Of a stretch of DNA of 64,000 nucleotides, positions 1 through 64,000 are shown one piece after another. The DNA is from Yuukianura sp. NJ FZ-2021 (lineage: Eukaryota): assembly GCA_046563655.1 (NCBI GenBank), contig CM102287.1, forward strand, positions 2,108,001 through 2,172,000, given 5' to 3'. The translations under genes and the position numbers were made by a program. The notes under the pieces were generated by a model. The model had not been told where the DNA came from. It saw nothing but the letters and a program-made list of their open reading frames with translations, and did no database searches. How positions within the stretch are numbered: position 1 is the first letter of the stretch; every line of letters starts with the position of its first letter.

Positions 1-1415
1 TCCCCAAATCCACGGTTGGTTTTTTCTTAGAAGTCGGTACAGTGGCTCTGCCTTTGCAGCAAAATGTTCAATAAACGGAGCATACCACTGAGTCATTCCA
101 TGGAAACTTTGCACTTCTTTGACGTTCTTCGGAGTAGGGAAATCCACTATGGCACTCACTTTTTTAGGACACTTTTGTAGACCATGTTCTGTCAAACGAT
201 GGCCCAACACCTCAACCTCTCTCTTACAACACTGTAGCTTTTGAGGACTAATGGTGAGTCCTGCCATCTTCAACCTACTCAGCACTTTTTCTAAATGCAC
301 TAAATGTTCATCCAGAGTCTTACTGAACAAAATGATATCGTCCATGTAGCACTTTGCAAACTTGGAGAATCCTTGGATGACTTTCCGCATCAACTGCTGA
401 CACGTCTTTGGACTGTTTTTTAATCCGAATGGCATCACTAGGAACTCGTAGTGGCCATCCTGAGTCACGAACGCTGACTTTTCCACACTGTCCGGATGCA
501 ACTTGACTTGCCAATATCCTTTCGCAAGATCAATCACTGTGTACCAATAACCTGCTGGAATTGTGTGTAAAATAGAATGAGCACTTTCCATTGGCGCAGC
601 ATTCGTCTTGGTTTGCTGATTCAGCAACGTATAATCCACGCAAAGTCGCTTACTGCCGTCTTTCTTTGGTACCACCACAACTGGAGCTGCATACGGTGAC
701 CTTGAAGGTCTGATTAGACCTTCCTTCAACATTTCTTGAATTTGATCATTGATGATCTTCTGCATTTCTGGTGACCTTCTGTAAGGGTTCCTTGCCGGTG
801 GACACCCTTCATCTTCTATGACATGATGAGTCAGGTCCGTCCTTCCCAACTTCCCATCACTCCGGACGACCGTTGGAAATTTCTCTAGGACACGCTGAAC
901 TCTCACTCTCACTTCACTATCTTCATTATGGCTTACTGGTAAAGCCACTGAAAACAACGCAGTCCCGGTTGTTTCTGTAGTGGAAGTCAATTTGAATTTC
1001 TGACTTCCATTGTCACCAAACCAAAACTCTTTACTTCTCAATCTAATTACAATGTCATTCTGAAAACAAAAATCAGAACCTAACACACACTTAACTGGCA
1101 AACCCTCCGCCACATAGAACTTTGACTTGAAAGTTCGACCACCAATTTTTATATACACAAAACAGAAGCCAATGAGACGTAGCTTCTGACTATTCATCAT
1201 AGTTGTAGACGTATTTTTTAACGGAACTACAACTGACTGCAACTTTTTACATAACTGTACATCAATGAGTGACTGCGAACATCCCGTGTCGAAAATTGCC
1301 AAAAAATTCGAATCTTCATTCGCCACAGTCACAAAAGGAATTAAATCGTCCGAAACTTGAACTAAGGTAGGGTGAATGATGGACGACTTCTCATTCACCA
1401 CTGCGTGTTTAACTT
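1..1415 (-). CDS. pol: Gypsy C pol, partial: aspartic protease and reverse transcriptase, open to the window edge
   Basis: Hand translation: AIFDTGCSQSLID (DTG at 1290-1282), VVVVPKKDGSKRLCVDY, IDLAKGYWQ, MPFGLKN, CYMDDII (348-337). Frame is -1 relative to gag; absent from the ORF track, apparently because it runs off the window edge. Confidence 0.92.
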
Positions 1416-2283
1416 CTCATTAGAAGTTGACGCTTCGTTTTTTTCAGGTGGTTCCTTCTTCTTCTTTGGAACTGGAAGTCCTTGGGGGACTTCCTCCTGA
1501 AATGACCCTAAAGCCAAACCAACACCTGATGGACACTGAAACTTACGATGCCCAAAACCATTACACTTGAAGCACTGAACATCACTTAAGTCTTGCCTAG
1601 AGGTCTGGCCTTGACCTCTGCCTTGACCACCACCACGGTCGTTGTCATTAGAAGAACCACGATTACCACGGTAACCGCCCTTCCCACGTGCAGGCGAATC
1701 ATTTTGAGGCTGCACTGAATTCTTGTCATAATTGGATTTAGAACTTTGACCTTGTGACTGGTCATTGGGTTGAGATGAGGAATGTCCACTGTTCGGACTT
1801 CCATTACTTCCATTAGTCGGGGATTGATCACTGGAATAATTCTTGTAGCCATTTCCTTTGCCTTTCCAGTTTCCACGGAAGCCATTATTTTTGGCTTCCT
1901 TCCCACGAAACCAATTATTTCCATTGGAAGTTCCAGCAGAACTTCCAGCATTTGAATTAGTGGAATTATCATCTTTCTTGACTGACTCTGACTTTGAGTC
2001 GACCTTGACAATTGGAGGTAATCCGAATTTATTTTTTGTGATTCTGTCTTCGGCTGTAAGATTAGCATGAGCAATTCTACATGCATCAAAAAGTGATTCC
2101 ACTGTGTCGAACTGTTGAGTTCCTAGGGCTGTGCGAATCCTCGGATTCAAACCTAATTTTGCACGTAACACTGCATCAGCCACTGACTCATGTGGATAAA
2201 TTAATCTGGAGCACCGAACCACATCATACAAATAAAATTCAACAGACTCGTTGAACTGTTGTCTTCTTGTGTGCAGAAGCCTC
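1395..2283 (-). CDS. gag: Gypsy C gag, C-terminal half with CCHC knuckle
   Basis: CFKCNGFGHRKFQC knuckle; joins 32208-32907 in frame as ...DVAERTR-LLHTRRQQFNESVE... once P and one TSD copy are removed. Confidence 0.9.
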
Positions 2284-2380
2284 AGTAGATAGCAAGTTGG
2301 GACAACGGGCCCATTTATTTTTAGAACATCCACGGGGGCTAGTCGGCCGCAATATTGGGGAGGGAAAAAACTCACAATGA

Positions 2381-2485
2381 CAAAAAATGTCAACAAAAAA
2401 GTCGACAACAAAAACGTCGACAAAAAGATCGAGAACAAAAATGTCAACAAAAAATGTCGATAACAAAAAAGTCGACAACAAAAAA
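2381..2485. repeat. Subterminal ~14-15 bp tandem repeats (AAAAAAGTCGACAAC-like), mirrored at ~32006-32110
   Basis: About 7 degenerate copies of aaaaa(a/t/c)gtc(g/a)acaa seen directly. Confidence 0.75.
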
Positions 2486-2551
2486 CAAGTAGTGAAATTT
2501 TTGTGTAGAAAATTCGAACATCGACTCTAGTCTAGTGTCTAAGTGCTTGTA

Positions 2552-2863
2552 ACTACTTCTCTACGGCCGCTGGTTCGAATACCACACGGGTCAACGCTTG
2601 TGGTTAAGAAGTTACAAGTACTTAGATACAAGACTGGGGTCAATGTTATTATTTTTTTTATTTATTTTTAGTTAAGGATTGAGTTCTTGGAAAAATATCT
2701 TTTCTCAAGAAAAACGTTTTTTCTTGAAAAGTTCTCAAAATAACATTTCTTTAGAAAAAACGTTTTTGAAAAAATTTCAAAATAGCATTTCAAACGTTGT
2801 CCAAGTAGTACTTAAACAGCGAGTTTTGAGACTAGCAATCATCAGTTCGGAAACCAGTCTCAA
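2552..2863 (+). repeat. 312-bp direct repeat, copy 1 (copy 2 at 3708-4019), upstream of each arm paralogue
   Basis: actacttctctacggccgctggttcgaat...ccagtctcaa occurs twice with few differences. Confidence 0.9.
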
Positions 2864-2893
2864 ACTATAAGCATGCGGTGATTCAGGTCATAC

Positions 2894-3763
2894 ATGGAGG
2901 TTTCGGAACCGTTTATTGACATGGAAGATGTCATCGCAGTGAAGATTTCTGGACATTCGATTCTTCTAACAGCAGAGGATCTGCCAACCGTGGTGGAAAA
3001 GCTAGTAAAAGCATACATAGCCGCAGGGGAAATGATGAAGGATTTACCACACTTTGAAACAATCATGGCAACTAACCGCAAGAATGGATTCCTAAAGTTA
3101 TTTCGTCAGCAGTCACCAGCAGAGTTTCAAACACTCAAAGAAAAGCTGGAGCGACCGCTTCCTCCTATCCACTGCATCACAGGCAATGTGAATCGAGTGT
3201 TTCTCATACGTAGCGGTCGTCCACTTCCCATCGAAATCATGGACATTCCTCTTCTGGTGGAATCACTTCTAAAGTGTGGCTGCTTTCCGACCTCATATAC
3301 AGAAAAGTATCTGGATGAGCTCATTCATGAGTCAAAACGTGAATACCTGAGAAAGCTACGCGACAAAATTCTCAACACTCCCATCAACAGAATTAAAGAA
3401 ACAATTGGCAAGGCTGCCGGTTTAAAGACGAACAAGAAAATTCACCCATACAAAAAACCAAACGTGTTTCACCGATTTGCCTGTTATTTATCGCCAAAGT
3501 CTTTCATTTTAAATCCAGCCTACTCGAAGCATGTGCTGGACGTTACCAAACATCAACAAATTCAAATTAACAACCAAAAACGTACTCCAAACCATGACTT
3601 TAACGAGCACTTTAGACTGGTCCATCTTAACATGCATCGTCAATCGTCATACTCTGATGATACAGTTCTCAACATTATTTTTTATGGTGTTAAGCAAATT
3701 TCAGCTTACTACTTCTCTACGGCCGCTGGTTCGAATACTACACGGGTCAACGCTTGTGGTTAA
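2894..3763 (+). CDS. P arm paralogue 1, 289-aa hypothetical protein
   Basis: Intact ATG ORF; clear paralogue of 4077-4893; identical copy at 30728-31597 (-). Confidence 0.75.
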   Translation: MEVSEPFIDMEDVIAVKISGHSILLTAEDLPTVVEKLVKAYIAAGEMMKDLPHFETIMATNRKNGFLKLFRQQSPAEFQTLKEKLERPLPPIHCITGNVNRVFLIRSGRPLPIEIMDIPLLVESLLKCGCFPTSYTEKYLDELIHESKREYLRKLRDKILNTPINRIKETIGKAAGLKTNKKIHPYKKPNVFHRFACYLSPKSFILNPAYSKHVLDVTKHQQIQINNQKRTPNHDFNEHFRLVHLNMHRQSSYSDDTVLNIIFYGVKQISAYYFSTAAGSNTTRVNACG

Positions 3764-4076
3764 GAAGTTACAAGTACTTAGATACAAGACTGGGGTCAAT
3801 GTTATTATTTTTTATTTTTATAGTTTTAGTTAAGGATTGAGTTCTTGGGAAAATATCTTTTCTCAAGAAAAACGTTTTTTCTTGAAAAGTTCTCAAAATA
3901 ACATTTCTTTAGAAAAAAACGTTTGAAAAATTTCAAAATAGCATTTCAAACGTTGTCGAAGTAGTACTTAAACAGCGAGTTTTGAGACTAGCAATCGTCA
4001 GTTCTGAAACCAGTCTCAATCTGCAACCGTGGAAGGGTTTCGACCTTATATAGAAGTTTTGACGCCTTTTAGTGAC

Positions 4077-4893
4077 ATGGAGGATGTCATTGCAGTGAAG
4101 ATTGCTGAACACTCAATTCTGCTAGCAGCAGAGGAACTCCCGACCGTGGTCGAAAAGCTGGTTAAAGCATACATCGAAGCTGGGAGAATGATGAAGGATC
4201 TTCCACATTTTGAAAGAATCATGGCAAGGAACCGCAAGAATGGATTCCTGAAGTTATTCCGAGTTCTAGAAAGACCACCAGCATCGGAAATCCAAATAAT
4301 GAAAGAAAAGCTCGATACGCCACTTCTTCCAATCCACTGCATTAAAAACGAATCAGACCAAGTGTTTCTTATTAGAAGCGGTGGTCCTCTCACACTGAAC
4401 ATCAGTGATATTCCTCTTCTGGTGGAATCGCTTCTAAAGTGTGGTTGCTTTCCTACATTCTTATCCGGAAAGGAATCTGGACGAGCTTATTCATGAAACA
4501 AAGCGTGTTTTCCTCAATAAGCTGCGCAAGGAAGGCCTCAACACTTGTGCGAACAGAATTAAAAACAAGATTGGGAAAGTCGTAGGAATACAGCCAGACA
4601 AGAAAATTCATCCGTACAAAAGTGAAAAACGAAGTATTTTTCAGCGATTTAATTGCTGCTGTCCAACAGTTGATGATACTCTGAAGCCACGCTATCGGAT
4701 GCACATAACGGACGTTACCAAAGACCAACAAGAACGTATTAACAAATCAAGGATTGTTTCAGAAGGAGATTTTGGAGATGCTCAACTTGCCAACATCGAA
4801 AATTACCGATTAGCGCCATATTCCTCTCAAGCCGTCCACATGATTGTTCATCATAGTGAACGAGATCATTCTGCATATGACATTTTCTGTTAG
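4077..4893 (+). pseudogene. P arm paralogue 2, left copy with a 1-nt frameshift
   Basis: tcctacAttcttatcc versus tcctacttcttatcc in the intact right-arm copy; split into ORFs 4029-4496 and 4441-4893. Confidence 0.8.
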
Positions 4894-5093
4894 CTGAATT
4901 TCTGTTATTTAATGGTTTAGTATTACACTTTTACACTTGAATAAAATCCAGGGTTTTAAATTATTTGCCACATTGAAAATTCATTTATTGGATTCATATT
5001 GTAAATTTAAACAAAATTTAAACACCAAATAATAAATCAATGTTGTATAAAATTGTAATTTTTTGTTGTTGAAATTTATTCCCAACTGGCCGG

Positions 5094-5513
5094 TGTTACA
5101 CATACCATACGCAAAGAAAAATTACTAAGCCTAAGTTACTTTCTTTTGTTCCTTGTTTTTCGACCTTCACTGAAATCCCTTGAACTTGGGAAAAACAACT
5201 CCCGATTTTTGTATTTTGAAAATAGTTCCCTTTCCCGATCTTGTTTTGTTATTTAGTAAGGTTAAGGTCACTCCATAAGGTCTAGGCTAAAAATTTCCTT
5301 TAAATACCGTAGTACATCACTGTAAGAGGCAGTTGAAATTCGGACTCTGTTTGGTTCGGATCCAACTAAAACTCCGGGGTAGCCAACTAACTAGGCACTC
5401 GTCGAGTTTACCTAACCTAACCTTCCTCTCCCAAAAAATAAGTTAAATAAAAATAATGCACAAGTATTTTTCGAAGGCCTTTATTTTACAAGTTCAAATA
5501 TGAACTTGTAACA
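5094..5513 (+). repeat. 5' LTR of element A (420 bp)
   Basis: Direct repeat of 25971-26389 with TG...CA ends and AATAAA. Confidence 0.96.
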
Positions 5514-5515
5514 TT

Positions 5516-5526
5516 TGGTGCCGAAA
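5516..5526 (+). promoter_or_regulatory. Primer-binding site of A, tRNA-Phe-like
   Basis: TGGTGCCGAAA 2 nt after the LTR, complementary to the tRNA-Phe 3' end. Confidence 0.75.
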
Positions 5527-5901
5527 GCGAACTCTCCTAATTCCAAAATAAGTTTTGGTACCTGGAGAGGCGAACCAGATTAGAATAATTTTCAATGCAG
5601 AACTAGAATTATTTTCATTCGTCAAATTGGTTTCTGTCTAAGCTCATTTTTCAAATGATTTCAGAATCTAAAAATAAAAACTGCCGTGGAAACTTGTCCA
5701 AAAAGAATCCTCATTTTACTCAGATTTGAAGAAAACCTCTCTCCAATTTTTCTACAATAAAGGTAAAAACAAAATCATGTGCACTTCATTTTCTTCTCTT
5801 ATAATTTTAGTCCTTCTTTTAATTTCGGTTTACCTATATTTTCAAAATTTCTTTAACAATCTAATTAAACCCCTAGATTTTTTCAATACCATGCATTTCT
5901 A

Positions 5902-6393
5902 ATGTTTCATTTAAATACTTATATACTAAACGAGATTTTTTCATACTTAACGTTTGAAGAAATTTTTTACTTACAACTTGCGTTTTCTTCTCAAAAACCT
6001 AAAACAAAATTTGAAAAATTACAACTTTTAAACTTCAGGGAAACCACGCACACAATTCTTCAAATCTTGAAGCTAAAAATAGCAATTCATGAAAATAATT
6101 TCATCCATGACGTAATTACTCTGAAATTAAAAATTTCTGGGACTAATGATTTTGAAGACAGTACATTTGTTACTATTAAGTCATACTTAAAAGAACTCCC
6201 GTCCAGCGTAACGTTGTTACCTACGGTAGATCTTTTACTACAATCTGAAATTTATACTTGCAATGTCCATTCCCATTTCATTCATGCCTTAACTACGGAG
6301 GACTTAACGTTATTACAAACTAAATTTATGATTTGGCCTTTTGTTTTTTTACCTCTTTCTAAACTTATTAATATAGAACGTAATAATTCATAA
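5902..6393 (+). CDS. Element A accessory ORF1, N-terminal F-box-like motif (163 aa)
   Basis: MFHLNTYILNEIFSYLTFEEIFYL fits the F-box pattern L(P)xEILxxIFSYLxxxDL. Confidence 0.7.
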   Translation: MFHLNTYILNEIFSYLTFEEIFYLQLAFSSQKPKTKFEKLQLLNFRETTHTILQILKLKIAIHENNFIHDVITLKLKISGTNDFEDSTFVTIKSYLKELPSSVTLLPTVDLLLQSEIYTCNVHSHFIHALTTEDLTLLQTKFMIWPFVFLPLSKLINIERNNS

Positions 6394-6422
6394 TCATACA
6401 AAGTTTCAAATTTTATAATGGA

Positions 6423-6878
6423 ATGGAAATTTTACATACAGATATTTTAGACGAAATTTTCACATATTTAACCTTTAACGATTTAACAAATTTTAAGATA
6501 GCAGTGGAAAACTCAGAATCTTCATTCTTAAAAACTTACACTCTCAATGTTTTTTACAACTCTCAAGAGCAATTGAAAAATCATTTGGCACAATTACCTC
6601 TTTCACTTTCTTATGTATTCATAAGAAATGATCAGTTTATTGGGTGTGTCAACCTCTTAACTAAAACGTTCTTGGAAACCTTGTTTTTAAAAGAATTGTT
6701 CAAATCCACACTTAGGTTATTACTTGAGACACCGATTTGTTACATTCAAATCGAAGCAACTAAATTCCGTGAATTAAACAAACACTGTCGGAATCTTCTC
6801 GCTAAAAAATTTTTTATCCGTTTTCACAAGGAACTTCCAAATGAACTTTCATACTACAAACTAGACCAAAAATTCTGA
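6423..6878 (+). CDS. Element A accessory ORF2, N-terminal F-box-like motif (151 aa)
   Basis: MEILHTDILDEIFTYLTFNDLTNF; C-terminal half aligns with ORF3 (TKTFLETLFLKELFKST / TKAFLLNLPLKHLFRST). Confidence 0.7.
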   Translation: MEILHTDILDEIFTYLTFNDLTNFKIAVENSESSFLKTYTLNVFYNSQEQLKNHLAQLPLSLSYVFIRNDQFIGCVNLLTKTFLETLFLKELFKSTLRLLLETPICYIQIEATKFRELNKHCRNLLAKKFFIRFHKELPNELSYYKLDQKF

Positions 6879-6882
6879 ACAA

Positions 6883-7359
6883 ATGAATGCGTTAGATTTC
6901 CCTTTAGTAGAACAAATTTTATCCTTTCTGACTTCACAGGATATTATTAATTTCTATTTGGCACTTCAGACTAATAAATTGGAATTCACCAATTTACAAA
7001 TCATCTTAGCTACTAAATATTTCGCAATTAAGGATCAGCTTTTAAAACACACTGCTAAAATAAGTCCAAATCTTCATTTCGTGTCTTACGAAACTTCTAC
7101 AACTAGTTTTTGGAAATTCAATTTTACAAAAGCGTTTCTGTTAAACCTGCCACTAAAACACTTATTTCGATCAACTGCACAAATTTTAACCAACACATCA
7201 ATTTGTGGGATTGCAATCACAGTAAACCATTTTAATTCCTTTTCAGAATTAGAAAAGAAATTAATTAAGGCGAAATTTTCAGTTAAATTTAACAAACATT
7301 CAGCATATTCGGAAAGCAACTATATTTTAGAAGAAAAAACAACGTTGTATATGTTTTAG
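6883..7359 (+). CDS. Element A accessory ORF3, N-terminal F-box-like motif (158 aa)
   Basis: MNALDFPLVEQILSFLTSQDIINFYLA; paralogue of ORF2. Confidence 0.68.
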   Translation: MNALDFPLVEQILSFLTSQDIINFYLALQTNKLEFTNLQIILATKYFAIKDQLLKHTAKISPNLHFVSYETSTTSFWKFNFTKAFLLNLPLKHLFRSTAQILTNTSICGIAITVNHFNSFSELEKKLIKAKFSVKFNKHSAYSESNYILEEKTTLYMF

Positions 7360-7415
7360 ATAAAATTTTTCCGGCCAATTGATTTAAATCCCCGTTTAAC
7401 ATTACCAATTCTTAA

Positions 7416-7550
7416 ATGGATGAAGAAAGAGCTGATAAACTAGAAATCTATTGGACAGCTAGTTTACTTTTTGAATTAGCTCTCGCTTTCACTATAATTA
7501 TTGGCCTAGGATTACTCATTATTTTTTATTTTTACAATTTCAACTACTAA
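7416..7550 (+). CDS. 44-aa single-pass transmembrane peptide
   Basis: Hand translation MDEERADKLEIYWTASLLFELALAFTIIIGLGLLIIFYFYNFNY*; fills the gap before gag. Confidence 0.5.
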   Translation: MDEERADKLEIYWTASLLFELALAFTIIIGLGLLIIFYFYNFNY

Positions 7551-7574
7551 ACATCAGTTAAAATCCAAATCAAA

Positions 7575-8741
7575 ATGAGTAAACCTACCAAAGTTGGAAT
7601 TGTTCCAACCAAGTTTAGTCCTAGGGACGATGCCTTCAAATGGTTACAACAATTCGAACTAGTTAGCATAGCTAACTCTTGGACAAATGAAATTAAAGTG
7701 GTCCAGCTTCCAAATTATCTAACTGCATCAGCTAGTTTATGGTACCTAAATTGGAAGAAAGAACGGACTGAAAAACATAAAGCTACTGCTAAGGAAGGTG
7801 ACACGGAGCCAGCAGTTACATGGGCTGAGCTAACTGAAGCGCTCCAGCGCGCTTTTCAAACTGTCGCTAACAAGGAAATAGCGGAACAGAAATTAAATGA
7901 CCGAAAACAACAATTAGGTGAAAGCTTCGAGGATTTTGTATATGCTTATATTGATTTGTGTAATGATTATGACCCTAATATGACTGAAGCCGTAAAATTA
8001 CGGAAGATTACAAGGTCTCTATTACCATACTATCTAGAAAAAATAAACCCTTTAAATTTAAAAACTATAGAAGAATTAATTAGTACAGGACGAAAAATCG
8101 CGGAAACTCAATTCATGTTAGAACAAAATGCTTCTGTGAATGCCGTTAGTGAGGTCAAACCAGAAATGGACAAACTCACAAAACTTTTTGAAAATCAGAC
8201 TGTTCTGATCACTAATATTCTGGAAAATCAGAAGGATTTATCTAAATTACATGAAGATAAAGAAAAGAGAAAAAATTCAAAAAATAATACAAATAAGCAA
8301 AATTTTAAATGTTATTCATGTGGATCGGATTCACATTTTGCTCAAAATTGTGACAAAAAATTCTGTCAAATTCATAATTCTACTACACATTCTACCTACG
8401 AATGTCGCTTAAAAAACGCAATTGGCCGGGGTCCACGGCCCAGGTATGCCATGGGTTCTCGGCCAGTTATATACCAACAACGCATGAATACCAATTACCG
8501 TCCTCGATTCCAATTTTCCCAACCTTTTGCCCTTCAAACTTACCAACCTCGGCCGAGGAATCCCTCCTACAACCCTCGTTCAACCCAAAATTTTCACAAT
8601 TACTATACCTCCCCATACCAATCCCAACAATTGAGCCAACCCTTTCAAAACAATCAAAATTCAACTTCCAATCCTACCCCAGTTCAGTATTACCAAAATC
8701 CACACCAACAGCAACCCACGTTTCCTCCCACGCTCAACTAA
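7575..8741 (+). CDS. gag: Element A Gag
   Basis: Capsid-like region (KWLQQFE...W...RKQQLGESFEDF), CYSCGSDSHFAQNC knuckle plus CQIHNSTTHSTYEC. Confidence 0.92.
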   Translation: MSKPTKVGIVPTKFSPRDDAFKWLQQFELVSIANSWTNEIKVVQLPNYLTASASLWYLNWKKERTEKHKATAKEGDTEPAVTWAELTEALQRAFQTVANKEIAEQKLNDRKQQLGESFEDFVYAYIDLCNDYDPNMTEAVKLRKITRSLLPYYLEKINPLNLKTIEELISTGRKIAETQFMLEQNASVNAVSEVKPEMDKLTKLFENQTVLITNILENQKDLSKLHEDKEKRKNSKNNTNKQNFKCYSCGSDSHFAQNCDKKFCQIHNSTTHSTYECRLKNAIGRGPRPRYAMGSRPVIYQQRMNTNYRPRFQFSQPFALQTYQPRPRNPSYNPRSTQNFHNYYTSPYQSQQLSQPFQNNQNSTSNPTPVQYYQNPHQQQPTFPPTLN

Positions 8742-11700
8742 AATCTTACGAATATTCTTTTATATTAGGCACCAACGGTGGCCTAATCAGAATTAACGGT
8801 CTAATTAATAACCTTCCAGCTCAAATTATAATTGATACTGGGAGTACAGTATCCTTAGTACACCCACGATTTATTCAAGACAAAAACTTACTTAAATTTA
8901 ATATGAACTTAGTAGGTATAGGTCCAGGGAAAGTTTCCGTTACTCACTGGGCAAGAATTCGAATTCAAATTAATAAAATGAGTATTTATTTTAACGTTTA
9001 CGTAGTACCGAGTTTAATGTTTGACTTACTGTTAGGGTTAGATTTTTGTAAGTTCCAAAAGATTTCTCTCAATGTTTCCGAAGAGAAAGTTTCCTGGCAA
9101 GGAATTGATTTAGAAATTGAACCAATAAGTTTAAATAACTTTTTACATAACGATGATAATTCAAAACAATTAAAACAACGAATATTGAATAAAAAGGTAT
9201 TATTATGTCAAATTAAAAATAGAAATCAAAATTTAATAATTCAAAGGAAGAATGAACCCATTCAGGCAGAAATGGAAGGGCACAAGCTGTCAGAACAAAA
9301 TAAACTTATTAATCAAGAAATAATAATTCAAAGGAAAAATGAACCCATTCAGGCAGAAATGGAAGGACACAAGCTGTCAGAAAATAATAAACTTATGAAT
9401 CGAAAAATAATAATTCAGAGGAAGAAAGAACCCATTCAGGCAGAAATGGAAGGACACAAGCTGTCAGAACAAAATAAACTTAAGAATGATCAACCCATTA
9501 CTTTGACAATGGAAGAACACACTGTGTTAAAAATAAACCAAGACATAAAAAATATGAAAAATAATAACGATTTTAATTTTAGGAACACAAGTAATGAATT
9601 AGATAACATTAAGTTACATAACGCGTTAGCATCAGAGCTCTCGTCTACACAACACCAGACACACAACCAGGATCCTTCTGTACATAATGTTAATAATTTC
9701 ATATTGCCGGCTAGGATAGTAAAATTAGTTAAAGTAAAGCTTAATGGCCACCTTAATGACTTGAATTATTTAGAAATTAGTGATGAATTAATTGAGTTAG
9801 GTATCTTAATGCCACCCATTTTGTTACGATCAATTTACTCGGATGAATTTTTGTTTCTTCCACTTATGAATATTCATGATTTCCCGATTACAATTTCAGC
9901 TAATACTAAAATTGCTAATATCAGTACTTTAGAAAATCTTCCAATTGAAGAAAACGTACTGAATATTGCTGAATGTCGTTCTGAAAATTCCAGTACACAA
10001 GTCGACAGTAATACATTCATTAATGATGAAACCCATGTTCAGACCATTTTAGCTAGAATTGCTTCGACAGCCTCATCCGAGGAAAAAACGTTGCTTGAAG
10101 AAATAATTCGAAAATATCAAGATGTTTTTGCTAGACCTGGAGAAATTGGTAAAATAAATTGCTACAAACATAAAATTACACTCATTCCAAATGCCTCTCC
10201 GGTTAAACGAGCTCCTTATAGGAAAGCTCCAGATCTTGAAAAATTTGAACGTGAAAAAATTCAGGAATTGTTAGAACAAGGAGTAATTAGACCATCATGC
10301 TCTCCTTGGGGAGCTGGGGTAGTTATAGTTAGGGATGGGCATAAGTCAGAACAAGAAAAAGAGCCACGATTTTGCATAGATTACCGTCCAGTGAATAAAG
10401 TTACAGTTAAAGATGCGTATCCATTACCAAACATTCAATCCATATTGGACTGGATCGCACCTAGAGCTAATAAAATATCAACCTTAGACGCACAAAAAGG
10501 GTACTGGGCAATATCAATGGATGAGGACAGCATACCTCTTACAGCTTTCATTACACAATCAGGCTTATTTGAATTTGTACGGCTTCCATTCGGTCTTTGT
10601 GGAGCGCCTGCGGCCTATTCCCGGGCACTTTCGATAATTTTGATGAATTACATTTGGACTAATTTAATTAACTATCTAGACGATATTATTTTTAGCAATT
10701 TAACAATTCAGGAACATGTAAAGGATTTAGAATTAGCATTTCAACGATTCAGAAAATATGGATTGAAAATAAATATTAAGAAAAGCCAATTTTTACGAGA
10801 AAAAATACGCATTTTAGGTTACATTGTTTCTAAAAATGGAATAGAAGTAGATCCTGAAAAAACAAAAGCAATTTCGGAGATTAAAACTCCATCTAATATA
10901 AAAGAAATCCAGCAGTTTCTTGGAGCTGTTTGTTTCTTTCGCCGTTTCATTTACCGTTATTCAGAACTTGCCAAACCGTTGACGATTTTGTTACATCAAG
11001 ATAAGAAATTTCATTGGGGTGAACAGCAAGAAAAATCTTTCCAACTTTTAAAAAATGCACTACTTACAGCCCCGGTATTAGCTCATTACGACCCTAATAA
11101 ACCAATCCATGTCGTTACGGATTCTAGTGGATACGGGTTAGGAGCGTCCTTACTGCAACCCGATGAACATGGGGTTGAAAGACCTGTTGCATTTTCTTCC
11201 CGTACTTTAAATAAAACTCAAATTAAATATTCTACCACAGATCGTGAATACTTAAGCATAATTCATGCATTACAGGTATTTCACCCTTATTTGGACTCTA
11301 AATTCTTTACAATTTTTACTGATCATCAACCCATTACTGGACTAAATTTTGCTAAAAATGAGTCTTCTTCCCGATTAGCCAGATATGCATTAATTTTGCA
11401 ACAATATGACTATAAACTTGTTTACCGTAAAGGAACGTTTAATAAATTAGCAGACTGTCTTTCACGTCTTCCCCTTCCTGACAAATTCGATGAAACAGAT
11501 ATAGAAGTACCAAGTTTTTTAATTTCTGAAGATCACTTACCCCAATTACAGTTAGCTGATTCCGATTGTATCCAAATTATAGAAAAAAATGTCTCAATCT
11601 GTATCAAAACCTAAATTTCAACTAAAAAATGGCATTCTGTACAATTGCAACTACGGATACCCACGTCTGGTGGTCCCTCGAGTACTCAGAAAAGAATTAC

Positions 11701-11843
11701 TACAATTAGTACACGAACAAACTCTTTCAGCACACTTGGGCTTTTCACGCTCCTTTGATAAACTTTCTTTGCGCTATTTTTGGCCGTCCATGGCTGCTGA
11801 TCTATCAAATTTTATTCAAGCTTGTAACTCGTGTTTAATTAAT
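8411..11843 (+). CDS. pol: Element A Pol: PR, RT, RNase H and integrase Zn domain; 1-nt frameshift near 11583-11590; split by B
   Basis: IIDTGS, NYLDD, TDSSGYGLGA, TDHQP; H-H-C-C motif in the 11589 frame; slippery A AAA AAC in the gag frame at 8411-8417. Confidence 0.92.
9235..9500 (+). repeat. Three in-frame 87-bp (29-aa) tandem repeats in A pol between PR and RT
   Basis: IIQRKNEPIQAEMEGHKLSEQNKL repeated three times. Confidence 0.9.
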
Positions 11844-12955
11844 TGTTATGGTCAGCATACTGGTTTCCGTGGACACTGACCGATCCACTGAAGCCAGACC
11901 ACTCGGTTGACCTTGTGACCTCTGGTGGGCTCAAACCGACCCACCGAGTCTCCACCTTTCTTCCAGAAGTTTCTGCTCCACTTCCAATGAATTGGAAGGG
12001 GACAGAAGTTTCTCGAAGAAGCAGAAGGGCAGGCTAATAAATTAGCCGTGTCCTTCAACCCAAAATTGTAACACCCGAACACAGAAGCCTGTGTTAAAAC
12101 AAAGGGACAAGCCTTCTGCTTGTCACGAGTCCTTCAGGCCTGGGATCCCTAAAAAAGGAATCTCAGCCCTGAACAAGGGGTCAGTTGTGACTTTGGCTTT
12201 TGGTGGTTACTTTGTCTAAGCGTACAATCTCAGAACCTTGAACGTACATTAAAAATACAACTTAGCAAGTACATTGGAGAGTGCAGAATTCGACAACTTT
12301 ATTTGCCACGACAGGGAAGTGAGATCATAGAACCAGTGAAAGTAGAGACGTGTGTGTGGAGAGTAGTTTCATTGAGTAAGAGATCTACATTGGTGCCTTC
12401 TCCGACTTGGACTTGGGCCGATCAACCACTTGATCCACAGAGAGAGCACATTAACCCAATCTCACCTTCCGACGGGACGGGAGTAGTGTACCTAGGGAGG
12501 AGGAGAGTGTGTACCCAGGAAACCAGACACAGCAGAAGTGACTAGGGTTGGTCGATCATTTTCCAGGTAGCCAATTTACATTGTCTCTTCATTTCCGCTT
12601 TCTATTCTGTCCATCCTCCTCTCTCTATTACTCCTCACTATTTCTGGAGATGAGACGGGAACAGCGCTCCACTTCTAGCAAATCGCTAGGAGTGGACGAC
12701 ACAGCTAACAAACCGTTAGTTGTGTCTCCAGCGACACTTCTGACCCTTGGCTAATCGCGGGGGTCATCGAGCCTCACCGGTCTTCACCATGAGGGGAGAT
12801 CTGCTTCAAGTCACAGAGGATGCCTACCTCGGATGATTCTGCTCACCTAGGTAGGTGGGTTCTAATTCGGCCGATCAGGCCAATTAGAACCCACGGTGGG
12901 GCACCTTGGGTGGGCCCATCGAGAGTTGGAGGTGTTAGGTGTTAGTAGCGTATCA
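11844..12955 (+). repeat. 5' LTR of element B (1112 bp)
   Basis: TGTTATGG...TATCA; direct repeat of 19167-20277. Confidence 0.96.
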
Positions 12956-14562
12956 GACTGGGGGCTCAGACGGGAAACAGCTGGTGACCTTTTCCTAAAC
13001 ACCAGCAAATGTCGTTCGTTACTTTCACTTTCACTTTCACTTCCACTCTCTCCTGCCTTCCAGTTCTTAACTGTGAGGAAAAAGCTCTGCTTTGCCTTCG
13101 TTCGAAATCACTTTCAATTCCGAACTGACAACGTCTGCTACTCAGTGGAGGTCACCCGGGGCGTTGCCCCTCGGATCCAGCTCCTCTTCACTCCATCGTC
13201 ACTCCGTGGCTCACGCAGGAAGGTTTGACCTGTTACTGGGCTATGGGGGGGGGATGCCAAGGTCAAGAGGAGCATTCCACCTCTTTCCAGTACAAACCTG
13301 CTGGAAGCGGTGGGTTGGTTTAAAATTCTGAAAAACAAAACTAAAATTCCCCTGGTGAATCCTGGAAATTCTGCAAATCTTTCACTGAATTCTTCTAAAT
13401 CTTCATCAAAATTCGGTAGAATCTGTTAGTTGCTTGTACCTGGAATCTATAAGGAAGAACAGGCGTCTAAGTTCAGCTCCACTTCTTCAGTTTTCGGGAA
13501 CACGTGACCCATTGTCCCACCGAGATCCCACATGGACGCATGGCGTGGTTAGTAGGGGGTGGCAGTGGAAAATTAGTCACTTATCTTTCTTTGGTTAGAT
13601 TTTTCTTTTTGTGTGACCTCTGGGGTCAATCCCACAACTCAAAAGTGGGAAACCTGATAACTTTCAAAAACTTTTCGGCCATTTATTTTTATTACTCTTT
13701 CGACACTCCAAATTATTGCCTAGCTAAATCTCTGCGTGAGATAAGGAGGATTTTAGGTTTCGAAAAACTGCTGTTATCTGCAACGCAGTTAACTTTTCAG
13801 TTATTATCAACGTTCTGTTTGAACTTTATGTAATCTTCGGATTTGGAGGTTTCAAAAACTGGAAGTTAAGCACGTCTCTGCAATTAAGATTAACTTGAAG
13901 ATCCGGCACGAGGAGGAAGAGATGGGTGGATCCTAGGTACCCCTCCTTTCTCATCCACCCTCACCTTAGTTTAATTGATGTTTTGCGAATCTGATTCGCA
14001 AGGTCAATCAAACTTTGAGTTCGCTCGGTCTTCATCTGCTTCTGTCTGATCTGTTGTCTGCTGTCTGGTGTCTGGATGGGAAGACTTTTGGTGAAGGCTG
14101 AAAAACGCTACCCTGGATTTTCAGAAATCCTGACGGTCAAGTCCAAATCTCATCATGTTCTGGTCTGATTCTGTTCTGTTCTGCAAACTGCTCTGCTCTG
14201 ATTCTGGTCTGATTCTGATTCTGCAAATGGACTTTGAGGAATGACGTTTGATCTGTCTTGAATCCGGGTAGATTCCTAGAAGCCAAGATCAACTGGAGAA
14301 CCCAAGTCTAAAATATTCTGCTTCTGTTCTGAACTTTGATTATTGTGGGGAAGCTTCTAGTGATTAGTTAGTTAATTACTGAAGCTGGAAAACTATAATT
14401 CAAATGGATTATTAATTCAACGGAGAAATAGATACCAGTATGTGCCTCGAACCGAATCCGCTAGGTTCCAAATTGGGAACGCGCTGAACTCTTACTTCCT
14501 AAATGCTTCTGGGGAGATCCGGGTTAATTAAGGATTAAAGAAGGCTGTACATTTTCCAGAAA

Positions 14563-15585
14563 ATGGCCCACGCAACCATGGATGACTTGACCTCAAGGCT
14601 CAAGAAAACCTTAGTTTCGCCAAGAGGCCACGAGTCGGAACTTGAAGAGTCTTCGTCGGAAGAACCGGAGAGCGATGGGTTGCAAGTTTATTCTGATGCT
14701 AGTCAGCGGGGCGCTGGCCAAACAGTTCAGTTTCCCACACGACCTAGCCATTCAGTTCCCTTCGGAGGTTTAAACAAGATGTCAGCTGTATCTCTTCCAC
14801 TCGCTCCTACCACTGGAACGCAGACCGACATGGGACCCAAAGTGGGCCCGTGCAAATCTGACTCTGTTTTCATGCCTCAATTTAAAGCAAATTCTGAAAT
14901 AAACTGGACTCCAGCAGCTAAGATTCAGTTCAGTCTTCCAGAGGTAGAGCCTCCTACTGGTTTGATGAACGAAACCAAATCTGCTTCTGTTCGAGGGAAT
15001 TCGGAGACCGACGGTGGCTTACGTCCTGTCCGCATCCCGATTCAACCGCAACGTTTCACTGGACATAGAGGATCGGATCCTCAGGCTTATTTGGAAAATT
15101 TCAATCGCATTAGCATCTGCAACGGCTGGAATGCACAGCATAAACTGATCTTCTTCCCACTCTACCTTTCTGGTTTCGCTGCTCGCTGGTATGCCGCTGC
15201 TACCATGGAGAGACAGAGACAAGGGAAGGCAGTCTGGACTTGGCAAGAGCTTGAAGCCCTGTTCAAACGTCACGCGAATTGTTCGGCATCCAAACCGGAT
15301 GACGAATGGCAATTGTTATCTAGAAAACAGAAACAGGGGGAAGCTTATCTCGACTACTTTATACACATGCAGAACCTTGCGGATAGAGTAAGTCCGGACA
15401 TGAGCGAATCCCTACGTGTGAAGTATACGCTGAGGGGTCTGGAACCAACCTTACGGCGTCAAATTGGCATGCATAACCCTGATACCATGGCGAAGCTTCG
15501 AACACTTTTGGAAATTGCTGAACGCAACGAGCAGTCAGACTCCGTTTTTGGTTCTCCCGATCTGTACTACGAAACAACCGATTAA
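14563..15585 (+). CDS. gag: Element B Gag capsid-like protein, no CCHC knuckle (340 aa)
   Basis: PQRFTG...DPQAYLENFNRISICNGW...LYLSGFAARWY...RKQKQGEAYLDY is a typical retrotransposon gag domain. Confidence 0.85.
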   Translation: MAHATMDDLTSRLKKTLVSPRGHESELEESSSEEPESDGLQVYSDASQRGAGQTVQFPTRPSHSVPFGGLNKMSAVSLPLAPTTGTQTDMGPKVGPCKSDSVFMPQFKANSEINWTPAAKIQFSLPEVEPPTGLMNETKSASVRGNSETDGGLRPVRIPIQPQRFTGHRGSDPQAYLENFNRISICNGWNAQHKLIFFPLYLSGFAARWYAAATMERQRQGKAVWTWQELEALFKRHANCSASKPDDEWQLLSRKQKQGEAYLDYFIHMQNLADRVSPDMSESLRVKYTLRGLEPTLRRQIGMHNPDTMAKLRTLLEIAERNEQSDSVFGSPDLYYETTD

Positions 15586-15806
15586 TCCATAGTTAACCGT
15601 GGCTCAGTGGTCTCCTACCCATAATCACTACGATTCTGGGAAGTAAAACTAATACCTTCTCAACTACACGATTATGTTCTTAATTAAATGATTAAGGATT
15701 AATAGAAATCACGTTAAACTTTGATACTTCAAATAGTCGAACAATTGGTTCCACGAATCGAACTGTTACCTAGTACCAGGTTAACATTTCTTCTCTGCTT
15801 TCCAGA

Positions 15807-18608
15807 ATGCACAACAATTTGTACCAACCTAACATTTCTGTGACTGAAGGCAGAGAGTTGAACTACAAGGTTTGGCAGCGAGAAGTAAAATGGCAAGGAC
15901 ACCAACTCACTCCACCGCTCAACTTCGACTCCATACCGGAGCCGGAGAAAATGCGGGCTTACAACATTTACCTTGAGTCGGTTCGACTCGGAACTCGCGT
16001 TAATGCCATGCTGGCCAACATGTTGCGGCAGAGGGACTTCGTCTTTGCGGCTCCAATTGAGCACCAGCTGAAGGGCGAAGAAATGCTCAACCGCGGTGGT
16101 CCACATTACCGCCACATCCAAACAAACCACATCAAATACACGAAAAAGTACAAGGCAACTCCGAGGGTGCGAGCACAGTTAAATCCACAACCACAACAAC
16201 GCCACCGAGGTCAACCCCGACAGTATCGGAATGATAATTATTCCGACAATGACAATGAGTACTATGCTCGTCACGCCTCACCAGAGGTTGAAGAATTACC
16301 AAACCGGCATTCTTCTCCTCGCAGCAAATCACGTGAACGATCCGAGGGCCCCAGGAGCGACTCCAGTCGGTACCACAATAGAAAATCTGACGATCGTGAT
16401 CGAAACTGTAATCCCCAGCGTTATCGCCGCCGGGACAACTCTCCAGACCGGAGGAAATACTCCAGCCCTCAGCGACATCTTCATCAAAGCGATAAAGAAA
16501 GCCGAAGTGACAACCGACATTCCAACTCCACACGCCATCACGTAGATCGTTCCGGTACTCGAACAGAGTATTGGACTGATTTTACCGCTCATTTTTCCAA
16601 AAGCAAGAAAGTCGATCGATTGGAGCAGCGCAAGCAGCACAAATCAGCAACACAGCTCCAAGTTTCCAGTGCTCAACCCGATCAGTGGACCGATGTGGGA
16701 GAAAAACATTCCTATTCACACCATCGATCAACAGCCCAACCGTCCACTCACCGCAAACCTAATTCCTTCTTCGGATACCGCTGTTTGTCTCCTCCTGCAG
16801 TACATTTCAAGACTGGAATTGATGGCCAAACCGGTCATTCTTCCATCAACTACCAGCCGGTATGGGAAACTCGGAACACGACAACTACCTACAAACAGTT
16901 CTGGACTAATTCCAAACCCACAACCGATGTGCGTTCAACAGAGATGGAGATCAACAGGAGTCCACTCCCAAACTACTCTCCGCCCAATCCCAACTCCCGT
17001 CCATTCCCAAAAGGTGGATTCATTAAACCGGAACTGGAGGATCGCTTTTCACGCCATAATCCTCTCCCAAATGATGTCAAAACATATGGCGGTTACGAGC
17101 GCGACACTTTTCGTAAGACCACCCAACGAGAGAATGCGTACTTCAGTACCCTACACCGACCCAAGTCTACGACAAGCCCATCGACAAACCCGCAAGATAT
17201 TTCAGGAAAAGTGACTGAAATTGATTGCACGATCCACAACGCTCCACCTTGGCACACCAATGGTATATCAAACCGACTACCATCGAAACTCTCACCTTCG
17301 GTAAACAGCCAGCAAAAGATTACTCAGCCAAATCAGCTCAGCCAACCGTCAAAATCCCTGTCTAATTTTGCTGGATTGTTACCTAAACCAAAATCCGTTG
17401 AACAGGACGCTCTTAGTTCTCCAACTGAATCAGTTGACGTACTTGCACAAACCGTGCAAGTACGAACGAAACACACAGGTCAACGCCCGCCAATCCCGGA
17501 AGTGGACGAACCGTCAACTCTAACTCGCCTCACCTCGTCCACACTTATAGAGAAACTGTACGCAAAAATCCAAAGTCTCGAGCAAAAATTTGAGGAGCAA
17601 AATCTTCACCTTCAAACATCTCCAAAACAAACTCCAATCACGAGTAACTCGGCTTCCGCCCAGCAATGCCAACGACAAAGACAGCAAAAATCATTTCCCC
17701 TACCCGTTCCACACAATTTCTTTTCAACGGAACCCCGGAAAGAGCTAGTTGTACAACTAAAGCAACTCACGGAGGAAGAGTGCAGTAACAGCAACACTAC
17801 TACGTCACCAAACGGAGGCCAAAAGTCTAACTCATCACTAGCTAATTTCAAAATTCCTCTTCTCTCCAAGCAGAAGGCTCCGGTCGTTCGCCGTTCCCGC
17901 GACCCATTTCCATCTCCGAGACGGACTAAAACCTCAGCTTTGTCAAAACAGCAGAAAACAGAGTCTTCCCCTGCATCCCAACGGGCGAACTCTTGGTCCA
18001 CACCGGATCGCAAGCGCTCTACTCATCACTCCCGAGAGACGTCACGATCAGAAGGCTCAAAACCGAGGCGTAGATCAAAATCGCCTCCTCAATGCTCCAC
18101 TTCACGTCCTAAACGTAGACCACAAAAGACGGAAAAGCGAACTATCAAAATTAAACTCCCATTCCCAACTATCGAATTCACACAAGACGATTTTCCACCA
18201 CTTCCCACCAAAACCATCACTATTCTCCACGACGCTCACCGTACCAGCTCCAAAGCAACAACAGCCTACCTCCGCCAGCTAAAGGGAAAGAAGCGTCCTC
18301 AACCAACTCCCGGGGCCCCACGAACCGTGAAGTCTCCACCACCTCAGGAACCGAGCATACCGCTCAAACCCCAACATCCGGACACCTCGGAAGCCACCGA
18401 TCCCATCCGCCCTGGAACACTACAGCATCCCACCAACCCAGCTCCAAAGTCCCCCGATATTCCAATCATCACCATTCCGCCAGGACTGATCTCCTCCGAC
18501 CTACCAAGTAACTTCAAAGAATATCTGCTTGATGCTACCGAAGAATACATCCATCTCAATGAAGTGGATCAAGAAGACGACGCAGTATCCACCAAACCGC
18601 GAGATTGA
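15807..18608 (+). CDS. Element B ORF2, 933-aa S/R/P/Q-rich, probably disordered protein
   Basis: Long uninterrupted ORF with no PR/RT/IN motifs; polypyrimidine-CAG acceptor (15804-15805) just before the ATG. Confidence 0.7.
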   Translation: MHNNLYQPNISVTEGRELNYKVWQREVKWQGHQLTPPLNFDSIPEPEKMRAYNIYLESVRLGTRVNAMLANMLRQRDFVFAAPIEHQLKGEEMLNRGGPHYRHIQTNHIKYTKKYKATPRVRAQLNPQPQQRHRGQPRQYRNDNYSDNDNEYYARHASPEVEELPNRHSSPRSKSRERSEGPRSDSSRYHNRKSDDRDRNCNPQRYRRRDNSPDRRKYSSPQRHLHQSDKESRSDNRHSNSTRHHVDRSGTRTEYWTDFTAHFSKSKKVDRLEQRKQHKSATQLQVSSAQPDQWTDVGEKHSYSHHRSTAQPSTHRKPNSFFGYRCLSPPAVHFKTGIDGQTGHSSINYQPVWETRNTTTTYKQFWTNSKPTTDVRSTEMEINRSPLPNYSPPNPNSRPFPKGGFIKPELEDRFSRHNPLPNDVKTYGGYERDTFRKTTQRENAYFSTLHRPKSTTSPSTNPQDISGKVTEIDCTIHNAPPWHTNGISNRLPSKLSPSVNSQQKITQPNQLSQPSKSLSNFAGLLPKPKSVEQDALSSPTESVDVLAQTVQVRTKHTGQRPPIPEVDEPSTLTRLTSSTLIEKLYAKIQSLEQKFEEQNLHLQTSPKQTPITSNSASAQQCQRQRQQKSFPLPVPHNFFSTEPRKELVVQLKQLTEEECSNSNTTTSPNGGQKSNSSLANFKIPLLSKQKAPVVRRSRDPFPSPRRTKTSALSKQQKTESSPASQRANSWSTPDRKRSTHHSRETSRSEGSKPRRRSKSPPQCSTSRPKRRPQKTEKRTIKIKLPFPTIEFTQDDFPPLPTKTITILHDAHRTSSKATTAYLRQLKGKKRPQPTPGAPRTVKSPPPQEPSIPLKPQHPDTSEATDPIRPGTLQHPTNPAPKSPDIPIITIPPGLISSDLPSNFKEYLLDATEEYIHLNEVDQEDDAVSTKPRD

Positions 18609-19166
18609 ACTACTTGACAACAAACTGTGAAGACTGACCAGCGTAGCGTTAAGTTTCTTTCCTGTTGAATTCATTAATTATCAACTACTTTTTTTCTTAT
18701 CTTTTCCATCTCATAGTTATTACATTAGCTAAAATACTAACCAAGTACCTCTAAGATAAACTAGTATCAACCATTACTGCATAGTTACCTCAAACAATCA
18801 ACAATCTTCAAATTTTATGAAGTTAACCTCTTTGCAACTATTTTACTAAATTCGAACTAATTTGCTACAACTTTTCTTATCTCAAACATAAAACACTCGT
18901 AATTAACTTTATTTTGTATAACAGTAATCACATCCCCTCTACGAAACTTGTTAACCCTCCAATTTAGTTTTACAAATTCTTATTAGATACCTTCGTAGTT
19001 TTAAGATAATATGATTTCACTAACTCCACTAACCCTGTAATATTACATTTACCTCACGTAAAATGCCAATGAATCAGTCACCACAAGCCAAATCAGTCTA
19101 CGCAGCTTTGCAACGCAATCACCGCTTAGAGCTGATGAGACATCAGCTTCCCGAGGGGGGGAGTGG

Positions 19167-20277
19167 TGTTATGGTCAGCATACTGGTTTCCGTGGACACT
19201 GACCGATCCACTGAAGCCAGACCACTCGGTTGACCTTGTGACCTCTGGTGGGCTCAAACCGACCCACCGAGTCTCCACCTTTCTTCCAGAAGTTTCTGCT
19301 CCACTTCCAATGAATTGGAAGGGGACAGAAGTTTCTCGAAGAAGCAGAAGGGCAGGCTAATAAATTAGCCGTGTCCTTCAACCCAAAATTGTAACACCCG
19401 AACACAGAAGCCTGTGTTAAAACAAAGGGACAAGTCTTCTGCTTGTCACCAGTCCTTTAGGCCTGAGATTCCTAAAAAAGGAATCTCAGCCCTGAACAAG
19501 GGGTCAGTTGTGACTTTGGCTTTTGGTGGCTACTTCGTCTAAGCATAGAACCTCAGAACTTTGACATACATTAAAAACACAAGTTAGCAAGTACATTGGA
19601 GAGTGCAGAATTCGACAACTTTATTTGCCACGACAGGGAAGTGAGATCATAGAACCAGTGAAAGTAGAGACGTGTGTGTGGAGAGTAGTTTCATTGAGTA
19701 AGAGATCTACATTGGTGCCTTCTCCGACTTGGACTTGGGCCGATCAACCACTTGATCCACAGAGAGAGCACATTAACCCAATCTCACCTTCCGACGGGAC
19801 GGGAGTAGTGTACCTAGGGAGGAGGAGAGTGTGTACCCAGGAAACCAGACACAGCAGAAGTGACTAGGGTTGGTCGATCATTTTCCAGGTAGCCAATTTA
19901 CATTGTCTCTTCATTTCCGCTTTCTATTCTGTCCATCCTCCTCTCTCTATTACTCCTCACTATTTCTGGAGATGAGACGGGAACAGCGCTCCTCTTCTAG
20001 CAAATCGCTAGGAGTGGACGACACAGCTAACAAACCGTTAGTTGTGTCTCCAGCGATACTTCTGACCCTTGGCTAACCGCGGGGGTCATCGAGCATCATC
20101 GGTCTTCGCCATGAGGGGAGATCTGCTTCAAGTCACAAAGGATGCCTACCTCGGGTGATTCTGCTCACCTAGGTAGGTGGGTTCTATTCGGCCGATCAGG
20201 TCAATTAGAACCCACGGTGGGGCACCTTCGGGTGGGCCCACTGAGAGTTGGAGGTGTTAGGTGTTAGTAGCGTATCA
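19167..20277 (+). repeat. 3' LTR of element B
   Basis: Direct repeat of 11844-12955, preceded by a PPT. Confidence 0.96.
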
Positions 20278-21915
20278 TAATAAAGTATCACATGAAAAAA
20301 GATACGGGCTTCTTAAACCACTTCCAGTTCCAGAAACAATTTTTGAACTGGTTTCAACTGATGTATGTGGGCCATACCCAATTAGCCAATCAGGAAACAA
20401 GTATATTGTCAATATTATTTGTCATTTTTCTAAATGGGCGGAGCTTAAAGCGATACCTGACCAAACAGCTGAAGCTATTGCTAAATTTTTACACGAAAGG
20501 GTTTTTTCACGTATGGGTTCTGTTCGTTACTTATTAAGTGACAACGGAGGACCGTACATAAGTGAATTATTGAAAACTTACTGCAGGTTATATAAAACTA
20601 AACATTTATTTATCACGCCTTATAATTCTAGGGGCAACGGACTTGCTGAACGGTTACATTTAACAATGAATCGTATGCTATCACATTATGTCAGCACAAT
20701 GCACAATAACTGGGACCTAAATTTAGAACAAATTCAATTTGCTTACAATACTGCTAAACATGAAAGTACTCATCAGAGTCCCTATCGTATTGTATTTAAT
20801 CGTGAGCCATCATTTCCTTATCAATTACCTTCTTCTGAGACTTTACGGTCTAATTGCGACATTTTTCATCTGCGTAAACTTGTAAAAGAAACTTTAGAAA
20901 AAGAACAAGAAAGATATAAAATTCGTGAGGATCAACGACGCAAGGAAGTCGATTTTAAAATTGGAGACAAAATTAAACTCAAATTTCCTCGCCGCACTGA
21001 GAAAGGTCAATCTAAAAAATTTATACCATACTATTTAGGGAATTACGAGATTTTAGAAAAACTTAATGATCTCCTCTATAAAATTAAATGTTTAAAAACA
21101 AATACCGTTTCCACAGCACACGTAGGAAGAATGCGGAAAATTTTTGCTTGGGACTTACCAGATATCGAAAGTGATACATATTACACTACTCTTGACAATT
21201 TAAAAGAAGATTTAGACTCTCCCGAGAAACTATTTTTTACTTTAAAACAAAATTTTACTGGAACCAGACAAGAATTAACTCATCCCTTTTCCACTGGATA
21301 TACTTCTTTTGACATTATTTACTATAAATCATTATTAAATTGGATAGATATACAACAAATTATTGAAAAATACGGACTAACTGACATTTTACTACTAAAC
21401 ATTTATTCGTTTGTAACTAATTATTTTCCACGGTTAAAGCTTACTCCTAATTTTCAAATTTTTACCCTGAAGAAGCCAATTCCATTTGCAATCTATAAAT
21501 TCACAAGCGAAATTTCTTTTAACGATCTAGAAGAATTCTTTACTCATATGCATCGAAAAATTTTACTACGTTTTGATAAAAATTTGTTTGAATTTTTGTT
21601 AAAATTTATTACACATTCTAAAAATAAATTATATTTATATCCTTCAATATCTAAAATTCTACAGACCCTATTATTCAACGTTGGTAGTGACAATCTCAAT
21701 TTAGTAAACTTAACTACTATTCTTACCTTACCTCCATTAAAGAACTATACAAAGAAAGTGAATTCATACCAATCAATGACAACTCGTGAGATGACGAGGG
21801 ACCAAATACTTTCACTCCACAAGGAAAGATGAAAGAACAATTTCGACAAAAACCATATGAAAAACGCATTAGAAAGAAACCAATTTGGATGAAAGATTAT
21901 GTAGTTGATTCCTAA
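20278..21915 (+). CDS. pol: Element A integrase core with long C-terminal extension (late frameshift before ~21830)
   Basis: VSTDVCGPY, LSDNGGPY, GNGLAER (DDE), GPY/F-like region; tail KRIRKKPIWMKDYVVDS* lies in a shifted frame ending 21915. Confidence 0.88.
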
Positions 21916-22029
21916 TCAGCTTCACAACTACACAAATACTAAAAAATTTTCGGTTACACAACTAACATGGTTTCTTTTTCATTTCAGAAATCTCGTACAA
22001 CTTAAATCATTTTTCCAAAAGCAGTATAG

Positions 22030-24198
22030 CAACGAATTTTTTTCCTTATTTTCACAAGATTTTCAAATTCTACATTCATTATATTACTAACAATTTTAGC
22101 ACTCCTTTTCTGTTTAGCTCAAACCCAGGATTCTCCTATTGATCAACTGTTTACAAAATTGGACACTAAAACCGAAATTCTGTATTACTGTAGGGGATAT
22201 ACGGCTGGAATTCCTTGGAATATTCCTCCACCAATCAAATGCCCACTAGTTTCGACGGAAAAACCTTCTAAACTAGTAGACATAACTCTCTGGTGGACTG
22301 ACATTAGTTTAAATGCTATTCAGGGATTCGAATGTTACAAAATAGTAGAAGAGGTTAAAACCTACCGCCATTTTTTTGGGAAAAGAGATAAAGAATATCG
22401 GAAATACAAATTACCTGTGTCAGAGAAAGAATGTCGCTTAATGATAAGAACTCACGCAAGCCCCCTGACATCACAAACCAAATTAAATCGCATTTCTGAT
22501 GGTTACTTTGGTACTGCTGACATATTATCTCTCGACTACTATTGGCTCGGCACTGATTACAAAACAGTTACGAATTATTTCATGGTCGCTCTGACACTTT
22601 CAATATCCAATACAGATGATACCATAATTACTACTGCGAAAACTGTAGGACAATGTAAATATCAGACAGGTACATGTGATACCGAAAATGGAATTCTTTG
22701 TTGGACTCCAAAGGACGTGAAGATATGTAGGATGAAAGAAGGTGATTCTGCTACATGTTTATTTACTGAAGATCGCCTGTCATGTCCAACATTAGAAATT
22801 GCCATTACTAAAGTCATTCCTGTTAAAAAATGTGGATTGATTTTCGGTACATCTGCTCAAGGTATTATTTTCACCGAGAGTAATAATTCTTTAAATTTTG
22901 CTATTTCTTTAACGAATCTCACGCGGAATGTAATCAATAATCCCACACGTTATAAACGTTCTCATGACGATGATTCTTCTGAAGAAGATGAAGGTTCCGC
23001 GGAGGAAATTGAAACACAAAATGGTGAAACTCTCATACCTAAATTATCGGAACTATTAATACCAGCACCAGAAAAACCCGAAACTCCAACATTGGTAACT
23101 ACGGGAGAACTCAATAGCAGATTACTTTACTTATATCAAATTGTTTCAAGTTCTTACCATTTTGGTATTCAAACTGTTCATCGCGACACGTGCAAAGCCC
23201 ATCAAGCACATTTAGAACTTCTTAGGGTACTAGCAGCTACGGGACAACCTAGTGTACTGGTACGCACGTTACTAAAAAATCCAGCATTACGAGCTAAAAC
23301 AAATGGAGACATCCTTTCTGTTTATAAATGTGAAGAAGTTGACACTTACATGCTACTTCCTCAAACTGGTTGCTATCTGGAGTGGCCAATTGAATTTTAT
23401 GTAGGCGTGGACCGAATGCAAGGGTACTTAACTGGTATCAATCATGAAATTGTAAAAGACCCAACTCATACTTCTTGTCCATCTCCTAATTTTTATTTTG
23501 AATATGGAACTATGACTATTCACTTGACTAACAGAACAGTTATTGAAAATTTATCAGTTTTACCTTCTAACTATGAAGACACAAAATTGGAAACAATGCC
23601 AGAATTGTCCTTCTCCGCCCCTGGAGTCTACTCATTGGACGAAGTGGGTGGAGCAGAGACAATTGCGGCTATCTTAAAGGAACTTTCTAAACAAAATAAA
23701 ATTGACAATATCTTACAAAGCACACATTCCAACTTAGGACCTATTGAATCAAAAACTATTACTCTGTTAAGAGAATACGTATTAACACCTTTCCAAAACG
23801 TTTTAGCCACTATTTGCATGTCCGGACTAGCCATTTTTATTGTTGTTATAACACTCAAGTATGCGTATAAAAACAGAGCGTATTTTCAACAGATCTTTCA
23901 TAGAATTAAATTACTTTCGCATACTAAGAAAAAAAGACAAGTTCGTAATAAGCCTGTTAAAATCCCTAGCAGCGATTCCGAAACTGAGAATGTTCCTTTA
24001 CAAGTTCAAGCTCCAGTAATGAACACTCGACAGGTTATGAGAAGAACTAAATCACGGAAAAATCGATCTCGGGTTGTCAACAGTAATCCAAAAATATTTA
24101 AACCCCAATATTCCTGTACCACTGTAAATGAGGTTCGTAAACCTAATAACTTAACACCCAAATATCCATTTGAAGAATTAAAAAGAATTCAAAATTAA
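22030..24198 (+). CDS. env: Element A Env, class III viral fusion glycoprotein-like (gB / rhabdovirus G / chuvirus G type)
   Basis: Frame is open from 22030 with a signal-like FIILLTILALLFCLAQ but no ATG; Cys-rich ectodomain, candidate fusion loops RHFFG and YYWLG, furin site RYKR, gB-like RTLLKNPALRAKTNGDILSVYKC, C-terminal TM and basic tail. Confidence 0.8.
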   Translation, partial: QRIFFLIFTRFSNSTFIILLTILALLFCLAQTQDSPIDQLFTKLDTKTEILYYCRGYTAGIPWNIPPPIKCPLVSTEKPSKLVDITLWWTDISLNAIQGFECYKIVEEVKTYRHFFGKRDKEYRKYKLPVSEKECRLMIRTHASPLTSQTKLNRISDGYFGTADILSLDYYWLGTDYKTVTNYFMVALTLSISNTDDTIITTAKTVGQCKYQTGTCDTENGILCWTPKDVKICRMKEGDSATCLFTEDRLSCPTLEIAITKVIPVKKCGLIFGTSAQGIIFTESNNSLNFAISLTNLTRNVINNPTRYKRSHDDDSSEEDEGSAEEIETQNGETLIPKLSELLIPAPEKPETPTLVTTGELNSRLLYLYQIVSSSYHFGIQTVHRDTCKAHQAHLELLRVLAATGQPSVLVRTLLKNPALRAKTNGDILSVYKCEEVDTYMLLPQTGCYLEWPIEFYVGVDRMQGYLTGINHEIVKDPTHTSCPSPNFYFEYGTMTIHLTNRTVIENLSVLPSNYEDTKLETMPELSFSAPGVYSLDEVGGAETIAAILKELSKQNKIDNILQSTHSNLGPIESKTITLLREYVLTPFQNVLATICMSGLAIFIVVITLKYAYKNRAYFQQIFHRIKLLSHTKKKRQVRNKPVKIPSSDSETENVPLQVQAPVMNTRQVMRRTKSRKNRSRVVNSNPKIFKPQYSCTTVNEVRKPNNLTPKYPFEELKRIQN

Positions 24199-24285
24199 CA
24201 CCAAACCTATAAAACTAAAATCACACTATACATCTATACTTTACTATACTATACATCTATTCCTATTTTTGTGTCCAACTTTCTA

Positions 24286-25473
24286 ATGTCTATATTAACA
24301 AACACTTTACATGCTCCAAACTACTCTACAAATTCTAGTAAAATGGGACGGAGAAACAAACGGCAAGGAGCGGGAGTAAAACAACGGAAATTGGAAAAAC
24401 GAAAACAACAAACTCAATTAAGACGGGAAATTAGATTCGAAAATATTCAAAAAATGAGCTCAGAACAACCACTCTCAGGAGTTTTAAATACCCAATGGGT
24501 TTTAACGGATACTAATAAACGACAACGACTAAACAAATTAACGACAGGAAAAATGAAAATGTTAAAAAATAGTACTGTAGAGTCTAATATAAATAATTAC
24601 CATAAGGCTTATATTAAGGACGAGGAATGTGTTTTTACCAACCATAGTGAGATACGTAAGGATCACGAATTTGTTAGAAAACACTATTTTGAAGAGAAAA
24701 AAGGAAAACTTGTATATAGGAAATATCAAATTATTCCATTTGATGAGATAATTAAGGCCCCTTCCCTTTCCAAGAATGTCAACCCACAAGTTACTCCCAT
24801 CATCCCTCGTCCCCTCCAAAATACACAACAAGCCGCCGACTTTCTCCAAATTTCATTGCAAGAATTCTTGGACCACCCTTCGAATAGTTCAACACAGGAA
24901 ATGAACCCACAAATCCGAACTTTGACGTTACATGCAGAACAAACTCAGCATCATACAACAACACAAACACCCAATAACTCAATCACCCAGGATGTTACAT
25001 CAATTCTCAAAGAAATGATGTCTTCACAACCGGCACTCTCTCCAATACCCTCTGCTGATTCTTCAGATTCATCTTCTTCTGATTCATCATCTTCATCAGA
25101 TTCGACCGATTCTTCATCAGATGATTCAGACTCATCCTCATCTTCCTCATCAAGCGATTCAGACTCCGAAGATGGTGACCCTTCAACATACTCCGATCGT
25201 CATTTTGAAATTGACGGTATTGTGGACGAATCAGAATATGTAGACTTAGGTTTAGATATGTTAACGGAGGAGGAACAACAACTTTATAGGCAACCAAATT
25301 CAACAAATCTCGAAAACTGTTGCGAAATTATTTTAAGCGATGATGAAGACAATATGGACTCTACCCAAAATTCGTTGGACCAAAAACATAAACAAGATGC
25401 CGCAACTTATAAAAAATTATCAACACAAGAACGAATCCAATTTGTTCACGAATTTGAAGGAGAATCTAAATAA
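24286..25473 (+). CDS. Element A post-env ORF, basic N-terminus and Ser/Asp-rich acidic C-terminus
   Basis: ~395-aa ORF; MGRRNKRQGAGVKQRKLEKRK followed later by a poly-S/D tract. Confidence 0.6.
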   Translation: MSILTNTLHAPNYSTNSSKMGRRNKRQGAGVKQRKLEKRKQQTQLRREIRFENIQKMSSEQPLSGVLNTQWVLTDTNKRQRLNKLTTGKMKMLKNSTVESNINNYHKAYIKDEECVFTNHSEIRKDHEFVRKHYFEEKKGKLVYRKYQIIPFDEIIKAPSLSKNVNPQVTPIIPRPLQNTQQAADFLQISLQEFLDHPSNSSTQEMNPQIRTLTLHAEQTQHHTTTQTPNNSITQDVTSILKEMMSSQPALSPIPSADSSDSSSSDSSSSSDSTDSSSDDSDSSSSSSSSDSDSEDGDPSTYSDRHFEIDGIVDESEYVDLGLDMLTEEEQQLYRQPNSTNLENCCEIILSDDEDNMDSTQNSLDQKHKQDAATYKKLSTQERIQFVHEFEGESK

Positions 25474-25529
25474 TGTAAAATAATATTACTAATCACTTTA
25501 TACTAAATCAACACTACTAAAACTAAAAT

Positions 25530-25541
25530 CCTTAAAAAAAA

Positions 25542-25582
<41 letters not shown>

Positions 25583-25810
25583 TAAAATAAAAAAAAAAAA
25601 TTAAAAAAAAAATAAAATAAATAAATAAATAAAAAAAAATAATAATAATAAAAATAAAAATAAAATACACGAAGACATAAAAATAAAAAAAAAATACAAA
25701 TAAAGATAAAAAAAAAAACAATTAACTAAAATTAATACTGGTAATAATAATATTCCTAATGTTAAAAATAATACTCACAATAATAATCATAATAATAATC
25801 ATAATAATCA
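25530..25810. repeat. A-rich and (AAT)n low-complexity tract in the 3' UTR of A
   Basis: Seen directly. Confidence 0.85.
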
Positions 25811-25970
25811 TCATACTTTTCTTTCAATCTGTTTTTGTTTCTTACACCTAGCTATCATAATCGTTACATTCTAACTCAAATGTCCAGTTACCTATTACAC
25901 AATTATCTTTATGTGGTTACTTCTAAATACACAATTTTTGGGGACAAAAATTTTTTTATGAGGGGAGACA

Positions 25971-26389
25971 TGTTACACATACCATACGCAAAGAAAAATT
26001 ACTAAGCCTAAGTTACTTTCTTTTGTTCCTTGTTTTTCGACCTTCACTGAAATCCCTTGAACTTGGGTAAAACAACTCCCGATTTTTGTATTTTGAAAAT
26101 AGTTCTCTTTTCCGATCTTGTTTTGTTATTTAGTAAGGTTAAGGTCACTCCATAAGGTCTAGGCTAAGAATTTCCTTTAAATACCGTAGTACATCACTGT
26201 AAGAGGCAGTTGAAATTCGGACTCTGTTTGGTTCGGATCCAACTAAAACTCCGGGGTAGCCAACTAACTAGGCACTCGTTGAGTTTACCTAACCTAACCT
26301 TCCTCTCCCAAAAGTAAGTTAAATAAAAATAATGCACAAGTATTTTTCGAAGGCCTTTATTTTACAAGTTCAAATATGAACTTGTAACA
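25971..26389 (+). repeat. 3' LTR of element A
   Basis: Direct repeat of 5094-5513; PPT GAGGGGAGA at 25960-25968. Confidence 0.96.
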
Positions 26390-27015
26390 GCCGGAGCCTT
26401 CCACTCTTCCAGAAAGGTGTCATCTACACTAGACTCGTTCTCATTTTCATCTTCTTCTTCACCATCACTCACACTGGGTGTTTCTTCTTCTTCGCTAGTG
26501 CTTTTATCCTCCACAATACGTCTTTTCTTTCTAGGGTTCACTCCTCGAGACGGCTGAAATAGGTATTGTCTTGATTCATGTAACTCATGTGTTGGCAATT
26601 TACGGGATTTCATAAACTGAATCATCCCCGAAATCAACGAACCGTTTAGCCTGCGTCTACCATCACTAATAACACGAATTCCGTCTTCAAAGTCACAGCG
26701 CTGCATTTGTTCACAGCCAAAAACAACAGTTTCCCCTTGTAAAATGGCTCCATTATTCAGAAAAAGCTGAAGAAGGTTTTGTCCTTGTTTTGAAAAGTTT
26801 GAAAAATTGAACTGGTTTTGCTCCAGAATCGGTTTTAGCAACTCCGTGGGCTTGTGGTCTTCCACGACTTTTGCCTCAACTTCCAATGTCTTTATGTCTT
26901 TTGAATCACCTGACTTTTGCTGTTCCACGTTTCGTCGATTCTGGAATTGACGAAGTAGGGCGTGGCATATGGTTTTGAAGTTCAACTGATGTCTTTCCGT
27001 TGTCGAACTGGTCAT
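26390..27015 (-). CDS. P hypothetical protein downstream of the ATPase; its last codons (SWE*) are displaced to ~5076-5088 by element A
   Basis: Right-arm copy ends KAPASWE*; left copy reads into the A LTR after KAPA. True start is uncertain and may lie in the overlapping ATPase ORF tail. Confidence 0.55.
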
Positions 27016-28030
27016 TCAGTCTAGTTACTTCTCGTTTCATCAAATTTCTTTTTGTTTCACTCGCATATGTTTCAAAAGGAATTGTTTCCGTTTTCTGTTC
27101 CATTGGCGGCATCCACACATATTTAACCTGTGACGTATTCGAAGTCAATTTGTCATATGCTGCTTCCTCCATCACCCTGTAAGGGCATGGTTTGTCTTTA
27201 ACATAAACGTTACACTTTTCAGGAAAAATGTTGTCTCTAATGCGAAACAAATCATTCTGACGCTGTGTTAAATCTATAAAGAGGTATCCATAGTCTTTGG
27301 ACATGCAATTTTTGTACGCATTCTCCATCGTTGTATTTTTCTTTCCGCCATTCATTTGACGCCCCAGGCAAGCGACAAACTGAGAGTCTCGAGGGTTCTT
27401 CATTAGAACCAAGTAATGGCAGTTGGCAGTAATTTCCTTCAAGTTCTTGTGAAAAAAGTTTTGCACAAGAATAATGAGTGATACATTGCGGTGGTGAGAT
27501 GTTCTAGTGAACGCAGTGCCAACTTCGGATTTCTTTCCAACTTCATGCATTAAATCATCCAGCACTACAAGGGACGGTTTATCAGATCCGTCATGCCATT
27601 TATCCAGTAGCCCTTGGTGAAACTTTATTTGAGGCATGGCACATTTTAGTTGTGTAAACAACTCTGGCTGTAACTCTGTATAGCAGTATGTAACACGATT
27701 GAACTTTTCCCCAGTAGACGTCAGAATGATCTCGTTCCGACGAAGGATGATTTCCTTAACCAGAGTACTTTTTCCGCTTTGAGTCATCCCGCTGATGCAC
27801 ATCGTAAAAGGAGCACGTAAATGAGCATCAAATGTTACCCCGGATAATTCGTCCATAAACAGCGATCCTTTGCCATGCTCTTCCGATACATATTCGGCAG
27901 GAGTCAAGTGATAAGCAATGCTGTCGTTAACAGGAATGGGGACTTGCATAGTCTTGCATGTCAATTTGTGACGTTTAAAGTTATCCGACCGTCCAAACTT
28001 TTTTGAACAACCTGAACAACTGTATTCCAT
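26906..28030 (-). CDS. Polinton/Maverick-type A32/FtsK-HerA packaging ATPase with N-terminal C2H2-like zinc finger
   Basis: PFTMCISGMTQSGKST (Walker A), LVVLDDLM (Walker B), FTRTSHHRNVSLIILVQN, LMKNPRD, YGYLFID; N-terminal YSCSGCSKKFGRSDNFKRHKLTC. Confidence 0.88.
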   Translation of the reverse strand: MEYSCSGCSKKFGRSDNFKRHKLTCKTMQVPIPVNDSIAYHLTPAEYVSEEHGKGSLFMDELSGVTFDAHLRAPFTMCISGMTQSGKSTLVKEIILRRNEIILTSTGEKFNRVTYCYTELQPELFTQLKCAMPQIKFHQGLLDKWHDGSDKPSLVVLDDLMHEVGKKSEVGTAFTRTSHHRNVSLIILVQNFFHKNLKEITANCHYLVLMKNPRDSQFVACLGRQMNGGKKNTTMENAYKNCMSKDYGYLFIDLTQRQNDLFRIRDNIFPEKCNVYVKDKPCPYRVMEEAAYDKLTSNTSQVKYVWMPPMEQKTETIPFETYASETKRNLMKREVTRLNDQFDNGKTSVELQNHMPRPTSSIPESTKRGTAKVR

Positions 28031-28177
28031 TTTTATATTCACTACGGCAAGGTGTTTACGCTCTGTGAACCTAACTTTTGTGATTTCCACTCAGCGAGAA
28101 GAAGAGAGATTCAAAGAGAATATATCTTGTCCGCTTCTGATCTGTGACTAAATGAATTCTCTATCAGCGTGTAGGAC

Positions 28178-28516
28178 TTATACTCCTCCTCATCTTGCTT
28201 TTCAGACAGCCGAAAAGCGTGCTTCTACTCCTCTTCCTCCTCCTCTCCTCCTCCTCAAATAGCTCAAGAGCATGCCTATACTCCTCCTCCTCCTCAGATA
28301 GCTCAAGAGCATGCCTATACTCCTCCTCCTCAGATATCTCAAGAGCATGCCTATACTCCTCCTCCTCCCCTCCTCAGATACCTGAAGAGCATGCCTATAC
28401 TCCTCCTCCTCCCCTCCTCAGATATCTCAAGAGCTTACCTATACTCCCCCTCCTCCTCCTCAGATATCTCAAGAGCATGCCTATGCTTACCTATACTCCC
28501 CCTCCTCCTCCTCAGT
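28178..28516. repeat. Tandem ~33-42 bp repeat (ctcctcctcctcagatatctcaagagcatgcctata) in the P core
   Basis: About 7 variable copies seen directly. Confidence 0.9.
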
Positions 28517-28605
28517 CCACGCGCATGCCATCACCCATCACCTAACCTAACCTAGCCTAACCTTATGGCATCCTACTGGAATCATTTTATTTTAGTACAC
28601 TGTAC

Positions 28606-28798
28606 TTCAATCAACTACACTGGACTTTTCTAAAACTGCTTTGTAATTTCAATAAACTACACTGCACTTTTCTAAAACTGCTTTGTAATTTCAATAAACT
28701 ACGCTGGACTTTACTGAAACTGTTTTTTAATTTCAATAAACTACGCTGGACTTTACTGAAACTGTTTTTTAATTTCAACCAATTACACTAGACTTTTC
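28606..28798. repeat. Tandem ~42 bp repeat (actacactggacttttctaaaactgctttgtaatttcaataa) in the P core
   Basis: About 4.5 copies seen directly. Confidence 0.85.
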
Positions 28799-28948
28799 TC
28801 AATTGCCGGGGTATTTCCACCCTAATACGTTGCACTTGCGTAATGCTCTGCTTTCTACTTCAGCTACAACGTGCTAACATAAGTTAGCGCGTCCAAACCA
28901 AATTTGACTTAGGGTGTAATTGGTTGAAATTAAAAAACAGTTTCAGTA

Positions 28949-29416
28949 GAGTTGCTAAAACCGATTCTGGAGCAAAACCAGTTCAATTTTTCAAACTTTT
29001 CAAAACAAGGACAAAACCTTCTTCAGCTTTTTCTGAATAATGGAGCCATTTTACAAGGGGAAACTGTTGTTTTTGGCTGTGAACAAATGCAGCGCTGTGA
29101 CTTTGAAGACGGAATTCGTGTTATTAGTGATGGTAGACGCAGGCTAAACGGTTCGTTGATTTCGGGGATGATTCAGTTTATGAAATCCCGTAAATTGCCA
29201 ACACATGAGTTACATGAATCAAGACAATACCTATTTCAGCCGTCTCGAGGAGTGAACCCTAGAAAGAAAAGACGTATTGTGGAGGATAAAAGCACTAGCG
29301 AAGAAGAAGAAACACCCAGTGTGAGTGATGGTGAAGAAGAAGATGAAAATGAGAACGAGTCTAGTGTAGATGACACCTTTCTGGAAGAGTGGAAGGCTCC
29401 GGCCAGTTGGGAATAA
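28949..29416 (+). pseudogene. 5'-truncated inverted copy of the 26390-27015 ORF
   Basis: Starts mid-gene at ELLKPILEQ, exactly at the arm boundary. Confidence 0.8.
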
Positions 29417-29598
29417 ATTTCAACAACAAAAAATTACAATTTTATACAACATTGATTTATTATTTGGTGTTTAAATTTTGTTTAAATTTACAATATGAAT
29501 CCAATAAATGAATTTTCAATGTGGCAAATAATTTAAAACCCTGGATTTTATTCAAGTGTAAAAGTGTAATACTAAACCATTAAATAACAGAAATTCAG

Positions 29599-30414
29599 CT
29601 AACAGAAAATGTCATATGCAGAATGATCTCGTTCACTATGATGAACAATCATGTGGACGGCTTGAGAGGAATATGGCGCTAATCGGTAATTTTCGATGTT
29701 GGCAAGTTGAGCATCTCCAAAATCTCCTTCTGAAACAATCCTTGATTTGTTAATACGTTCTTGTTGGTCTTTGGTAACGTCCGTTATGTGCATCCGATAG
29801 CGTGGCTTCAGAGTATCATCAACTGTTGGACAGCAGCAATTAAATCGCTGAAAAATACTTCGTTTTTCACTTTTGTACGGATGAATTTTCTTGTCTGGCT
29901 GTATTCCTACGACTTTCCCAATCTTGTTTTTAATTCTGTTCGCACAAGTGTTGAGGCCTTCCTTGCGCAGCTTATTGAGGAAAACACGCTTTGTTTCATG
30001 AATAAGCTCGTCCAGATTCCTTTCCGGATAAGAAGTAGGAAAGCAACCACACTTTAGAAGCGATTCCACCAGAAGAGGAATATCACTGATGTTCAGTGTG
30101 AGAGGACCACCGCTTCTAATAAGAAACACTTGGTCTGATTCGTTTTTAATGCAGTGGATTGGAAGAAGTGGCGTATCGAGCTTTTCTTTCATTATTTGGA
30201 TTTCCGATGCTGGTGGTCTTTCTAGAACTCGGAATAACTTCAGGAATCCATTCTTGCGGTTCCTTGCCATGATTCTTTCAAAATGTGGAAGATCCTTCAT
30301 CATTCTCCCAGCTTCGATGTATGCTTTAACCAGCTTTTCGACCACGGTCGGGAGTTCCTCTGCTGCTAGCAGAATTGAGTGTTCAGCAATCTTCACTGCA
30401 ATGACATCCTCCAT
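29599..30414 (-). CDS. P arm paralogue 2, intact right-arm copy (271 aa from the ATG)
   Basis: Uninterrupted ORF; MEDVIAVKIAEHSILL... aligns with paralogue 1. Confidence 0.75.
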   Translation of the reverse strand: MEDVIAVKIAEHSILLAAEELPTVVEKLVKAYIEAGRMMKDLPHFERIMARNRKNGFLKLFRVLERPPASEIQIMKEKLDTPLLPIHCIKNESDQVFLIRSGGPLTLNISDIPLLVESLLKCGCFPTSYPERNLDELIHETKRVFLNKLRKEGLNTCANRIKNKIGKVVGIQPDKKIHPYKSEKRSIFQRFNCCCPTVDDTLKPRYRMHITDVTKDQQERINKSRIVSEGDFGDAQLANIENYRLAPYSSQAVHMIVHHSERDHSAYDIFC

Positions 30415-30727
30415 GTCACTAAAAGGCGTCAAAACTTCTATATAAGGTCGAAACCCTTCCACGGTTGCAGATTGAGACTGGTTTCAGAACTGACGATTGC
30501 TAGTCTCAAAACTCGCTGTTTAAGTACTACTTCGACAACGTTTGAAATGCTATTTTGAAATTTTTCAAACGTTTTTTTCTAAAGAAATGTTATTTTGAGA
30601 ACTTTTCAAGAAAAAACGTTTTTCTTGAGAAAAGATATTTTCCCAAGAACTCAATCCTTAACTAAAACTATAAAAATAAAAAATAATAACATTGACCCCA
30701 GTCTTGTATCTAAGTACTTGTAACTTC

Positions 30728-31597
30728 TTAACCACAAGCGTTGACCCGTGTAGTATTCGAACCAGCGGCCGTAGAGAAGTAGTAAGCTGAAATTTGCTTA
30801 ACACCATAAAAAATAATGTTGAGAACTGTATCATCAGAGTATGACGATTGACGATGCATGTTAAGATGGACCAGTCTAAAGTGCTCGTTAAAGTCATGGT
30901 TTGGAGTACGTTTTTGGTTGTTAATTTGAATTTGTTGATGTTTGGTAACGTCCAGCACATGCTTCGAGTAGGCTGGATTTAAAATGAAAGACTTTGGCGA
31001 TAAATAACAGGCAAATCGGTGAAACACGTTTGGTTTTTTGTATGGGTGAATTTTCTTGTTCGTCTTTAAACCGGCAGCCTTGCCAATTGTTTCTTTAATT
31101 CTGTTGATGGGAGTGTTGAGAATTTTGTCGCGTAGCTTTCTCAGGTATTCACGTTTTGACTCATGAATGAGCTCATCCAGATACTTTTCTGTATATGAGG
31201 TCGGAAAGCAGCCACACTTTAGAAGTGATTCCACCAGAAGAGGAATGTCCATGATTTCGATGGGAAGTGGACGACCGCTACGTATGAGAAACACTCGATT
31301 CACATTGCCTGTGATGCAGTGGATAGGAGGAAGCGGTCGCTCCAGCTTTTCTTTGAGTGTTTGAAACTCTGCTGGTGACTGCTGACGAAATAACTTTAGG
31401 AATCCATTCTTGCGGTTAGTTGCCATGATTGTTTCAAAGTGTGGTAAATCCTTCATCATTTCCCCTGCGGCTATGTATGCTTTTACTAGCTTTTCCACCA
31501 CGGTTGGCAGATCCTCTGCTGTTAGAAGAATCGAATGTCCAGAAATCTTCACTGCGATGACATCTTCCATGTCAATAAACGGTTCCGAAACCTCCAT
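30728..31597 (-). CDS. P arm paralogue 1, right-arm copy (289 aa)
   Basis: Translation identical to 2894-3763. Confidence 0.75.
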   Translation of the reverse strand: MEVSEPFIDMEDVIAVKISGHSILLTAEDLPTVVEKLVKAYIAAGEMMKDLPHFETIMATNRKNGFLKLFRQQSPAEFQTLKEKLERPLPPIHCITGNVNRVFLIRSGRPLPIEIMDIPLLVESLLKCGCFPTSYTEKYLDELIHESKREYLRKLRDKILNTPINRIKETIGKAAGLKTNKKIHPYKKPNVFHRFACYLSPKSFILNPAYSKHVLDVTKHQQIQINNQKRTPNHDFNEHFRLVHLNMHRQSSYSDDTVLNIIFYGVKQISAYYFSTAAGSNTTRVNACG

Positions 31598-32207
31598 GTA
31601 TGACCTGAATCACCGCATGCTTATAGTTTGAGACTGGTTTCCGAACTGATGATTGCTAGTCTCAAAACTCGCTGTTTAAGTACTACTTGGACAACGTTTG
31701 AAATGCTATTTTGAAATTTTTTCAAAAACGTTTTTTCTAAAGAAATGTTATTTTGAGAACTTTTCAAGAAAAAACGTTTTTCTTGAGAAAAGATATTTTT
31801 CCAAGAACTCAATCCTTAACTAAAAATAAATAAAAAAATAATAACATTGACCCCAGTCTTGTATCTAAGTACTTGTAACTTCTTAACCACAAGCGTTGAC
31901 CCGTGTGGTATTCGAACCAGCGGCCGTAGAGAAGTAGTTACAAGCACTTAGACACTAGACTAGAGTCGAATGTTCGAATTTTCTACACAAAAATTTCACT
32001 ACTTGTTTTTTGTTGTCGACTTTTTTGTTATCGACATTTTTTGTTGACATTTTTGTTCTCGATCTTTTTGTCGACGTTTTTGTTGTCGACTTTTTTGTTG
32101 ACATTTTTTGTCATTGTGAGTTTTTTCCCTCCCCAATATTGCGGCCGACTAGCCCCCGTGGATGTTCTAAAAATAAATGGGCCCGTTGTCCCACCTTACA
32201 TTCTACT

Positions 32208-32907
32208 GCCTCGTTCGTTCTGCCACGTCCATCCAATTATCATATCTGTTGATAAAAGCATCTTTGAATGAATCCCAGTCTGTCACTGTCACTAGGATGT
32301 GGTCGAGCCATGGTTGAGATTCTACAGGCAAGACCGTCTTCACAAGATAAAGAAACTGCCTTTGCTCATGTCCTTGAGCTGTGAAGTAACGCTCTACTTC
32401 ACTAAGGTAGCCTGCCGCTGACATCTTCTTTGGATCAAAACTCGGCACAGGCAATTTAGATGATAATGATGTGAACTTGATACTCTTCAATGCTGTTATC
32501 AATGCTTGGGTCTGACCAACTGGATCTGCCTCCGCAGGGGCTGGAGTCACCGCAGCGACTCCACCGGTCACCCGCTGAACTAATCTCTGCTCCACGCCGC
32601 GCACGGCATGGGCCACGGCCTCGGCCACTAATCTGTCCACTTCCTCCTTGGTGTATGTTGCCATGGTTACTGATGAACCTGGAGCACTAACGATGATTTT
32701 TGGGGATGTACTTGGAGTCGGAATCTTACTTTCTTGACTTCGGAGGAACGGTCCTTCCGAATCTGATGTTGGACTAAGCTCTGGTAGCTTAAATGTCACT
32801 GTAGGATCAATTTCCAATTTTTTCAATTCTTTACTTACTGGTTTTTTGTCTGACAAGGAGTGGATCCAGTGGAAGTTGTTTCGGCAACTTCCTCCTTCTA
32901 TGTACAC
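32208..32907 (-). CDS. gag: Gypsy C gag, N-terminal half (start codon uncertain)
   Basis: PSFDP...YLSEVERYF...WDSFKDAFINRY capsid-like; in frame with 2283-1395. Confidence 0.85.
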
Positions 32908-33098
32908 GATTTAGAGATGATACACTTCTAAATTATAGCCAATTTCCTTTTGACCAAAGGTAACGTCCACGCACGAACAGTTACATGATGTCTTGATCCC
33001 ACTTGACACAGAATAAAAGTTTTTAAACACTCACCATGTGTTGTTACACCATTGTGACCTTTGACCTCAGCAGTAACACTCACAAAACGGTCGCCATG

Positions 33099-33505
33099 TG
33101 TAGCACCTCGTGCTACGCAAACTGCCAAAGATGGCCTCCAGACTATCGATCCGAGCACTGCCGGACTCATGCAACGAAACTGAGGACCATAAGGGACACC
33201 AAAGAACAACACAAAGACTCGAAGACAAATAAATATAAAATATATTTATTTGTACAAAATGATACAAAGACTTCAGCTCATGCTGAGACAAACACCAAAC
33301 ACCGACTGACTGGCACAACTAGTCTCCAATACTCTCCTGACCTCTCCTCTACCACGCTAACTCTCTCAAAACTCGCGCTAAGCGCTAAACCAAATCTCAC
33401 TAACGCTAAGACTAACCACTAGCCTAACTACACTAACCTAAGGCCACACCCTAACCTCAAGGGGCAAACGACCCTAACCTAAAGGGGGAAAACCGGGGAA
33501 CTACA
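33099..33505 (-). repeat. 5' LTR of Gypsy C
   Basis: TGTAG...CTACA inverted termini, minus-strand AATAAA near 33250, PBS TGGCGACCG at 33096-33088; partner LTR is outside the window. Confidence 0.75.
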
Positions 33506-33920
33506 CCCGTTTGACCCCCCATTAGGCATAACAAATTTGCTAAATTTCAGCCCCTGAATTCGGTTTAATGTTTTCTCATGTTTTCAGAGTCCCTCCCCGC
33601 TTTTTTCCCCACCATTTTGTTCTGTTTTCAGAATCTGGACTCCATTCGGCACCAATTTCAAAATTTTTCAAAATTGACGTCAGGCCCACGCTACCCGATT
33701 GCACCCTTTGGTTTTTTCGAGCCGGGACGGCTCTGGGCTCGGCGGCGGGGTCATGAGGGGTTACAGCAGCTGCAACCCACCCTCAAGTCAACCAGAAGTT
33801 CGTCTCCGTCTCCACTCGTCACAACTTCAAGTCAGTCGGCTCCCTCCCTCTTCCACATCAACATCTCTTCCGTCTGCTCATTTCATTTTCAATTCCAAAA
33901 TTAAAGTTAAACTTAAAGTT

Positions 33921-36900
33921 TGTTGGCGGGTAAACCGACAGTTCATAATCTTAGGCTAATTTTACTTTACATTTCACATACATTTTCCATTTCTTAGAAT
34001 AAGTCTATTTTTACTGTAGTGTTAGGCAGTAGAAACACTCGTTTCTTCCCTTCTAAACTTCTAACTTACACACACTAATTTACATTCTCTTCTTATTCTG
34101 GTGTTTCTTTACATTACTAAGGATTAGGAATACTCATTCCTCCCTTTACAATTCAGTTTGTCTTTCTTAGGTTATAAATACTAGTGACACACAGTCACTC
34201 AGAGTTCAGTACAATTCCAGCTCTGTAACCGTCTTCTTTATTATTCTTACAAACCATTCAATAAAATAACATAACGTAAATTCTCGATGTCTTGATCTCT
34301 CTGTGGCTTCACCACAAGTCATTCACTTGCTCTCCCACATTTCTCATCTGAGGTCACGGAGGTCAACGAACATTTTGGTGCCGAAAGACGGTTACTGCCG
34401 AAAGCCTGGACCCAGACTAACACCACTTCACATTCAACATGGCGGAAGTCCTCTCTCTCGTCCTTAAGCGAACAGCCCAGAAGCACAAACTGGCGAAAAT
34501 CCTAAGGGACGTAAGTAACGTCGATTCACCGCCTACTCAGTTTGAACTCCACAAACTGCTGGATCAAACTGAAAAGATCGAAGGTACTGTTCAATCCATT
34601 CAAAATGAGATTCTGACGTATATGTCTAATGAGGATGATTTAATGCCTCAACTTGAAGCTTCAGAACAGATTGATGACATGATTGTTAAGATCCATGGTC
34701 TTATCAATGGAGAGTTAGCGAAGCTGGATTCCAACACACAGAGTGGATCCACCCTGACCTCCGCTCCGTCAGTCGTTCATCCATCGTCAAAGGTCAAGTT
34801 ACCAAAGCTTGACCTTCCTACGTTCTCTGGCAGTTACGAAGACTGGCCATCCTTCCGAGATCAATTCGAGGCTTCCATCGTCAACAATGGTGGTTTGTCT
34901 GGTTGCGAAAAGCTGCAGTATCTAAAGTCATCTCTCAAGGACGATGCACTAAAGATAGTCTCGCCATTCGTAATCACTAATGCTAATTTTCAGGATGCTT
35001 GGGATTTGTGTATCGAGCGATACAATAATACGCGCGAGATCGCATTTTCATTGTTGCGAAAATTATTTAATCTTTCTAAACTGTTTCAGGAAAATGCGAC
35101 TTCACTGAGGAACCTGGTTGACACTTTCGACCAGTGCGTGAGACAGTTACGGAACCTTAACCGTAACGTTGACCAATGGGACGATGTTCTGGTCTTTACC
35201 ATAATGGAAAAGTTGGACCCTGACACCAAGAGGGAATTCGCCATCCAACTATCAGGAACGAACGTTCCTACCTACAAGGAGGTCAAGGACTTTCTTGAAC
35301 AACATATCCGTGGTCTCCAGAGCATCTCATCAGCGTCAACAAAACAACCTCAGAAGTCCGTTGACCGTAAGAAGGTTCATGCAGTGAACACTGCAAAATG
35401 CGTTCTTTGCTCAGAGCCACACCCATTATTCAAATGTGGGAAGTTCAATGCCATGACCATTGCTCAACGGATGGACACAGCCAAGGCTCAGCATCGATGC
35501 TTCAATTGTCTTGGTCTTGCTCATACTCCCAAGAACTGTCATTCCAAGTCTCGCTGTCGTGTGTGTCAAAAGCCACATCACACTCTTTTGCATATCAACA
35601 ATGAATTTGTTCCGTTCGCAAACCAGGTAAACAATCCTAATGCTCATTTGACTAATCCGTCTACTTCTGTTCCCACAGCCAGTTGTAACCACAACTCCGG
35701 CCACGGTGTCCTACTTGGAACTGCAGAAGTCTACGTAATGGATGCTACTGGAGCCTACCAAACCTGCCGTGTCCTTTTGGATCCAGGAGCTGAGGTTTCC
35801 TTTAGCACCGATCGGTGCTGTCAGCGACTTGGTCTCTCACAGACAAAGTCCAACGTCACCATCAACGGAGTTGGTGCCACTACAGTTGGTAAAGCAAAGG
35901 GAAAAACCATGTTGCAAATCAAATCTATGTGTAATGATTTTACTTTGTCGGTGGAAGCTCTTGTTCTCTCCCAGGTCACAGGTCAACTGCCCTCATTTAG
36001 GTGTGGTGACACCTGGAAAGAATGGACCCACCTTCAGAATCTGACCTTGGCTGACCCCAGATACATTGACCCGAGGGAAGTTGACATTCTACTTGGGGCT
36101 GAGGTCACACACCGAATCTTCACTGGTCAGACTCTTTCTTCTCGGGTTGATCAACCCGCTGCTTGTTCGAGCCACTTCGGTTGGGTGGTCATGGGACCTG
36201 TCCATACTCCACCAGTGCAGTCATACACGGCCCACTGCCACACCGTCTCTCTGGATGGAGCCATCCAACGCTTGTGGGAACTCGATCACGTCCCAACTCG
36301 GATGCAGTTGACACAGGAAGAGAGTGACGCAGAGAACCATTTTACAACTCACCACTCTCGTACACAGGATGGAAGATACATTGTTCCACTTCCATTCAAA
36401 CCCAACATTTCGGAACTCGGATCATCACGATCAATTGCATTACGGAGACTCCACCACACTGAACGTCGGCTGGATCGACTCCCGCAACACAAAAGTGAGT
36501 ACGTAAAGTTCATAAATGATTATCTCAATTTAGGTCACATGGAACAAGTCCCACCATCGGAAGAAGGAGAACAATTCAAGGATGGATCCATCCAGACGTA
36601 CTACCTCCCACATCACTTCGTTTTGAAGGAGGATAGTACAACAACCAAACTTCGTGTGGTTTTTGATGGTTCGTGTGAATCAAATTCAGGTTTGTCACTG
36701 AATAAGTGCCTAATGGTAGGGCCAACTATTCAACCTGATTGTTCACGCATCTAATCAAATTCCGATTGGATCCAATCGTTTTAAAGGCTGACATAACAAA
36801 AATGTATCGCCAGTTCTCAGTTTTAGAGTCAGACTCCAACTTCCAGCGGATCCTTTGGCGGCCAACTCCTGATCAGCCTATTCGGGAGTACAGGCTAAAA

Positions 36901-39900
36901 ACAATCACGTATGGAACCTCTTCGGCTCCATTCGGTGCCATTCGGGCTCTAAACCAACTTGCTGTGGACGAAGGAGATCACTTTCCCTTGGCCAGGCAAG
37001 CAATAATTGAACGTTTTTATGTAGATGATTTTCTAGGTGGTGACTCATCAGTTCCAAAAGTGGTGGAAACTTACCACCAATTGACCAAACTACTCGCTCG
37101 TGGACAACTGTCAATCACTAAGTGGACTTCAAACTCTCCGGAAGTCCTACAGGAGATTCCTTCACACCTAGTGGAGATCTCCACTCAATCACTGGCGGAG
37201 GGATCAAGCACAAAGGCATTGGGCGTTCAATGGACTCCAAATTCTGATCTTCTCCATTTCACTGGATTTAGGTTTGACCAAACCTCGGTAATAACAAAAC
37301 GTACCATTTTAAGTGACATTGCAAAGTTATTTGATCCACTGGGGCTACTCGCTCCATTTGTCGTGTCGGTAAAAGTCTTCTTTCAGAGTCTTTGGACTTT
37401 GGGAATTGGTTGGGATGATAACCTTCCCGAGGACTTGGTAGAAAGGTGGACCCACCTTGGCTCATCATTGTCATGTCTTAGTGACATTGCCATTCCACGT
37501 TGTGTGATTACACCAAATTACCAACGAATGGAATTACATGGATTTTCGGATGCCTCCGAAAGAGCCTATTGTGCCGTGGTCTACCTCAGGACATTTAATA
37601 ACGATCTACCAATATCACGAATTCTTACTTCCAAGACTAAAGTAGCTCCTGTCAAAGCACAGAGCATTCCTAGGCTCGAACTCTGTGCTGCTTTGTTATT
37701 ATCGAAACTAATTTCTTTTCTTTTGTCTAGTTTGGATCCAAACTGTCATGTCTACTGTTGGACTGACAGTGAAATTACTTTGCGATGGATCTCATCTTCT
37801 TCTCGTCGCTGGGTCCCCTTCGTGGCCAATCGGGTTTCGCAAATCCAAGAGCTCACACCAGTCGAATCTTGGCATTTCATCCCTGGGACACTCAACCCTG
37901 CCGATTGCGGAACAAGAGGGATCCCTCTTAATGAGCTCGTCGACAATCAGCTCTGGTGGAACGGACCGGACTTTCTGTCAGAACCACAATTACCTTCGTT
38001 CTCCAGTTCACAATCACTCTCATCTGAGCATCTGAAGGAAGAACGTAAGGTCAAGGTCCTAACTATTCAAGTGTCTTTTCCCATATTGAACAGGTATTCG
38101 TCATTTCTGCAACTCCTACGTGTCATCGGGTCACTTCTCGGGTTTGTGCTGAGAGCTCAGCAGAAGTCGGCACCGACGGCACGCTCAGTCGAGTTCTACC
38201 GAATGGCCACTCGGAAGGTCATTCAACAACAGGAACACTTCCAAGAGGAGATCCAGTCTCTGACTAAAAATGGTACAGTAAAACAATCCAGTTCGTTGCT
38301 CTCTCTTTCACCATTTTTGGATTCGGATGGATCTCTCCGTGTCGGTGGTCGGCTCCACCTGGCATCGCTCCCAGAAGCTGCCAAACACCCTCTGATCATT
38401 CACGGGAAGTCCTCAGTGACTAAACTACTCGTCCAGCATTACCACCACAAGCATCATCATGCTGGGAATCGTCTTCTGCTCTCACTTCTACGCCAAGACT
38501 ATTGGATTGTCCACGCACGAGATTTGATCAAATCTGTCATCTCTCGCTGCCTCAGATGTAAGCTGTTGAGACAAAAGACGGCAACACAACTCATGGGTAC
38601 ACTGCCTCAACCAAGAGTCACGATGTCACCTACTTTCCATCACACTGGTTTGGACTACGCTGGTCCATTTACACTCCAATCTGTCAAAGGACGAGGCCAG
38701 AAACAATTCAAAGGCTACTTCTGCATTTTTATCTGCCTCTCTACGAAAGCCGTTCATGTGGAATTCGGAAACGAACTCTCCACTGAATCCTTCCTCGGGA
38801 CTTTCAAACGGTTTGTGTCACGTCGTGGTAACCCACTGCACTTATATTCTGATTGTGGTACAAATTTTGTAGGTGCTAACAACGAGTTGATGGATTTGGT
38901 GAACTCTCACCAGTTCAACTCGGAAGTTTCTTCTTACTTTGCAGAATCACAGACACATTGGCATTTTAACCCTCCGTCTGCTCCTCATCATGGTGGAATC
39001 TGGGAGGCAGCAGTACGTTCTGTCAAATTCCATTTGAAGAGGATCATTGGGACCACCACTTTAACGCTTGAGGAATTTGCTACAATTCTTTGCCAAGCGG
39101 AAGCAGCGCTGAACTCCCGACCTCTTCTACCGATGTCCAGTGACACATCCGATTTAGGTGTGATCACACCTGGCCACTTCCTCGTCGGCAGACCTCTCCT
39201 CGCCGCTCCTCAACCAGATCATGCTGATGTCAAGGTCAATCGCCTCTCACGTTGGCAGTTGCAGGAGAAGCTATTCCAAACGTTCTGGAAGGTCTGGTCA
39301 CTCGAATACCTCACATCCCTTCAACAACGGGTCAAGTGGACCAAGAAAAACAACAACTTGACAATCGGAGACCTTGTGGCCATCAAAGATGACAATTTAC
39401 CCCCTCTAAAGTGGAAACTGGCTCGCGTCATCAACGTTCATCCTGGTCCAGACGGACTAGTCAGAGTCGTCACTCTTCGTACGGCCCTCGGAGAACTCCA
39501 ACGCCCAATTGTCAAAATAGTCCCACTTTTATCCAACGACGAGCTATCTTCAACTTAAGTTCGTATTTTACTTCATTTTTAATTCATTTTAATTTTAATT
39601 TATCTTAATTTTAAGGCTAAGTTAAGTTAAGTCATCTTTTCATTTTAGTTAAGATCTTAACTTTTAAGTTTTTCACAACATTTAATTTGTAATTTTAAGT
39701 TAACTGATCGATTTATCAATCAGCATGTCACAAAGTTTCCCACACATTTTTAAGCGATTTGCCGAGTCTTTTTGGTTAGAGTTGCTTGAGCTGTAGGAGG
39801 TCACGCAAATTGGGTCTCCTTTTAGTTTTGACGGAGGACGAGGGTGACGTTTCGCACTGCCCGAATGACCCATCCGACCTACAGTAAGAGTGATTTTGGC

Positions 39901-40413
39901 CGAGGACTTGGTAGTCCTTACTAATGTATAACGTATTTTTCCGACACGATCGTGTCAGGGGTGGCGGCATGTTGGCGGGTAAACCGACAGTTCATAATCT
40001 TAGGCTAATTTTAGTATACATTTCTCATGCATTTCAATTCTTAGAATAAGTCTATTTTTACTTTAGTGTTAGGCAGTAGAAACACTCGTTTCTTCCCTTC
40101 TAAACTTCTAACTTACACACACTAATTTACATTGTCTTCTCATTCTGGTGTTTCCTTTACTAAGGATTAGGAATACTCATTCCTCCTTTACAATTCAGTT
40201 TGTCTTTCTTAGGTTATAAATACTAGTGACACACAGTCACTCAGAGTTCAGTCTTCATTCAGCTTTGTAACCGTCTTCTCTTTATTCTTACAAACCATTA
40301 AATAAAATAACATAACGTAAATTCTCGATGTCTTGATCTCTCTGTGGCTTCACCACAAGTCATTCACTTGCTCTCCCACATTTCTCATCTGAGGTCACGG
40401 AGGTCAACGAACA
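33921..40413 (+). mobile_element. Full-length BEL/Pao LTR retrotransposon D
   Basis: LTRs 33921-34372 and 39970-40413, 5-bp TSD AAGTT, PBS TGGTGCCGAAA. Confidence 0.96.
34439..39558 (+). CDS. BEL/Pao gag-pol polyprotein with one frameshift near 36740
   Basis: KLPKLDLPTFSG (DUF1759-like), triple Cys-His knuckles, LLDPGA, YLPHH, FYVDD, GFSDAS, integrase DYAGP/SDCGTNF/WEAAV. Confidence 0.93.
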
Positions 40414-40559
40414 AAGTTAATTCTAAATTAAACTTAAATCTAAATAAACGGAGTATCCACTCCATTTCCTAGCATCACATCTCATCAGTTGTTCCTGTCT
40501 TGTTTCTTGGGCTTACCCATTAGCCCGTCACTACATTCCCCACCATTTTCCACACTCAC

Positions 40560-41040
40560 ACGCCTCTCCCCGGGGGAGTGGGGGTGGGTTCCCCCCACTT
40601 TTCCGCCATCCCCAGGAGAGTGGGGGTAGGTCCCCCACTTTTCCGCCCTCCCCAGGAGAGTGGGGGTAGGTCCCCCTCACTTTTCCGCCCTCCCCCGGAA
40701 AGTGGGGGTGGGTTCCCCCCCACTTTCCCGCCCTGACCCGGGGAGTGGGGGTAGGTTCCCCCCACTTTTCCGCCCTCCCCCGGGGAGTGGGGGTAGGTTC
40801 CCCCCACTTTTCCGCCCCTTCCCCGGGTGAGTGGGGGTGGGTTCCCCCCACTTTTCCGCCCCCCCCTCCGGGTGAGTGTGGGTGGGTTCCCCCCACTTCC
40901 CCCCCCCCCCCCGGGTGAGTGGGGGTGGGTTCCCCCCACTTTCCGCCCCCCACCCCCGGGTGAGTGGGGGTTGGTTCCCCCCACTTTTCTGTGCCCTCCC
41001 CCCTGGAGGAGTGGGTGTGGGTTCCCCCCACTTCCTCCAT
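40560..41040. repeat. GC-rich ~38-44 bp minisatellite (ccccacttttccgccctcccccggggagtgggggtaggttcc)
   Basis: About 11-12 variable tandem copies seen directly. Confidence 0.9.
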
Positions 41041-42281
41041 CTAGGATGCCTGCCTTATGAGCGAATGGGCAAGGTAGCAGGCTTGCCTTGCCCATCTACA
41101 CTGTATGCTAATATGTTGACCTTTGATCCCGGTTTTGACCCCCTTGGAGGGGTCAGAGACCCATGGTTGATATACTAAAGTTGCTCCCCTCAATGAGAGG
41201 AACAACTTTTGTTAGGGTCATTTTCCCGGTTTTATATTCAAAAGGTCAATGACCTTGACCTTTGACCCGGTAAAAGGTCACAGACCCGGGAAAAAGATCA
41301 ACTTGAACCGGCGACCAGACAGACAGACAGACAGACAGACAGACATGAATCAGATTATTATTTGTTATTAGATTATTATTGGTTTTTTTATTTATGATTG
41401 GATCAAGGTAAATAGAATAACTAGTGATTGGATAGGATTTGATTTGGCTTTCGCACTTGCCATTTGGCTTACGAAGATGTTTTTAATTACCATGGCATCA
41501 GCGTTTTAAACAGACACGATGCCACAACGACTGGAAAAGTACGTTCATGTTTTGCGTTTTTCACACTTCAACAAAATCTTTGTCCAGCCGACTACGAGTA
41601 ACCAAATTCATGCCAACCAATTAATAAGTTTGCAACGCCTCAAAATTTCCAATTTTAACATGGAGGGTGATGAAGAATACGACGCTAGTGCTACGAAGAA
41701 TACGAAGCGTGTGTTCTGGCAGTTCTGCCAGAAATTATTTTTATTTTAATAATTCTAGGTAAACAGCGCGCTGACGCTTCTTCTTTTCAAATTCTAAAAA
41801 TAGTAACTTTTGTCGGTTAGCTTTTCAAATACAAAAACATAAGTAGAGTCTTTTTAGTCATAAGAATAACACAAGCATACAAAGGAGTCGCGATTCAACC
41901 TTAGTACAAGCAACAACTCCATACAAACAACACAGAGTAAAAAATGTAACTGCTTGTTTTTAGTTAAGAAATAAAATAATAATTATTGGCAATTACAAGT
42001 CAAATCAGTTTCCACTCCAATTCCACTTCATCTCTTCATTCATTCATCATCATTTTCAATTCAACTCGTTACGAAAGTTAGGATTTGCCCTTCCATACAA
42101 ATCCTGGTGCCGAAAGACAGTTTAACTTGGTAATCTGCAAAAGGAAACCCAGAGTAAAAACAAAACGAAATCGCAATCAGACGAGACAGAGGAGACGAAC
42201 GATACCCAGTCGACTGCAAGTACAGTTGAAATTCCAACAGCTACCAGAGACAGACCTGCTCCATCGTCGAGTAAGGCGGCC

Positions 42282-45200
42282 ATGGCGCAGACTCCAGAGG
42301 TCAAGTCCCGTCTGAGGATGCAAGTCAAGGGGTTAGAAGTCAACATCAAATTCCTTTTTAACAAAATCAAAGAGTATAAGCAGGATCCCGACAAGGCTAC
42401 TGCTCCTGCTGTTGCTGCTGATCGGAGGAAACTAGAAAAGTACGAGTCAACACTTGCCGAGTTGAGTTCGGAGATTTTCGCTGCATGCAGTAACGAAAAA
42501 GAAGTCACTGAACAGGCTACAGCGCTCAACGTGATCAATGAACTACTTGATGCTATCAACATTGTCTTGAGCTCTGTAGAAGCAGAAGTCGGCAATTCCA
42601 GTACCAAAAGGAAAGTCAACTTGCCAAAACTGCAGCTTCCAACTTTTGACGGAAAATACGAGGATTGGCTTTCCTACCGAGATCTAATTACTACCTACAT
42701 CGTCAAAAACAGTGAACTGACTGGAGGAGAGAAACTCGGCTACTTGAAACCTACATTAAAGGGTGAGGCCGAGAACATCATCAAAAACTTCAACAATACT
42801 AACGGTAATTTCGAAGAGGCATGGAAACTGATCACATCGAGGTATGAAAATAAGAGGGAGATTGTGTTTTCTATTCTGAGGAAACTGTTAAGTTTCAAAG
42901 CGATGAGTAGTGAGAGTCCTCAACAATTGAGGAAGTTAATTGACACATTCAATGAGTCTTTCAGGTCCTTAGCCACACTCAAAGAACCAGTCAACACTTG
43001 GGACTCTATACTTGTGTTCCATCTGATTGAGCGACTTTCATCCGAAATCAAGAGGGAGTGGGCTAAATCCCTGAAAGGGACAGAAGTTCCGAAATTCACA
43101 GAAACAATTGAATTCCTAGAGGACTACTTACGGGGACTTTTGGCTTCTTCTACGGCCACCAGCAAGCCTTCCGCAGCAGAAGGAAGCAAAGCGCACGAGA
43201 AAAAGTCAAACGTTTCATCCCAGCCTGTGACACAACCACAACGATCAAATCAATCTCAACCAAGTTCGAGTCAGTCACAGCCCGTCAGTCAATTACCACA
43301 ATGGAGCCAATCACAGCCACCGAGAGATCCGAATCGACCACAACGGAAATGTCCCGCATGCGACTCTATGGAACATGGGCTCTACCGCTGTGACCAATTC
43401 CTAAATTTGTCGGTGGACGAGAGAGTAAAATTCGTCCGTTCAAAACAATTATGCTTCAATTGTCTCAAACCTAACCACTCAGAGAAGCAGTGCAAGGGGA
43501 AATTCAATTGTCAGAAGTGCAACAAACGTCACCACACTGCTCTGCACTTCGAGAAATCCGGAGAATCACGAGTCGAGGCCTCGCACATCCCTGCGCAGGC
43601 GCAAACAATTACTTCAAATCACTCTTCTTCGTCTAGAGTCTTACTCTCCACCGCGGTGGTAGACGTCAGAGACTCATTTGGTGAGTTCCAGCCATGTCGG
43701 GTACTTCTAGATCAGGGATCCGAGTCCAGCATGATCACGGATCGATGTTTGAGAAGGTTAGGACTCACCAAAACTAAATCAAACATAACCATCACTGGGA
43801 TCTCTGGTACCAAACTTGGTAAAGCCATGGGGGAAACTACATTTTCAATCAGTTCAAGGATAACTAATTATTCACTTGATGTTAATGCCCTAGTTCTCCC
43901 TAGGATTACAGGTACCATACCGTCCTTCAAATGTGAATCCACAGAGTGGCCACACATTAAAGATTTAATGTTGGCAGATCCACAATTTCTGGAGCCTGGA
44001 GAAATTGATATTCTCATCGGGGCAGAATTTGTGGCTTCTCTAAAAACTGGGAGAAAACTGGAGTATTCTTCATCAATGCCCGTGGCTGAGGAAACCAAAT
44101 TTGGTTGGGTAATTTCAGGTCCTGTTAATTTTCCTTCCAAGTTTGTACAGGTCAATCATGTCCGGATTGAGGAGAATGACATTTCAAAATTCTGGGAGAT
44201 CGAGGAGGTACCCACCCGCCAAGTCCTTACAACTGAGGAGAGAGAGTGTGAAGAACATTTCGTTTCGACACAAACAAAAACATCAACTGGAAAATACCAA
44301 GTGAGTTTACCATTCAAAACTAATCATGAGCCTTTAGGTGCGTCTCGTTCCATCGCAATGAGGAGATTCTACAATCTGGAACGGAGACTGGAACACTTAC
44401 CTCATTTCAAACCCGAGTACCATCGATTTATGAGAGAGTACGAAGATTTGGGACATATGGAGCCAGTCCCAGATTCAGAATGTGGAGAGATAATTGGTCG
44501 GACCAATTATTTGCCACATCACTTCGTACTCAAGGAGACAAGCGAGACCACAAAGCTGAGAGTGGTGTTTGACGGATCAGCTAAAACGTCATCTGGATTT
44601 TCCCTAAATCAGTGTTTGATGGTAGGTCCTACTATACAAAACGACATTTTTTCTCATCTTTTGAGTTTTAGGTCAAATCCCATCGCTCTCAAAGCCGACA
44701 TTTCAAAGATGTATAGGCAATTTGAGATGTCCAAGAACGACCGAGACTTCCAACGTATTTTGTGGAGAACATCTAAACTAGAGCCAGTCCGAGAATTCCG
44801 ACTGAAGACCGTCACCTACGGCACGAGTTCAGCACCGTTCCATGCAGTTCGGTGTCTGCATCAAATTGCTAACGATTTTTCTCAGTCTTTTCCTGTAGGT
44901 GCCGAGGTCCTTCGGAAGAACTTTTATGTAGATGATCTCATGGGAGGAGCTACATCTACACAAGAGTCAATTCGTATTTTCCAGGAGTTGACCAATCTGC
45001 TAAAAAATGCAGGTTTGGAAATCACTCAGTGGGATTCAAACGACATTGAGACACTCAAATTCATTCCGAGAGAGTTACAAGGTAAAAACTCTAATTTAAA
45101 ATCTGAGTCCACGAATTTAGTACGTGCTTTAGGTGTCTGCTGGGATTCCGGAAGTGACAGTTTTCACTTTGCCGGATATAGTCCGTCATCCACTGAGAGA

Positions 45201-46356
45201 GCTACGAAACGGAACATCTTATCTTCCATGAGTCGTGTTTTTGACCCCTTGGGGTTCTTAGCTCCATTTACTGTGTCTATTAAGATCTTTTTTCAGAAAC
45301 TTTGGATTCCAATTGATCTAAATGGAACTAAGCACCTCCTGGTTTGGGACGAGGAAGTTCCACCGGAAATGAGAGGCCCATGGATCGAATTCGAGAAGAG
45401 CATCGATCATTTAAAGTTAATCAAAATTCCGAGATTTTTATTTACAGAGAAAGCGGAAGTAACGGAAATCCATGGTTTCTCGGACGGAGCTGAAACGGCA
45501 TATTGTGCAGTCGTTTATGTCCGTTGCATCAGAGGAGACTGTGTCTCAACTAATCTCATCGCATCTAAGACGAAGGTAGCCCCACTAAAACAAATCAGCA
45601 TACCGAGACTAGAGCTATGTGGAGCGTTACTTCTGGCAAGGCTCATCAATCAAGTCACGGAAGCCTTACATCTCAACTGCCAAATCACAACCTGGAGTGA
45701 TAGTGAGATTGTTCTGCACTGGCTGCGGAACTCCTCACGTAAGTTTAAAACTTTTGTTGCAAATAGAATTGCAGAAATTCAAGATGTGCTGCCAGCAAAG
45801 TGTTGGAACTTTGTACCTGGCAAACTCAACCCCGCTGATCTTGGAACCAGAGGTATCAGTGCTGCGGAACTGGTAAATGCAGAGGTTTGGTTCAAAGGAC
45901 CAGAATTTCTTCGAGAACGTGAGTTACCCAATTTTGAGTCAAAAGAGTCAATTGATTTTGATTTAGAATTGAAAACTGAGAAGGTCATAATCAATTCCAT
46001 GTTAATTGACACTTCATTCTTCCAGCGTTTCTCTAACCTTGTCCGGCTCAAGAGAGCTGTGGCATATGTTCTTCGTTTTATCTACAATTCTAGGAAATTG
46101 CAGCCCGGGGAGCGCTGGACAGGTGAACTGTCAGTAGCAGAAATCGATTCCGCCTTTACTACATGCATCAGAGCCAGCCAGAGAGAAGAATTTGCCAAAG
46201 AGATCAGCCGAATCGAGAATGGTAAAATGTTACCTAAACGGAGTCAACTGTCATGCTTAACCCCATTTTTAGACGAGAAAGGAGTACTCAGAATCAAAGG
46301 CAGACTCCATCACTCAAATCTGCCAGAAGAAGAGAAACACCAGATTATTTTATCTG
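42282..46356 (+). CDS. BEL/Pao E gag-pol, 5' part (gag, PR, RT, RNase H)
   Basis: LPKLQLPTFDG, triple knuckles, LLDQGS, FYVDD, GFSDGA; joins the 3' part in frame as HQIILS-GKHQFTNLIIHH. Confidence 0.93.
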
Positions 46357-46801
46357 TGTTATGAAACAGTTCATTTTCATATTCACTAAAGTTCACTAGA
46401 GTTCATTGCTAAAAATAGATCATTGTTAGACTTTTCTTAACAAAAACAACCTATGTACAACTTGTCTTTTGTTGTAGTAATTAGACGTTAAGCCTACAAA
46501 TGATTTCCATACATACAAAGTAGGGTAACTCATGACTCTATTCTACTCCAGTGGTTTCCGGTTGAGACCCTATAAAAAGGGCTCAGTCCGGCCAGCAACA
46601 TTCATTCTGTTTTCTGCTCTTGAGCTCTGGTCAATAGGACTTAGTGTCCTAACTCCCATGCCTTGTCACAAACTTTGTCCGTTGAATAAAGTTCATTAAC
46701 CTTTCATTATTGCAAAACATTGCAAAGACATTAGTAGTGGAAGATTTGTTTCATTTATTTAACCATTTCACTACATTTGGTGGTACGAGCTGCTGAATCC
46801 T

Positions 46802-47688
46802 ATGGCTTCCACAGGAAGCGAAAATGCTCAAACAATGACCTCTGGGTCAACGCATGCGTTGCCCAGAGTTAATGACCTTAAGGCGGTGGTCCGTTCTGTG
46901 CCTCTATTCGATGGCAAATCGAACGTTGACCTGTTGACCCTGAGGTTGGATGCCCTATTGGCGTCAGGTGCTTTGGACAGCGTTACGCTGATCCTAAACT
47001 TCCATCAATTGATGGAAGGAGAAGCACAGGAATGGTGGCGCTGGTCACAGGCCAAGTTCATTCGTGACTTGACCTTGGCCAATGCAGCCACAAGATGGAC
47101 AGAGCTCAAAGCTGAGCTCCGATCTTTTTATGACCCCGATGAGGTCAAATTAGAAATGAAGAAAAATTAAAGGGAATTCTTCTTGTTAACTGCGACACTC
47201 CATCTGAGTATGTCGCCAAACGACTGTCATGTCTGTCGGTCATTGACCCCGACATGTCAGCCGAAAAACAAGTTGAAAAATTGATTAAGGGCTTGCCAGT
47301 TTCCATGAGAAACATGATGACCCTTGTTGACCCTAAGTCACCTGCCGAAATTTTGCAAAAACTAAGAAAATGCGAAAAACCTTCGTTTCAAGACAGACGA
47401 GGTCAATTCCAAAATGCAAATTCTAGTAGTTCCAGTTCTGGAACACAAAAATCAAAAACAAATTCAAATTCCAGTGATGGCAAGGAAACACCTTCAACTT
47501 CAGACACTGATTTGAATAAAAATTCAAATCAGCATTTCAAAAAACGAAAATTTTGCACATTTTGCAAAAAGCCCGGTCATACATTGGATGACTGTTGGCA
47601 TAAAAACAAAACCAAATCGGGAAGTGCTTCTTTCTCCTCAGCAGTTTTACCCGAGGAACAAACTGAGGAGACAAACACAAAAAACTAA
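46802..47688 (+). CDS. gag: Gypsy F gag (frameshift near 47165)
   Basis: PLFDGKS...EAQEWW, CTFCKKPGHTLDDC; A AAA AAC just before the stop, with pol in the -1 frame. Confidence 0.85.
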
Positions 47689-50600
47689 TTGTGACGGGTG
47701 ATTACGCACACCCCAATTTAAAAACAGCGTATGTTTTAAGTTTACAAAAAGTAAACAAACCTAAAATTGTGCAAAATACACTAATATTTGAAAATTCAAA
47801 TTTTTCAAAAAATGAAAATAAATCAAATACTAGCGAAAGTTACGCTAGTAAAGTTAAACAAAATTTAAATAAAGTCAATTATTTTACGGAATCAGTTCCG
47901 GAAACCTCTGTAGAGGGCACTAAAGTGCAAGTACCGTTCAGAAAATGGCGGTACGGTCCAAAACTTTTTACCGAACTTACGTTCGGTGACAAAACTTTCA
48001 AAATTCAAGTTGATGAAGGAGCTAATTTTAGCAGCATCGGCTTGGACTTTTTGAATGACCTCAAAGGTCAAATTCACAAAAGGTACAAAATTCCACCTGT
48101 TATAGTCAATACAGCCAACAGCCAAACAAGCATAGATGAAATGGTTGAATTGAGGTTCCACTTCAACGGTGTACTCACAATTTGGGGATTTCACATAATG
48201 AAGGGACTCAAGCCAAAAATGCTACTTGGGACTGATTGGACAACAAGAGACTTAAATAAACAGGAATTTACAAACATCGATGATGAAATACCAATTACCG
48301 AATGTCCTAAAAATGAGGAAAAGCCTCAATCAAATAAATTCAAACTGACAAAAACAGTACGGCTTCAAGCCAGAATGACCTCCAAGGTCGCTGTTAAGTC
48401 AGATAAAATTATTTCTGGTTCAATTATTATGAATCCCAACATGACACTCTATGACACACAGGCCTTACTTCAACCTTATGTCTATTCAATTGTCAGGGAT
48501 CATGAAACCGAATTATGGATTACAAATTTGAATGACTTTGAAGTGACCTTGAACAAAGGCACAACAATTGCTTATGGCGAAATTTGTCCACCAAAGAAAA
48601 ACATTTATTCATTTACTGAAGATGGCGACACCATCGATTCAGGTGAACAAACTTTTGGAAATTTTGACCCAAAACTAGGAGACAATTTGTCCAATGATGA
48701 GAAAAATGAATTGAGAAATTTGATTAATCAATTTCCTACGCTATTTGCGGAAGATGAGACCGAATTAGGGAAAACTAGCCTTGTTCGTCATCAAATTGAC
48801 ACGGGCACAAATCCTCCAATTAGGAATTATCCCTATCGAGTTTCCTATCCACAAAGAAGCAAAATTAAGGAAAAAATAAATAAGCTTCTTGAAAGTGACA
48901 TTATTGAAGAATCAATTTCTCCTTGGTCATCTCCAGTAATACTCGTTCCTAAAAAGGACGGAAGTTCAAGACTGGTGATTGACTATAGAAAATTAAATGC
49001 AATTACCAAGAAAAACTCTTATCCATTGCCTAGAATGGACGATGCATTGGATAGACTGTCAGGTGCCAAGTACTTTACTGTACTAGATTTGCTATCTGGG
49101 TTCTACCAAATTGAGTTAGACCCAAAAGACAAAGAAAAAACGGCATTTATAACTCCTGACGGCCTTTACCAATTTAAGAGACTTCCTATGGGACTCTGTA
49201 ATGCTCCATCTAGTTTCCAATATTTAATGGATTTGGTTTTATTAAACTTGAAATGGAATATTGTACTCGTTTATTTGGATGACCTTGTTGTTTGGGGAAG
49301 AACTTTTGAGGAGCACAATTCTAGACTCTTCACTGTTCTAAACCGACTGAAAGAAGCGGGCTTAACCCTGAAAATCAGCAAGTGCATTTTTGGAACCAAT
49401 AAACTTAATTATCTGGGCCACATTATTTCAGAAAATGGAATTCAAGTAGATCCGGATAAAACAATTGCAATTGATAATTTTCCAATTCCAAAAAATCAAA
49501 CCGACATTAAATCATTTTTAGGAATGTGCGGTTATTATAGACGCTTCATCCAAAATTTTGGTAGAATTGCAATCCCCCTCACTCTTTTGACAAGAAAAAA
49601 TCAAAAATTTGACTGGGGTGAAAAACAAAATGAAGCCTTTCAAAAATTAAAATCATGTCTGGTCAAAAGTCCAATTTTGTCATACCCAATGGACAATGTC
49701 CCAACGGAAGTGCACTGTGATAGCAGTGGGTATGGGATCGGGGCAACCCTGGTCCAAATCCAAAATGGAAAACCCTGCGTCATAGCTTACGCTAGCCGAA
49801 GTATGACAGAAGCGGAACGAAAATATTCGGGACCCGAACAAGAATGTCTAGCAGTAGTCTTTTCTGTTAAAAAGTTTAGGCCATACATTTATGGAACCAA
49901 GTACACAGTGTACACTGATCACTATGCCCTAAAATGGTTGTTTTCCATTAAAGATGTAAATAGTAGGCTGGCTAGATGGTCAATTACACTGCAAAATCAG
50001 GACATGACTATTGTACATAGACCAGGGAAAACTGCGAATGACGTTGACCCCTTGTCACGTTACCCAGTTGACCCACCAGAGAGCATGGACAGCTCTGAAG
50101 TTCTTGTTTTGGATGGCGTTCCCTGACTTGTTTACAATAAACGAATTAAAAGTCAAACAGAGATCTGACCACTTTTTGAAATCGATTATTCTTTACATTG
50201 AGTCTGTGGAAAATGAAGAATATAATATACCTCAACCTAATGTCAAACAATTACAGGACTATAGTTTACAAAATGGAATTTTATTGTTTCCGAATTTTGC
50301 ACCTTCAGGCAACCAATGGAAAATTGTTGTTCCAAAATGCTTAAGAAAAGCTGTTTTAGATTCTCTGCATTGTGGAGATTTAGCAGGCCATTTTGGAATT
50401 GCGAAAACTTGGGAATCAGTCCGAAGTAGGTTTCATTGGAAAGGAATGTACCGTGATACAAGAAAATATATCCTAGGGTGTGAAGTTTGTCAGAAATTTA
50501 GGAAAAGAATTGGTCCTGAGTATGGTTTGATGCAAAGTTTTCCTGAGGTGACGAAACCCTTCGAAAGAGTGGGAATTGATTGGATTGGACCTTTTGTAAA

Positions 50601-51919
50601 GTCAGAAAATGGCAACAAATATGCTATTGTTTTCATTGACCACTTCACCAGATACTCAGAAACTGTTGCCGCACCAAGTGCGACAGCAGAAGAGGTGGTA
50701 AAAGCCATTAAGTCCAAGATTATTTACACTCACTCTCTTCCAAAGGAATTTGTGGTTGATAGAGGAAGACACTTTACTGCAAATTTAGTAAAAGCTGCAG
50801 CAGAAGAATTTAGCTTTAAGCTAAAATTCACAGCTCCATATCATCCACAAGCCAATGGAATGACAGAAAGATGTAACAAAACTGTCAAGAAAATTATTGC
50901 CAAAACGGTTGATGATAACCACAAAAACTGGGATTTATGCTTAGAGCAAGCGACATTTGCTTACAACATTAAAAAGCATTCATCAACTGAATTTTCCCCA
51001 TTTTATTTGGTTTTTGGTCGAGAAGCAGTTTTACCAATAGATTTACAGCTTCCTAATTTTAATTCTGACCAAGAACTGGATTTTGAGGAATTAGAGTATA
51101 ATAGGCACCAAGCTCAATTAAAATCTAAAGAAAATCATGAAAAGTCAAAATCCCGAGTCAATAAGAATAGGCATCAACATGATTTTCAAGTGGGCGAACT
51201 TGTTTTAAGGTCAAAACCTATTAAAAAGAAAGGCCTCTCAAAAGCGTTCATTGCGCAAAAAGATGGACCTTACAAAATTTTAAAACAAACAAGTCCAGTC
51301 AATTATGAAATTAAAAAGCTAAATAGCAAGTCAAAGAAAGTAATTGTGCATGTCAGAGATTTAGAACATTTTAATTCAGAATTTATGCCCAGCTCTGACA
51401 GTGAAAGTAGCGAAAGTGAGTTCACTGATCATCAGAGTACAAAAGGGAAATCTCTAGACAAGCACAAAGTCTGCAGCAACAGTCCCTCTTTCATCGCCAG
51501 TGGGAAGGGAGAAGAAGCAGTCAGTGAGTCACAGCAACTCCACTCGCTCCACTCATTCTCATGCACGATCAGCTGCAACTTCTGATTTTAAGTCACCAAA
51601 AAGTTACAAAAGTAAACATTCAAATCAAAACAAAAGTCATTCCAGTAGGGAAATTAGTGGACATTCGTCCAGGTCATTGACTAGACGAGTAAGTCACGTA
51701 GACTCAGACAGTGACAGTGTAGGTGATAGTGAAGTGATTGACCTCGACCCTATAAATAGGACTGAAAACGAAGGAGACGACTTTGTCTCAATTTCATCGT
51801 CCTCCGAGGAAGAAATCTCTGCTCCACCATCTCCTCCACCAAGGGTCACTGCCCCTACAAAAAGATCAACTCGTACAAGGAAGGCTCCAGATCGCTACGG
51901 TGATTGGCAGTATGACTAG
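47680..51919 (+). CDS. pol: Gypsy F pol (PR, RT, RH, IN) with frameshifts near 50120 and 51500
   Basis: QVDEGA, VYLDD, CDSSGYGIGA, HHCC, IDWIGP/VDRG/TER, GPY, tail RSTRTRKAPDRY. Confidence 0.9.
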
Positions 51920-52681
51920 TGAAATTGACATGGACACAGAGGAACAGCTTCTTCACATTGATGAAGACAATGGTAAGTTCATTTTCTTTAACTTAGATTC
52001 CTCTTTTGTGTCAAAGGTCAACATTTCACGCTTAGTCATATAACGTCCTGCCTATGACACTCTGTGCAGTGTCATGCAATGAACGGTCATTGCACCTTCT
52101 ACATTTCCTACAATCAACATTTACTAATATTTTCTTTTCTTTTTCTAGGTAATTCCGTCTCCGAGCATCTCCTGTCTACTCCGATGTCACCTATGTCCGT
52201 CAACACCACTTCGTCCACCATTCCGGTTCCGGTTCCGTCTACTTCAAAGGCTCCGTCCGTGCCTCTACTCATCAATTGCAACCCGCCTGATGGGAAGACG
52301 AACTTTGACCGGTGGAGGATTCCTAAAAAACAAACGGTGACGACGACAAGGCCATTGACCGGAGATCAACGGGAGGACCATAACCAATCTACTACGCCCG
52401 TCAGACGACCATTCAACTTCATGCGGATGTCGACTGCCCTGGATCCACCTCCTAAACGGCCTCACTTCAATCCTCAGACCCACCAGAAGTCATCTGGAAA
52501 ACCGGTCGTGGTCCTGGCCGATGTCAAAGACCTCAAGGCAGCCGTCGCATCCATGACATCTCAAACCCCCCACCGACGTCGTCCTCGTCGCTGCTTCTCC
52601 TGCAATCGCTACGGTCACAAGGCTAAGAATTGTTTAATTCAACGACCTCGACGTGCGAACTCAGGAGAGTCGCTTCCCTAA
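51912..52681 (+). CDS. Gypsy F spliced 3' accessory gene (exons 51912-51972 and 52149-52681; 197 aa) with C-terminal CCHC knuckle
   Basis: ATG overlaps the pol end; donor G|GTAAGT; acceptor ttttcttttctttttcTAG|G; join is in frame; CFSCNRYGHKAKNC; stop abuts the PPT. Confidence 0.7.
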
Positions 52682-53113
52682 GGAGGGTAGGATGTTATGA
52701 AACAGTTCATTTTCATATTCACTAAAGTTCACTAGAGTTCATTGCTAAAAATAGATCATTGTTAGACTTTTCTTAACAAAAACAACCTATGTACAACTTG
52801 TCTTTTGTTGTAGTAATTAGACGTTAAGCCTACAAATGATTTCCATACATACAAAGTAGGGTAACTCATGACTCTATTCTACTCCAGTGGTTTCCGGTTG
52901 AGACCCTATAAAAAGGGCTCAGTCCGGCCAGCAACATTCATTCTGTTTTCTGCTCTTGACCTCTGGTCAATAGGACTTAGTGTCCTAACTCCCATGCCTT
53001 GTCACAAACTTTGTCCGTTGAATAAAGTTCATTAACCTTTCATTATTGCAAAACATTGCAAAAGACGTTAGTAGTGGAAGATTTTGTTTCATTTATTTTA
53101 TCTTTTCACTACA

Positions 53114-54349
53114 TCTGGAAAACACCAATTTACAAACCTGATCATTCACCATCGACATCATCTCCTACATCACGCCAATTATCAACACATGTTTGCCAAT
53201 CTGAGACGTGAATTTTGGATCATAAGAGCCAGATCATCAATTCGACGTGAGCTTCACCAGTGTGTCAAATGCAAGAGGATGAGAGCCAAAACATACGAAC
53301 AGATGATGAGCAATTTACCTAAGGAGAGGGTAACACCATCATCTACATTTGAACACACAGGATTGGATTATGCTGGCCCTTTCAAAGCACAAGAGACAAT
53401 AGGCAGAGGCAAGAAGCAGTTCACCGTCTACTTCTGCATTTTCATCTGCTTCAGTACCAAAGCAGTCCATCTTGAGCCGGCAACGGATCTGACCACGGAT
53501 GCATTTCTCGCTGCACTGAAACGATTTGTGTCCAGACGTGGTCTTCCAGTTACCATCAGCTCCGACTGCGGATCAAACTTCGTCGGCGGAGCAAACGAGT
53601 TAGCAGAGTGGGTAAAGTTTATTAAAGGTTCTAATCATGAGATTCATCAGTTTTTAGCCAATCAAGGGATTGACTGGAAGTTCAATCCGCCTGAAGCTCC
53701 GCACATGGGAGGTCTATGGGAGGCTGGAGTTCGAAGTGTGAAGTATCACTTGCGAAGAACCGTTGGATCACAAGTTCTCACACTCGAGGAATTCCATACC
53801 ATACTCACCATGGTCGAAGCTGTGCTAAATTCTCGCCCATTATTCGCCATAACAAATGATCCAGACAGCTACGAGGCTCTTACACCCGGTCACTTCTTAA
53901 TCGGAAAGCCACTCACTGCCGTTCCAGAGCCGAGCCTACTCCATATCAAAGAAAACCGAGCATCCAGATGGCAGAGAGTTCAAATACTTCTGGAGCACTT
54001 TTGGAAGAAATGGAAAGATGACTACATTCATACATTACAAGAGAGACGAAAGTGGAAGGAGCCAATGAAGAACGTAGAAGTTGGTGAATTGGTCCTGATC
54101 AAAGATGATGACGTCACTCCATTACAATGGAAATTGGCCAGAGTCACCCAAGTGTTCCCAGGTCATGACGGTCTCATCCGAACTGTTGAGGTCAACTTTC
54201 GTACAAGTCAACTTGTCAAGAAGGGTCCTAAGGAGGGACAACTAACCAAGTTTCGAGATCACACTTTGAAGAGACCTGTAGTCAAGATCTGTCCCCTTCT
54301 CCCTGTACCACAACCAACCGAAGAAACTGAAGAACCTGCAAGTCCTTAG
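53114..54349 (+). CDS. BEL/Pao E integrase and C-terminal domain (3' part)
   Basis: HHCC, LDYAGP, SDCGSNF, WEAGV, LTPGHFLIG, WKLARV. Confidence 0.93.
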   Translation, partial: SGKHQFTNLIIHHRHHLLHHANYQHMFANLRREFWIIRARSSIRRELHQCVKCKRMRAKTYEQMMSNLPKERVTPSSTFEHTGLDYAGPFKAQETIGRGKKQFTVYFCIFICFSTKAVHLEPATDLTTDAFLAALKRFVSRRGLPVTISSDCGSNFVGGANELAEWVKFIKGSNHEIHQFLANQGIDWKFNPPEAPHMGGLWEAGVRSVKYHLRRTVGSQVLTLEEFHTILTMVEAVLNSRPLFAITNDPDSYEALTPGHFLIGKPLTAVPEPSLLHIKENRASRWQRVQILLEHFWKKWKDDYIHTLQERRKWKEPMKNVEVGELVLIKDDDVTPLQWKLARVTQVFPGHDGLIRTVEVNFRTSQLVKKGPKEGQLTKFRDHTLKRPVVKICPLLPVPQPTEETEEPASP

Positions 54350-55789
54350 GATAAGTGTATTTTAATAATTTCAACTTATTCCAATTCAACTTAGTGTAAG
54401 ATTTACCCCAATTTAACTTAATTCAACTTTATTTATTTTTCTAGAGTAGAGAGCAGAGCACAGAACACATGAGCGAGTAATTCAACTTTAAACATTCAGA
54501 GTACTTTCTCAGAATTGAAGTTACATCTCTTTCTGTAAACCCCGGAGAAAGTTGCAGCGGAGGGTCTCGCAAAGACTCAAGCAGGTACGCTTCCCTGCAG
54601 AGAGACCTAGTCCACCTCTCAAGTCACCCAGAAGCTGCTACCTATCCCCTTCAATCCACCACTTTTCAAAAAACTTCAATTTTGAGATGGTTTTTCTTTT
54701 CAATTTTTAATTGCATTTGGGTTATGTTCCCAAATGAGGCGCCGGTGTTCTGGCAGTTCTGCCAGAAATTATTTTTATTTTAATAATTCTAGGTAAAAGC
54801 GCGCTGACGCTTCTTCTTTTCAAATTCTAAAAATAGTAACTTTTGTCGGTTAGCTTTTCAAACACAAAAACATAAGTAGAGTCTTTTTTAGTCATAAGAA
54901 AAACACAAGCATAAAAAGAGAGTCGCGATTCAACCTTATTACAAGCAACAACTCCATACAAACAACACAGAGTAAAAATGTAACTGCTTGTTTTTAGTTA
55001 AGTAATAAAATAATAAGTATTGGCAATTACAAGTCAAATCAATTTCCACTTCAATTCCACTTCATCTCTTCATACATTCATTCATCAATTTCCATTCAAC
55101 TCGTTACGGAAAGTTAGGATTTGCCCTTCCATCCAAAACAGCGTGTCGTGATTGTTGGTGGCGGAGTGGCAGGACTTGCGTGTGGGGTCAAACTGAGCTC
55201 AGTTCCTGGAATCAATGTGACTCTACTGGAAGCTGCAGATACGATCGGTGGACGGGTCAAATCGGCAGAATTCGGTGAGTTTTGACCTCTTCACTTTTTG
55301 AAAGCAAAATAAAGTTAAACTAAAGTTTCGTTTTTCGTTTTTAGGAGAGGGAGGTCAAGTGGAACTTGGTGCTCAATGGGTACATGGAGAGAATGGAAGT
55401 TTGGGACCAAGTTGGAAATTTCAGAAATTTTTTTTTGTTGATAGGAAGGGTTTTTCTCCCTTCCCATCATTTTTCCCCTCCAAATTTTTTTTTGCAGAAA
55501 ACGATTGGAAATGCAGTGCTGGCAGCACGCCCACCCCACTGGGGACGGGGATGGGGATTATTGGGGTTATCCCCAGGCTCGGAGGTGGGGATTTGGGGCT
55601 GTGTGGGGATTTTGTTTTTTTATCAAAAATGAATGAGTTTTTTGTTGCATGGATCCGGTGTTGAGTATTACATATTATGTATTAATGTATAAAATATATT
55701 ATAGTTATTATAATAGATTTATATAATTAATGTACTACGTATATTATATTACATATTCCAATATCATTTTAATTATATTCTGACATTCT

Positions 55790-55929
55790 ACTAGAGGCGC
55801 ATTTCGTTTGGGAATTGAGAGAAAGAAAACCGTCTCCTTCTCCTGCGTTGCTGTGTATTTAGCATTGAACTCATTGAGAAGAGAGTGGAAAGAGATGGTT
55901 TCTCTTCCCAAACGAATTGCGCCTCTAGT
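55790..55929. mobile_element. Small MITE-like inverted-repeat element
   Basis: actagaggcgcatttcgtttgggaa ... ttcccaaacgaattgcgcctctagt; no clear TSD. Confidence 0.5.
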
Positions 55930-57967
55930 CCTTCATAACATAATAATATATTATATTATAACATTTATAACATTGTATATTATTATATTATAACATAGTA
56001 CATTATTATATTATAGCATATTATAAATAATACATAATATAAAATATTCAACACTGGAATTAAGTTAAAGTTAAATGACGAAGGATAAGAACAAAGAACA
56101 AAACAGGAAATGTGTGGGAATGTTCTGGGTGGAGTTACAAGGAACTCTGGCTTTGCGAAGACGCTGCGCATGCGCTGTACAAAACATCGTCAGGGCCCCG
56201 ATAATCCCCAAATCCCCGGGAATTTGGGGTTAACCCCATTTTCCCGGGGGAATCATCAAATCCCCGGGGAAAAGCAAACACTATGGAAATGGTTTAAAAC
56301 GTAAAAAAAGTGAAATCCACGAAAAAAAAATTTTTTTTTTCGAAAAAGTTGTTTAAAAAAAAGTTTTTTTTTTCTGGATCCAAAAAATATTGGGAGCAGT
56401 TTTGGTCCGAAATTTTTTGGGTCCTGTTTCAAATTTTCGAAAGTTTTTCGTTTTTCCCTCTGCTCTCTCCTTTTATGTGTGAGCTACTAATCGTACTTTA
56501 ACCTTGTGTTGCAGAATGGCAGTCCAGAAGGACTAAACAGTATTCACGAATTGCCAAACTGAATCCACTTGAGAAAGGCAGTGAAGTCAATCACTTATGT
56601 TGGAGATGATGTAAACTTTGCAATCTTTCCGAAAACCAATATTTCAAAATGCCTAAATTTTCGAATTTTTGTGGCGCTTCTTTTTAGGAGGTGATAGTTC
56701 AGTGCAAAGATGGGAAGAAGTACAATGCCGACTACGTCGTTTGTACTGTTTCTTTGGGTGTTCTGAAGAGCAAACACGGAAAATTGTTTAGTCCACCACT
56801 TCCACTTGAAAAAGTCAATGCAATCGAGGTTAGTCCAACCAAACCCGAAAACCAAATACCAAAACTACTAAAAATCATAATTCTTTTTTTTTATATATAA
56901 TAAATAATACTAATCTGTTTTGCAGCATCTCGGATTTGGAGTTCTTGACAAAGTCTTCCTGGAGTTTTTTACTTCGTGGTGGCCAGAAAAATCGTTGGGT
57001 TTCAACTTCGTTTGGGACGACTGCTGCAAGGTCACCATTCGATAGTCACAAGTCTTATTTATTTCATTTATTTATTAAATAAAATGAAAATTTGATAACC
57101 GATGGACGTTGTTTTTAGGTCCATCAACACTGGGTTCCAGGCGTTGCGCCCAGTGCCCTGTTGCAAGAAGACGAGAATGGAATTCCGCATTGGTGCCGCA
57201 GTCTCCTTGGCTTCTACACTTTGAAAAATCAGCCCAAGACGCTTGTCACGTGGGTCACTGGACCAGCAGCTGAATGCATGGAGATGCTGGACGCAGAGAC
57301 GCTCCAGAAGCATTTGGTCAAGGTGCTGCAGAAGTTTGTCGGAGCAGTATTTACTGTCCCACCGCCAGTAGCCCTGCTACGAAGTACATGGAAGACGAAT
57401 TCTCTGACTCGCGGATCCTACAGTTTTCGAACAGTTTCAACTGAGAAACATGCTGTTAGTGCAGCGGAATTGGCCGCGCCAATTTTGACTCCTACCAAGA
57501 AACCGGTATGTGTTAACTAAAATACGTAATAACTTTGAATGTGGATTGAGTAATGGATTAATTGTGGTCAAAGGTCATTTGCTTTGCTGGAGAAGCTTAC
57601 ACACTACTGCTTCTATTCCACTGTCCACGGTGCTTATGATTCTGGAGTGAGAGAGGCTGAGCGGATCATTGGTCATTTGCACAAGGGCAGCATTCGACGT
57701 GGGTCAGCTAAGGACGAAAAGAGCGGGAAGGACGAACAAACTGACGACTCTCTCGACGCGTGCTGCTACAGTTTGCTCAATTACGTCTAACTGCTGCAGC
57801 ATCAGCACTCTGATTGATGACATTTCAGCAATTGCGTCCTCAGAATCATTACAAAATTTTAATAAAACCAAATTTTGAAGTCTCGGAATTCAATTATTTT
57901 AAAAATACTATAATATCCTTATACATTATTGTATTATTATAAAACAAATTATTTCAAAACTATAATT

Positions 57968-59144
57968 TTAGTGAAACAGTGAGTGGTCACACTTCTGAAA
58001 ATATTCAGAACAGTTGCCTCTCCTACCTTGTCGCTCTGCTGCCAGGTACGAGGCCAAGTGAGTCTCGGAGTACTGCGAACGGCTGACGCTGTACAGGAAT
58101 AACATATTAATTTATAACTAAAATAATTAAATAATATAATCTTTTACATTTTATGTAGGTATAGTTGCATAAGAGTTTTACCTGAAGAGTTGTTTCATGA
58201 ATTCCCCGAAGAATCCGTAGGTTCTTTCAATCTGTTCTGCATGGACTTCGCAGACACTGCGCAGAAGACAAGCCCTTGAATCTCCAACGCCGGTTCCACC
58301 CAGGATTTTTTCTACTTTTGGAATCAAAGTGGCTCGCTCTCCTCCCACAAGCGAATCTGGGGGTGGCAGAGACAGGATTGACTTGGATCGTTTGCTACGA
58401 CGTTGACCTTGACCTGGAATTCTGTCGAAGAAGGAACGACGGCGACGTTCTGGAGGAGGCGGAGGATCCGGAGTCCAGTCCAACTCGTCGAAAAATACTG
58501 GAGAGAGGTAAAACGGTAAAACAGAGAGTGACACTAAATTTTAAAATAGGGATGTTTTTGATTTTCAAGAGTTTCATCCCTTGACCCTGACATTACTTAC
58601 TTGTGAAAGCCACGGATAGACGAACACTGGCTCCAGCCCATTCGGGGAATCCATGAATCGTGTACTTGAACTGCGGAACAAGAATCAAAATGGTTTCGTC
58701 GAGGCCAAACGGCGCAGGTTCGTCTGGTTTTTCTTTCTTTTTGTCTTTTTCGGAATCTTCCGATTTCGTGTCATTTTGATCTTCGGATGTACTCGGAAAT
58801 TGGTGGTGAGTTTCGGGAGGGTTGTAGAAAGGATCGTAGTTGTAATAGTGATACATTTCTTCATGTTCGTAGGTCATCATATCGTCGTGGTACAGAGGAT
58901 GAGGACCTTGCCCATCAATTTGACCGTGGCCGTGACCTTGAGCTTCAATCTGACCTTGCATCTGAGGCTTCACTGATGGTTTTGCAGGATGTTCCGGTGG
59001 AGATGGAAGATGGCTCGGGAGTCCGCCAGCGTTGAAATCTTCGGTTTGTCGCTTGACCCTTGGTGACCTTGACACGTTTGTATGGTCGAGCCATGTCAAG
59101 GGAACGCTGGATACGAGCAAGAAGAAAACAAAAGTTAAAGACAT
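57968..59144 (-). CDS. Host secreted DM4/DM12-family protein (exons 59144-58601, 58533-58182, 58088-57968)
   Basis: Signal peptide; RATLIPKVEKILG...RACLLRSVCE...GFFGEFMKQLF...YLAAERQG...C...YFQKCDHSLF; GT-AG introns keep the frame. Confidence 0.82.
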
Positions 59145-59542
59145 TTTATCGGCCTTTCGAAATCGAATTTAGCACGGACGTTTTTTCTTGGTCAAATAAT
59201 GAACTTAAGTCTCCTGCTATTTCTAGAACAAACGACAAACTCGAAGGATTTGGAGGAACTAATTATGACTTCAACAAAAGGTCTAAGTTTTTAAACATTT
59301 TTTTTTGAAAACACTAAAGAATTTAGACTAAAAGCTTTGTTTTGAGTTTGTTTTTTCTTCTTTTCAGAAAAAATGGACTTTTGTGATGGTCAATTTGGAC
59401 AATGGATTTTCATATCCCTTTTCTCTGTAATGATGCGTCCCTTCCTCAACATGAGACTAACGACCGCATTTCCGTTTTGAAACGTTCGGAATAATCAAAA
59501 AATCAATTCTGATGTGCAACTTTCTCCAGAACACGATTTTGA

Positions 59543-60316
59543 CAGAGTTGGCAAAATGACGTCATTTTCACGAAAATGACGTCAAAAACGTTTAAAACGT
59601 TAAAAACGCGTCAAAAACGTCAGAAACGTCAGAAACCTTTCTTCAAAAATTAAAATCTTTAATTCTCAATTGCCGGTTAACCTACATTGTAAACTTGCTA
59701 ACTATTACAATATTACGTATACCCGCTGTCAGTTCTCACTACTGTTCGCTAAATTGACGTCAGTCACCTCCCTGCAGCCTGGTAGGCTGCAGGCTGTGTA
59801 CTTATTAGGTAAGTATTTGATTATTTTTGTTACATGAGACGCAATGTTGGGTATTTGAACATCATGAGAAAATAGGTTCAAAACTTGAGCAACGCAGCCA
59901 TATTGGATAATTGAGATGTATTCATTTTTTTTCAAGCTCACGACGCATTTTTGCAACGTTCCCTGTGTTACCAGTAACGAATGCTCTGACGCAGACGCCC
60001 CATTCCGTTGCATATCTGTCGATTTCTTCTTTCGCCGAAGTTCTCAAACATGCTTGTATATCAAAATAAAGCTTGTTAAAGCTTGATTTCCTTCAGAATC
60101 AGCGATTGATATGCCGACAATTGGTTCGTTCTGGACGTTGGACCAACCATCAAGACACATTGTTGCTGATTTTTCTTTAAATTTGAACGCGAATGCATGG
60201 TTTTATAAGAAATGAATCTGAAAAAAATGACGTTTTCTGACAAGGGCTCTTGTCAGAAGCGTTTATGACTGACGTTTTTGACCGACGTCGACGTCATGGT
60301 AATTTTGCCAACCCTG
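59543..60316 (-). mobile_element. Deleted hAT DNA transposon relic
   Basis: TIRs CAGAGTTGGCAAAAT / ATTTTGCCAACCCTG, 8-bp TSD with 7/8 match (GATTTTGA / GTTTTTGA), subterminal AAAACGTC repeats, transposase remnants CLDGWSN and CVAQVLNL. Confidence 0.75.
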
Positions 60317-60615
60317 GTTTTTGAAAACTTTTTTTTTCTTGTAGATTGATGCATTTCCTCATCACGGACGACACAACTTCCGCTTCACGCCCGATTTCCA
60401 GTCTCACCACAAACGAAGACAAAGTGAAAGCATCCTCCTGTCACCGTTCAAAAATCCAACACAAGTCGACTTCAACTCAAGAACTTTTTGAAACCATTTT
60501 GGACGAAAAACGAAAACTGTTTGGTATAATTTTTGGAAAGGCGTCGTTCCTTTTTCAAATGGGTTTTTGAAAATCCTCCGAAAATTGAACCCGTCGAAGA
60601 CAATGCTGAAGCGTT

Positions 60616-61469
60616 GGGAGCACGCCATTGTTTCAAATGAAATGTTTCAAATCGAATTGCTTCAAATGAATTGTTTCAAATCGAATTGTTTCAAAGGGTA
60701 AATTGTTTCAAAAGGTAAATTGTTTCAAACAAAATTGTTTCTAAAAAAATTGTTTCAAATGGCCAATTGTTTCAAAAGGTAAATTGTTTCAAACAGAATT
60801 GTTTCTAAAAAAAATTGTTTCAAATGACCAATTGTTTCAAAAGGAAAATTGTTTAAAAAAAATTGTTTCTAATGGCCAATTGGTTCTAAAGGAAAGTGCT
60901 GTTAAAAATATTTATTTAAAAAAAAACTTTTAGATGAAGTATCGTGACCTTGTTAGTTCGACTTTTGAAAATTGTCGAGGATTTTCGTAATTTTTAATTA
61001 ATTTAAGTTGAATTGGATTTGTTCATTTCGCGCTTGCTTACTTCGGATAGCCATTGTTGCTCATGTTTTTGTTGTCACATTTTTTGGATAATGGTATTTG
61101 ATTTTGTTTAAAATAAACATTTTTTGAACAAACATCTAAGTTGTTATCTAGTTCGTTAATTTGAAATTATTTTTAAAAGCAATTTCTCTTTAGAAGCAAT
61201 TTGGGTTTAGTAGAAACAACTTTTGTTTTTAGAAACAATTTTTTTTGAAACAATTTACCTTTAGAAGCAATTGGTCATTTGAAACAATTTTTTTTAGAAA
61301 CAATTCTGTTTGAAACAATTTACCGTTTGAAACAATTGGCCATTTGAAACAATTTTTTTAGAAACAATTTTGTTTGAAACAATTTACCTATTGAAACAAT
61401 TCGATTTGAAACAATTCATTTGAAGTAATTCGATTTGAAACAATTCATTTGAAACAATGGCATGGAACC
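60616..61469. mobile_element. Foldback/MITE-like element with modular inverted arms
   Basis: Arms of tandem AATTGTTTCAA units in opposite orientation, GG...CC ends, 8-bp TSD GAAGCGTT (60608-60615 and 61470-61477). Confidence 0.78.
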
Positions 61470-62391
61470 GAAGCGTTAAGGCCATGCTGCAGAAGATTCA
61501 AGAAAATGCTGGCAAAGCTTTACTCAGATGCTGCCGAGGCATTAAGAAGATGCTGTTGAAGCTTTAAGAAGATGATAGTGTGTGTATGTGTGGCTATTTG
61601 TGGAAGACAATTTAGAGGCTTTGTTTCTGGTGGATTTAAGACGGAAAGAGGAGGTGAAAGTACGAAAGTGGAGCCTGGAAACGCAAAGGGCGCCAGAACG
61701 TGTTCTTCGGGCGGATTATCCAACACTTCACTGCTCCCTTTGAGATTCTTCATGTCATTAAGAAGACTCTCATGAATAAAGACGTAAAGTGCATCATCAT
61801 GTGAACACAGTCATCTTAACTACACAACCATAACTTCACAAATTAAATTCCAGCGATGTAGCTTCCCATGGCTCACTTCCGCACAAACCTCCAGTTGTGG
61901 ACTACGCGACTCCAAGAAAACTTCCGGAAAACCTAACTAACCTAACCCGTGACAGCCTAACTAACCTAAAATGCTAAACATGAATGAGACAGAAAGAGGT
62001 CAACTGATAACTGACGCTTTACATCCGCTGAAACATGTCCAGTCAGTACAAGAGGAAGAGGACCAGTGATAACGGAGACATTACTTTAAAACATCAATTT
62101 AAACTGAAGTTCGGCTGAAGTGGTGCTAAACATCAGCGTTTCAGCGTTTGCGCTTCCAGCGTCTTCAGCAGACTCAAAATCACGAGGACAAAGCGGGTTT
62201 CACGCTCAGTCTTCTCTCAAGACGGGCTCGTTTCGTTGTTCTTCTGGTGAGTGAAAGCAAACTTTCTCAAGTACAATCAACTTACACTTGTTGACAAGAT
62301 GTGCTAAATTTCTAGTTTCAACCAAAATGGTAGAAAGTGGAGGTGAAGTCTAATTTTTGAAAGCTCAGGTCAAGGTCAAAGGTCAAGTGAC

Positions 62392-62715
62392 ATGGCCAAA
62401 GGTCAAGGTCGGCCAAAGCCAAAAGACACTTTTTTGACAAAGTTGGAGGGAGATGAAGAGGACTCTGAACGTTTGTTTCTTTTGGAATCAAACTTTCCCG
62501 CCAAGTTCGTCAATGGAATCCGGTGTTTCTGGAACTCCAAAAGTGCTAAATTGTTTTTCCTAACTGTGCTTGTTAGTGCGATTTTAATCACTGCAACTTC
62601 TTTTCACTTTCGTCTGTCCTCGCTCGAAGAGCAAGTTAGAACAATTTCTGGTCAAGTGAAAGTTCAAGGTCAAAATATCACAGAAACTCCCGCCGAGAAG
62701 CAGCCAATCAACAGA
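62392..62715 (+). CDS. Probable first coding exon of a host type II membrane protein
   Basis: ATG ORF with TM LFFLTVLVSAILITAT, coiled-coil-like RLSSLEEQVRTI, and donor AGA|GTAAGT at 62716; no downstream exon identified. Confidence 0.45.
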
Positions 62716-64000
62716 GTAAGTTCAAAGAAGAACTCCAAAATTTACAATCTAAACTAAAAATGAGAATGGGAGAAAAAATTAATGGTTATTTTTTTTTGTT
62801 TATTGTTTACCCTACCCTACAACACTGCACGGGAGGAAATATTTTCAAATTTTCGATGAGTTTTGTAAAATTTCGTACGAGTTTTGCCACTTTTTGGAGA
62901 ATTTCAAACAGAATTTGGATGTTTAGAAAGCAATTGAGGTGGAGACAGAACAAAAGTAATAGTTGAGGGTTGTAAATACGGAGAGTTGTAGTTGTTGCTT
63001 GGCAGAATCCAATTAGACTATCAAATTTCTGTGTTTGCGATTCTGAGGGAGAAAGTGGATGGTGGAGTGGAAATGAATGTGAATTTTGTGCCTAGGAACA
63101 CGTAGTAGTATTCTGCGTGCTCCTATAAACTAATTTCCACATGCAGCTCCTCCAAAAGAACAACTTTCTCCAGTTTAAACTCTCCACAATCTAGAGAGAG
63201 GGAATGGCATGGAATTTATCCCCGCCCATTGAAGAAAGCATCCTCATTGAACCGCCAAAGGGTGGAGAAAGGTGTTAATGAAAACTTTCTCTTCCCCTCA
63301 GCTCCCCCCCTTCTCCGATGATTACTCGGCCTCACGAGTTTCACCGAGTGGAGTGGGATTTTGGAATATGGGGTGATCACTGATATAGCTTAGGTGTAAT
63401 GTGGAGTGATTTCTCTTCCCGCCATCACCGGATATATGGTGATATATGAAGGCCGATTCTGACGCTTCGATTGGCTGTTGAGGCCGATTCTGACAACCTG
63501 ATTGGTTCCATATCTAAACCTACTTATAAAAACGCATTACGCGGGGGTACATGGGTTTGGCCTATCTACCTGCCCCGGCAGGCCGATTTCTTATCACTGA
63601 TCCCCGCCAATAAATTTTGTACCGGAATCCAAACAAGGAACTTGTTGGACTTCTGGAATTCAACAAATATTCACATACACAAAACAGAAAATTTCCAATA
63701 ACTTTTTCCTGGAAGTTCCACTTCGACTGTCCCAACTTTCTCCAAACGAAACGAGAACCGTAGTAACTTTTGTGTTATATTTGCAAATTGAATTAATTTT
63801 AATTATTTCCAACCAACTCAATCAAACCAACCCGACGTGGAAAGCGCGAGTTTTTTTTTTTCAAACAAAAACTTTCACTTTTCAGAACTAGAAAAAGTTC
63901 GTTCTTCTGTGTTTGCGAAACAGAAATTTGAAGCTTTTGAAACCAGCAGGATTCTTCTTTTGTTTTGAATTTTTAGAAAACAGCAGGATTTCACTTTAAG

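Follow-up and report, generated by a model that had tools for sequence, protein, structure and literature searches.

The palindromic element at positions 2284..32207 of the window (the whole 64,000-bp stretch analysed, CM102287.1:2,108,001-2,172,000, forward strand, in assembly GCA_046563655.1 of Yuukianura sp. NJ FZ-2021) is probably one insertion of an old palindromic satellite lineage of a co-resident Polinton family, H, whose members are likely to be the helpers of such palindromic elements. Its termini read AGTAG...CTACT, in keeping with the AG...CT ends noticed in the first-pass annotation, and 4 of the first 14 bases differ between the left and right ends. Self-BLAST and arithmetic bear out the net length of 8623 bp and the two inverted arms of ~3.26 kb claimed earlier: subtraction of a later insertion and its TSD leaves 8,623 bp (29,924 - 21,296 - 5), of which the left arm (3,260 bp) and right arm (3,259 bp) together make up 75.6%. 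The outer arms align over 2283-5093 versus 32208-29399 with 99.75% identity and the inner arms over 26390-26844 versus 29403-28949 with 100% identity. The element had also been described as lying in a Gypsy gag between exact 5-bp TSDs, with the frame restored on its removal, and this holds: GCCTC is present on both sides, and in all five sister Gypsy copies fetched (of 25 matches) the insertion is absent, the flanks are contiguous with a single 5-bp overlap and the gag ORF is open across the site (528-551 aa). The features are as follows.

2279..2283, unstranded: left TSD GCCTC, within the host Gypsy gag
2284..2324, plus: left terminal 41-bp cassette of AGTAG, a variable middle and TATTTTTAG, a form common to helpers and all satellites
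2284..3707, plus: outermost 1.42 kb of the left arm, recently acquired from the right ends of helper elements (94-97% identical DNA)
2882..3763, plus: arm gene A1, left copy, 94% identical to the helper's terminal 283-aa gene
4008..4893, plus: arm gene A2, left copy, satellite-specific paralogue 59% identical to the helper gene, with a frameshift near 4457
5094..26389, plus: Gypsy LTR retrotransposon with a fusion-glycoprotein gene, TSD GCCGG; a later insertion, foreign to the element
11844-20277, strand not given: second LTR element nested in the Gypsy of 5094..26389, TSD TAAT
26390..26844, plus: inner 455 bp of the left arm, with the 3' half of gene X (self-BLAST)
26390..27015, minus: gene X, homologue of a 217-aa helper ORF; its 5' half lies in the core and it runs into the left arm
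26845-28948: middle between the arms, 2,104 bp (arithmetic)
26906..28030, minus: C2H2 finger and A32/FtsK-type packaging ATPase, with Walker A, Walker B and downstream motifs intact
28228..28507, unstranded: tandem array of 36-44-bp units on the upstream side of the ATPase, with a related sequence in the centre of a palindrome on contig C9 that has polymerase genes only
28606..28799, plus: 42-bp tandem array (4.6 copies) that forms the left half of the centre module typical of the family
28800..28913, unstranded: central loop, the true symmetry axis, which is not the middle of the core
28914..28952, minus: 39-bp inverted remnant of the 42-bp array, followed by a deletion junction into mid-gene X
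28949..32207, minus: right arm, uninterrupted, with truncated X, A2, A1 and the terminal cassette
28949-29416: X, right-arm copy, 5'-truncated
29599-30483: A2, right-arm copy, intact
30728-31609: A1, right-arm copy
32167-32207: right terminal cassette, counterpart of the left one
32208..32212, unstranded: right TSD GCCTC, flanking the right end

The ATPase matches Pfam Pox_A32 above the cut-off (E 6e-6), and the C2H2 finger at its N-terminus gives a weak match. The ~2.1 kb core was thought to carry the ATPase only, but it also contains the 5' half of gene X. A frameshift near 26,965 separates the two genes in the present copy; sisters have an in-frame ATPase-X fusion, as do two metagenome contigs, and a scan of viral contigs with the fusion protein recovered no locus. 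Each arm holds two further genes, A1 and A2, and the C-terminus of A1 is altered relative to the helper gene in the same way in both arms. No protein-primed DNA polymerase B gene was recovered from the element (tblastn with helper polymerase ORFs; ORF list), no rve integrase from the element proper (Pfam; comparison with the helper integrase), and no matches to the helper genes for double-jelly-roll capsid, penton or protease; the sole rve match in the stretch lies within the nested Gypsy (Pfam). Pfam, PHROGs, NCBIfam and PDB sequence searches gave no name for X or A. For X, a profile search of the 90% protein set and the Atlas at 0.9 returned no match, and HMMER recovered about ten nameless X-domain relatives among representative proteins. 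The predicted structure of X (pLDDT 69) had no Foldseek match at E 0.001 in viral structures, its best VIA match (Z 5.5) being on generic helices, and that of protein A (pLDDT 38) was too poor for use.

The first-pass annotation had proposed a search for an autonomous element with the same ends and a phylogeny of the ATPase. The former uncovered the H Polintons, of 14-17 kb, in the same genome; AGTAG ends and 5-bp TSDs are present in 7/7 bounded elements checked (9.6-17.1 kb, one partly deleted), and their TIRs measure 80-100 bp. They encode an rve integrase (Pfam E 4e-10), a DJR-like capsid (Atlas 0.98), an ATPase and polymerase-like ORFs. Their polymerase, protease, penton and pX are labelled by motifs and gene order, and searches of Pfam, PHROGs, NCBIfam and PDB gave these labels no support. 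In the trees the H ATPases form a clade of their own (support 100/100), with which the ATPase of the present element groups (98/96-100/100).

A search for other copies with TSDs of their own had likewise been proposed, and the genome contains at least 14 long-armed relatives in two families, A and B, with a TSD of at least 5 bp in 12 of the 13 satellites checked; A and B are not established as one clade (support 61/85). The satellites retain the ATPase and X, plus a core-type protein in family A, and each copy has an individual end cassette, the same or almost the same on the left and the right. Near-perfect whole-length palindromes occur among the family B sisters. Around the more distant ATPases (40-52%), 0/20 loci had a long-armed ATPase mini within ~4 kb; two of these distant Polinton families form giant palindromes.

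Two inverted ATPases are present at C4:8.28 Mb, C4:8.68 Mb, C10:0.55 Mb and C1:4.52 Mb, the palindromes being centred on 42-bp arrays or adjoining repeats. As these four sister loci carry their ATPases around opposed 42-bp arrays, the 2.1-kb core is, rather than a unique middle, the surviving half of a duplicated region in a once full palindrome. The junction at 28914..28952 indicates that the right-hand ATPase copy was lost there, with ~2 kb of the right half gone secondarily. Contigs from four DNA runs (two studies, one sample of which may be the assembly source) cover 30/30 bins of the stretch; one has a strand-switch joint at 28825-28908, and none of the listed contig pieces bridges the deletion junction. 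No RNA run is among those listed as carrying the stretch. The present copy is itself damaged, with one ATPase lost, an ATPase/X frameshift and a frameshifted left A2.

The satellite ATPases are 71-73% identical to those of H (72% for the present copy) with dS saturated, and X is only ~24% identical to the helper X in the present copy and 24-34% across satellites. On full-length open copies only (ATPase 36/58, X 8/13, family-A fusion 8/14, A2 8/14), and with pairs that are non-independent, dN/dS among satellites is 0.066 (19 silent, 5 replacement, p 1e-9) and 0.081 (45/17) for the ATPase, 0.18-0.51 for X and 0.12-0.29 for A2; the helper ATPase values of 0.01-0.05 are near the satellite 0.07-0.08. 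Among the recent copies of family A, constraint is weak or falls short of significance (ATPase 0-0.97 on 4-13 differences; X-fusion 0.30-0.84). These ratios indicate that purifying selection acts on ATPase, X and A2 among the non-autonomous copies; it is estimated from copy-to-copy comparisons, and part of it could predate the loss of autonomy if an unsampled autonomous ancestor had this gene order already.

The same-ended helpers, the separate TSDs and the constrained ATPase together support the earlier suggestion of a satellite that keeps its own ATPase and is mobilised in trans, and such trans-mobilisation with a working ATPase appears likely. Fold-back replication is the mode that we somewhat favor: the helper's protein-primed polymerase would start at either end and copy the satellite with strand displacement, the strand thus released would fold back to restore a duplex origin at once, and copying round the fold would regenerate the palindrome and keep the arms equal. 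The helper's integrase would then insert the satellite. Whether the satellite is also encapsidated is nearly an even matter, falling slightly short of it; by analogy with phage satellites, its own ATPase, with X, may favor the loading of satellite DNA into helper capsids.

The arms bear on these steps. Only their outer 1,424 bp is recent helper DNA, 94-97% identical to H right ends, and two family-A elements have the captured outer piece on one arm only; the satellite thus exchanges its outer arms with the right end of the helper. Beyond the 14 terminal bp the arms show 0 substitutions in 3,252 bp, versus 6/420 and 25/1113 differences between the paired LTRs of the younger nested elements (Fisher p 2e-6). 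At C1:4.52 Mb a Pao LTR occupies one and the same position in each arm, in mirror image, and at C10:0.44-0.47 Mb arms of 11.5 kb mirror each other around the same centre. Both the Pao LTR and an entire unrelated Polinton became mirrored after they had inserted, and such composites, of 17-30 kb, equal or exceed the helper genome in size. Copying within the chromosome fits these mirrored insertions of retrotransposon and Polinton no less well than fold-back replication does. Such arms more alike than younger LTRs, mirrored late insertions and oversized composites are what would be expected if these were ordinary long-TIR non-autonomous transposons, with palindromes and equal arms made by chromosomal fold-back repair at opposed 42-bp arrays or by arm gene conversion, and with the ATPase aiding intracellular transposition without particles. 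We nevertheless consider this unlikely, although it is the strongest of the alternatives: every palindrome lies within one clean 5-bp TSD and hence was inserted as a finished unit, and every copy has its own end cassette, matched or nearly so at its two ends. Further, polymerase-less Polintons with retrotransposon cargo are reported as still mobile (10.1101/2025.02.07.637071).

A multipartite Polinton-like virus, of which the ATPase elements would form a single segment while polymerase, capsid and integrase reside on separate small elements that share the same ends, is improbable. Such an arrangement would suit the 12.8-kb palindrome at C9:1272341-1285124, which consists of two polymerase genes and has ends of the H type and a related centre, as well as the capsid-only minis with 1.5-1.6-kb TIRs. 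However, capsid matches (97/122 candidates scored) are either 92-100% identical, all inside H, or no more than 50%, and the level to which the satellite ATPase has diverged is not represented among them; three capsid-only minis differ in their ends and have no DNA match to the arms, with 6-bp TSDs in the two that were read; and among the fetched same-ended loci there is none with H ends that encodes solely a capsid, an integrase or a protease. One H-ended locus has a penton and pX fragment only. Marginally less probable still is that ATPase-X acts by interference, poisoning or diverting the packaging of the helper and so protecting host or satellite, instead of serving as the motor for satellite DNA. 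The fully conserved catalytic motifs and a constraint of 0.07-0.08 against 0.01-0.05 in the helper suit a working motor, even though retention of exactly ATPase, X and (in family A) the core-type protein, and the divergence of X to 24-34% identity, are compatible with interference; a family-A composite inserted within a helper capsid gene (TSD CATAT) is a single, anecdotal case.

The first-pass annotation had also invoked a snap-back or defective-interfering genome. The near-perfect palindromic sisters support this as to architecture; origin as a recent deletion product of a local helper, with the ATPase carried along passively, is very improbable, since, despite the helper-like outer 1.42 kb, the ATPase (72%, dS saturated), X (~24%) and A2 (59%) are too diverged and selection acts among satellites. 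It is refuted for the sequenced helpers, and only an unsampled near-identical parent could rescue it. An assembly fold-back can be practically dismissed, for although the arms are almost identical and no listed contig piece spans the whole stretch, there are TSDs at both ends, the 21-kb Gypsy insertion (5094-26389) and a frameshift are confined to the left arm, the end cassettes differ, the deletion is one-sided and many independent palindromic insertions have TSDs of their own.

The satellite of H shares with autonomous Polintons/Mavericks (polintoviruses, adintoviruses) the AG...CT ends, short TSD and A32-type ATPase, and its genes are homologous to those of H; unlike them it is without polymerase, integrase, capsid, penton and protease, and is 76% self-complementary as against TIRs of 80-100 bp in H. 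Non-autonomous Polintons as such are already known. Phage satellites (PICIs, P4) are helper-dependent, integrate and keep a packaging component of their own; the present lineage resembles them in being independent, with its own genes under selection and a packaging component retained, and differs in being a eukaryotic, protein-primed linear replicon without integrase or replicase of its own and with a presumed use of capsids. Several reports allow further comparisons. Vertebrate Mavericks have 6-bp TSDs (PMC8097293), versus 5 bp here. In nine Polintons without a capsid the protease and ATPase had been lost as well, the reverse of the retention seen here, and the Tlr elements of Tetrahymena, Polinton relatives with an FtsK-like ATPase and no pPolB, encode an integrase, helicase, major capsid and penton, none of which the element has (PMC4028283). 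Lepidopteran Polintons have genes duplicated in 2-kb TIRs, and their polB-less derivatives, carrying retrotransposon cargo, are still mobile, in both respects like the present lineage; those forms are described as close derivatives of complete elements (10.1101/2025.02.07.637071), whereas ours is an old, separate and almost wholly palindromic lineage reduced to ATPase plus accessory genes. Supplements of the bioRxiv pangenome paper may contain comparable elements. Snap-back defective viral genomes, as defined in PMC13506859, are similarly whole-length, helper-dependent palindromes; the element differs in being heritable, integrated and long-lived, with coding under selection, rather than a transient parental by-product. 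A search by title and abstract opening, which left subscription journals, Repbase reports and supplements outside its range, found no description of palindromic ATPase-bearing satellites.

We tentatively propose, at somewhat less than even confidence, that these elements are true packaging satellites of animal polintoviruses, a eukaryotic counterpart of phage-inducible islands: palindromic and fold-back-replicating, they would enter helper capsids by means of an ATPase-X motor of their own, capture the helper's ends to track its changing origin, and employ a 42-bp centre module by which any Polinton arm that is captured becomes part of a palindrome. The palindromes, mirrored insertions and one-armed capture intermediates would record strand-displacement and fold-back steps that have hitherto been proposed for Polintons mainly by analogy with adenovirus, and gene X is pointed to as a likely partner of the packaging motor. 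As a dependent lineage that drops polymerase, integrase and capsid yet keeps a constrained packaging motor is hard to explain without packaging, the lineage offers an indirect test of whether animal Polintons make virus particles. If the proposal is true, its long persistence under selection on that motor would be indirect evidence that they do.

The element lies on contig C5 of an animal genome of 98.7 Mb in 22 contigs, and is delimited as follows (window coordinates):

2284-32207: entire element, flanked by GCCTC on both sides, with termini AGTAG...CTACT
2284-5093 plus 26390-26844: left arm
28949-32207: right arm

Only the left arm is broken, by a nested Gypsy of 21,296 bp (5094-26389) with a target-site duplication (TSD) of its own and a second LTR element inside it (11844-20277). 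By arithmetic the net length is 8,623 bp, with 75.6% of it in the arms, in line with the first-pass annotation. It had further placed the insertion, with a 5-bp TSD, in a Gypsy gag that is restored upon its removal, and all five sister copies of this host Gypsy that we fetched display the empty site, with flanks joined through one 5-bp overlap and a reading frame open across it. The nested Gypsy encodes three short paralogous ORFs ahead of gag (5869-7359), with F-box-like starts by eye and no Pfam match, and an envelope gene (22030-24198) that Pfam assigns, at E 3e-12, to the Monjiviricetes/rhabdovirus fusion type. The 420-bp LTR of this Gypsy lacks a close counterpart in the rest of the genome, the next best match being 83% identical. 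The inner LTR element encodes a gag and a 944-aa low-complexity ORF, and no reverse-transcriptase ORF was seen in it. More LTR elements follow one another across 33921-55137 (by Pfam, two or three are Bel/Pao and one is Gypsy), and tandem and inverted repeats occur at 40550-41038 and 60621-61464.

Each arm contains two paralogous genes, A1 and A2, transcribed inward. The outer 1,424 bp of the arm, inclusive of A1, match the right end of the genome's full-size Polintons (family H, the likely helpers) at 94-97% identity, and A2 is 59% identical to a helper gene, with high-identity matches found only in small elements. The middle of the element encodes a C2H2 finger and an A32-type ATPase with intact motifs, followed by X, a homolog of a 217-aa helper ORF; the ATPase annotated in the core is present, but it is not alone, as X also starts there and reaches into the left arm. 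ATPase and X share a single open frame of 540-611 aa in sister copies, and in the window copy a frameshift near 26,965 separates them. Upstream of the ATPase are a 36-44-bp array, a 42-bp array and a loop; beyond the loop, 39 bp left over from the 42-bp array, in inverted orientation, abut the middle of the right-arm X at an abrupt junction. Four sister loci possess two inverted ATPase genes around the same center, which, together with this junction, shows that the window element was once a complete palindrome and has since lost about 2 kb from its right half.

Queries with the element's core, end and ATPase, together with 93 fetched genomic stretches, recovered three groups sharing the same end cassette. 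Family B includes, besides the window element and some fragments, at least four close relatives. Ten elements of 5-7 kb net make up family A; their arms measure 1.3-2.4 kb, and their 2.35-kb core encodes the ATPase and, in convergent orientation, a 461-aa protein in which X is fused to a small protein ending in an adenain-type cleavage motif. Family H comprises Polintons of 14-17 kb, with terminal inverted repeats (TIRs) of 80-100 bp, that encode an rve integrase, a DJR-like capsid, an ATPase, and X and the small protein as separate genes, along with ORFs that we take, from motifs and gene order, to be polymerase-, protease-, penton- and pX-like. Clean integration is repeated: TSDs of at least 5 bp flank 12 of the 13 small elements (families A and B) checked and all seven H elements checked, bearing out the expectation of further copies with their own TSDs and of an autonomous-type element with matching ends. 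Of 109 ATPase matches, those of full length have identities of 91-100% in B, 77-78% in A, 71-73% in H and at most 52% in the remainder, making H the nearest autonomous family among those compared. The cassette between AGTAG and TATTTTTAG, within the outermost 41 bp of every H-ended element, is highly variable and appears shuffled in short blocks across helpers and satellites, with both ends of one element usually identical.

A 12.8-kb palindrome (C9:1272341-1285124) with two polymerase genes, H-type ends and a 5-bp TSD is 85-89% identical at the DNA level to one helper subfamily and has center repeats in common with window 28180-28514; the center of a giant palindrome from a different Polinton family (C9:995001-1016514) is unlike that of the window element. 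A perfect 6.0-kb palindrome (C4:5640198-5646245) has H-type ends and the 42-bp center without an ATPase, and one 256-aa ORF of no assigned identity per arm. Elements of 3-4 kb (C1:3953977, C2:9069638, C4:48301, C7:276853, C8:71946) have Polinton-type but unequal ends, an interior filled by a 55-bp tandem repeat, and target sites that are nearly all GAAGG/CCTTC. In one family (C11:372201, C8:6610601, C3:3580301) two A-type genes accompany an H-like polymerase and a distantly related ATPase (46-49%), and the 9 kb fetched contained neither an integrase nor a capsid match.

No B copy carries a polymerase, integrase or capsid, and these elements are dependent for such functions. In the ATPase phylogeny the H proteins form a 100/100 clade separate from A and B; support of 61/85 neither establishes nor rejects a single clade of A and B. 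Silent divergence is saturated in B-H comparisons and above 2 in those of A with B. Among B copies dN/dS is 0.066-0.081 for the ATPase, 0.18-0.51 for X and 0.12-0.29 for A2, pointing to constrained genes; recent family-A copies have too few differences to show much, several pairs being not significant. The ATPase elements thus appear to be an old lineage under selection. ATPase-X fusions also occur at two of five metagenome loci (49% and 44-47% identical), both on contigs too short to reach the ends. One of the two, of 3,868 bp, reproduces the family B layout: its zinc finger-ATPase-X fusion is followed by a convergent ORF that belongs to the o138/A family and is 35% identical to the helper protein o138. 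The upstream polymerase is absent from the fusion-bearing contigs, which is not diagnostic because an integrase-bearing contig equally lacks one.

Leaving aside the terminal 14 bp, the two arms differ by three one-base indels and no substitutions over 3,252 bp, against 6/420 and 25/1113 differences in the LTR pairs of the younger nested Gypsy and inner element, respectively; as LTR pairs can differ from the outset, this comparison alone is not conclusive, and the LTRs of the inner element differ more than those of the older Gypsy around it. At C1:4.52 Mb the left ATPase harbors a Pao element, whose LTR is mirrored over 427 bp at the matching site on the right. At C10:443439-469620, 11.5-kb arms mirrored about the same 42-bp center hold the greater part of an unrelated Polinton, itself nested in a fragment of H type; the unmirrored middle encodes an inhibitor-of-apoptosis gene (BIR plus RING). 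Two family-A elements have the helper right end on one arm only, the expected step before copying to both arms as in the window element. One family-A satellite with a one-armed helper end (C1:4618381-4626591) lies, with the TSD CATAT, inside a helper Polinton's capsid gene. These loci show that helper ends are captured and that arms are copied onto each other.

Adenoviruses replicate by protein-primed strand displacement, and from this precedent we infer that the displaced strand of a palindrome would fold back, restoring a duplex origin at once, and that copying round the fold would rebuild both arms. Tetrahymena rDNA and Streptomyces linear plasmids are precedents for opposed short repeats as fold-back seeds; our literature search for such precedents found no direct paper. 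Priming at end motifs is discussed in PMC8097293, and PMC4028283 places Polinton ATPases among the packaging ATPases of double-jelly-roll viruses. Given a packaging-type ATPase under selection, its retention is most simply explained by loading of satellite DNA into helper capsids, though encapsidation by the satellite's own motor is a tentative proposal whose chance we put somewhat short of even. That the palindromes form in the chromosome, without particles, is unlikely. A multipartite virus including the ATPase elements could account for a polymerase-only palindrome with the same ends, but the candidates compared included no capsid segment to match, and we consider it improbable; an ATPase that interferes with packaging instead of driving it is marginally less probable still. 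A recent deletion product of a helper is very improbable. An assembly artefact has scarcely any chance, since a fold-back is ruled out by the TSD on either side, by lesions confined to one side and by the many independent relatives.

The window element is real and, by the features tested, a non-autonomous Polinton derivative. Gene-bearing TIRs of 2 kb and mobile polB-less Polintons with cargo appear in 10.1101/2025.02.07.637071, and titles and abstract openings in the literature searched gave no description of palindromic ATPase-bearing satellites; non-autonomous derivatives as such are known. The element works like a helper-dependent satellite, putatively a packaging one, and the variability of the cassette possibly reflects origin turnover in a race between helper and satellite.

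Follow-up and report, generated by a model that had tools for sequence, protein, structure and literature searches.

The question raised by this locus is whether the LTR element at positions 5094 to 26389 (element A) has the genome plan of a complex retrovirus, with accessory ORFs at both ends. The window analysed is a 64,000-nucleotide stretch of contig CM102287.1 from Yuukianura sp. NJ FZ-2021; all coordinates refer to it and all features of A lie on its forward strand. The 5' LTR (5094..5513, 420 nt, TGTTAC...GTAACA) is 98.3% identical to the 3' LTR (25971..26389), and the pair is bracketed by the 5-bp duplication GCCGG (5089..5093 and 26390..26394). A primer-binding site, TGGTGCCGAAA (5516..5526), adjoins the 5' LTR and a polypurine tract, GAGGGGAGA (25960..25968), adjoins the 3' LTR. 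The empty site of A is also present in the window: its flanks, 2283-5093 and 26390-26844, are joined in inverted orientation at 32208-28949, where they overlap by exactly 5 bp and GCCGG occurs as a single copy (29399-29403). A second LTR element, B (11844..20277), is nested in the integrase region and is not part of A. It has 1113-bp LTRs that are 97.5% identical, TAAT on both sides and a gag-like ORF; no reverse transcriptase (RT) was found in it. Subtraction of B and one TAAT leaves 12,858 bp, in agreement with the 12.9 kb or so of the original prediction, and all the ORFs which that prediction had named between the primer-binding site and the polypurine tract are present on the predicted strand. 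Copies of A without B were found in three of the four sequencing runs examined, spanning two organism labels and two studies; in contigs of runs X1, X2 and X3, position 11839 is directly joined to 20278. Element A inserted fairly recently, and the present copy is defective: B interrupts the integrase, env lacks a start codon and the pol frame is broken where RNase H meets integrase.

The core genes were compared with those of a relative, L001, a metagenome contig that ends inside env. Its gag, pol and env products are 45-58% identical to those of A, with no match at the nucleotide level. The gag ORF of A (7575..8741, 388 aa) includes a zinc-knuckle region and matches Retrotrans_gag with E 7.5e-5 and a score of 23.3 bits, where the cut-off is 24.1; the L001 protein, 45% identical to it, scores 30.9 bits. 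The first part of pol (8378..11614) is in the -1 frame with respect to gag, encodes protease, RT and RNase H, and contains an in-frame repeat of 3 x 87 nt (9214-9487). The integrase zinc-binding domain follows in a different frame (11589..11843; Integrase_H2C2, E 2e-16), so that the frame break of this copy falls within 11589-11614, where L001 pol is continuous. Beyond B, pol resumes with the integrase core, an SH3-like domain and a C-terminal extension (20279..21832; 48% identity to L001 pol 1061-1542); the extension, about 230 aa, matched no family. In L001 the same order of domains is carried by one 1600-aa ORF.

The third ORF of the core, after pol, is env (22030..24198), a class III fusion glycoprotein that matches Monjiviricetes_fusion (PF24664) with E 3e-12 and 46.5 bits (cut-off 27). 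Its frame is open from 22030 and its first ATG is at 22441, with none earlier in frame, but the stretch ahead of this ATG is conserved env sequence: it holds a signal-like peptide (about 22070-22120), and residues 97-144 of the extended protein, also upstream of the ATG, match Rhabdo_glycop_FD (PF00974; 22.1 bits for a cut-off of 22, E 2.7e-4). A hydrophobic membrane anchor lies at about 23820-23880. L001 env has an ATG and a signal peptide, and from the signal peptide on it is 48% identical to A env. With direct TG...CA LTRs, a target-site duplication, a primer-binding site and a polypurine tract, a pol of protease-RT-RNase H-integrase order, gag upstream in another frame and an envelope of the HSV/gB type, the core of A is of an already known kind, a Ty3/gypsy 'errantivirus' whose envelope belongs to class III (gB/rhabdovirus-G-like). 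The proposal of an invertebrate retrovirus-like lineage therefore stands as far as it describes an env-bearing invertebrate LTR element with ORFs ahead of gag, whereas the gag-pol-env core is no new lineage.

What is new in A is the cassette between the primer-binding site and gag. It opens with a 41-codon ORF for a single-pass hydrophobic peptide (5777..5902), whose stop overlaps the ATG of the next ORF (TAATG). Accessory ORF1 (5902..6393, 163 aa), ORF2 (6423..6878, 151 aa) and ORF3 (6883..7359, 158 aa, starting 4 nt past the end of ORF2) follow. The longest ORF in 2000 shuffles of 5514-7574 had 143 codons, against the 163, 158 and 151 observed. ORF2 and ORF3 are paralogues (E 6e-15), as are the two accessory ORFs of L001, ORFa and ORFb (E 5e-23), and ORF2 is linked across the two elements to ORFb (E 7e-7) and ORFa (E 1e-4). 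ORF1 shares only an F-box-like motif with this family: its similarity to ORF2 has E 0.002 across 24 residues, and the link to the family runs through 24-32 N-terminal residues alone. In L001, an LTR and the same primer-binding site are followed by a 41-codon ORF (1023-1148), a pair of paralogous ORFs of 164 and 174 aa, and then gag, pol and env, so that the cassette is kept in position, order, size and N-terminal motif. A search of related taxa for the same gene order had been suggested, and L001 displays this layout, with two paralogues. The 41-residue peptides of A and L001 are identical at 15 of 41 positions, with an alignment score reached in none of 20,000 shuffles. Codon-usage scores did not separate the frames of the two L001 accessory ORFs. 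Two large protein collections yielded no further members of the cassette family, L001 being the only relative with a cassette that was found.

The original prediction listed three F-box genes and a 'TM peptide' ahead of gag. The three ORFs appear real, although their F-box matches stay below threshold, and the 'TM peptide', a 44-codon hydrophobic ORF at 7416..7550, is probably no gene: the interval between the last accessory ORF and gag of L001 contains no ORF of at least 15 codons and hence no counterpart, the conserved hydrophobic ORF being instead the one at 5777..5902. The 5' ORFs of A are probably real accessory genes, because a relative as distant as L001 keeps them. Taken together, these alignments show that the lineage of A keeps a 5' cassette, in which a 41-residue putative membrane peptide is followed by paralogues of 150-175 residues, two or three in tandem. 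For the anatomy and the conserved cassette, considered alone, our confidence is high.

Accessory ORFs had been proposed at both ends of the element. At the 3' end, ORFX (24286..25473, 395 aa), in the frame of env and one stop codon beyond it, is a solid ORF, but it had no family and no homologue in our searches, L001 ending inside env. In the predicted protein, a basic N-terminal helix is followed by a long disordered tail that is acidic and rich in Ser/Asp; most of the protein is disordered, with a mean pLDDT of 48.7. The lineage of A may also carry ORFX as a 3' gene. Alternatively, the extra ORFs could be passengers that do nothing for the element, for instance decaying remnants or captured pieces of host sequence; ORFX would in that case be an extension that arose by chance past env, or what was once the tail of env. 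The lack of ORFX homologues, its place in the env frame past a single stop and its mostly disordered product fit this reading, but the 5' cassette has been kept while the core proteins diverged to 45-58% identity. ORFs so long were found in none of 2000 shuffles; for the ORFX region, the longest had 126 codons against 395. Moreover, the two skips listed for ORFX in a variant contig (204 and 66 nt) are both multiples of three. Variants between copies of A point in the same direction: among the 40 differences listed out of 2188, which make the count one of a chosen subset, 10 of the 15 in ORF1 and ORF2 change the third base of a codon (binomial p 0.0085), and 9 of 15 are synonymous (pol control, 8/9). 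Of the indels listed for A, all eight fall within the leader (5576-5783). One variant, at 6557, would create a stop in ORF2 if alone, as apparently in one diverged X1 contig. We consider a passenger origin very unlikely.

Gag is the fifth ORF of the element, and special access to it had been predicted. There are 22 ATGs upstream of gag, against 29.4 +/- 5.2 in shuffles, i.e. no depletion, so that simple scanning cannot reach it and leaky scanning is unlikely. A splice-donor-like motif, AG/GTAAAA (5761..5768, cut at 5762/5763), precedes the first ORF by 14 nt, and an acceptor-like tract, TTTCTTTTTCATTTCAG (21970..21986), lies upstream of env. L001 has a donor-like AG/GTATGT just ahead of its first ORF (1019-1026), the sole AGGTRW within that element, and an acceptor-like tract, TTCTTCTTCAG, about 97 nt ahead of the env ATG; the acceptor-like site before its gag is weak. 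From these motifs, an expression scheme may be proposed. The full-length RNA, left unspliced, would be both the genome and the mRNA of the 5' cassette, and the cassette ORFs would be translated by termination-reinitiation, as fits their abutting or overlapping ends (TAATG, 4-nt gaps). Splicing would give access to gag-pol, env and ORFX, the donor being the conserved donor-like site where the leader ends. We give this scheme an even chance. Alternatively, gag-pol, env and ORFX might be expressed without splicing, either from internal promoters or from the full-length RNA through reinitiation or an IRES. The abutting ORFs resemble coupled translation, the spacer before gag of A folds better than its shuffles (z -2.75), and Oikopleura Tor elements reportedly offer a precedent for internal env expression. 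However, serial reinitiation would yield little gag from a fifth ORF, the spacer structure is missing in L001 (z +0.88), and the donor- and acceptor-like motifs are similarly placed in both elements. Expression without splicing therefore seems to us the less probable, though still a serious, alternative.

We then consider what the paralogues may do. F-box hallmarks are the conserved proline of an LP motif and a later tryptophan, and both are absent from the cassette proteins. The Pfam F-box profile (PF00646, cut-off 20.5) gave 13.1 bits for ORF2 (E 0.099) and 14.8 for ORFb of L001 (E 0.028), in both cases over residues 2-24, and no match at all for three of the five accessory proteins, ORF1 included. 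With a profile of the N-terminal region, two of the three distinct proteins listed were Cdc4 (E 0.98) and KDM2B (E 2.3), each matched in its F-box. The full-length profile, at E<=10, hit none of the F-box chains of the PDB. The feature clusters nearest P0003 were F-box families (0.90). The predicted model of an accessory protein has three N-terminal helices (pLDDT about 80), for which Foldseek returned nothing at E<=0.001 and VIA-align a best Z of 4.5, with F-box entries at Z 3.5-3.7. Fold searches gave no match for the C-terminal two thirds of the accessory proteins.

These results suggest, tentatively, that the paralogues might use an F-box-like N-terminus to turn the SCF ubiquitin ligase of the host on its restriction factors, in the manner of lentiviral Vif/Vpu or polerovirus P0. 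Their rapid divergence and lineage-specific duplication would fit such a conflict. They may equally well be conceived as real, conserved genes that are no F-box/SCF adaptors, the N-terminal helix motif serving, for instance, to form oligomers, to bind RNA or Gag, or to regulate expression. The cassette is conserved, yet every F-box test falls short of significance and the C-terminal two thirds match nothing, which speaks for this possibility; on the other side stand three independent weak signals, all N-terminal, in register and pointing to F-box and to no other family. We hold a function other than F-box to be plausible, at somewhat less than an even chance. As a whole, the explanation that joins errantivirus anatomy, a conserved cassette, splicing-based expression and an F-box-like function is, in our judgement, slightly favoured.

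Complex retroviruses of vertebrates are characterised by accessory genes that counter host defences; for LTR elements of invertebrates, to our knowledge, such genes are documented in isolated cases only, such as the CERV of Cer1. A conserved, fast-evolving and duplicating cassette ahead of gag would show host-interaction genes in envelope-bearing retroelements of arthropod-like hosts, and A would be a tractable system for the expression of retroelement gag from a fifth reading frame. If the F-box reading were true, the targets degraded would be unknown host restriction factors. It is conceivable, though we think it doubtful, that an invertebrate ERV lineage independently evolved a lentivirus-like kit of F-box-like adaptors, a Vpu-like peptide and a Rev-like 3' protein, in which duplicating, self-encoded adaptors would direct the host SCF ubiquitin ligase at restriction factors. 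The genome that expresses this kit would be polycistronic and multiply spliced, with gag as its fifth ORF.

Complex retroviruses have small accessory genes at both ends, for example lentiviral Vif/Vpr/Vpu, and walleye dermal sarcoma virus has its orfC upstream of gag. Several of their accessory proteins hijack cullin-RING ubiquitin ligases, and Vpu is a small membrane protein. Element A likewise has small extra ORFs at both ends, one of them for a membrane peptide, but its pol domains are of the Ty3/gypsy type and not those of Retroviridae, its genes are unrelated in sequence, and its multiple splicing is proposed from motifs. Polerovirus P0, nanovirus Clink and poxvirus PRANC are short proteins whose F-box is minimal and degenerate and which bind Skp1 to redirect host degradation; the paralogues of A are similarly short, with a putative F-box-like N-terminus, a likeness by description.

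Extra ORFs, small ones with membrane segments included, have also been captured by LTR elements of bdelloid rotifers, whose ORF3 types encode esterases, exonucleases or env-like proteins (PMC5408684), and of plants, for which aORFs are mentioned (PMC8220671). The rotifer ORFs lie 3' of pol, whereas A has tandem paralogues before gag, a cassette not described in the accessible parts of these two articles. The C. elegans Ty3/gypsy element Cer1 makes an extra, lineage-conserved protein, CERV, from a spliced mRNA, and CERV is needed to export the unspliced genomic RNA (PMC10309623). It may serve as a functional model for ORFX with its basic N-terminal helix, but CERV has no sequence or structure match with ORFX and overlaps the polyprotein frame, ORFX being a separate 3' ORF; Cer1 also lacks the env and the 5' cassette that A has.

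Errantiviruses, i.e. env-carrying Ty3/gypsy elements, have been described across metazoans, springtails included, and those with an HSV/gB-type (class III) ENV comprise the springtail group 'Collembola_C2' (Chary & Hayashi, eLife 2026, PMC13524379), with which A shares the order LTR-PBS-gag-pol-env and a class III fusion glycoprotein. The primer-binding site of L001, TGGTGCCGAAAC, is placed as in A; Supplementary file 1 of that article lists its reverse complement, GTTTCGGCACCA, as Phe_GAA/His_GUG, and the 12-mer is that given for Fcan_errantivirus_1. Between the env of A and that of Fcan_errantivirus_1 (Supplementary file 2), about 46 of 101 ungapped residues match when counted by eye, and all seven cysteines (7/7) align, also by eye. 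Judged by this comparison, A appears closest to the published springtail errantiviruses. The terms 'accessory', 'F-box' and 'upstream of gag' never occur in the accessible main text of PMC13524379. In A, ORFs take up about 1.8 kb ahead of gag, and about 1.8 kb separates env from the 3' LTR.

Element A is the env-bearing Ty3/gypsy element ('errantivirus') located at 5094-26389 on the + strand. In a comparison of the window with itself, the DNA flanking A (2283-5093 and 26390-26844) was found a second time, joined and inverted. The two flank copies, at 32208-29399 (99.75% identity) and 29403-28949 (100%), overlap by exactly 5 bases, so that the window also contains an empty site for A. This shows A to be a genuine insertion that duplicated 5 bp of its target. 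BLAST of both ends delimited LTRs of 420 nt, 98.3% identical, at 5094-5513 and 25971-26389, starting with TGTTAC, ending with GTAACA and bordered on either side by GCCGG. A second LTR element, B (11844-20277), lies within the integrase zinc-binding domain of A, with TAAT on both sides and 1113-bp LTRs that are 97.5% identical. Removal of B and one TAAT leaves 12,858 bp, in agreement with the length of about 12.9 kb originally predicted. Within B, one ORF (14563-15585) is gag-like and another, of 933 codons, is of low complexity and without family; no reverse transcriptase was found in B, which therefore looks non-autonomous. When contigs from three public DNA runs (X1, X2 and X3) were aligned to 5500-25499, position 11839 was joined straight to 20278 with 4 bases shared, indicating that B-free copies of A exist. 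The depth of B was zero in one of these runs (X1), although this run contains A. Among four public runs listed, three contained the sequence of A; these three represent two coded organism labels and two studies, and all consist of DNA contigs. The identity of the contigs to A ranged from above 99% to below 90%, pointing to a family of copies instead of one locus.

The flanks of A belong to a 3.3-kb segment present twice in the window in inverted orientation (2283-5093 plus 26390-26844, and 28949-32208), one copy containing A and the other being empty. Between the inverted arms, a minus-strand ORF (26906-28030) matches a Pox_A32-type packaging ATPase (E 6e-6), which suggests that arms and ORF may correspond to a Maverick/Polinton-like remnant or to its terminal inverted repeats. 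Two Bel/Pao elements were also identified, at 33921-40413 (LTRs 33921-34372 and 39970-40413) and at 41711-55137 (LTRs 41711-42101 and 54745-55137). The second contains a Ty3/gypsy element, another nested insertion, whose LTRs (46357-46780 and 52693-53118) are 98% identical. Tandem arrays with periods of 42 nt and others, in TE-rich flanks, occupy 28606-28857, 40561-41035 and 60624-61461.

A Pfam search of the + strand of A identified, in genome order, the domains of gag, pol and env. The retrotransposon gag match (E 7.5e-5) was slightly below the cut-off and a zinc-knuckle region is present. Pol, which is read in the -1 frame with respect to gag, comprises an aspartic protease, a reverse transcriptase (E 1.5e-25), an RNase H (E 1.9e-33) and an integrase, of which the zinc domain (E 2.2e-16) is interrupted by B; the integrase core and SH3-like domain lie on the far side of B, in the same reading frame. 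Env matched the Monjiviricetes class III fusion glycoprotein (E 1.8e-12, 46.5 bits for a cut-off of 27). This copy of A is defective in three ways: the insertion of B, a change of frame in pol within 11589-11614, and an env without start. The open env frame starts at 22030, and its first ATG is only found at 22441. The 137 residues upstream of this ATG match the fusion domain of rhabdovirus glycoproteins (E 2.7e-4), contain a hydrophobic segment resembling a signal peptide, and align with the env of the distant relative described below from the signal peptide of the latter onward. They are thus real env sequence, and the env originally predicted was too short. Two further features were noted in pol. 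Between protease and reverse transcriptase (9214-9487), a unit of 87 nt (29 residues) occurs three times in tandem and in frame, with 88% mutual identity. Past the integrase SH3-like domain, pol extends by about 230 residues (about 21150-21829; about 7400-8190 in the relative), conserved between the two elements and without Pfam match; a listed variant at 21765 shortens pol by 22 codons in the majority of the other copies.

This relative was obtained by searching 1.84 billion representatives exhaustively with a profile, which gave two matches. Through one of them, a protein of 174 residues (P0003, E 8e-4), a metagenome contig of 9075 bp, L001, was identified; the other (P0002) was set aside, being a repetitive protein of bacteria in which no stretch was matched. 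Of three loci from a metagenome scan, L002 was dropped because it carries bacterial genes and L003 because it matched via the same 40-residue stretch as L002. IMG/VR scans with the gag and env alignments gave nothing. The 5' LTR of L001 begins TGTTACAC, next to a long (AAATAAAT)n-like microsatellite (1-508), and its PBS is identical to that of A; the window contains no tRNA gene to compare with the PBS. There follow a hydrophobic 41-codon ORF and two paralogues, ORFa and ORFb, of 164 and 174 codons with 4 nt between them (mutual E 5e-23). Next come gag, a pol of 1600 codons that is intact and continuous at the point where the frame changes in A, and an env that has an ATG and a signal peptide of its own and is truncated by the contig end. 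Identity between A and L001 is 45% for gag, 41-58% for pol and 48.5% for env, and no match was detected at the nucleotide level.

In A, the region between PBS and gag comprises a 41-codon ORF (5777-5902), whose stop overlaps the ATG of ORF1, and ORF1 to ORF3 (5902-7359; 163, 151 and 158 codons, with gaps of 29 and 4 nt). The latter share 20-30% mutual identity; ORF2 and ORF3 are clearly linked (E 6e-15), and ORF1 is connected to its paralogues only via its N-terminal 24 residues. In 2000 shuffles of the cassette region, the longest ORF had 143 codons, below ORF1 to ORF3. The 41-residue peptides of A and L001 are identical at 15 of 41 positions, an alignment score reached in none of 20000 shuffles. 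L001 shows the same layout ahead of gag, with the 41-codon ORF and two paralogues. Despite distant core proteins, the small 5' ORFs of the two elements agree in position, order, length and N-terminal motif. The transmembrane peptide at 7416-7550, also proposed as a gene, has no counterpart in L001. Alignment of other copies to A provided 40 listed variants, a chosen subset of 2188 differences. ORF1 and ORF2 contain 15 of this subset, of which nine are synonymous and 10 affect the third base of a codon (p 0.0085); in pol, used as a control, eight of nine are at third positions. All eight listed indels within A lie in the non-coding leader. The variant at 6557 would create a stop if standing alone, as apparently occurs in one diverged X1 contig. 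Codon-usage scores favoured the annotated frame in A and not in L001, and were thus uninformative. Tblastn with all accessory proteins detected no further copies in the window. Word-seeded protein searches restricted to near-length candidates scored none of 1381 with a three-ORF profile and, with a five-ORF profile, the two proteins of L001 itself were the sole ones recovered from 1765 candidates. We conclude that the 5' cassette most probably consists of real genes of A's lineage.

The original prediction had labelled the three paralogues F-box proteins. Consistent hints were obtained, all below threshold: in both ORF2 (E 0.099) and ORFb (E 0.028), Pfam matched an F-box at residues 2-24, and a profile of the N-terminal 50 residues recovered, in register, the F-box of yeast Cdc4 (E 0.98) and that of KDM2B (E 2.3). 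The only other protein listed with this profile was YPD1, in six of eight rows. The nearest language-model clusters of P0003 are F-box families (score 0.90, few shared features). On the other side, Pfam matched no F-box in the other three of the five cassette proteins, PDB profile searches with full-length alignments returned no F-box chain, and fold searches with the AlphaFold model of ORF2 (pLDDT 65, three N-terminal helices) gave no clear match. That the paralogues are Skp1-binding proteins is thus a tentative reading, which we hold to be somewhat doubtful.

Translation of gag by leaky scanning was rejected as unlikely, since 22 ATGs precede its start without depletion. An IRES-like structure ahead of gag was also set aside: the structured spacer is found in A only and is not conserved in L001. 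Splicing would be consistent with strong donor-like motifs at the end of both leaders, just before the first ORF (AG/GTAAAA at 5761 in A; AG/GTATGT at 1019 in L001, the single AGGTRW inside that element), and with acceptor-like pyrimidine-rich tracts about 100 nt before env in A and L001. These motifs suggest that a leader-end donor could be used.

ORFX (24286-25473, 395 aa), located between env and the 3' LTR, is probably a gene. It has 395 codons in DNA of 30% G+C, for a shuffle maximum of 126. It is in the frame of env, separated from it by a single stop codon (24196-24198) and open from the next base; it may be expressed by readthrough of this stop or be the remnant of a former long env tail. 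In a variant contig, the two listed skips in ORFX (204 and 66 nt) are both multiples of three. Its model (mean pLDDT 48.7) contains a confident basic helix (residues 29-59) together with an extended, disordered tail that is acidic and rich in serine. Pfam, IMG/VR, Atlas and protein searches revealed no family or relative, a word-seeded search restricted to near-length candidates scored none of 8000, and L001 stops before this region.

Ty3/gypsy elements that carry an env of the F type or gB type have been described across metazoans (Chary and Hayashi, PMC13524379). One springtail element with gB-type ENV is listed there with the PBS GTTTCGGCACCA (Phe_GAA/His_GUG), whose reverse complement is the L001 PBS. 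The 'Collembola_C2' ENV sequences of the same study resemble the env of A, with about 46 of 101 ungapped residues matching and all seven cysteines aligned, as counted by eye. These resemblances tentatively point to a springtail or a comparable soil arthropod as the probable host. In the table of that study, the LTR listed for Fcan_errantivirus_1 lies past the stated gag-start offset of 3000. According to a term search, the main text mentions neither an F-box, nor accessory genes, nor any ORF located before gag. Term searches of the literature library likewise found nothing linking an errantivirus with an F-box, and nothing relevant on a retrotransposon F-box or an additional ORF upstream of gag. 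A spliced, Rev-like accessory protein is reported for another invertebrate LTR element, Cer1 CERV (PMC10309623). The gag-pol-env core of A is therefore of a known kind, and its newness lies in the conserved 5' cassette and possibly also in ORFX.

Follow-up and report, generated by a model that had tools for sequence, protein, structure and literature searches.

Probable accessory genes with F-box-like N-termini between the primer-binding site and gag of an env-bearing Ty3/Gypsy endogenous retrovirus

Architecture of element A and its pre-gag reading frames

The DNA analyzed here, referred to as the window, is a stretch of 64,000 nt, and all coordinates are positions within it unless they are assigned to L001, a metagenome contig. 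The window harbors an env-bearing endogenous retrovirus, termed element A, with the following features.

5089-5093, unstranded: GCCGG, 5' copy of the target-site duplication, from the junction sequences
5094-26389, + strand: element A, env-bearing Ty3/Gypsy (Metaviridae) endogenous retrovirus
5094-5513, + strand: 5' LTR (TGTTAC...TGTAACA), 420 nt
5516-5529, + strand: primer-binding site (PBS) TGGTGCCGAAAGCG, read from the sequence, starting 2 nt past the 5' LTR
5777-5902, + strand: ORF0, 41 aa, hydrophobic, single transmembrane-like segment, with a homologue in L001
5902-6393, + strand: ORF1, ATG ORF of 163 aa, F-box-like N-terminus and divergent C-terminal part
6423-6878, + strand: ORF2, ATG ORF of 151 aa, F-box-like N-terminus, paralogue of ORF3
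6883-7359, + strand: ORF3, ATG ORF of 158 aa, paralogue of ORF2
7416-7550, + strand: 44-aa ORF with a hydrophobic stretch, directly 5' of gag, status uncertain
7575-8741, + strand: gag, PF03732 (Retrotrans_gag) E 7.5e-5, one zinc knuckle (zf-CCHC E 0.045)
8402-11614, + strand: pol with protease, RT and RNase H (Pfam RVP_2, RVT_1, RT_RNaseH); the frame stops at 11614
11589-11843, + strand: integrase zinc-binding domain, PF17921 (Integrase_H2C2) E 2e-16
11844-20277, + strand: nested LTR element B, within the integrase of element A and outside the cassette
20278-21832, + strand: integrase core (rve E 6e-11), SH3-like domain (SH3_Tf2-1) and C-terminal extension of ~230 aa
22030-24198, + strand: env, class III (rhabdovirus/chuvirus G-like) fusion glycoprotein, PF24664 (Monjiviricetes_fusion) E 3e-12, PF00974 E 2.7e-4
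24199-25473, + strand: open frame behind env, first ATG at 24286
25971-26389, + strand: 3' LTR, with a purine-rich tract just before it
26390-26394: GCCGG, 3' copy of the 5-bp target duplication of element A

The LTRs, target-site duplication, PBS and polypurine tract, together with gag, the protease-RT-RNase H-integrase order and env, make element A a genuine member of the Metaviridae. An uninterrupted, empty paralogous site with a single GCCGG lies at 29399-29403 in the window, and the two LTRs are 98.3% identical over 420 columns. The PBS is a putative match to the 3' end of animal tRNA-Phe. Within pol, three 29-aa repeats correspond to 87-nt repeats at 9214-9487. The integrase zinc-binding domain lies in a frame different from that of the other pol parts in this copy and is interrupted by element B, which has LTRs of 1113 nt that are 97.5% identical and a gag-like ORF at 14563-15585. 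Env carries a hydrophobic anchor at its C-terminus; in this copy no in-frame ATG precedes the signal-like segment, and the first Met is residue 137. The frame behind env is basic at its N-terminus and ends in an acidic tail rich in Ser, and a Pfam search with it returned no matches. The break in the pol frame near 11.6 kb, the nested insertion and the missing env start render this copy defective, and its activity is therefore not to be assumed.

The original prediction placed three tightly packed, intact ORFs of 151-163 aa between the PBS and gag, and the ORF list returns the same lengths, with 29 nt between ORF1 and ORF2 and 4 nt between ORF2 and ORF3. ORF0 is an additional, fourth member of the array, and its stop codon (TAA) shares one base with the ATG of ORF1. 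Residues 8-16 read ILNEIFSYL in ORF1, ILDEIFTYL in ORF2 and LVEQILSFL in ORF3. The end-to-end alignment of ORF2 and ORF3 (29% identity over 152 columns, E 1e-15) bears out the proposal that they are paralogues diverged along their full length; the likeness of ORF1 to ORF2 is limited to the N-terminus (50% over 24 residues, E 3e-4). Three plus-strand ATG ORFs of at least 151 aa arose in none of 2000 shuffles of 5515-7574 (29% G+C), where no ORF exceeded 138 aa, which excludes a chance origin of the three ORFs.

The cassette in a distant relative

A related element is present on L001, with the order LTR, PBS, ORF0, ORFa, ORFb, gag, pol, env. Its LTR starts with the same sequence as that of element A, TGTTACAC, and both elements contain the 11-nt PBS core TGGTGCCGAAA, located in L001 at 896, 2 nt past an LTR-like end. 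The two elements share 45% identity in gag, 50% in pol, 48% in integrase (region 20278-21832 against L001 pol, 484 columns) and 50% in env, and pol of L001 is a single continuous frame of 1600 aa. The L001 cassette spans 1023-2172. Its ORF0, also of 41 aa (1023-1148), abuts the first F-box-like ORF, and the gap between ORFa and ORFb is 4 nt. The two ORF0 proteins are identical at 15 of 41 positions without gaps, a value reached in none of 20000 shuffles. In the other element, ORF2 finds its best match in ORFb (E 1.6e-7, with 39% identity across 46 residues) and its next in ORFa (E 1.9e-5). Full-length likeness is confined to paralogues of the same element (29%, E 1e-15; 34%, E 1e-23); between elements the N-termini of the paralogues match, and the C-terminal parts diverge fast. 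No ORF of at least 15 aa that could be a counterpart of the 44-aa ORF is found in L001 2150-2470.

Database searches returned the same relative. Among 1.84 billion representative proteins, the sole credible match of the profile search is P0002 (E 8e-4), a protein encoded on L001 itself, with an hhalign probability of 94.8% (E 5e-8, 132 columns). A word-index search of 5.8 billion clusters with the five-sequence profile recovered only the two proteins of L001, and none of 28 candidates from the same kind of search with ORF2 alone held up. Beyond those two proteins, no host-like homologue was found in the 1.84 billion representatives or the 5.8 billion clusters. P0001 (1920 aa) was discarded as a spurious hit, being repetitive and lacking a matched stretch, and the contigs L002 and L003 were rejected as relatives, as their genes look bacterial and the match covers just 40 residues. 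No match came from scanning viral_contigs with gag, pol and env, and the alignment of the accessory proteins offers no stretch conserved enough for such a scan.

The family is thus documented from two elements, element A and that on L001. The same cassette at the same place in both indicates inheritance rather than a single capture, and the one-off fragment of host origin that the original prediction considered is not what is found. The further claim that the ORFs have stayed open agrees with the homologues in L001, which lie at the same position in an element that shares no more than 45-50% identity with element A in gag, pol and env. Other-copy DNA contigs display deletions or replacements in the array, for example at the joints 5808>6513, 6018>6536 and 6042>6081, so that the array is incomplete in some copies. 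Among the 40 differences between copies that are listed, beyond which there are 581 more, seven of the nine within ORFs are synonymous, a hint of selective constraint. The ORFs are very probably real accessory genes that this lineage of elements has conserved.

Likeness of the N-termini to the F-box

F-boxes bind Skp1 in SCF ubiquitin ligases. The Pfam F-box family, PF00646, has a cut-off of 20.5 bits, and the N-terminal 50 aa of ORF1-3, ORFa and ORFb were used as five queries against Pfam. PF00646 is the top family for three of the five, with E-values of 0.0061, 0.044 and 0.065 and scores of 16.9, 14.2 and 13.6 bits, all of which fall short of the gathering score. The ORF1 piece (E 0.044) aligns through residues 3-28 with profile positions 3-26 of 43, and ORF2 matches at E 0.065-0.099; the N-termini of ORF3 and ORFa have no Pfam match. 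All three matches fall in one common register, in which residues 2-4 to 24-28 lie on profile positions 2-4 to 24-26. The alignments span only positions 2-26 of the 43, which are helices 1-2.

The controls were 97 in-frame pieces of 50 aa from gag, pol, env and the post-env frame of both elements. None of them matched an F-box family at E <= 0.1. Five matched some unrelated family at that level, one at E 0.0065, so E-values of this size do arise by chance; moreover, the three matching N-termini are homologous, and their matches are therefore not independent. Examination by eye shows that the LP dipeptide is missing in four of the five N-termini and the basic-x-Trp of helix 3 in all five. The hydrophobic positions conserved among the N-termini are L4, I/V12, L16 and A27 in ORF2 numbering. 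A conserved aromatic residue lies ~8 residues past a conserved Ala in the N-terminal alignment and could mark a displaced helix 3.

Independent searches provide leads in the same direction. A profile of the five N-termini matched eight PDB sequences at E <= 10, six of which are YPD1 and the other two the F-box proteins Cdc4 and KDM2B. The last two align at LP..I/L..IF..L, which is presumably the start of their F-box, with E about 1-2, values that are individually insignificant. The full-length profile had no match in the PDB at E <= 10. Among the language-model neighbours listed, four of the seven named for ORF2 and all five named for ORFb have an F-box, with scores of 0.85-0.90 and few shared features, and these are likewise insignificant one by one. 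The C-terminal part is variable, 100-130 aa long, and has no Pfam family and no recognisable substrate-binding fold. Two AlphaFold2 models are of low confidence (mean pLDDT 49.4 and 51.4), with three N-terminal helices at a pLDDT of 42-79 only. Foldseek with the first model found nothing at E <= 0.001, and a wide VIA-align search with the second returned generic helical matches with Z <= 6.3; models of such quality are no evidence on the fold in either direction.

The likeness of the N-termini to the F-box thus appears specific though sub-threshold, and is suggestive only. The F-box-like motif proposed by the original prediction is upheld insofar as PF00646 ranks first for three of the five pieces in one register and for none of the 97 controls, and falls short insofar as every score lies below the cut-off. 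Similarly, comparison with the profile itself supports helices 1-2, which align, and not the LP dipeptide or the Trp of helix 3, which are unconserved.

Possible functions of the cassette

The explanation we prefer, with a probability of roughly 45%, is that a lineage of env-bearing Ty3/Gypsy endogenous retroviruses carries a conserved accessory cassette from PBS to gag whose products act as SCF adaptors. The cassette would comprise the 41-aa hydrophobic ORF0 followed by tandem paralogues of 150-175 aa, two in L001 and three in the window, each joining a conserved N-terminus of ~25-30 residues that resembles F-box helices 1-2 to a fast-diverging C-terminal part. Its ORFs would be translated as one closely coupled polycistronic series at the 5' end of full-length element RNA, in keeping with stop-to-start spacings of -1, 0, 4, 4 and 29 nt across the two cassettes. 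The paralogues would serve as interchangeable substrate adaptors in which the N-terminus docks on host Skp1 of the SCF, like truncated viral F-boxes, and the variable C-termini would recruit different host proteins, presumably restriction or silencing factors, for ubiquitination. The explanation builds on the ORFs, their paralogy, the place and sequence they have kept in a distant relative, and the sub-threshold likeness to the F-box, and tandem paralogues that share a conserved N-terminus and differ in their C-termini fit the build typical of an adaptor family. A fuller version, to be taken as tentative, is that the lineage possesses an expandable minimal F-box array and a tiny membrane protein ahead of gag and uses the SCF to destroy host defence or silencing factors. 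By analogy, and just as tentatively, the array may be a counterpart of lentiviral Vif/Vpr/Vpu and of the poxvirus PRANC proteins, with tandem duplication driven by an arms race. If the N-terminus does dock on Skp1, the C-termini become probes for the host factors that restrain the element, possibly proteins of the piRNA pathway or other restriction proteins, and retrotransposons join the parasites that encode ubiquitin-ligase adaptors themselves.

A different role is a serious possibility, though we would not bet on it. The ORFs would be genuine conserved accessory genes that are not ubiquitin-ligase adaptors, their N-terminal helix pair, a short amphipathic helix-loop-helix, would be nuclear, RNA-export or regulatory, and the F-box likeness would be coincidental. 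Models for such a role are sORF1 of Drosophila 412, a nuclear protein of ~110 aa with a predicted helix-turn-helix (PMC11952523), and CERV of C. elegans Cer1, described as an element-encoded export factor for genomic RNA (PMC10309623). All of the evidence for conservation applies equally to this possibility. The F-box scores are sub-threshold throughout, helix 3 is unrecognisable, and five of the 97 controls matched unrelated families. Coincidence would, however, have to account for the same family and register coming top for three members from two elements against none of the controls, and for independent PDB and language-model leads that also point to the F-box; a short conserved N-terminus with variable C-termini would, in addition, be typical of adaptor families.

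It is improbable that the frames act as upstream ORFs or as RNA, tuning gag translation or the packaging of genomic RNA, with dispensable proteins. Retroelement leaders carry packaging and translation signals, and the ORFs sit in the leader with the tight stop-start spacing that reinitiation requires. Against this, two elements with only half of their gag, pol and env residues in common both keep frames of 150-175 codons open within AT-rich DNA, the paralogues are alike at the protein level within elements (E 1e-15 and 1e-23) and between them, and most of the listed in-ORF differences are synonymous, which together argue for selection on the peptides. More improbable still is a decaying or neutral block with no role in the element, be it a captured host F-box fragment or chance ORFs: the high LTR identity marks copy A as young, so that its intact frames say little about selection, and some other copies have deletions in the block, but the cassette recurs at the same place in a distant relative, the searched databases contain no host-like homologue, and no shuffle reproduces the ORFs.

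Comparison with known systems

The original prediction took Gypsy leaders to be normally non-coding and knew of no comparable arrangement among the Metaviridae; both statements are too strong. In the Drosophila MDG1-group (412, mdg1, Stalker, Blood, Tabor), sORF1 and sORF2 lie upstream of gag and are expressed from unspliced full-length RNA; one product is short and membrane-spanning, the other larger and soluble, and dN/dS is low for both (PMC11952523). Extra ORFs upstream of gag-pol are reported in plant elements too (PMC7264820). Pre-gag ORFs are therefore not unprecedented in the Metaviridae, and by analogy the translation of such accessory ORFs from unspliced RNA has its precedent in the MDG1-group (PMC11952523). 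Like the MDG1-group, the present lineage has sense accessory ORFs between the 5' LTR/PBS and gag that related elements share (window 5777-7359; L001 1023-2172). The MDG1 elements are without env, whereas the lineage of element A has one, and sORF1 is single, ~110 aa long and of helix-turn-helix type, whereas here two or three tandem paralogues of 150-175 aa have an F-box-like start. The comparison with sORF1 and sORF2 is one of layout and described features.

Polerovirus P0, nanovirus Clink and lentiviral Vif, Vpu and Vpr are small proteins that hijack cullin-RING ligases against host defence factors; Vpu recruits a cellular F-box protein and is not itself one. No LTR retrotransposon or metavirus is known to encode any of these. 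They resemble the cassette in the way of working proposed for it, with no sequence relationship. Caulimoviruses, plant pararetroviruses without LTRs or integrase, have closely packed ORFs for movement and transmission proteins between the tRNA primer site and the capsid gene, and these are translated by reinitiation; the analogy is one of layout only.

The poxvirus Ank/PRANC proteins include truncated F-boxes that bind Skp1, that of CP77 being 13 aa long (PMC3185573), and they are multi-copy, fast-evolving adaptors whose variable domain selects host targets (PMC3185573, PMC9414399, PMC4353913). The PRANC motif is C-terminal, after ankyrin repeats, and Skp1 binding has been demonstrated. In the present lineage the motif sits at the N-terminus, its usual position in cellular F-box proteins, no repeat is recognised in the rest, and the proteins are putative Skp1 binders.

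Accessory genes are what divides complex from simple retroviruses. Ty3/Gypsy elements with herpesvirus gB-like or chuvirus-like env are reported across metazoans in a survey by Chary and Hayashi (eLife 2026, PMC13524379). They have the same backbone as element A, LTR-gag-pol and a fusion glycoprotein of class III (PF24664). By its own statement the survey did not search for other ORF arrangements, and a term search of it gives no occurrence of 'upstream of gag', 'accessory' or 'F-box', so the pre-gag cassette is not described there (PMC13524379). Among the results listed by searches of an open-access library, none describes an F-box-like array encoded by a retroelement, and the MDG1-group sORFs are the only functionally studied pre-gag genes of the Metaviridae that we found there. 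ORF0 and the paralogue array form an apparently undescribed gene set, even should the F-box reading fail. Should an env-bearing Gypsy lineage indeed carry a conserved, duplicating cassette, invertebrate endogenous retroviruses would be shown to evolve host-directed accessory families as well.

The small hydrophobic ORFs can be set beside sORF2, a FAST-like protein that combines an N-myristoylation motif (MGxxxS/T) with a polybasic tract in juxtamembrane position (PMC11952523). ORF0 (MC...) and the 44-aa ORF (MD...) each have a hydrophobic stretch and, by eye, have neither the motif nor the tract. Candidate splice donors were noted by eye just before or at the start of ORF0, at ~5762/5763 in the window and at 1020/1021 in L001.

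The pre-gag cassette and its counterpart

The env-bearing Ty3/Gypsy element A carries three F-box-like ORFs between its PBS and gag, directly preceded by a small hydrophobic ORF (ORF0). The coordinates, lengths, gaps (29 nt between ORF1 and ORF2, 4 nt between ORF2 and ORF3) and F-box-like motifs in the original prediction of three intact, tightly packed ORFs upstream of gag were all reproduced; the motifs occupy residues 8-16 of each ORF, and the LTRs, target duplication, PBS and gag-pol-env confirm that the host is an env-bearing Gypsy element.

Features of element A (window coordinates)
5094-5513 and 25971-26389: LTRs, 98.3% identical over 420 columns
5777-5902: ORF0, 41 aa, hydrophobic
5902-6393, + strand: ORF1, 163 aa, ATG start
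6423-6878, + strand: ORF2, 151 aa, ATG start
6883-7359, + strand: ORF3, 158 aa, ATG start
7416-7550: hydrophobic ORF before gag, 44 aa
Downstream genes, by Pfam: gag (PF03732), protease, RT, RNase H, integrase, env
11844-20277: element B, an LTR element inside the integrase; 1113-nt LTRs, 97.5% identical; 4-nt TAAT duplication
14563-15585: gag-like ORF of element B
15807-18608: 933-aa Pro/Ser/basic-rich ORF of element B
24199-25473: post-env open frame, 424 codons, first ATG 24286; basic N-terminus, long acidic Ser-rich tail

The G+C content of the ORF region is 29%, so that stop codons are frequent, and three ORFs of at least 151 aa arose in none of 2000 shuffles of 5515-7574 (longest shuffled ORF, 138 aa). 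The proposed paralogy of ORF2 and ORF3 is borne out by an alignment along their whole length (29% identity, 152 columns, E 1e-15). Similarity between ORF1 and ORF2 is confined to the N-terminal 24 residues (50% identity, E 3e-4), and ORF1 matches ORF3 more weakly. The ORFs are very probably real accessory genes.

ORF2 as a single query found nothing in a word-indexed protein collection. A profile of ORF1-3 returned two of 1.84 billion representative proteins at E <= 1e-3, one of which, a repetitive 1920-aa protein without a matched stretch, was rejected. A 174-aa protein, P0002, was the second (E 8e-4, profile 1-135 on protein 1-140). It is backed by hhalign (probability 94.8%, E 5e-8, 132 columns) and was located by a metagenome-contig scan in L001, a 9075-nt contig with a related element; two further loci of the scan were rejected as bacterial and spurious. 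The LTR-like segment of L001 starts with TGTTACAC and ends in ...AACA, and the 11-nt PBS core of element A recurs 2 nt past it, at 896.

Features of L001 (contig coordinates)
1023-1148: ORF0, 41 aa, hydrophobic, directly preceding ORFa
1149-1643: ORFa, 164 aa
1648-2172: ORFb (P0002), 174 aa, 4-nt gap after ORFa
2453: gag start, followed by an unbroken 1600-aa pol
8219: env start

Within L001, ORFa and ORFb align as paralogues across 160 columns (34% identity, E 1e-23). Similarity between the ORFs of the two elements is mainly N-terminal (ORF2-ORFb, E 1.6e-7; ORF2-ORFa, E 1.9e-5; ORF1-ORFb, E 0.002); ORF1 has no match to ORFa, that of ORF3 to ORFa or ORFb is not significant, and no counterpart of the 44-aa ORF was found in L001. 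The two ORF0 sequences are equal in length and share 15 of 41 residues in an ungapped alignment, a value reached in none of 20,000 shuffles. The ORF0 stop overlaps the ORF1 ATG by 1 base in the window and abuts the ORFa ATG in L001. Because the cassette ORFs are closely packed in both elements, this stop/start contact and the 4-nt paralogue gaps suggest a polycistronic 5' region with coupled translation. ORF0 possibly encodes a small membrane protein; its position is comparable to that of sORF2 of MDG1-group elements but, unlike sORF2, it contains neither a myristoylation motif nor a polybasic tract. In each element a candidate splice donor, picked by eye, sits at or just before the ATG of ORF0 (AAG/GTAAAA at about 5762/5763 in the window; GAG/GTATGT at 1020/1021 in L001); if used, these donors would give spliced RNAs without the entire cassette.

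Likeness to F-box proteins

With whole proteins as queries, no Pfam family other than PF00646 recurs, and it matches two of the five members (E 0.028 and 0.099). With the N-terminal 50 aa it is the top family for three of the five (ORF1, E 0.044; ORF2, E 0.065; ORFb, E 0.0061), in a constant register that pairs residues 2-4 to 24-28 of the protein with positions 2-4 to 24-26 of the 43-position profile. Among 97 in-frame 50-aa control pieces cut from the gag, pol, env and post-env frames of the two elements, none matches an F-box family at E <= 0.1; expected retroelement families account for 23, five match five different unrelated families and 69 match nothing. The F-box likeness stands out against the controls but is partial: all PF00646 scores lie under the Pfam cut-off of 20.5 bits, the alignment is restricted to helices 1-2, and the three matching N-termini are homologous sequences. 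The LP and helix-3 Trp are not conserved in the five-sequence alignment as read by eye.

A profile of the five N-termini matches eight PDB sequences at E <= 10, six of which are versions of YPD1 (profile 27-48). At E about 1-2.3, the remaining two matches fall in Cdc4 (profile 4-23) and in a 47-residue chain of KDM2B (profile 7-22), in both cases where we take the F-box to begin. The full-length profile has no match in the PDB, and both AlphaFold2 models were poor, with uninformative fold searches. Language-model neighbours, whose scores of 0.85-0.90 serve as leads only, include clusters listed with PF00646: four of the seven named clusters among those listed for ORF2 (16-100% of members; 0.85-0.87) and all five named ones among those listed for ORFb (0.87-0.90).

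Truncated viral F-boxes of poxvirus Ank/PRANC proteins bind Skp1, that of CP77 being 13 aa long (PMC3185573), so a half-motif is no bar to function. The predicted role as SCF/Skp1 adaptors is tentative, with a probability of about 0.45. Its main rival, that these are real accessory proteins with some other function, is a possible though less favoured reading: the sub-threshold scores and the missing helix-3 Trp sit well with it, and the constant register and clean controls sit less well.

Conservation, other copies and known elements

Because the same arrangement and homologous ORFs occur in L001, the cassette predates the split of the two lineages. A one-off captured host fragment is rejected, since L001 carries a homologous cassette in an element whose gag, pol and env are only 45-50% identical to those of the window (gag 45%, pol 50%, integrase 48%, env 50%). 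The observation on ORF1-3 is confirmed, and it now takes in ORF0 and the conserved cassette of L001. A five-sequence profile (ORF1-3, ORFa, ORFb) found no further members, and viral contigs scanned with gag, pol and env yielded no relatives.

Three sequencing runs, all DNA, from two studies with two organism labels, contain the pre-gag stretch; no RNA run was among those listed. A near-identical 1687-nt contig over 5835-7520 (five differences) may derive from the source sample itself; the other study gave near-identical pieces over 7014-7674 (four differences) and 7736-9274 (five differences). A diverged contig covers 6316-6980 (86 differences, seven gaps), and several contigs have array parts skipped or replaced (joints 5808>6513, 6018>6536, 6042>6081, 6189>6316 and 6227>6331). 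Because of these diverged and rearranged contigs, the family is seen to be multi-copy, with arrays altered in some copies. As the LTRs are 98.3% identical, intact ORF1-3 in copy A alone say little on selection; of the 40 differences listed (581 more lie beyond the listing), nine are within ORF1 or ORF2 and seven of these nine are synonymous, a hint of selective constraint.

The backbone of element A is of a type known across metazoans, in which a Gypsy element carries an env like that of chuviruses or like gB; the survey that describes it left other ORF arrangements aside (PMC13524379). Pre-gag ORFs are shared with plant elements, which are described as having additional ORFs upstream of gag-pol (PMC7264820), and with the Drosophila MDG1 group, where sORF1 (about 110 aa, nuclear) and sORF2 (about 70 aa, transmembrane, FAST-like) are reported on unspliced full-length RNA, with peptides of both detected (PMC11952523). 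Given these MDG1-group ORFs, the earlier statement that no such arrangement was known in Metaviridae goes too far. Pre-gag accessory genes in Metaviridae and minimal F-box adaptors in viruses each have precedents; the open-access literature searched contained no report of a retroelement-encoded F-box-like protein or of a tandem paralogue array upstream of gag.

Element A and its surroundings

GCCGG target duplications flank element A, whose flanks are repeated inverted in the window (2283-5093 = 32208-29399 at 99.75%; 26390-26844 = 29403-28949 at 100%). With no interruption and just one GCCGG, the inverted copy serves as an internal empty site from which the ends of element A are fixed. Two origins fit this element-free copy (28949-32208): an inverted duplication of very recent date, or two haplotypes assembled together. 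The duplicated flank holds two copies of a ~290-aa ORF family (2894-3763 and 4077-4496; 29599-30483 and 30728-31609) with no Pfam match. The PBS, TGGTGCCGAAAGCG, lies 2 nt past the 5' LTR and presumably resembles the 3' end of animal tRNA-Phe.

Copy A is defective: pol shifts frame near 11.6 kb, element B interrupts the integrase, and env lacks an in-frame ATG ahead of its signal-like segment. Element B has no recognisable pol, its 933-aa ORF has no Pfam match, and it may be non-autonomous. The signature of env is that of a class III fusion glycoprotein (PF24664 Monjiviricetes_fusion, E 3e-12; PF00974, E 2.7e-4). Over 22030-22440 its open frame has no ATG before a signal-like hydrophobic segment, the first Met being residue 137, unlike the env of L001, whose frame opens with ATG; the copy is defective here, or else an upstream exon supplies the start via splicing. 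The post-env frame, with no Pfam match, is a possible additional accessory gene; the L001 contig stops within env, short of the corresponding region. Three tandem 87-nt repeats (9214-9487, 88% identical) encode 29-aa repeats between protease and RT. An integrase C-terminal extension of ~230 aa past the SH3-like domain (window 21000-21832; L001 about 7400-8196) belongs to no Pfam family, yet both elements share it in conserved form.

Beside the insertion site lies a 394-aa frame (26906-28090, - strand). It combines a C2H2 zinc finger with a packaging ATPase of Pox_A32 type (PF04665, E 6.7e-6) and resembles an ATPase gene of Polinton/Maverick or viral origin. Further LTR pairs within 33921-40413 and 41711-55137 (33921/39970, 94.5%; 41711/54745, 95.4%; 46357/52693, 98.1%) enclose large gag-pol ORFs. 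The innermost is a Gypsy-like element, 34% identical to the pol of element A, and lies nested within a further element. Judged by eye, the outer ones resemble BEL/Pao elements. Tandem repeats occupy 28606-28857 (42-nt unit), 40561-41035 (~42-nt unit coding Gly/Pro-rich repeats) and 60624-61461 (a complex direct and inverted array).

Follow-up and report, generated by a model that had tools for sequence, protein, structure and literature searches.

The envelope (env) gene in the 64,000-nucleotide stretch of Yuukianura sp. DNA analysed here, which we call the window, sits within a true Ty3/Gypsy (Metaviridae) LTR retrotransposon, and its product is predicted to be a class III, gB/G-like fusion glycoprotein. 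We are highly confident in the explanation that this is the env of a gag-pol-env Ty3/Gypsy element, that the association of this backbone with a class III env is old and shared with the gB-type 'errantiviruses', and that the copy in the window is recent and defective. The combination of a Gypsy backbone and a gB-like env is real here, and has already been described across animals, including springtails. It leaves the view of envelope acquisition by retroelements unchanged.

The env-bearing element spans positions 5094–26389 and is bounded by 420 bp LTRs with TG...CA termini. Coordinates of its features are collected in Table 1. The pol domains assigned with Pfam follow the order PR-RT-RH-IN, and a search for relatives of the RT gave 2282 matches at E ≤ 0.001, the best 120 of which carry RVT_1 and RT_RNaseH(_2), most of them together with rve and Integrase_H2C2. 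The families Peptidase_A17, DUF1759 and DUF5641 are absent from the element's gag and pol in the Pfam scan; the window's BEL/Pao copies (34421–39558 and 42126–46364), by contrast, do have Pao-type families. Domain order, LTRs and the target-site duplication bear out the placement of env in a Gypsy element that had been made in a preliminary description of this DNA. The empty target site is preserved on the opposite arm of a perfect inverted repeat, whose right arms (29399–30034 and 28949–29403) overlap by exactly the five target bases. This repeat, 2.9 kb long, surrounds the A32-like ATPase, and it may be either genuine or the result of a filled and an empty haplotype having been joined during assembly. 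That both element borders and the empty site are clean within one window is of modest value. Assignment of the integrase and env to the neighbouring A32-ATPase (Maverick-like) sequence was considered and rejected: the LTRs enclose both, and the integrase is the continuation of the Gypsy pol.

Pfam matched nothing in the three open frames that precede gag, the second and third of which share 29% identity, or in the frame that follows env. Comparison of the post-env frame with the ORFs that follow env in three related loci (L001, L002 and L003) likewise showed no similarity, although those three are 34–42% identical among themselves. The reverse complement of the primer-binding site TGGTGCCGAAAG agrees at 11 of 12 bases with the Phe_GAA_His_GUG-type site listed for Fcan_errantivirus_1 in the master table of PMC13524379.

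Table 1. Features of the env-bearing element, its env product and its target site, in window coordinates.
Feature	Position	Strand	Remarks
Target-site duplication GCCGG, left copy	5089..5093	+	Repeated after the 3' LTR
5' LTR, TG...CA	5094..5513	+	Agrees with the 3' LTR at 413 of 420 aligned columns
Primer-binding site TGGTGCCGAAAG	5516..5527	+	Read from sequence
Three consecutive open frames (174, 163 and 164 aa)	5869..7359	+	Upstream of gag, in three different frames
gag	7551..8741	+	PF03732 Retrotrans_gag, E 7.7e-5, 23.3 bits (just under the cut-off of 24.1)
pol: protease, RT, RNase H, zinc-finger part of integrase	8378..11843	+	Pfam on open frame 8378–11614
Nested unrelated LTR element, 8434 bp	11844..20277	+	Inserted in pol; target-site duplication TAAT
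pol continued: integrase core (rve), SH3-like C-terminal domain	20278..21832	+	PF00665, E 6e-11
env	22030..24198	+	Class III fusion glycoprotein (predicted)
Signal-peptide-like hydrophobic stretch, env residues 10–33	22057..22128	+	Hydropathy scan; aligns with signal peptides of relatives
Putative fusion loop 1, HFFG, env residues 114–117	22369..22380	+	Tip of beta hairpin
Putative fusion loop 2, YYW, env residues 170–172	22537..22545	+	Loop preceding model strand 142–159
Furin-type site RYKR, env residues 307–310	22948..22959	+	Followed by acidic low-confidence linker, residues 311–350
Long central helix, env residues 358–403	23101..23238	+	Model helix 325–370, within the PF24664 match
Transmembrane anchor, env residues 590–612 (stretch about 588–613)	23797..23865	+	Single, C-terminal
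Post-env open frame, 424 codons	24199..25473	+	Acidic/Ser-rich C-terminus
Polypurine tract GAGGGGAGACA	25960..25970	+	Read from sequence
3' LTR	25971..26389	+	Pairs with the 5' LTR
Target-site duplication GCCGG, right copy	26390..26394	+	Matches the left copy
Empty target site, one copy of the 5 bases	29399..29403	-	Other arm of the perfect inverted repeat

The env frame is open from stop to stop over 722 codons, and no second env-like stretch occurs in the 64-kb window. Its predicted product is a type I membrane glycoprotein of class III fusogen fold, with 15 cysteines between the N-terminal hydrophobic stretch and the C-terminal transmembrane stretch. The motif GFECYKIV... starts at residue 99, YYWLG at 170, RYKR at 307 and RAKTNGD... 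at 421; each motif that the preliminary description quotes is found, as are its furin site and transmembrane segment. HFFG forms the turn between model strands 63–80 and 86–96, within the match to PF00974, and its FFG is conserved among aligned relatives. YYW is the loop after HFFG in a domain that aligns with the fusion/PH region of VSV G, and relatives retain an aromatic residue and the W at this site. We infer that these two sites are fusion loops 1 and 2 of the env. The furin-site region reads R-x-[KR]-R in six of the eight aligned relatives that cover it and K-x-K-R in the other two, and model confidence falls below a pLDDT of 50 just downstream of RYKR. The central helix is 46 residues long in the monomer model and corresponds to domain III of class III fusogens. 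Beyond the transmembrane anchor, a basic tail of 110 aa carries a terminal YPxxEL motif. No ATG lies ahead of the signal peptide, and the frame does not reach one until residue 139; in env relatives a Met directly precedes the signal peptide. The earlier description of an uninterrupted ORF thus holds for the frame, which is open between its stops, but not for its start.

The resemblance of the predicted env protein to class III fusogen families is far above chance. The Monjiviricetes_fusion family PF24664 matches residues 361–539 with 45.6 bits (gathering cut-off 27; E 3.2e-12), and is also recorded for four env relatives (P0002–P0005). The match to Rhabdo_glycop_FD (PF00974) is borderline, at 22.1 bits with the cut-off set at 22. 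Three Pfam families match the env in all, none of them an F-type env family, and PF00606 was not matched in the Pfam scan. A PDB sequence search with the env returned nothing relevant, its best hits (E 1.5) being chance matches to adenosine receptors.

An AlphaFold (AF2) model of env residues 34–615 has a pLDDT of 84 and a pTM of 0.65. Foldseek comparison of this model with the PDB gave 125 matches at E ≤ 0.001, the best with an E-value of 6.1e-18 and a probability of 1.00, and all of the best 32 are herpesvirus gB. VIA-align superposes the model on prefusion-stabilised HSV-1 gB with a Z-score of 14.3 and an rmsd of 5.5 Å over 334 residues; among the 50 matches listed, 49 are gB and one is VSV G (Z 9.8, 200 residues). 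Against the viral models of BFVD, the best match is the glycoprotein of Shayang ascaridia galli virus 2 (E 7.3e-27). Glycoproteins of nyaviruses and of rhabdo-like and chu-like viruses come next, and gB does not appear until rank 24. An ESM Atlas look-up also returned PF24664 clusters, at a low recognition value of 1560 that adds little. Profile and predicted structure together identify the env as a class III gB/G-like fusogen by fold and not an F-type protein. This agrees with the class proposed in the preliminary description, for which structure prediction and Foldseek now give gB, and not a class I F protein, as the best PDB match.

Relatives of the env number 178 at E ≤ 1e-3 among 1.84 billion representatives. 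Six metagenome loci have at least 800 nt of sequence upstream of env and are informative about its neighbours, and in five of these env is immediately preceded by a Gypsy pol or integrase. Env follows Gypsy pol directly in L001, L004, L005, L009 and L006, with an env identity of 33–44%; L007 has an env with no pol ORF of at least 150 aa within 10 kb upstream. The window element and L001, the nearest intact relative, are 47% identical in gag, 52% in RT-RH, 49% in IN and 44% in env, and the downstream portion of pol (20278–21832) is 49% identical to L001 pol residues 766–1245. Relatives come in one order whether they are ranked by pol or by env similarity. In a quick maximum-likelihood tree of 51 RT-RH rows, from which P0162 (fewer than 400 residues aligned) and L009 (partial RT) were left out, an 8-row clade with an SH-aLRT of 100 unites the window with all three of the env-linked loci in the tree. 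The recurrent pol-env layout and the concordant ranking argue for an old association of pol and env, not a fresh capture. Genomic copies of the env, taken from short DNA contigs of at most two samples in two studies, differ at 39 listed variant sites, of which 28 are at third codon positions (13 expected). This third-position bias hints that the env coding frame may have been under selection while the family multiplied, and as such is of modest value. The environmental relatives, at 33–49% env identity, extend the Collembola-type gB env family, which is likewise of modest value.

Chary and Hayashi (eLife 2026, PMC13524379; preprint 2023) catalogued 1512 Ty3/gypsy elements with an env from across Metazoa. 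The env is either F-type or gB-type, the latter being about as common as the former, and the authors argue for an ancient env association. The statement in the preliminary description that gB/chuvirus-like env is mainly found in BEL/Pao elements is out of date in the light of that paper. Its Collembola_C2 group comprises Fcan_errantivirus_1, Scur_errantivirus_5 and Yper_errantivirus_2. One of the env relatives that we found (P0008, which matches the window env at E 2.2e-108) contains a 25-residue string that is exact in Collembola_Entomobryomorpha_Fcan_errantivirus_1 and occurs once in the supplements of that paper. Six of 11 short motifs searched for are present, and among the gB-type groups of supplement 2 they appear only in the three Collembola_C2 rows. 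By these sequence matches the window env belongs to the same family as the published Collembola gB-type env, and the Collembola elements are the closest described group to the window element. The tie to Collembola_C2 rests on the env and on the 11/12 primer-binding-site match. What the window contributes is one more, damaged, example of a systematically catalogued class.

This copy is damaged in pol. With L001 pol as a tblastn query, the alignment passes from frame 2 to frame 3 between positions 11584 and 11607, and then jumps to 20279 past the nested element. The nested element has LTRs at 11844–12955 and 19167–20277 (1085 identical positions, 25 mismatches and 3 gaps), its own gag at 14539–15585 and a 944-aa frame; it has no RT, and the 944-aa frame is without a Pfam match. 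The LTRs of the env-bearing element are 98% identical, so the insertion is young, but it is defective. The catalogue of PMC13524379 includes elements with intact gag, pol and env, and this copy has a frameshifted pol, a nested insertion and an env without a starting ATG. It is a degenerate member and not a catalogue-grade element, and cannot replicate by itself. Production of protein from this copy is without support, since no ATG lies ahead of the env signal peptide.

The preliminary description had proposed an independent capture of env by a Gypsy lineage. A recent acquisition of a class III glycoprotein by this one lineage, from an RNA virus or a herpes-like virus, is in our judgement very unlikely. 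The nearest viral structural neighbours of the env are glycoproteins of negative-strand RNA viruses and the matching Pfam family is named for the Monjiviricetes, which makes exchange between such viruses and retroelements plausible at some time. Against capture by this lineage alone, however, the same env family follows Gypsy pol at five other loci at 33–44% env identity, pol and env similarities give one ranking of relatives, and close pol relatives carry this env family at every env-linked locus in the tree. Published Collembola Ty3/gypsy elements have the same env family too, and an ancient association is argued for in PMC13524379. With its env in the family of the published Collembola gB-type elements and its pol clustering with the pols of other env-linked loci, the element falls under the preliminary description's own condition for refutation, and independent capture is not supported.

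It is highly improbable that the env is an endogenous viral element, that is, a mononega- or chu-like glycoprotein gene integrated by chance between integrase and LTR and unrelated to the biology of the retroelement. According to PMC10084718, fragments of Gypsy or BEL/Pao sequence often flank the glycoprotein EVEs of Jingchuvirales. The window env, however, is on the same strand as the rest of the element, in the standard env position and within intact LTR borders and a target-site duplication; the layout recurs in unrelated contigs, other RNA-virus genes were not seen among the ORFs scanned, and the third-position bias among copies suggests selection on the coding frame. The likelihood that we give to a host-domesticated, syncytin-like fusogen gene that merely lies in transposon-rich DNA is close to negligible. 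The env frame is long and open although pol is destroyed, as such a gene would require, but it has no start codon, lies inside LTRs and came with a young insertion. Many diverged fragments and a high word depth in DNA runs also fit a family with many copies rather than one host gene.

For an intact member of the family, the proposed mechanism is as follows. The env would enter the secretory pathway by its signal peptide, trimerise around the long central helix and be cut at the R-x-K/R-R site, with one C-terminal transmembrane helix as its predicted anchor. The aromatic loops HFFG and YYW would then enter the target membrane and bring about fusion, and Gag-Pol particles could pass from cell to cell. 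Such cell-to-cell passage has been shown for Drosophila gypsy. A more far-reaching reading is tentative, and we hold it doubtful: the window lineage (the 8-row pol clade and its env) may still be active as a gB-type retroelement that can pass from cell to cell in springtail-like soil arthropods, with accessory frames peculiar to the lineage upstream of gag and downstream of env, an env under current purifying selection, and nyami- and chu-like RNA-virus glycoproteins as its closest viral kin. Outside the window, this pol clade and the env genes linked to it are known only from environmental contigs. If the reading is true, the lineage would be well suited to asking whether class III fusogens passed from RNA viruses to retroelements or the other way.

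The env shares with herpesvirus gB (HSV-1 gB, PDB 9dd7 and 2gum) a class III fold over most of its modelled ectodomain, a long central helix, a single C-terminal anchor and cleavage at a basic site between N- and C-terminal halves, which in the env is predicted. It is shorter than gB and only 11–15% identical to it, and no gH/gL/gD partners are evident for it. The glycoproteins of Monjiviricetes (nyami-, rhabdo-like and chu-like; PF24664) provide its best profile and structural matches, and its fusion-domain motif matches PF00974 at threshold; the viral models listed are 12–17% identical to it. These viruses have a negative-strand RNA genome, whereas the env here lies in a DNA-integrated LTR retroelement.

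Among retroelements, the Drosophila errantiviruses (gypsy, ZAM and Idefix) are also built on a Gypsy backbone, carry env as a third ORF at the corresponding position and have the same presumed use for it in cell-to-cell spread. Their env is a baculovirus F-like class I protein, in contrast to the predicted class III env of the window, and the F-type class I env by which errantiviruses are classically defined is missing from the window element. Mosquito BEL/Pao elements with a chuvirus-like glycoprotein, as reported by Dezordi et al. (2020, PMC7642597), likewise combine an LTR retroelement with a class III env, but the backbone in the window is Gypsy. In PMC13524379, a short 'mini' domain between RNase H and integrase, and not a duplicated pseudo-RNase H, marks an 'ancient' group of errantiviruses. 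We used L001 in place of the window for this region, which the frameshift breaks. A model of L001 pol residues 490–720 (pLDDT 73) has one canonical RNase H, two helices and three short strands, and then a zinc finger; this bridge, a short helix plus three-strand region after a single RNase H, would be compatible with the 'mini' region of the 'ancient' group. The closest comparison is with Collembola_C2. The window copy differs in being damaged, and its frames before gag and after env are without mention for the elements in the sections of PMC13524379 used here. The two have in common the gag-pol-env order in a Ty3/gypsy backbone, a primer-binding site of the same tRNA type and the same env family, the window env being roughly 35–40% identical, as judged by eye, to the published Collembola domain I–II sequences.

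The env frame of the window (coordinates of this and the other features are collected in the table) is open for 722 codons, stop to stop, and carries all of the motifs quoted in the preliminary description. A hydropathy scan finds a signal-peptide-like stretch and a membrane anchor, with 15 cysteines between them. In Pfam, the protein matches PF24664 (Monjiviricetes_fusion) at E 3.2e-12 and 45.6 bits (cut-off 27), a resemblance far above chance, and PF00974 (rhabdovirus G fusion domain) at 22.1 bits, just at the threshold of 22. At the basic site, six of eight relatives in the alignment have R-x-[KR]-R and two have K-x-K-R. The frame had been described as uninterrupted, which holds from stop to stop but not for its start: no ATG lies ahead of the signal peptide and the earliest in-frame ATG is residue 139, unlike in the relatives, which have Met immediately before the signal peptide. 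A Y-P-x-x-E-L motif at the extreme C-terminus of the cytoplasmic tail is conserved in the alignment at the C-termini of four protein relatives (P0002, P0003, P0005 and P0006) and could serve in sorting or budding.

The env fold was modelled for residues 34-615 using a 45-row alignment of relatives (mean pLDDT 84.0, pTM 0.65). Foldseek returned 125 PDB matches at E<=0.001 (best E 6.1e-18, probability 1.00); all 32 matches listed are herpesvirus gB, and none is F-type. Re-scoring of 993 of Foldseek's top chains with VIA-align placed prefusion-stabilised HSV-1 gB first (Z 14.3, rmsd 5.5 Å, 334 residues). Of the 50 VIA-align matches listed, 49 are gB and the last, which spans model residues 43-259, is an intermediate form of vesiculovirus G (Z 9.8, 200 residues). 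Searching the PDB with env by sequence alone gave no relevant match. Among predicted viral structures (BFVD), the top match is the glycoprotein of Shayang ascaridia galli virus 2 (E 7.3e-27), followed by nyavirus and then rhabdo-like and chu-like virus glycoproteins, with herpesvirus gB first appearing at rank 24. Given these matches to gB and to glycoproteins of negative-strand RNA viruses, env belongs to the class III fusogens (gB / Monjiviricetes-G kind) and is not F-type, as originally proposed. The model suggests HFFG and YYW as putative fusion loops, and the segment after RYKR is an acidic linker of low model confidence. Two uncharacterised entomopoxvirus proteins, Q9YVZ3 and W6JPK9, are also structural neighbours of env (E about 1e-17, BFVD ranks 33 and 38), and insect poxviruses may therefore also have class III-like glycoproteins.

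The assignment of env to a Gypsy element is borne out by the paired LTRs (413 of 420 aligned columns identical), the GCCGG target duplication, the PR-RT-RH-IN order of pol and the Ty3/Gypsy relatives of its RT. Between the LTRs, the gene order is short frames, gag, pol, integrase, env and a 424-codon frame. Pao-specific Pfam families are absent from this element and present in the window's BEL/Pao copies. The three frames between the primer-binding site and gag are consecutive, about 165 aa each and in three reading frames; the second and third share 29% identity, and no Pfam family matched any of them. A long open frame without a Pfam family directly follows env both here and in several relatives. 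Those of the metagenome contig loci L001, L002 and L003 are 34-42% identical among themselves, and the window frame has no detectable similarity to these three. The post-env frame may represent an accessory gene of this lineage that evolves fast; the available parts of PMC13524379 make no mention of one.

Features of the window, of its env protein and of related loci
Feature	Position	Strand	Remarks
Inverted repeat arms	2283-5093 + 26390-26844 vs 28949-32208		centre 26845-28948
LTR direct repeats	5094-5513 and 25971-26389		TG...CA ends
Target duplication GCCGG			5 bp, flanks env element on both sides
Primer-binding site TGGTGCCGAAAG			two bases past 5' LTR
Three short open frames	5869-7359		no family
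gag	7551-8741		
pol (protease, RT, RNase H)	8378-11614		
Nested unrelated LTR element	11844-20277		TSD TAAT
Nested element gag	14539-15585		PF03732
Nested element low-complexity frame	15774-18608		944 aa, no family
Integrase core and SH3-like domain	20261-21832		
env	22030-24198	+	
Open frame after env	24199-25473		424 codons, no family
Polypurine tract			ahead of 3' LTR
A32-like packaging ATPase	26906-28090	minus	PF04665
Further LTR retroelement stretches	34421-39558, 42126-46364, 47667-51585, 53075-54349, 1-2531		
Signal-peptide-like hydrophobic stretch	env residues 10-33		
GFECYKIV...	env residue 99		
HFFG	env residues 114-117		hairpin turn in model
YYWLG	env residue 170		
YYW	env residues 170-172		next loop, domain aligning with VSV G fusion/PH region
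RYKR	env residue 307		
Central helix	env residues 358-403		46 residues, model
RAKTNGDILSVYKC	env residue 421		
Membrane anchor	env residues about 588-613		
Y-P-x-x-E-L	env residues about 711-722		window 24160-24195
Post-env frame of L001	L001 6029-7483		
Post-env frame of L002	L002 2511-4169		
Post-env frame of L003	L003 1300-2919		

Mapping the intact pol of L001 onto the window reveals a frame change between 11584 and 11607, and the alignment then jumps from about 11843 to 20279, across a nested, unrelated LTR element. The 1.1-kb LTRs of this nested element align with 1085 identical positions, 25 mismatches and 3 gaps. Neither RT nor integrase was found within it, and it therefore appears non-autonomous. 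Because of the pol frameshift, the nested insertion and the lack of an env initiator codon, the env-bearing copy cannot be autonomous either.

The preliminary description had read the element as an independent capture of env by a Gypsy lineage, and we compared env and pol across relatives. A word-indexed search gave four env relatives at 43-49% identity, and when 1.84 billion representatives were searched exhaustively with HMMER, 178 passed E<=1e-3, of which 39 also passed E<=1e-30. Scanning metagenome contigs with env yielded 13 loci, six of them informative, with 800 nt or more of sequence ahead of env. In five of the six (L001, L004, L005, L009 and L006), env is immediately preceded by a Gypsy-type pol or integrase of the same strand; L007 has no ORF of at least 150 aa with a Pfam match within 10 kb. 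The window and L001 are 47% identical in gag, 52% in RT-RH, 49% in IN and 44% in env. The env proteins of L004, L005 and L009 are 34-36% identical to that of the window, and their pol is on the whole also more distant than that of L001, although the L004 RT-RH reaches 55% over a shorter overlap. In a quick maximum-likelihood tree of RT-RH (51 rows, with one of 52 dropped for short overlap and the partial L009 omitted), the window falls in an 8-row clade (SH-aLRT 100) holding all three env-linked loci entered. Branching in this clade follows the order of env identity: the window pairs with L001, L004 joins next and L005 after it. Outside the clade fall the other Gypsy copy of the window and the matches from named arthropods and fish. 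An independent capture is thus not supported: because env recurs behind Gypsy pol and the two agree in the relatives, the pattern in these sequences is that of an old partnership rather than a fresh capture.

A large perfect inverted repeat, 100% complementary over 1804 + 636 + 455 nt, holds the env element in one of its arms. The other arm crosses the insertion point uninterrupted, with the 5 bases in single copy, so that the window also contains the empty site. In the 2.1-kb centre lies the coding sequence of a packaging ATPase, A32-like (Polinton/Maverick-type) and with a C2H2 finger at its N-terminus. The arms are without any difference, yet the LTRs of the env element differ at 6 sites and 1 gap, and those of the nested element at 25 sites and 3 gaps. 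Gene conversion could account for identical arms alongside diverged LTRs, as could an assembly that joined a filled haplotype to an empty one. The remainder of the window holds further LTR retroelements, namely two BEL/Pao and two more Gypsy copies, none with an env-like frame. A Gypsy insertion apparently interrupts one of the BEL/Pao copies, whose integrase and DUF5641 continue from 53075.

The env ORF is covered, at high summed word depth and with many variants, by short DNA contigs that come from three coded runs (two studies, at most two samples). Some of them contain small insertions or deletions, including near the env start. Among the 39 variant sites listed within the ORF (a further 81 lie beyond these), 28 are at third, 10 at first and one at second codon positions, with 13 expected at each. 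This bias fits a multi-copy family with env under purifying selection during its spread, a reading that is suggestive only because the contigs cannot tell copies from strains.

How an intact family member would work can be proposed from its homology with gB and G and from the analogy of Drosophila gypsy, the latter as described in the available parts of PMC13524379. Its env product would be a trimeric type I glycoprotein, cut at the basic site. With its two aromatic loops inserted in the target membrane, the protein would refold around the central helix and thereby drive membrane fusion. Gag-Pol particles could then enter neighbouring cells, germline cells included.

Elements of this kind have been described. 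Chary & Hayashi (eLife 2026, PMC13524379; 2023 preprint) screened the genomes of invertebrates for intact Ty3/gypsy elements that carry env and, in the sections available, report 1512 from most phyla, with F-type and 'HSV/gB-type' env about equally widespread, and argue for an ancient env association. In PMC10084718, the part available describes Gypsy fragments beside Jingchuvirales glycoprotein insertions and no clear Gypsy capture. Supplement 2 of PMC13524379 gives domain I-II sequences by group, and six of 11 short motifs taken from env of the window or from relatives aligned with it occur there, each once and all in rows of the springtail gB-type group Collembola_C2 (Folsomia candida, Sinella curviseta and Yoshiicerus persimilis). 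Fcan_errantivirus_1 contains, without a mismatch, 25 consecutive residues of P0008, a protein related to the window env at E 2.2e-108. Window env residues about 79-290 align with the Collembola_C2 rows over their full length at roughly 35-40% identity, judged by eye. The master table lists a Phe_GAA_His_GUG-type primer-binding site for Fcan_errantivirus_1, GTTTCGGCACCA, which shares 11 of 12 bases with that of the window in the same sense, CTTTCGGCACCA. Together, the env family and the primer-binding site suggest a springtail host. In the same paper, what lies between RNase H and integrase distinguishes 'ancient' from 'insect' elements. This bridge is broken in the window element. In L001, a model of the region (pLDDT 73) has one canonical RNase H followed by two helices and three short strands, which appears to fit the 'mini' domain. 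The window element is of a type already described and is a defective copy; its nearest published counterpart is the Collembola gB-type group.
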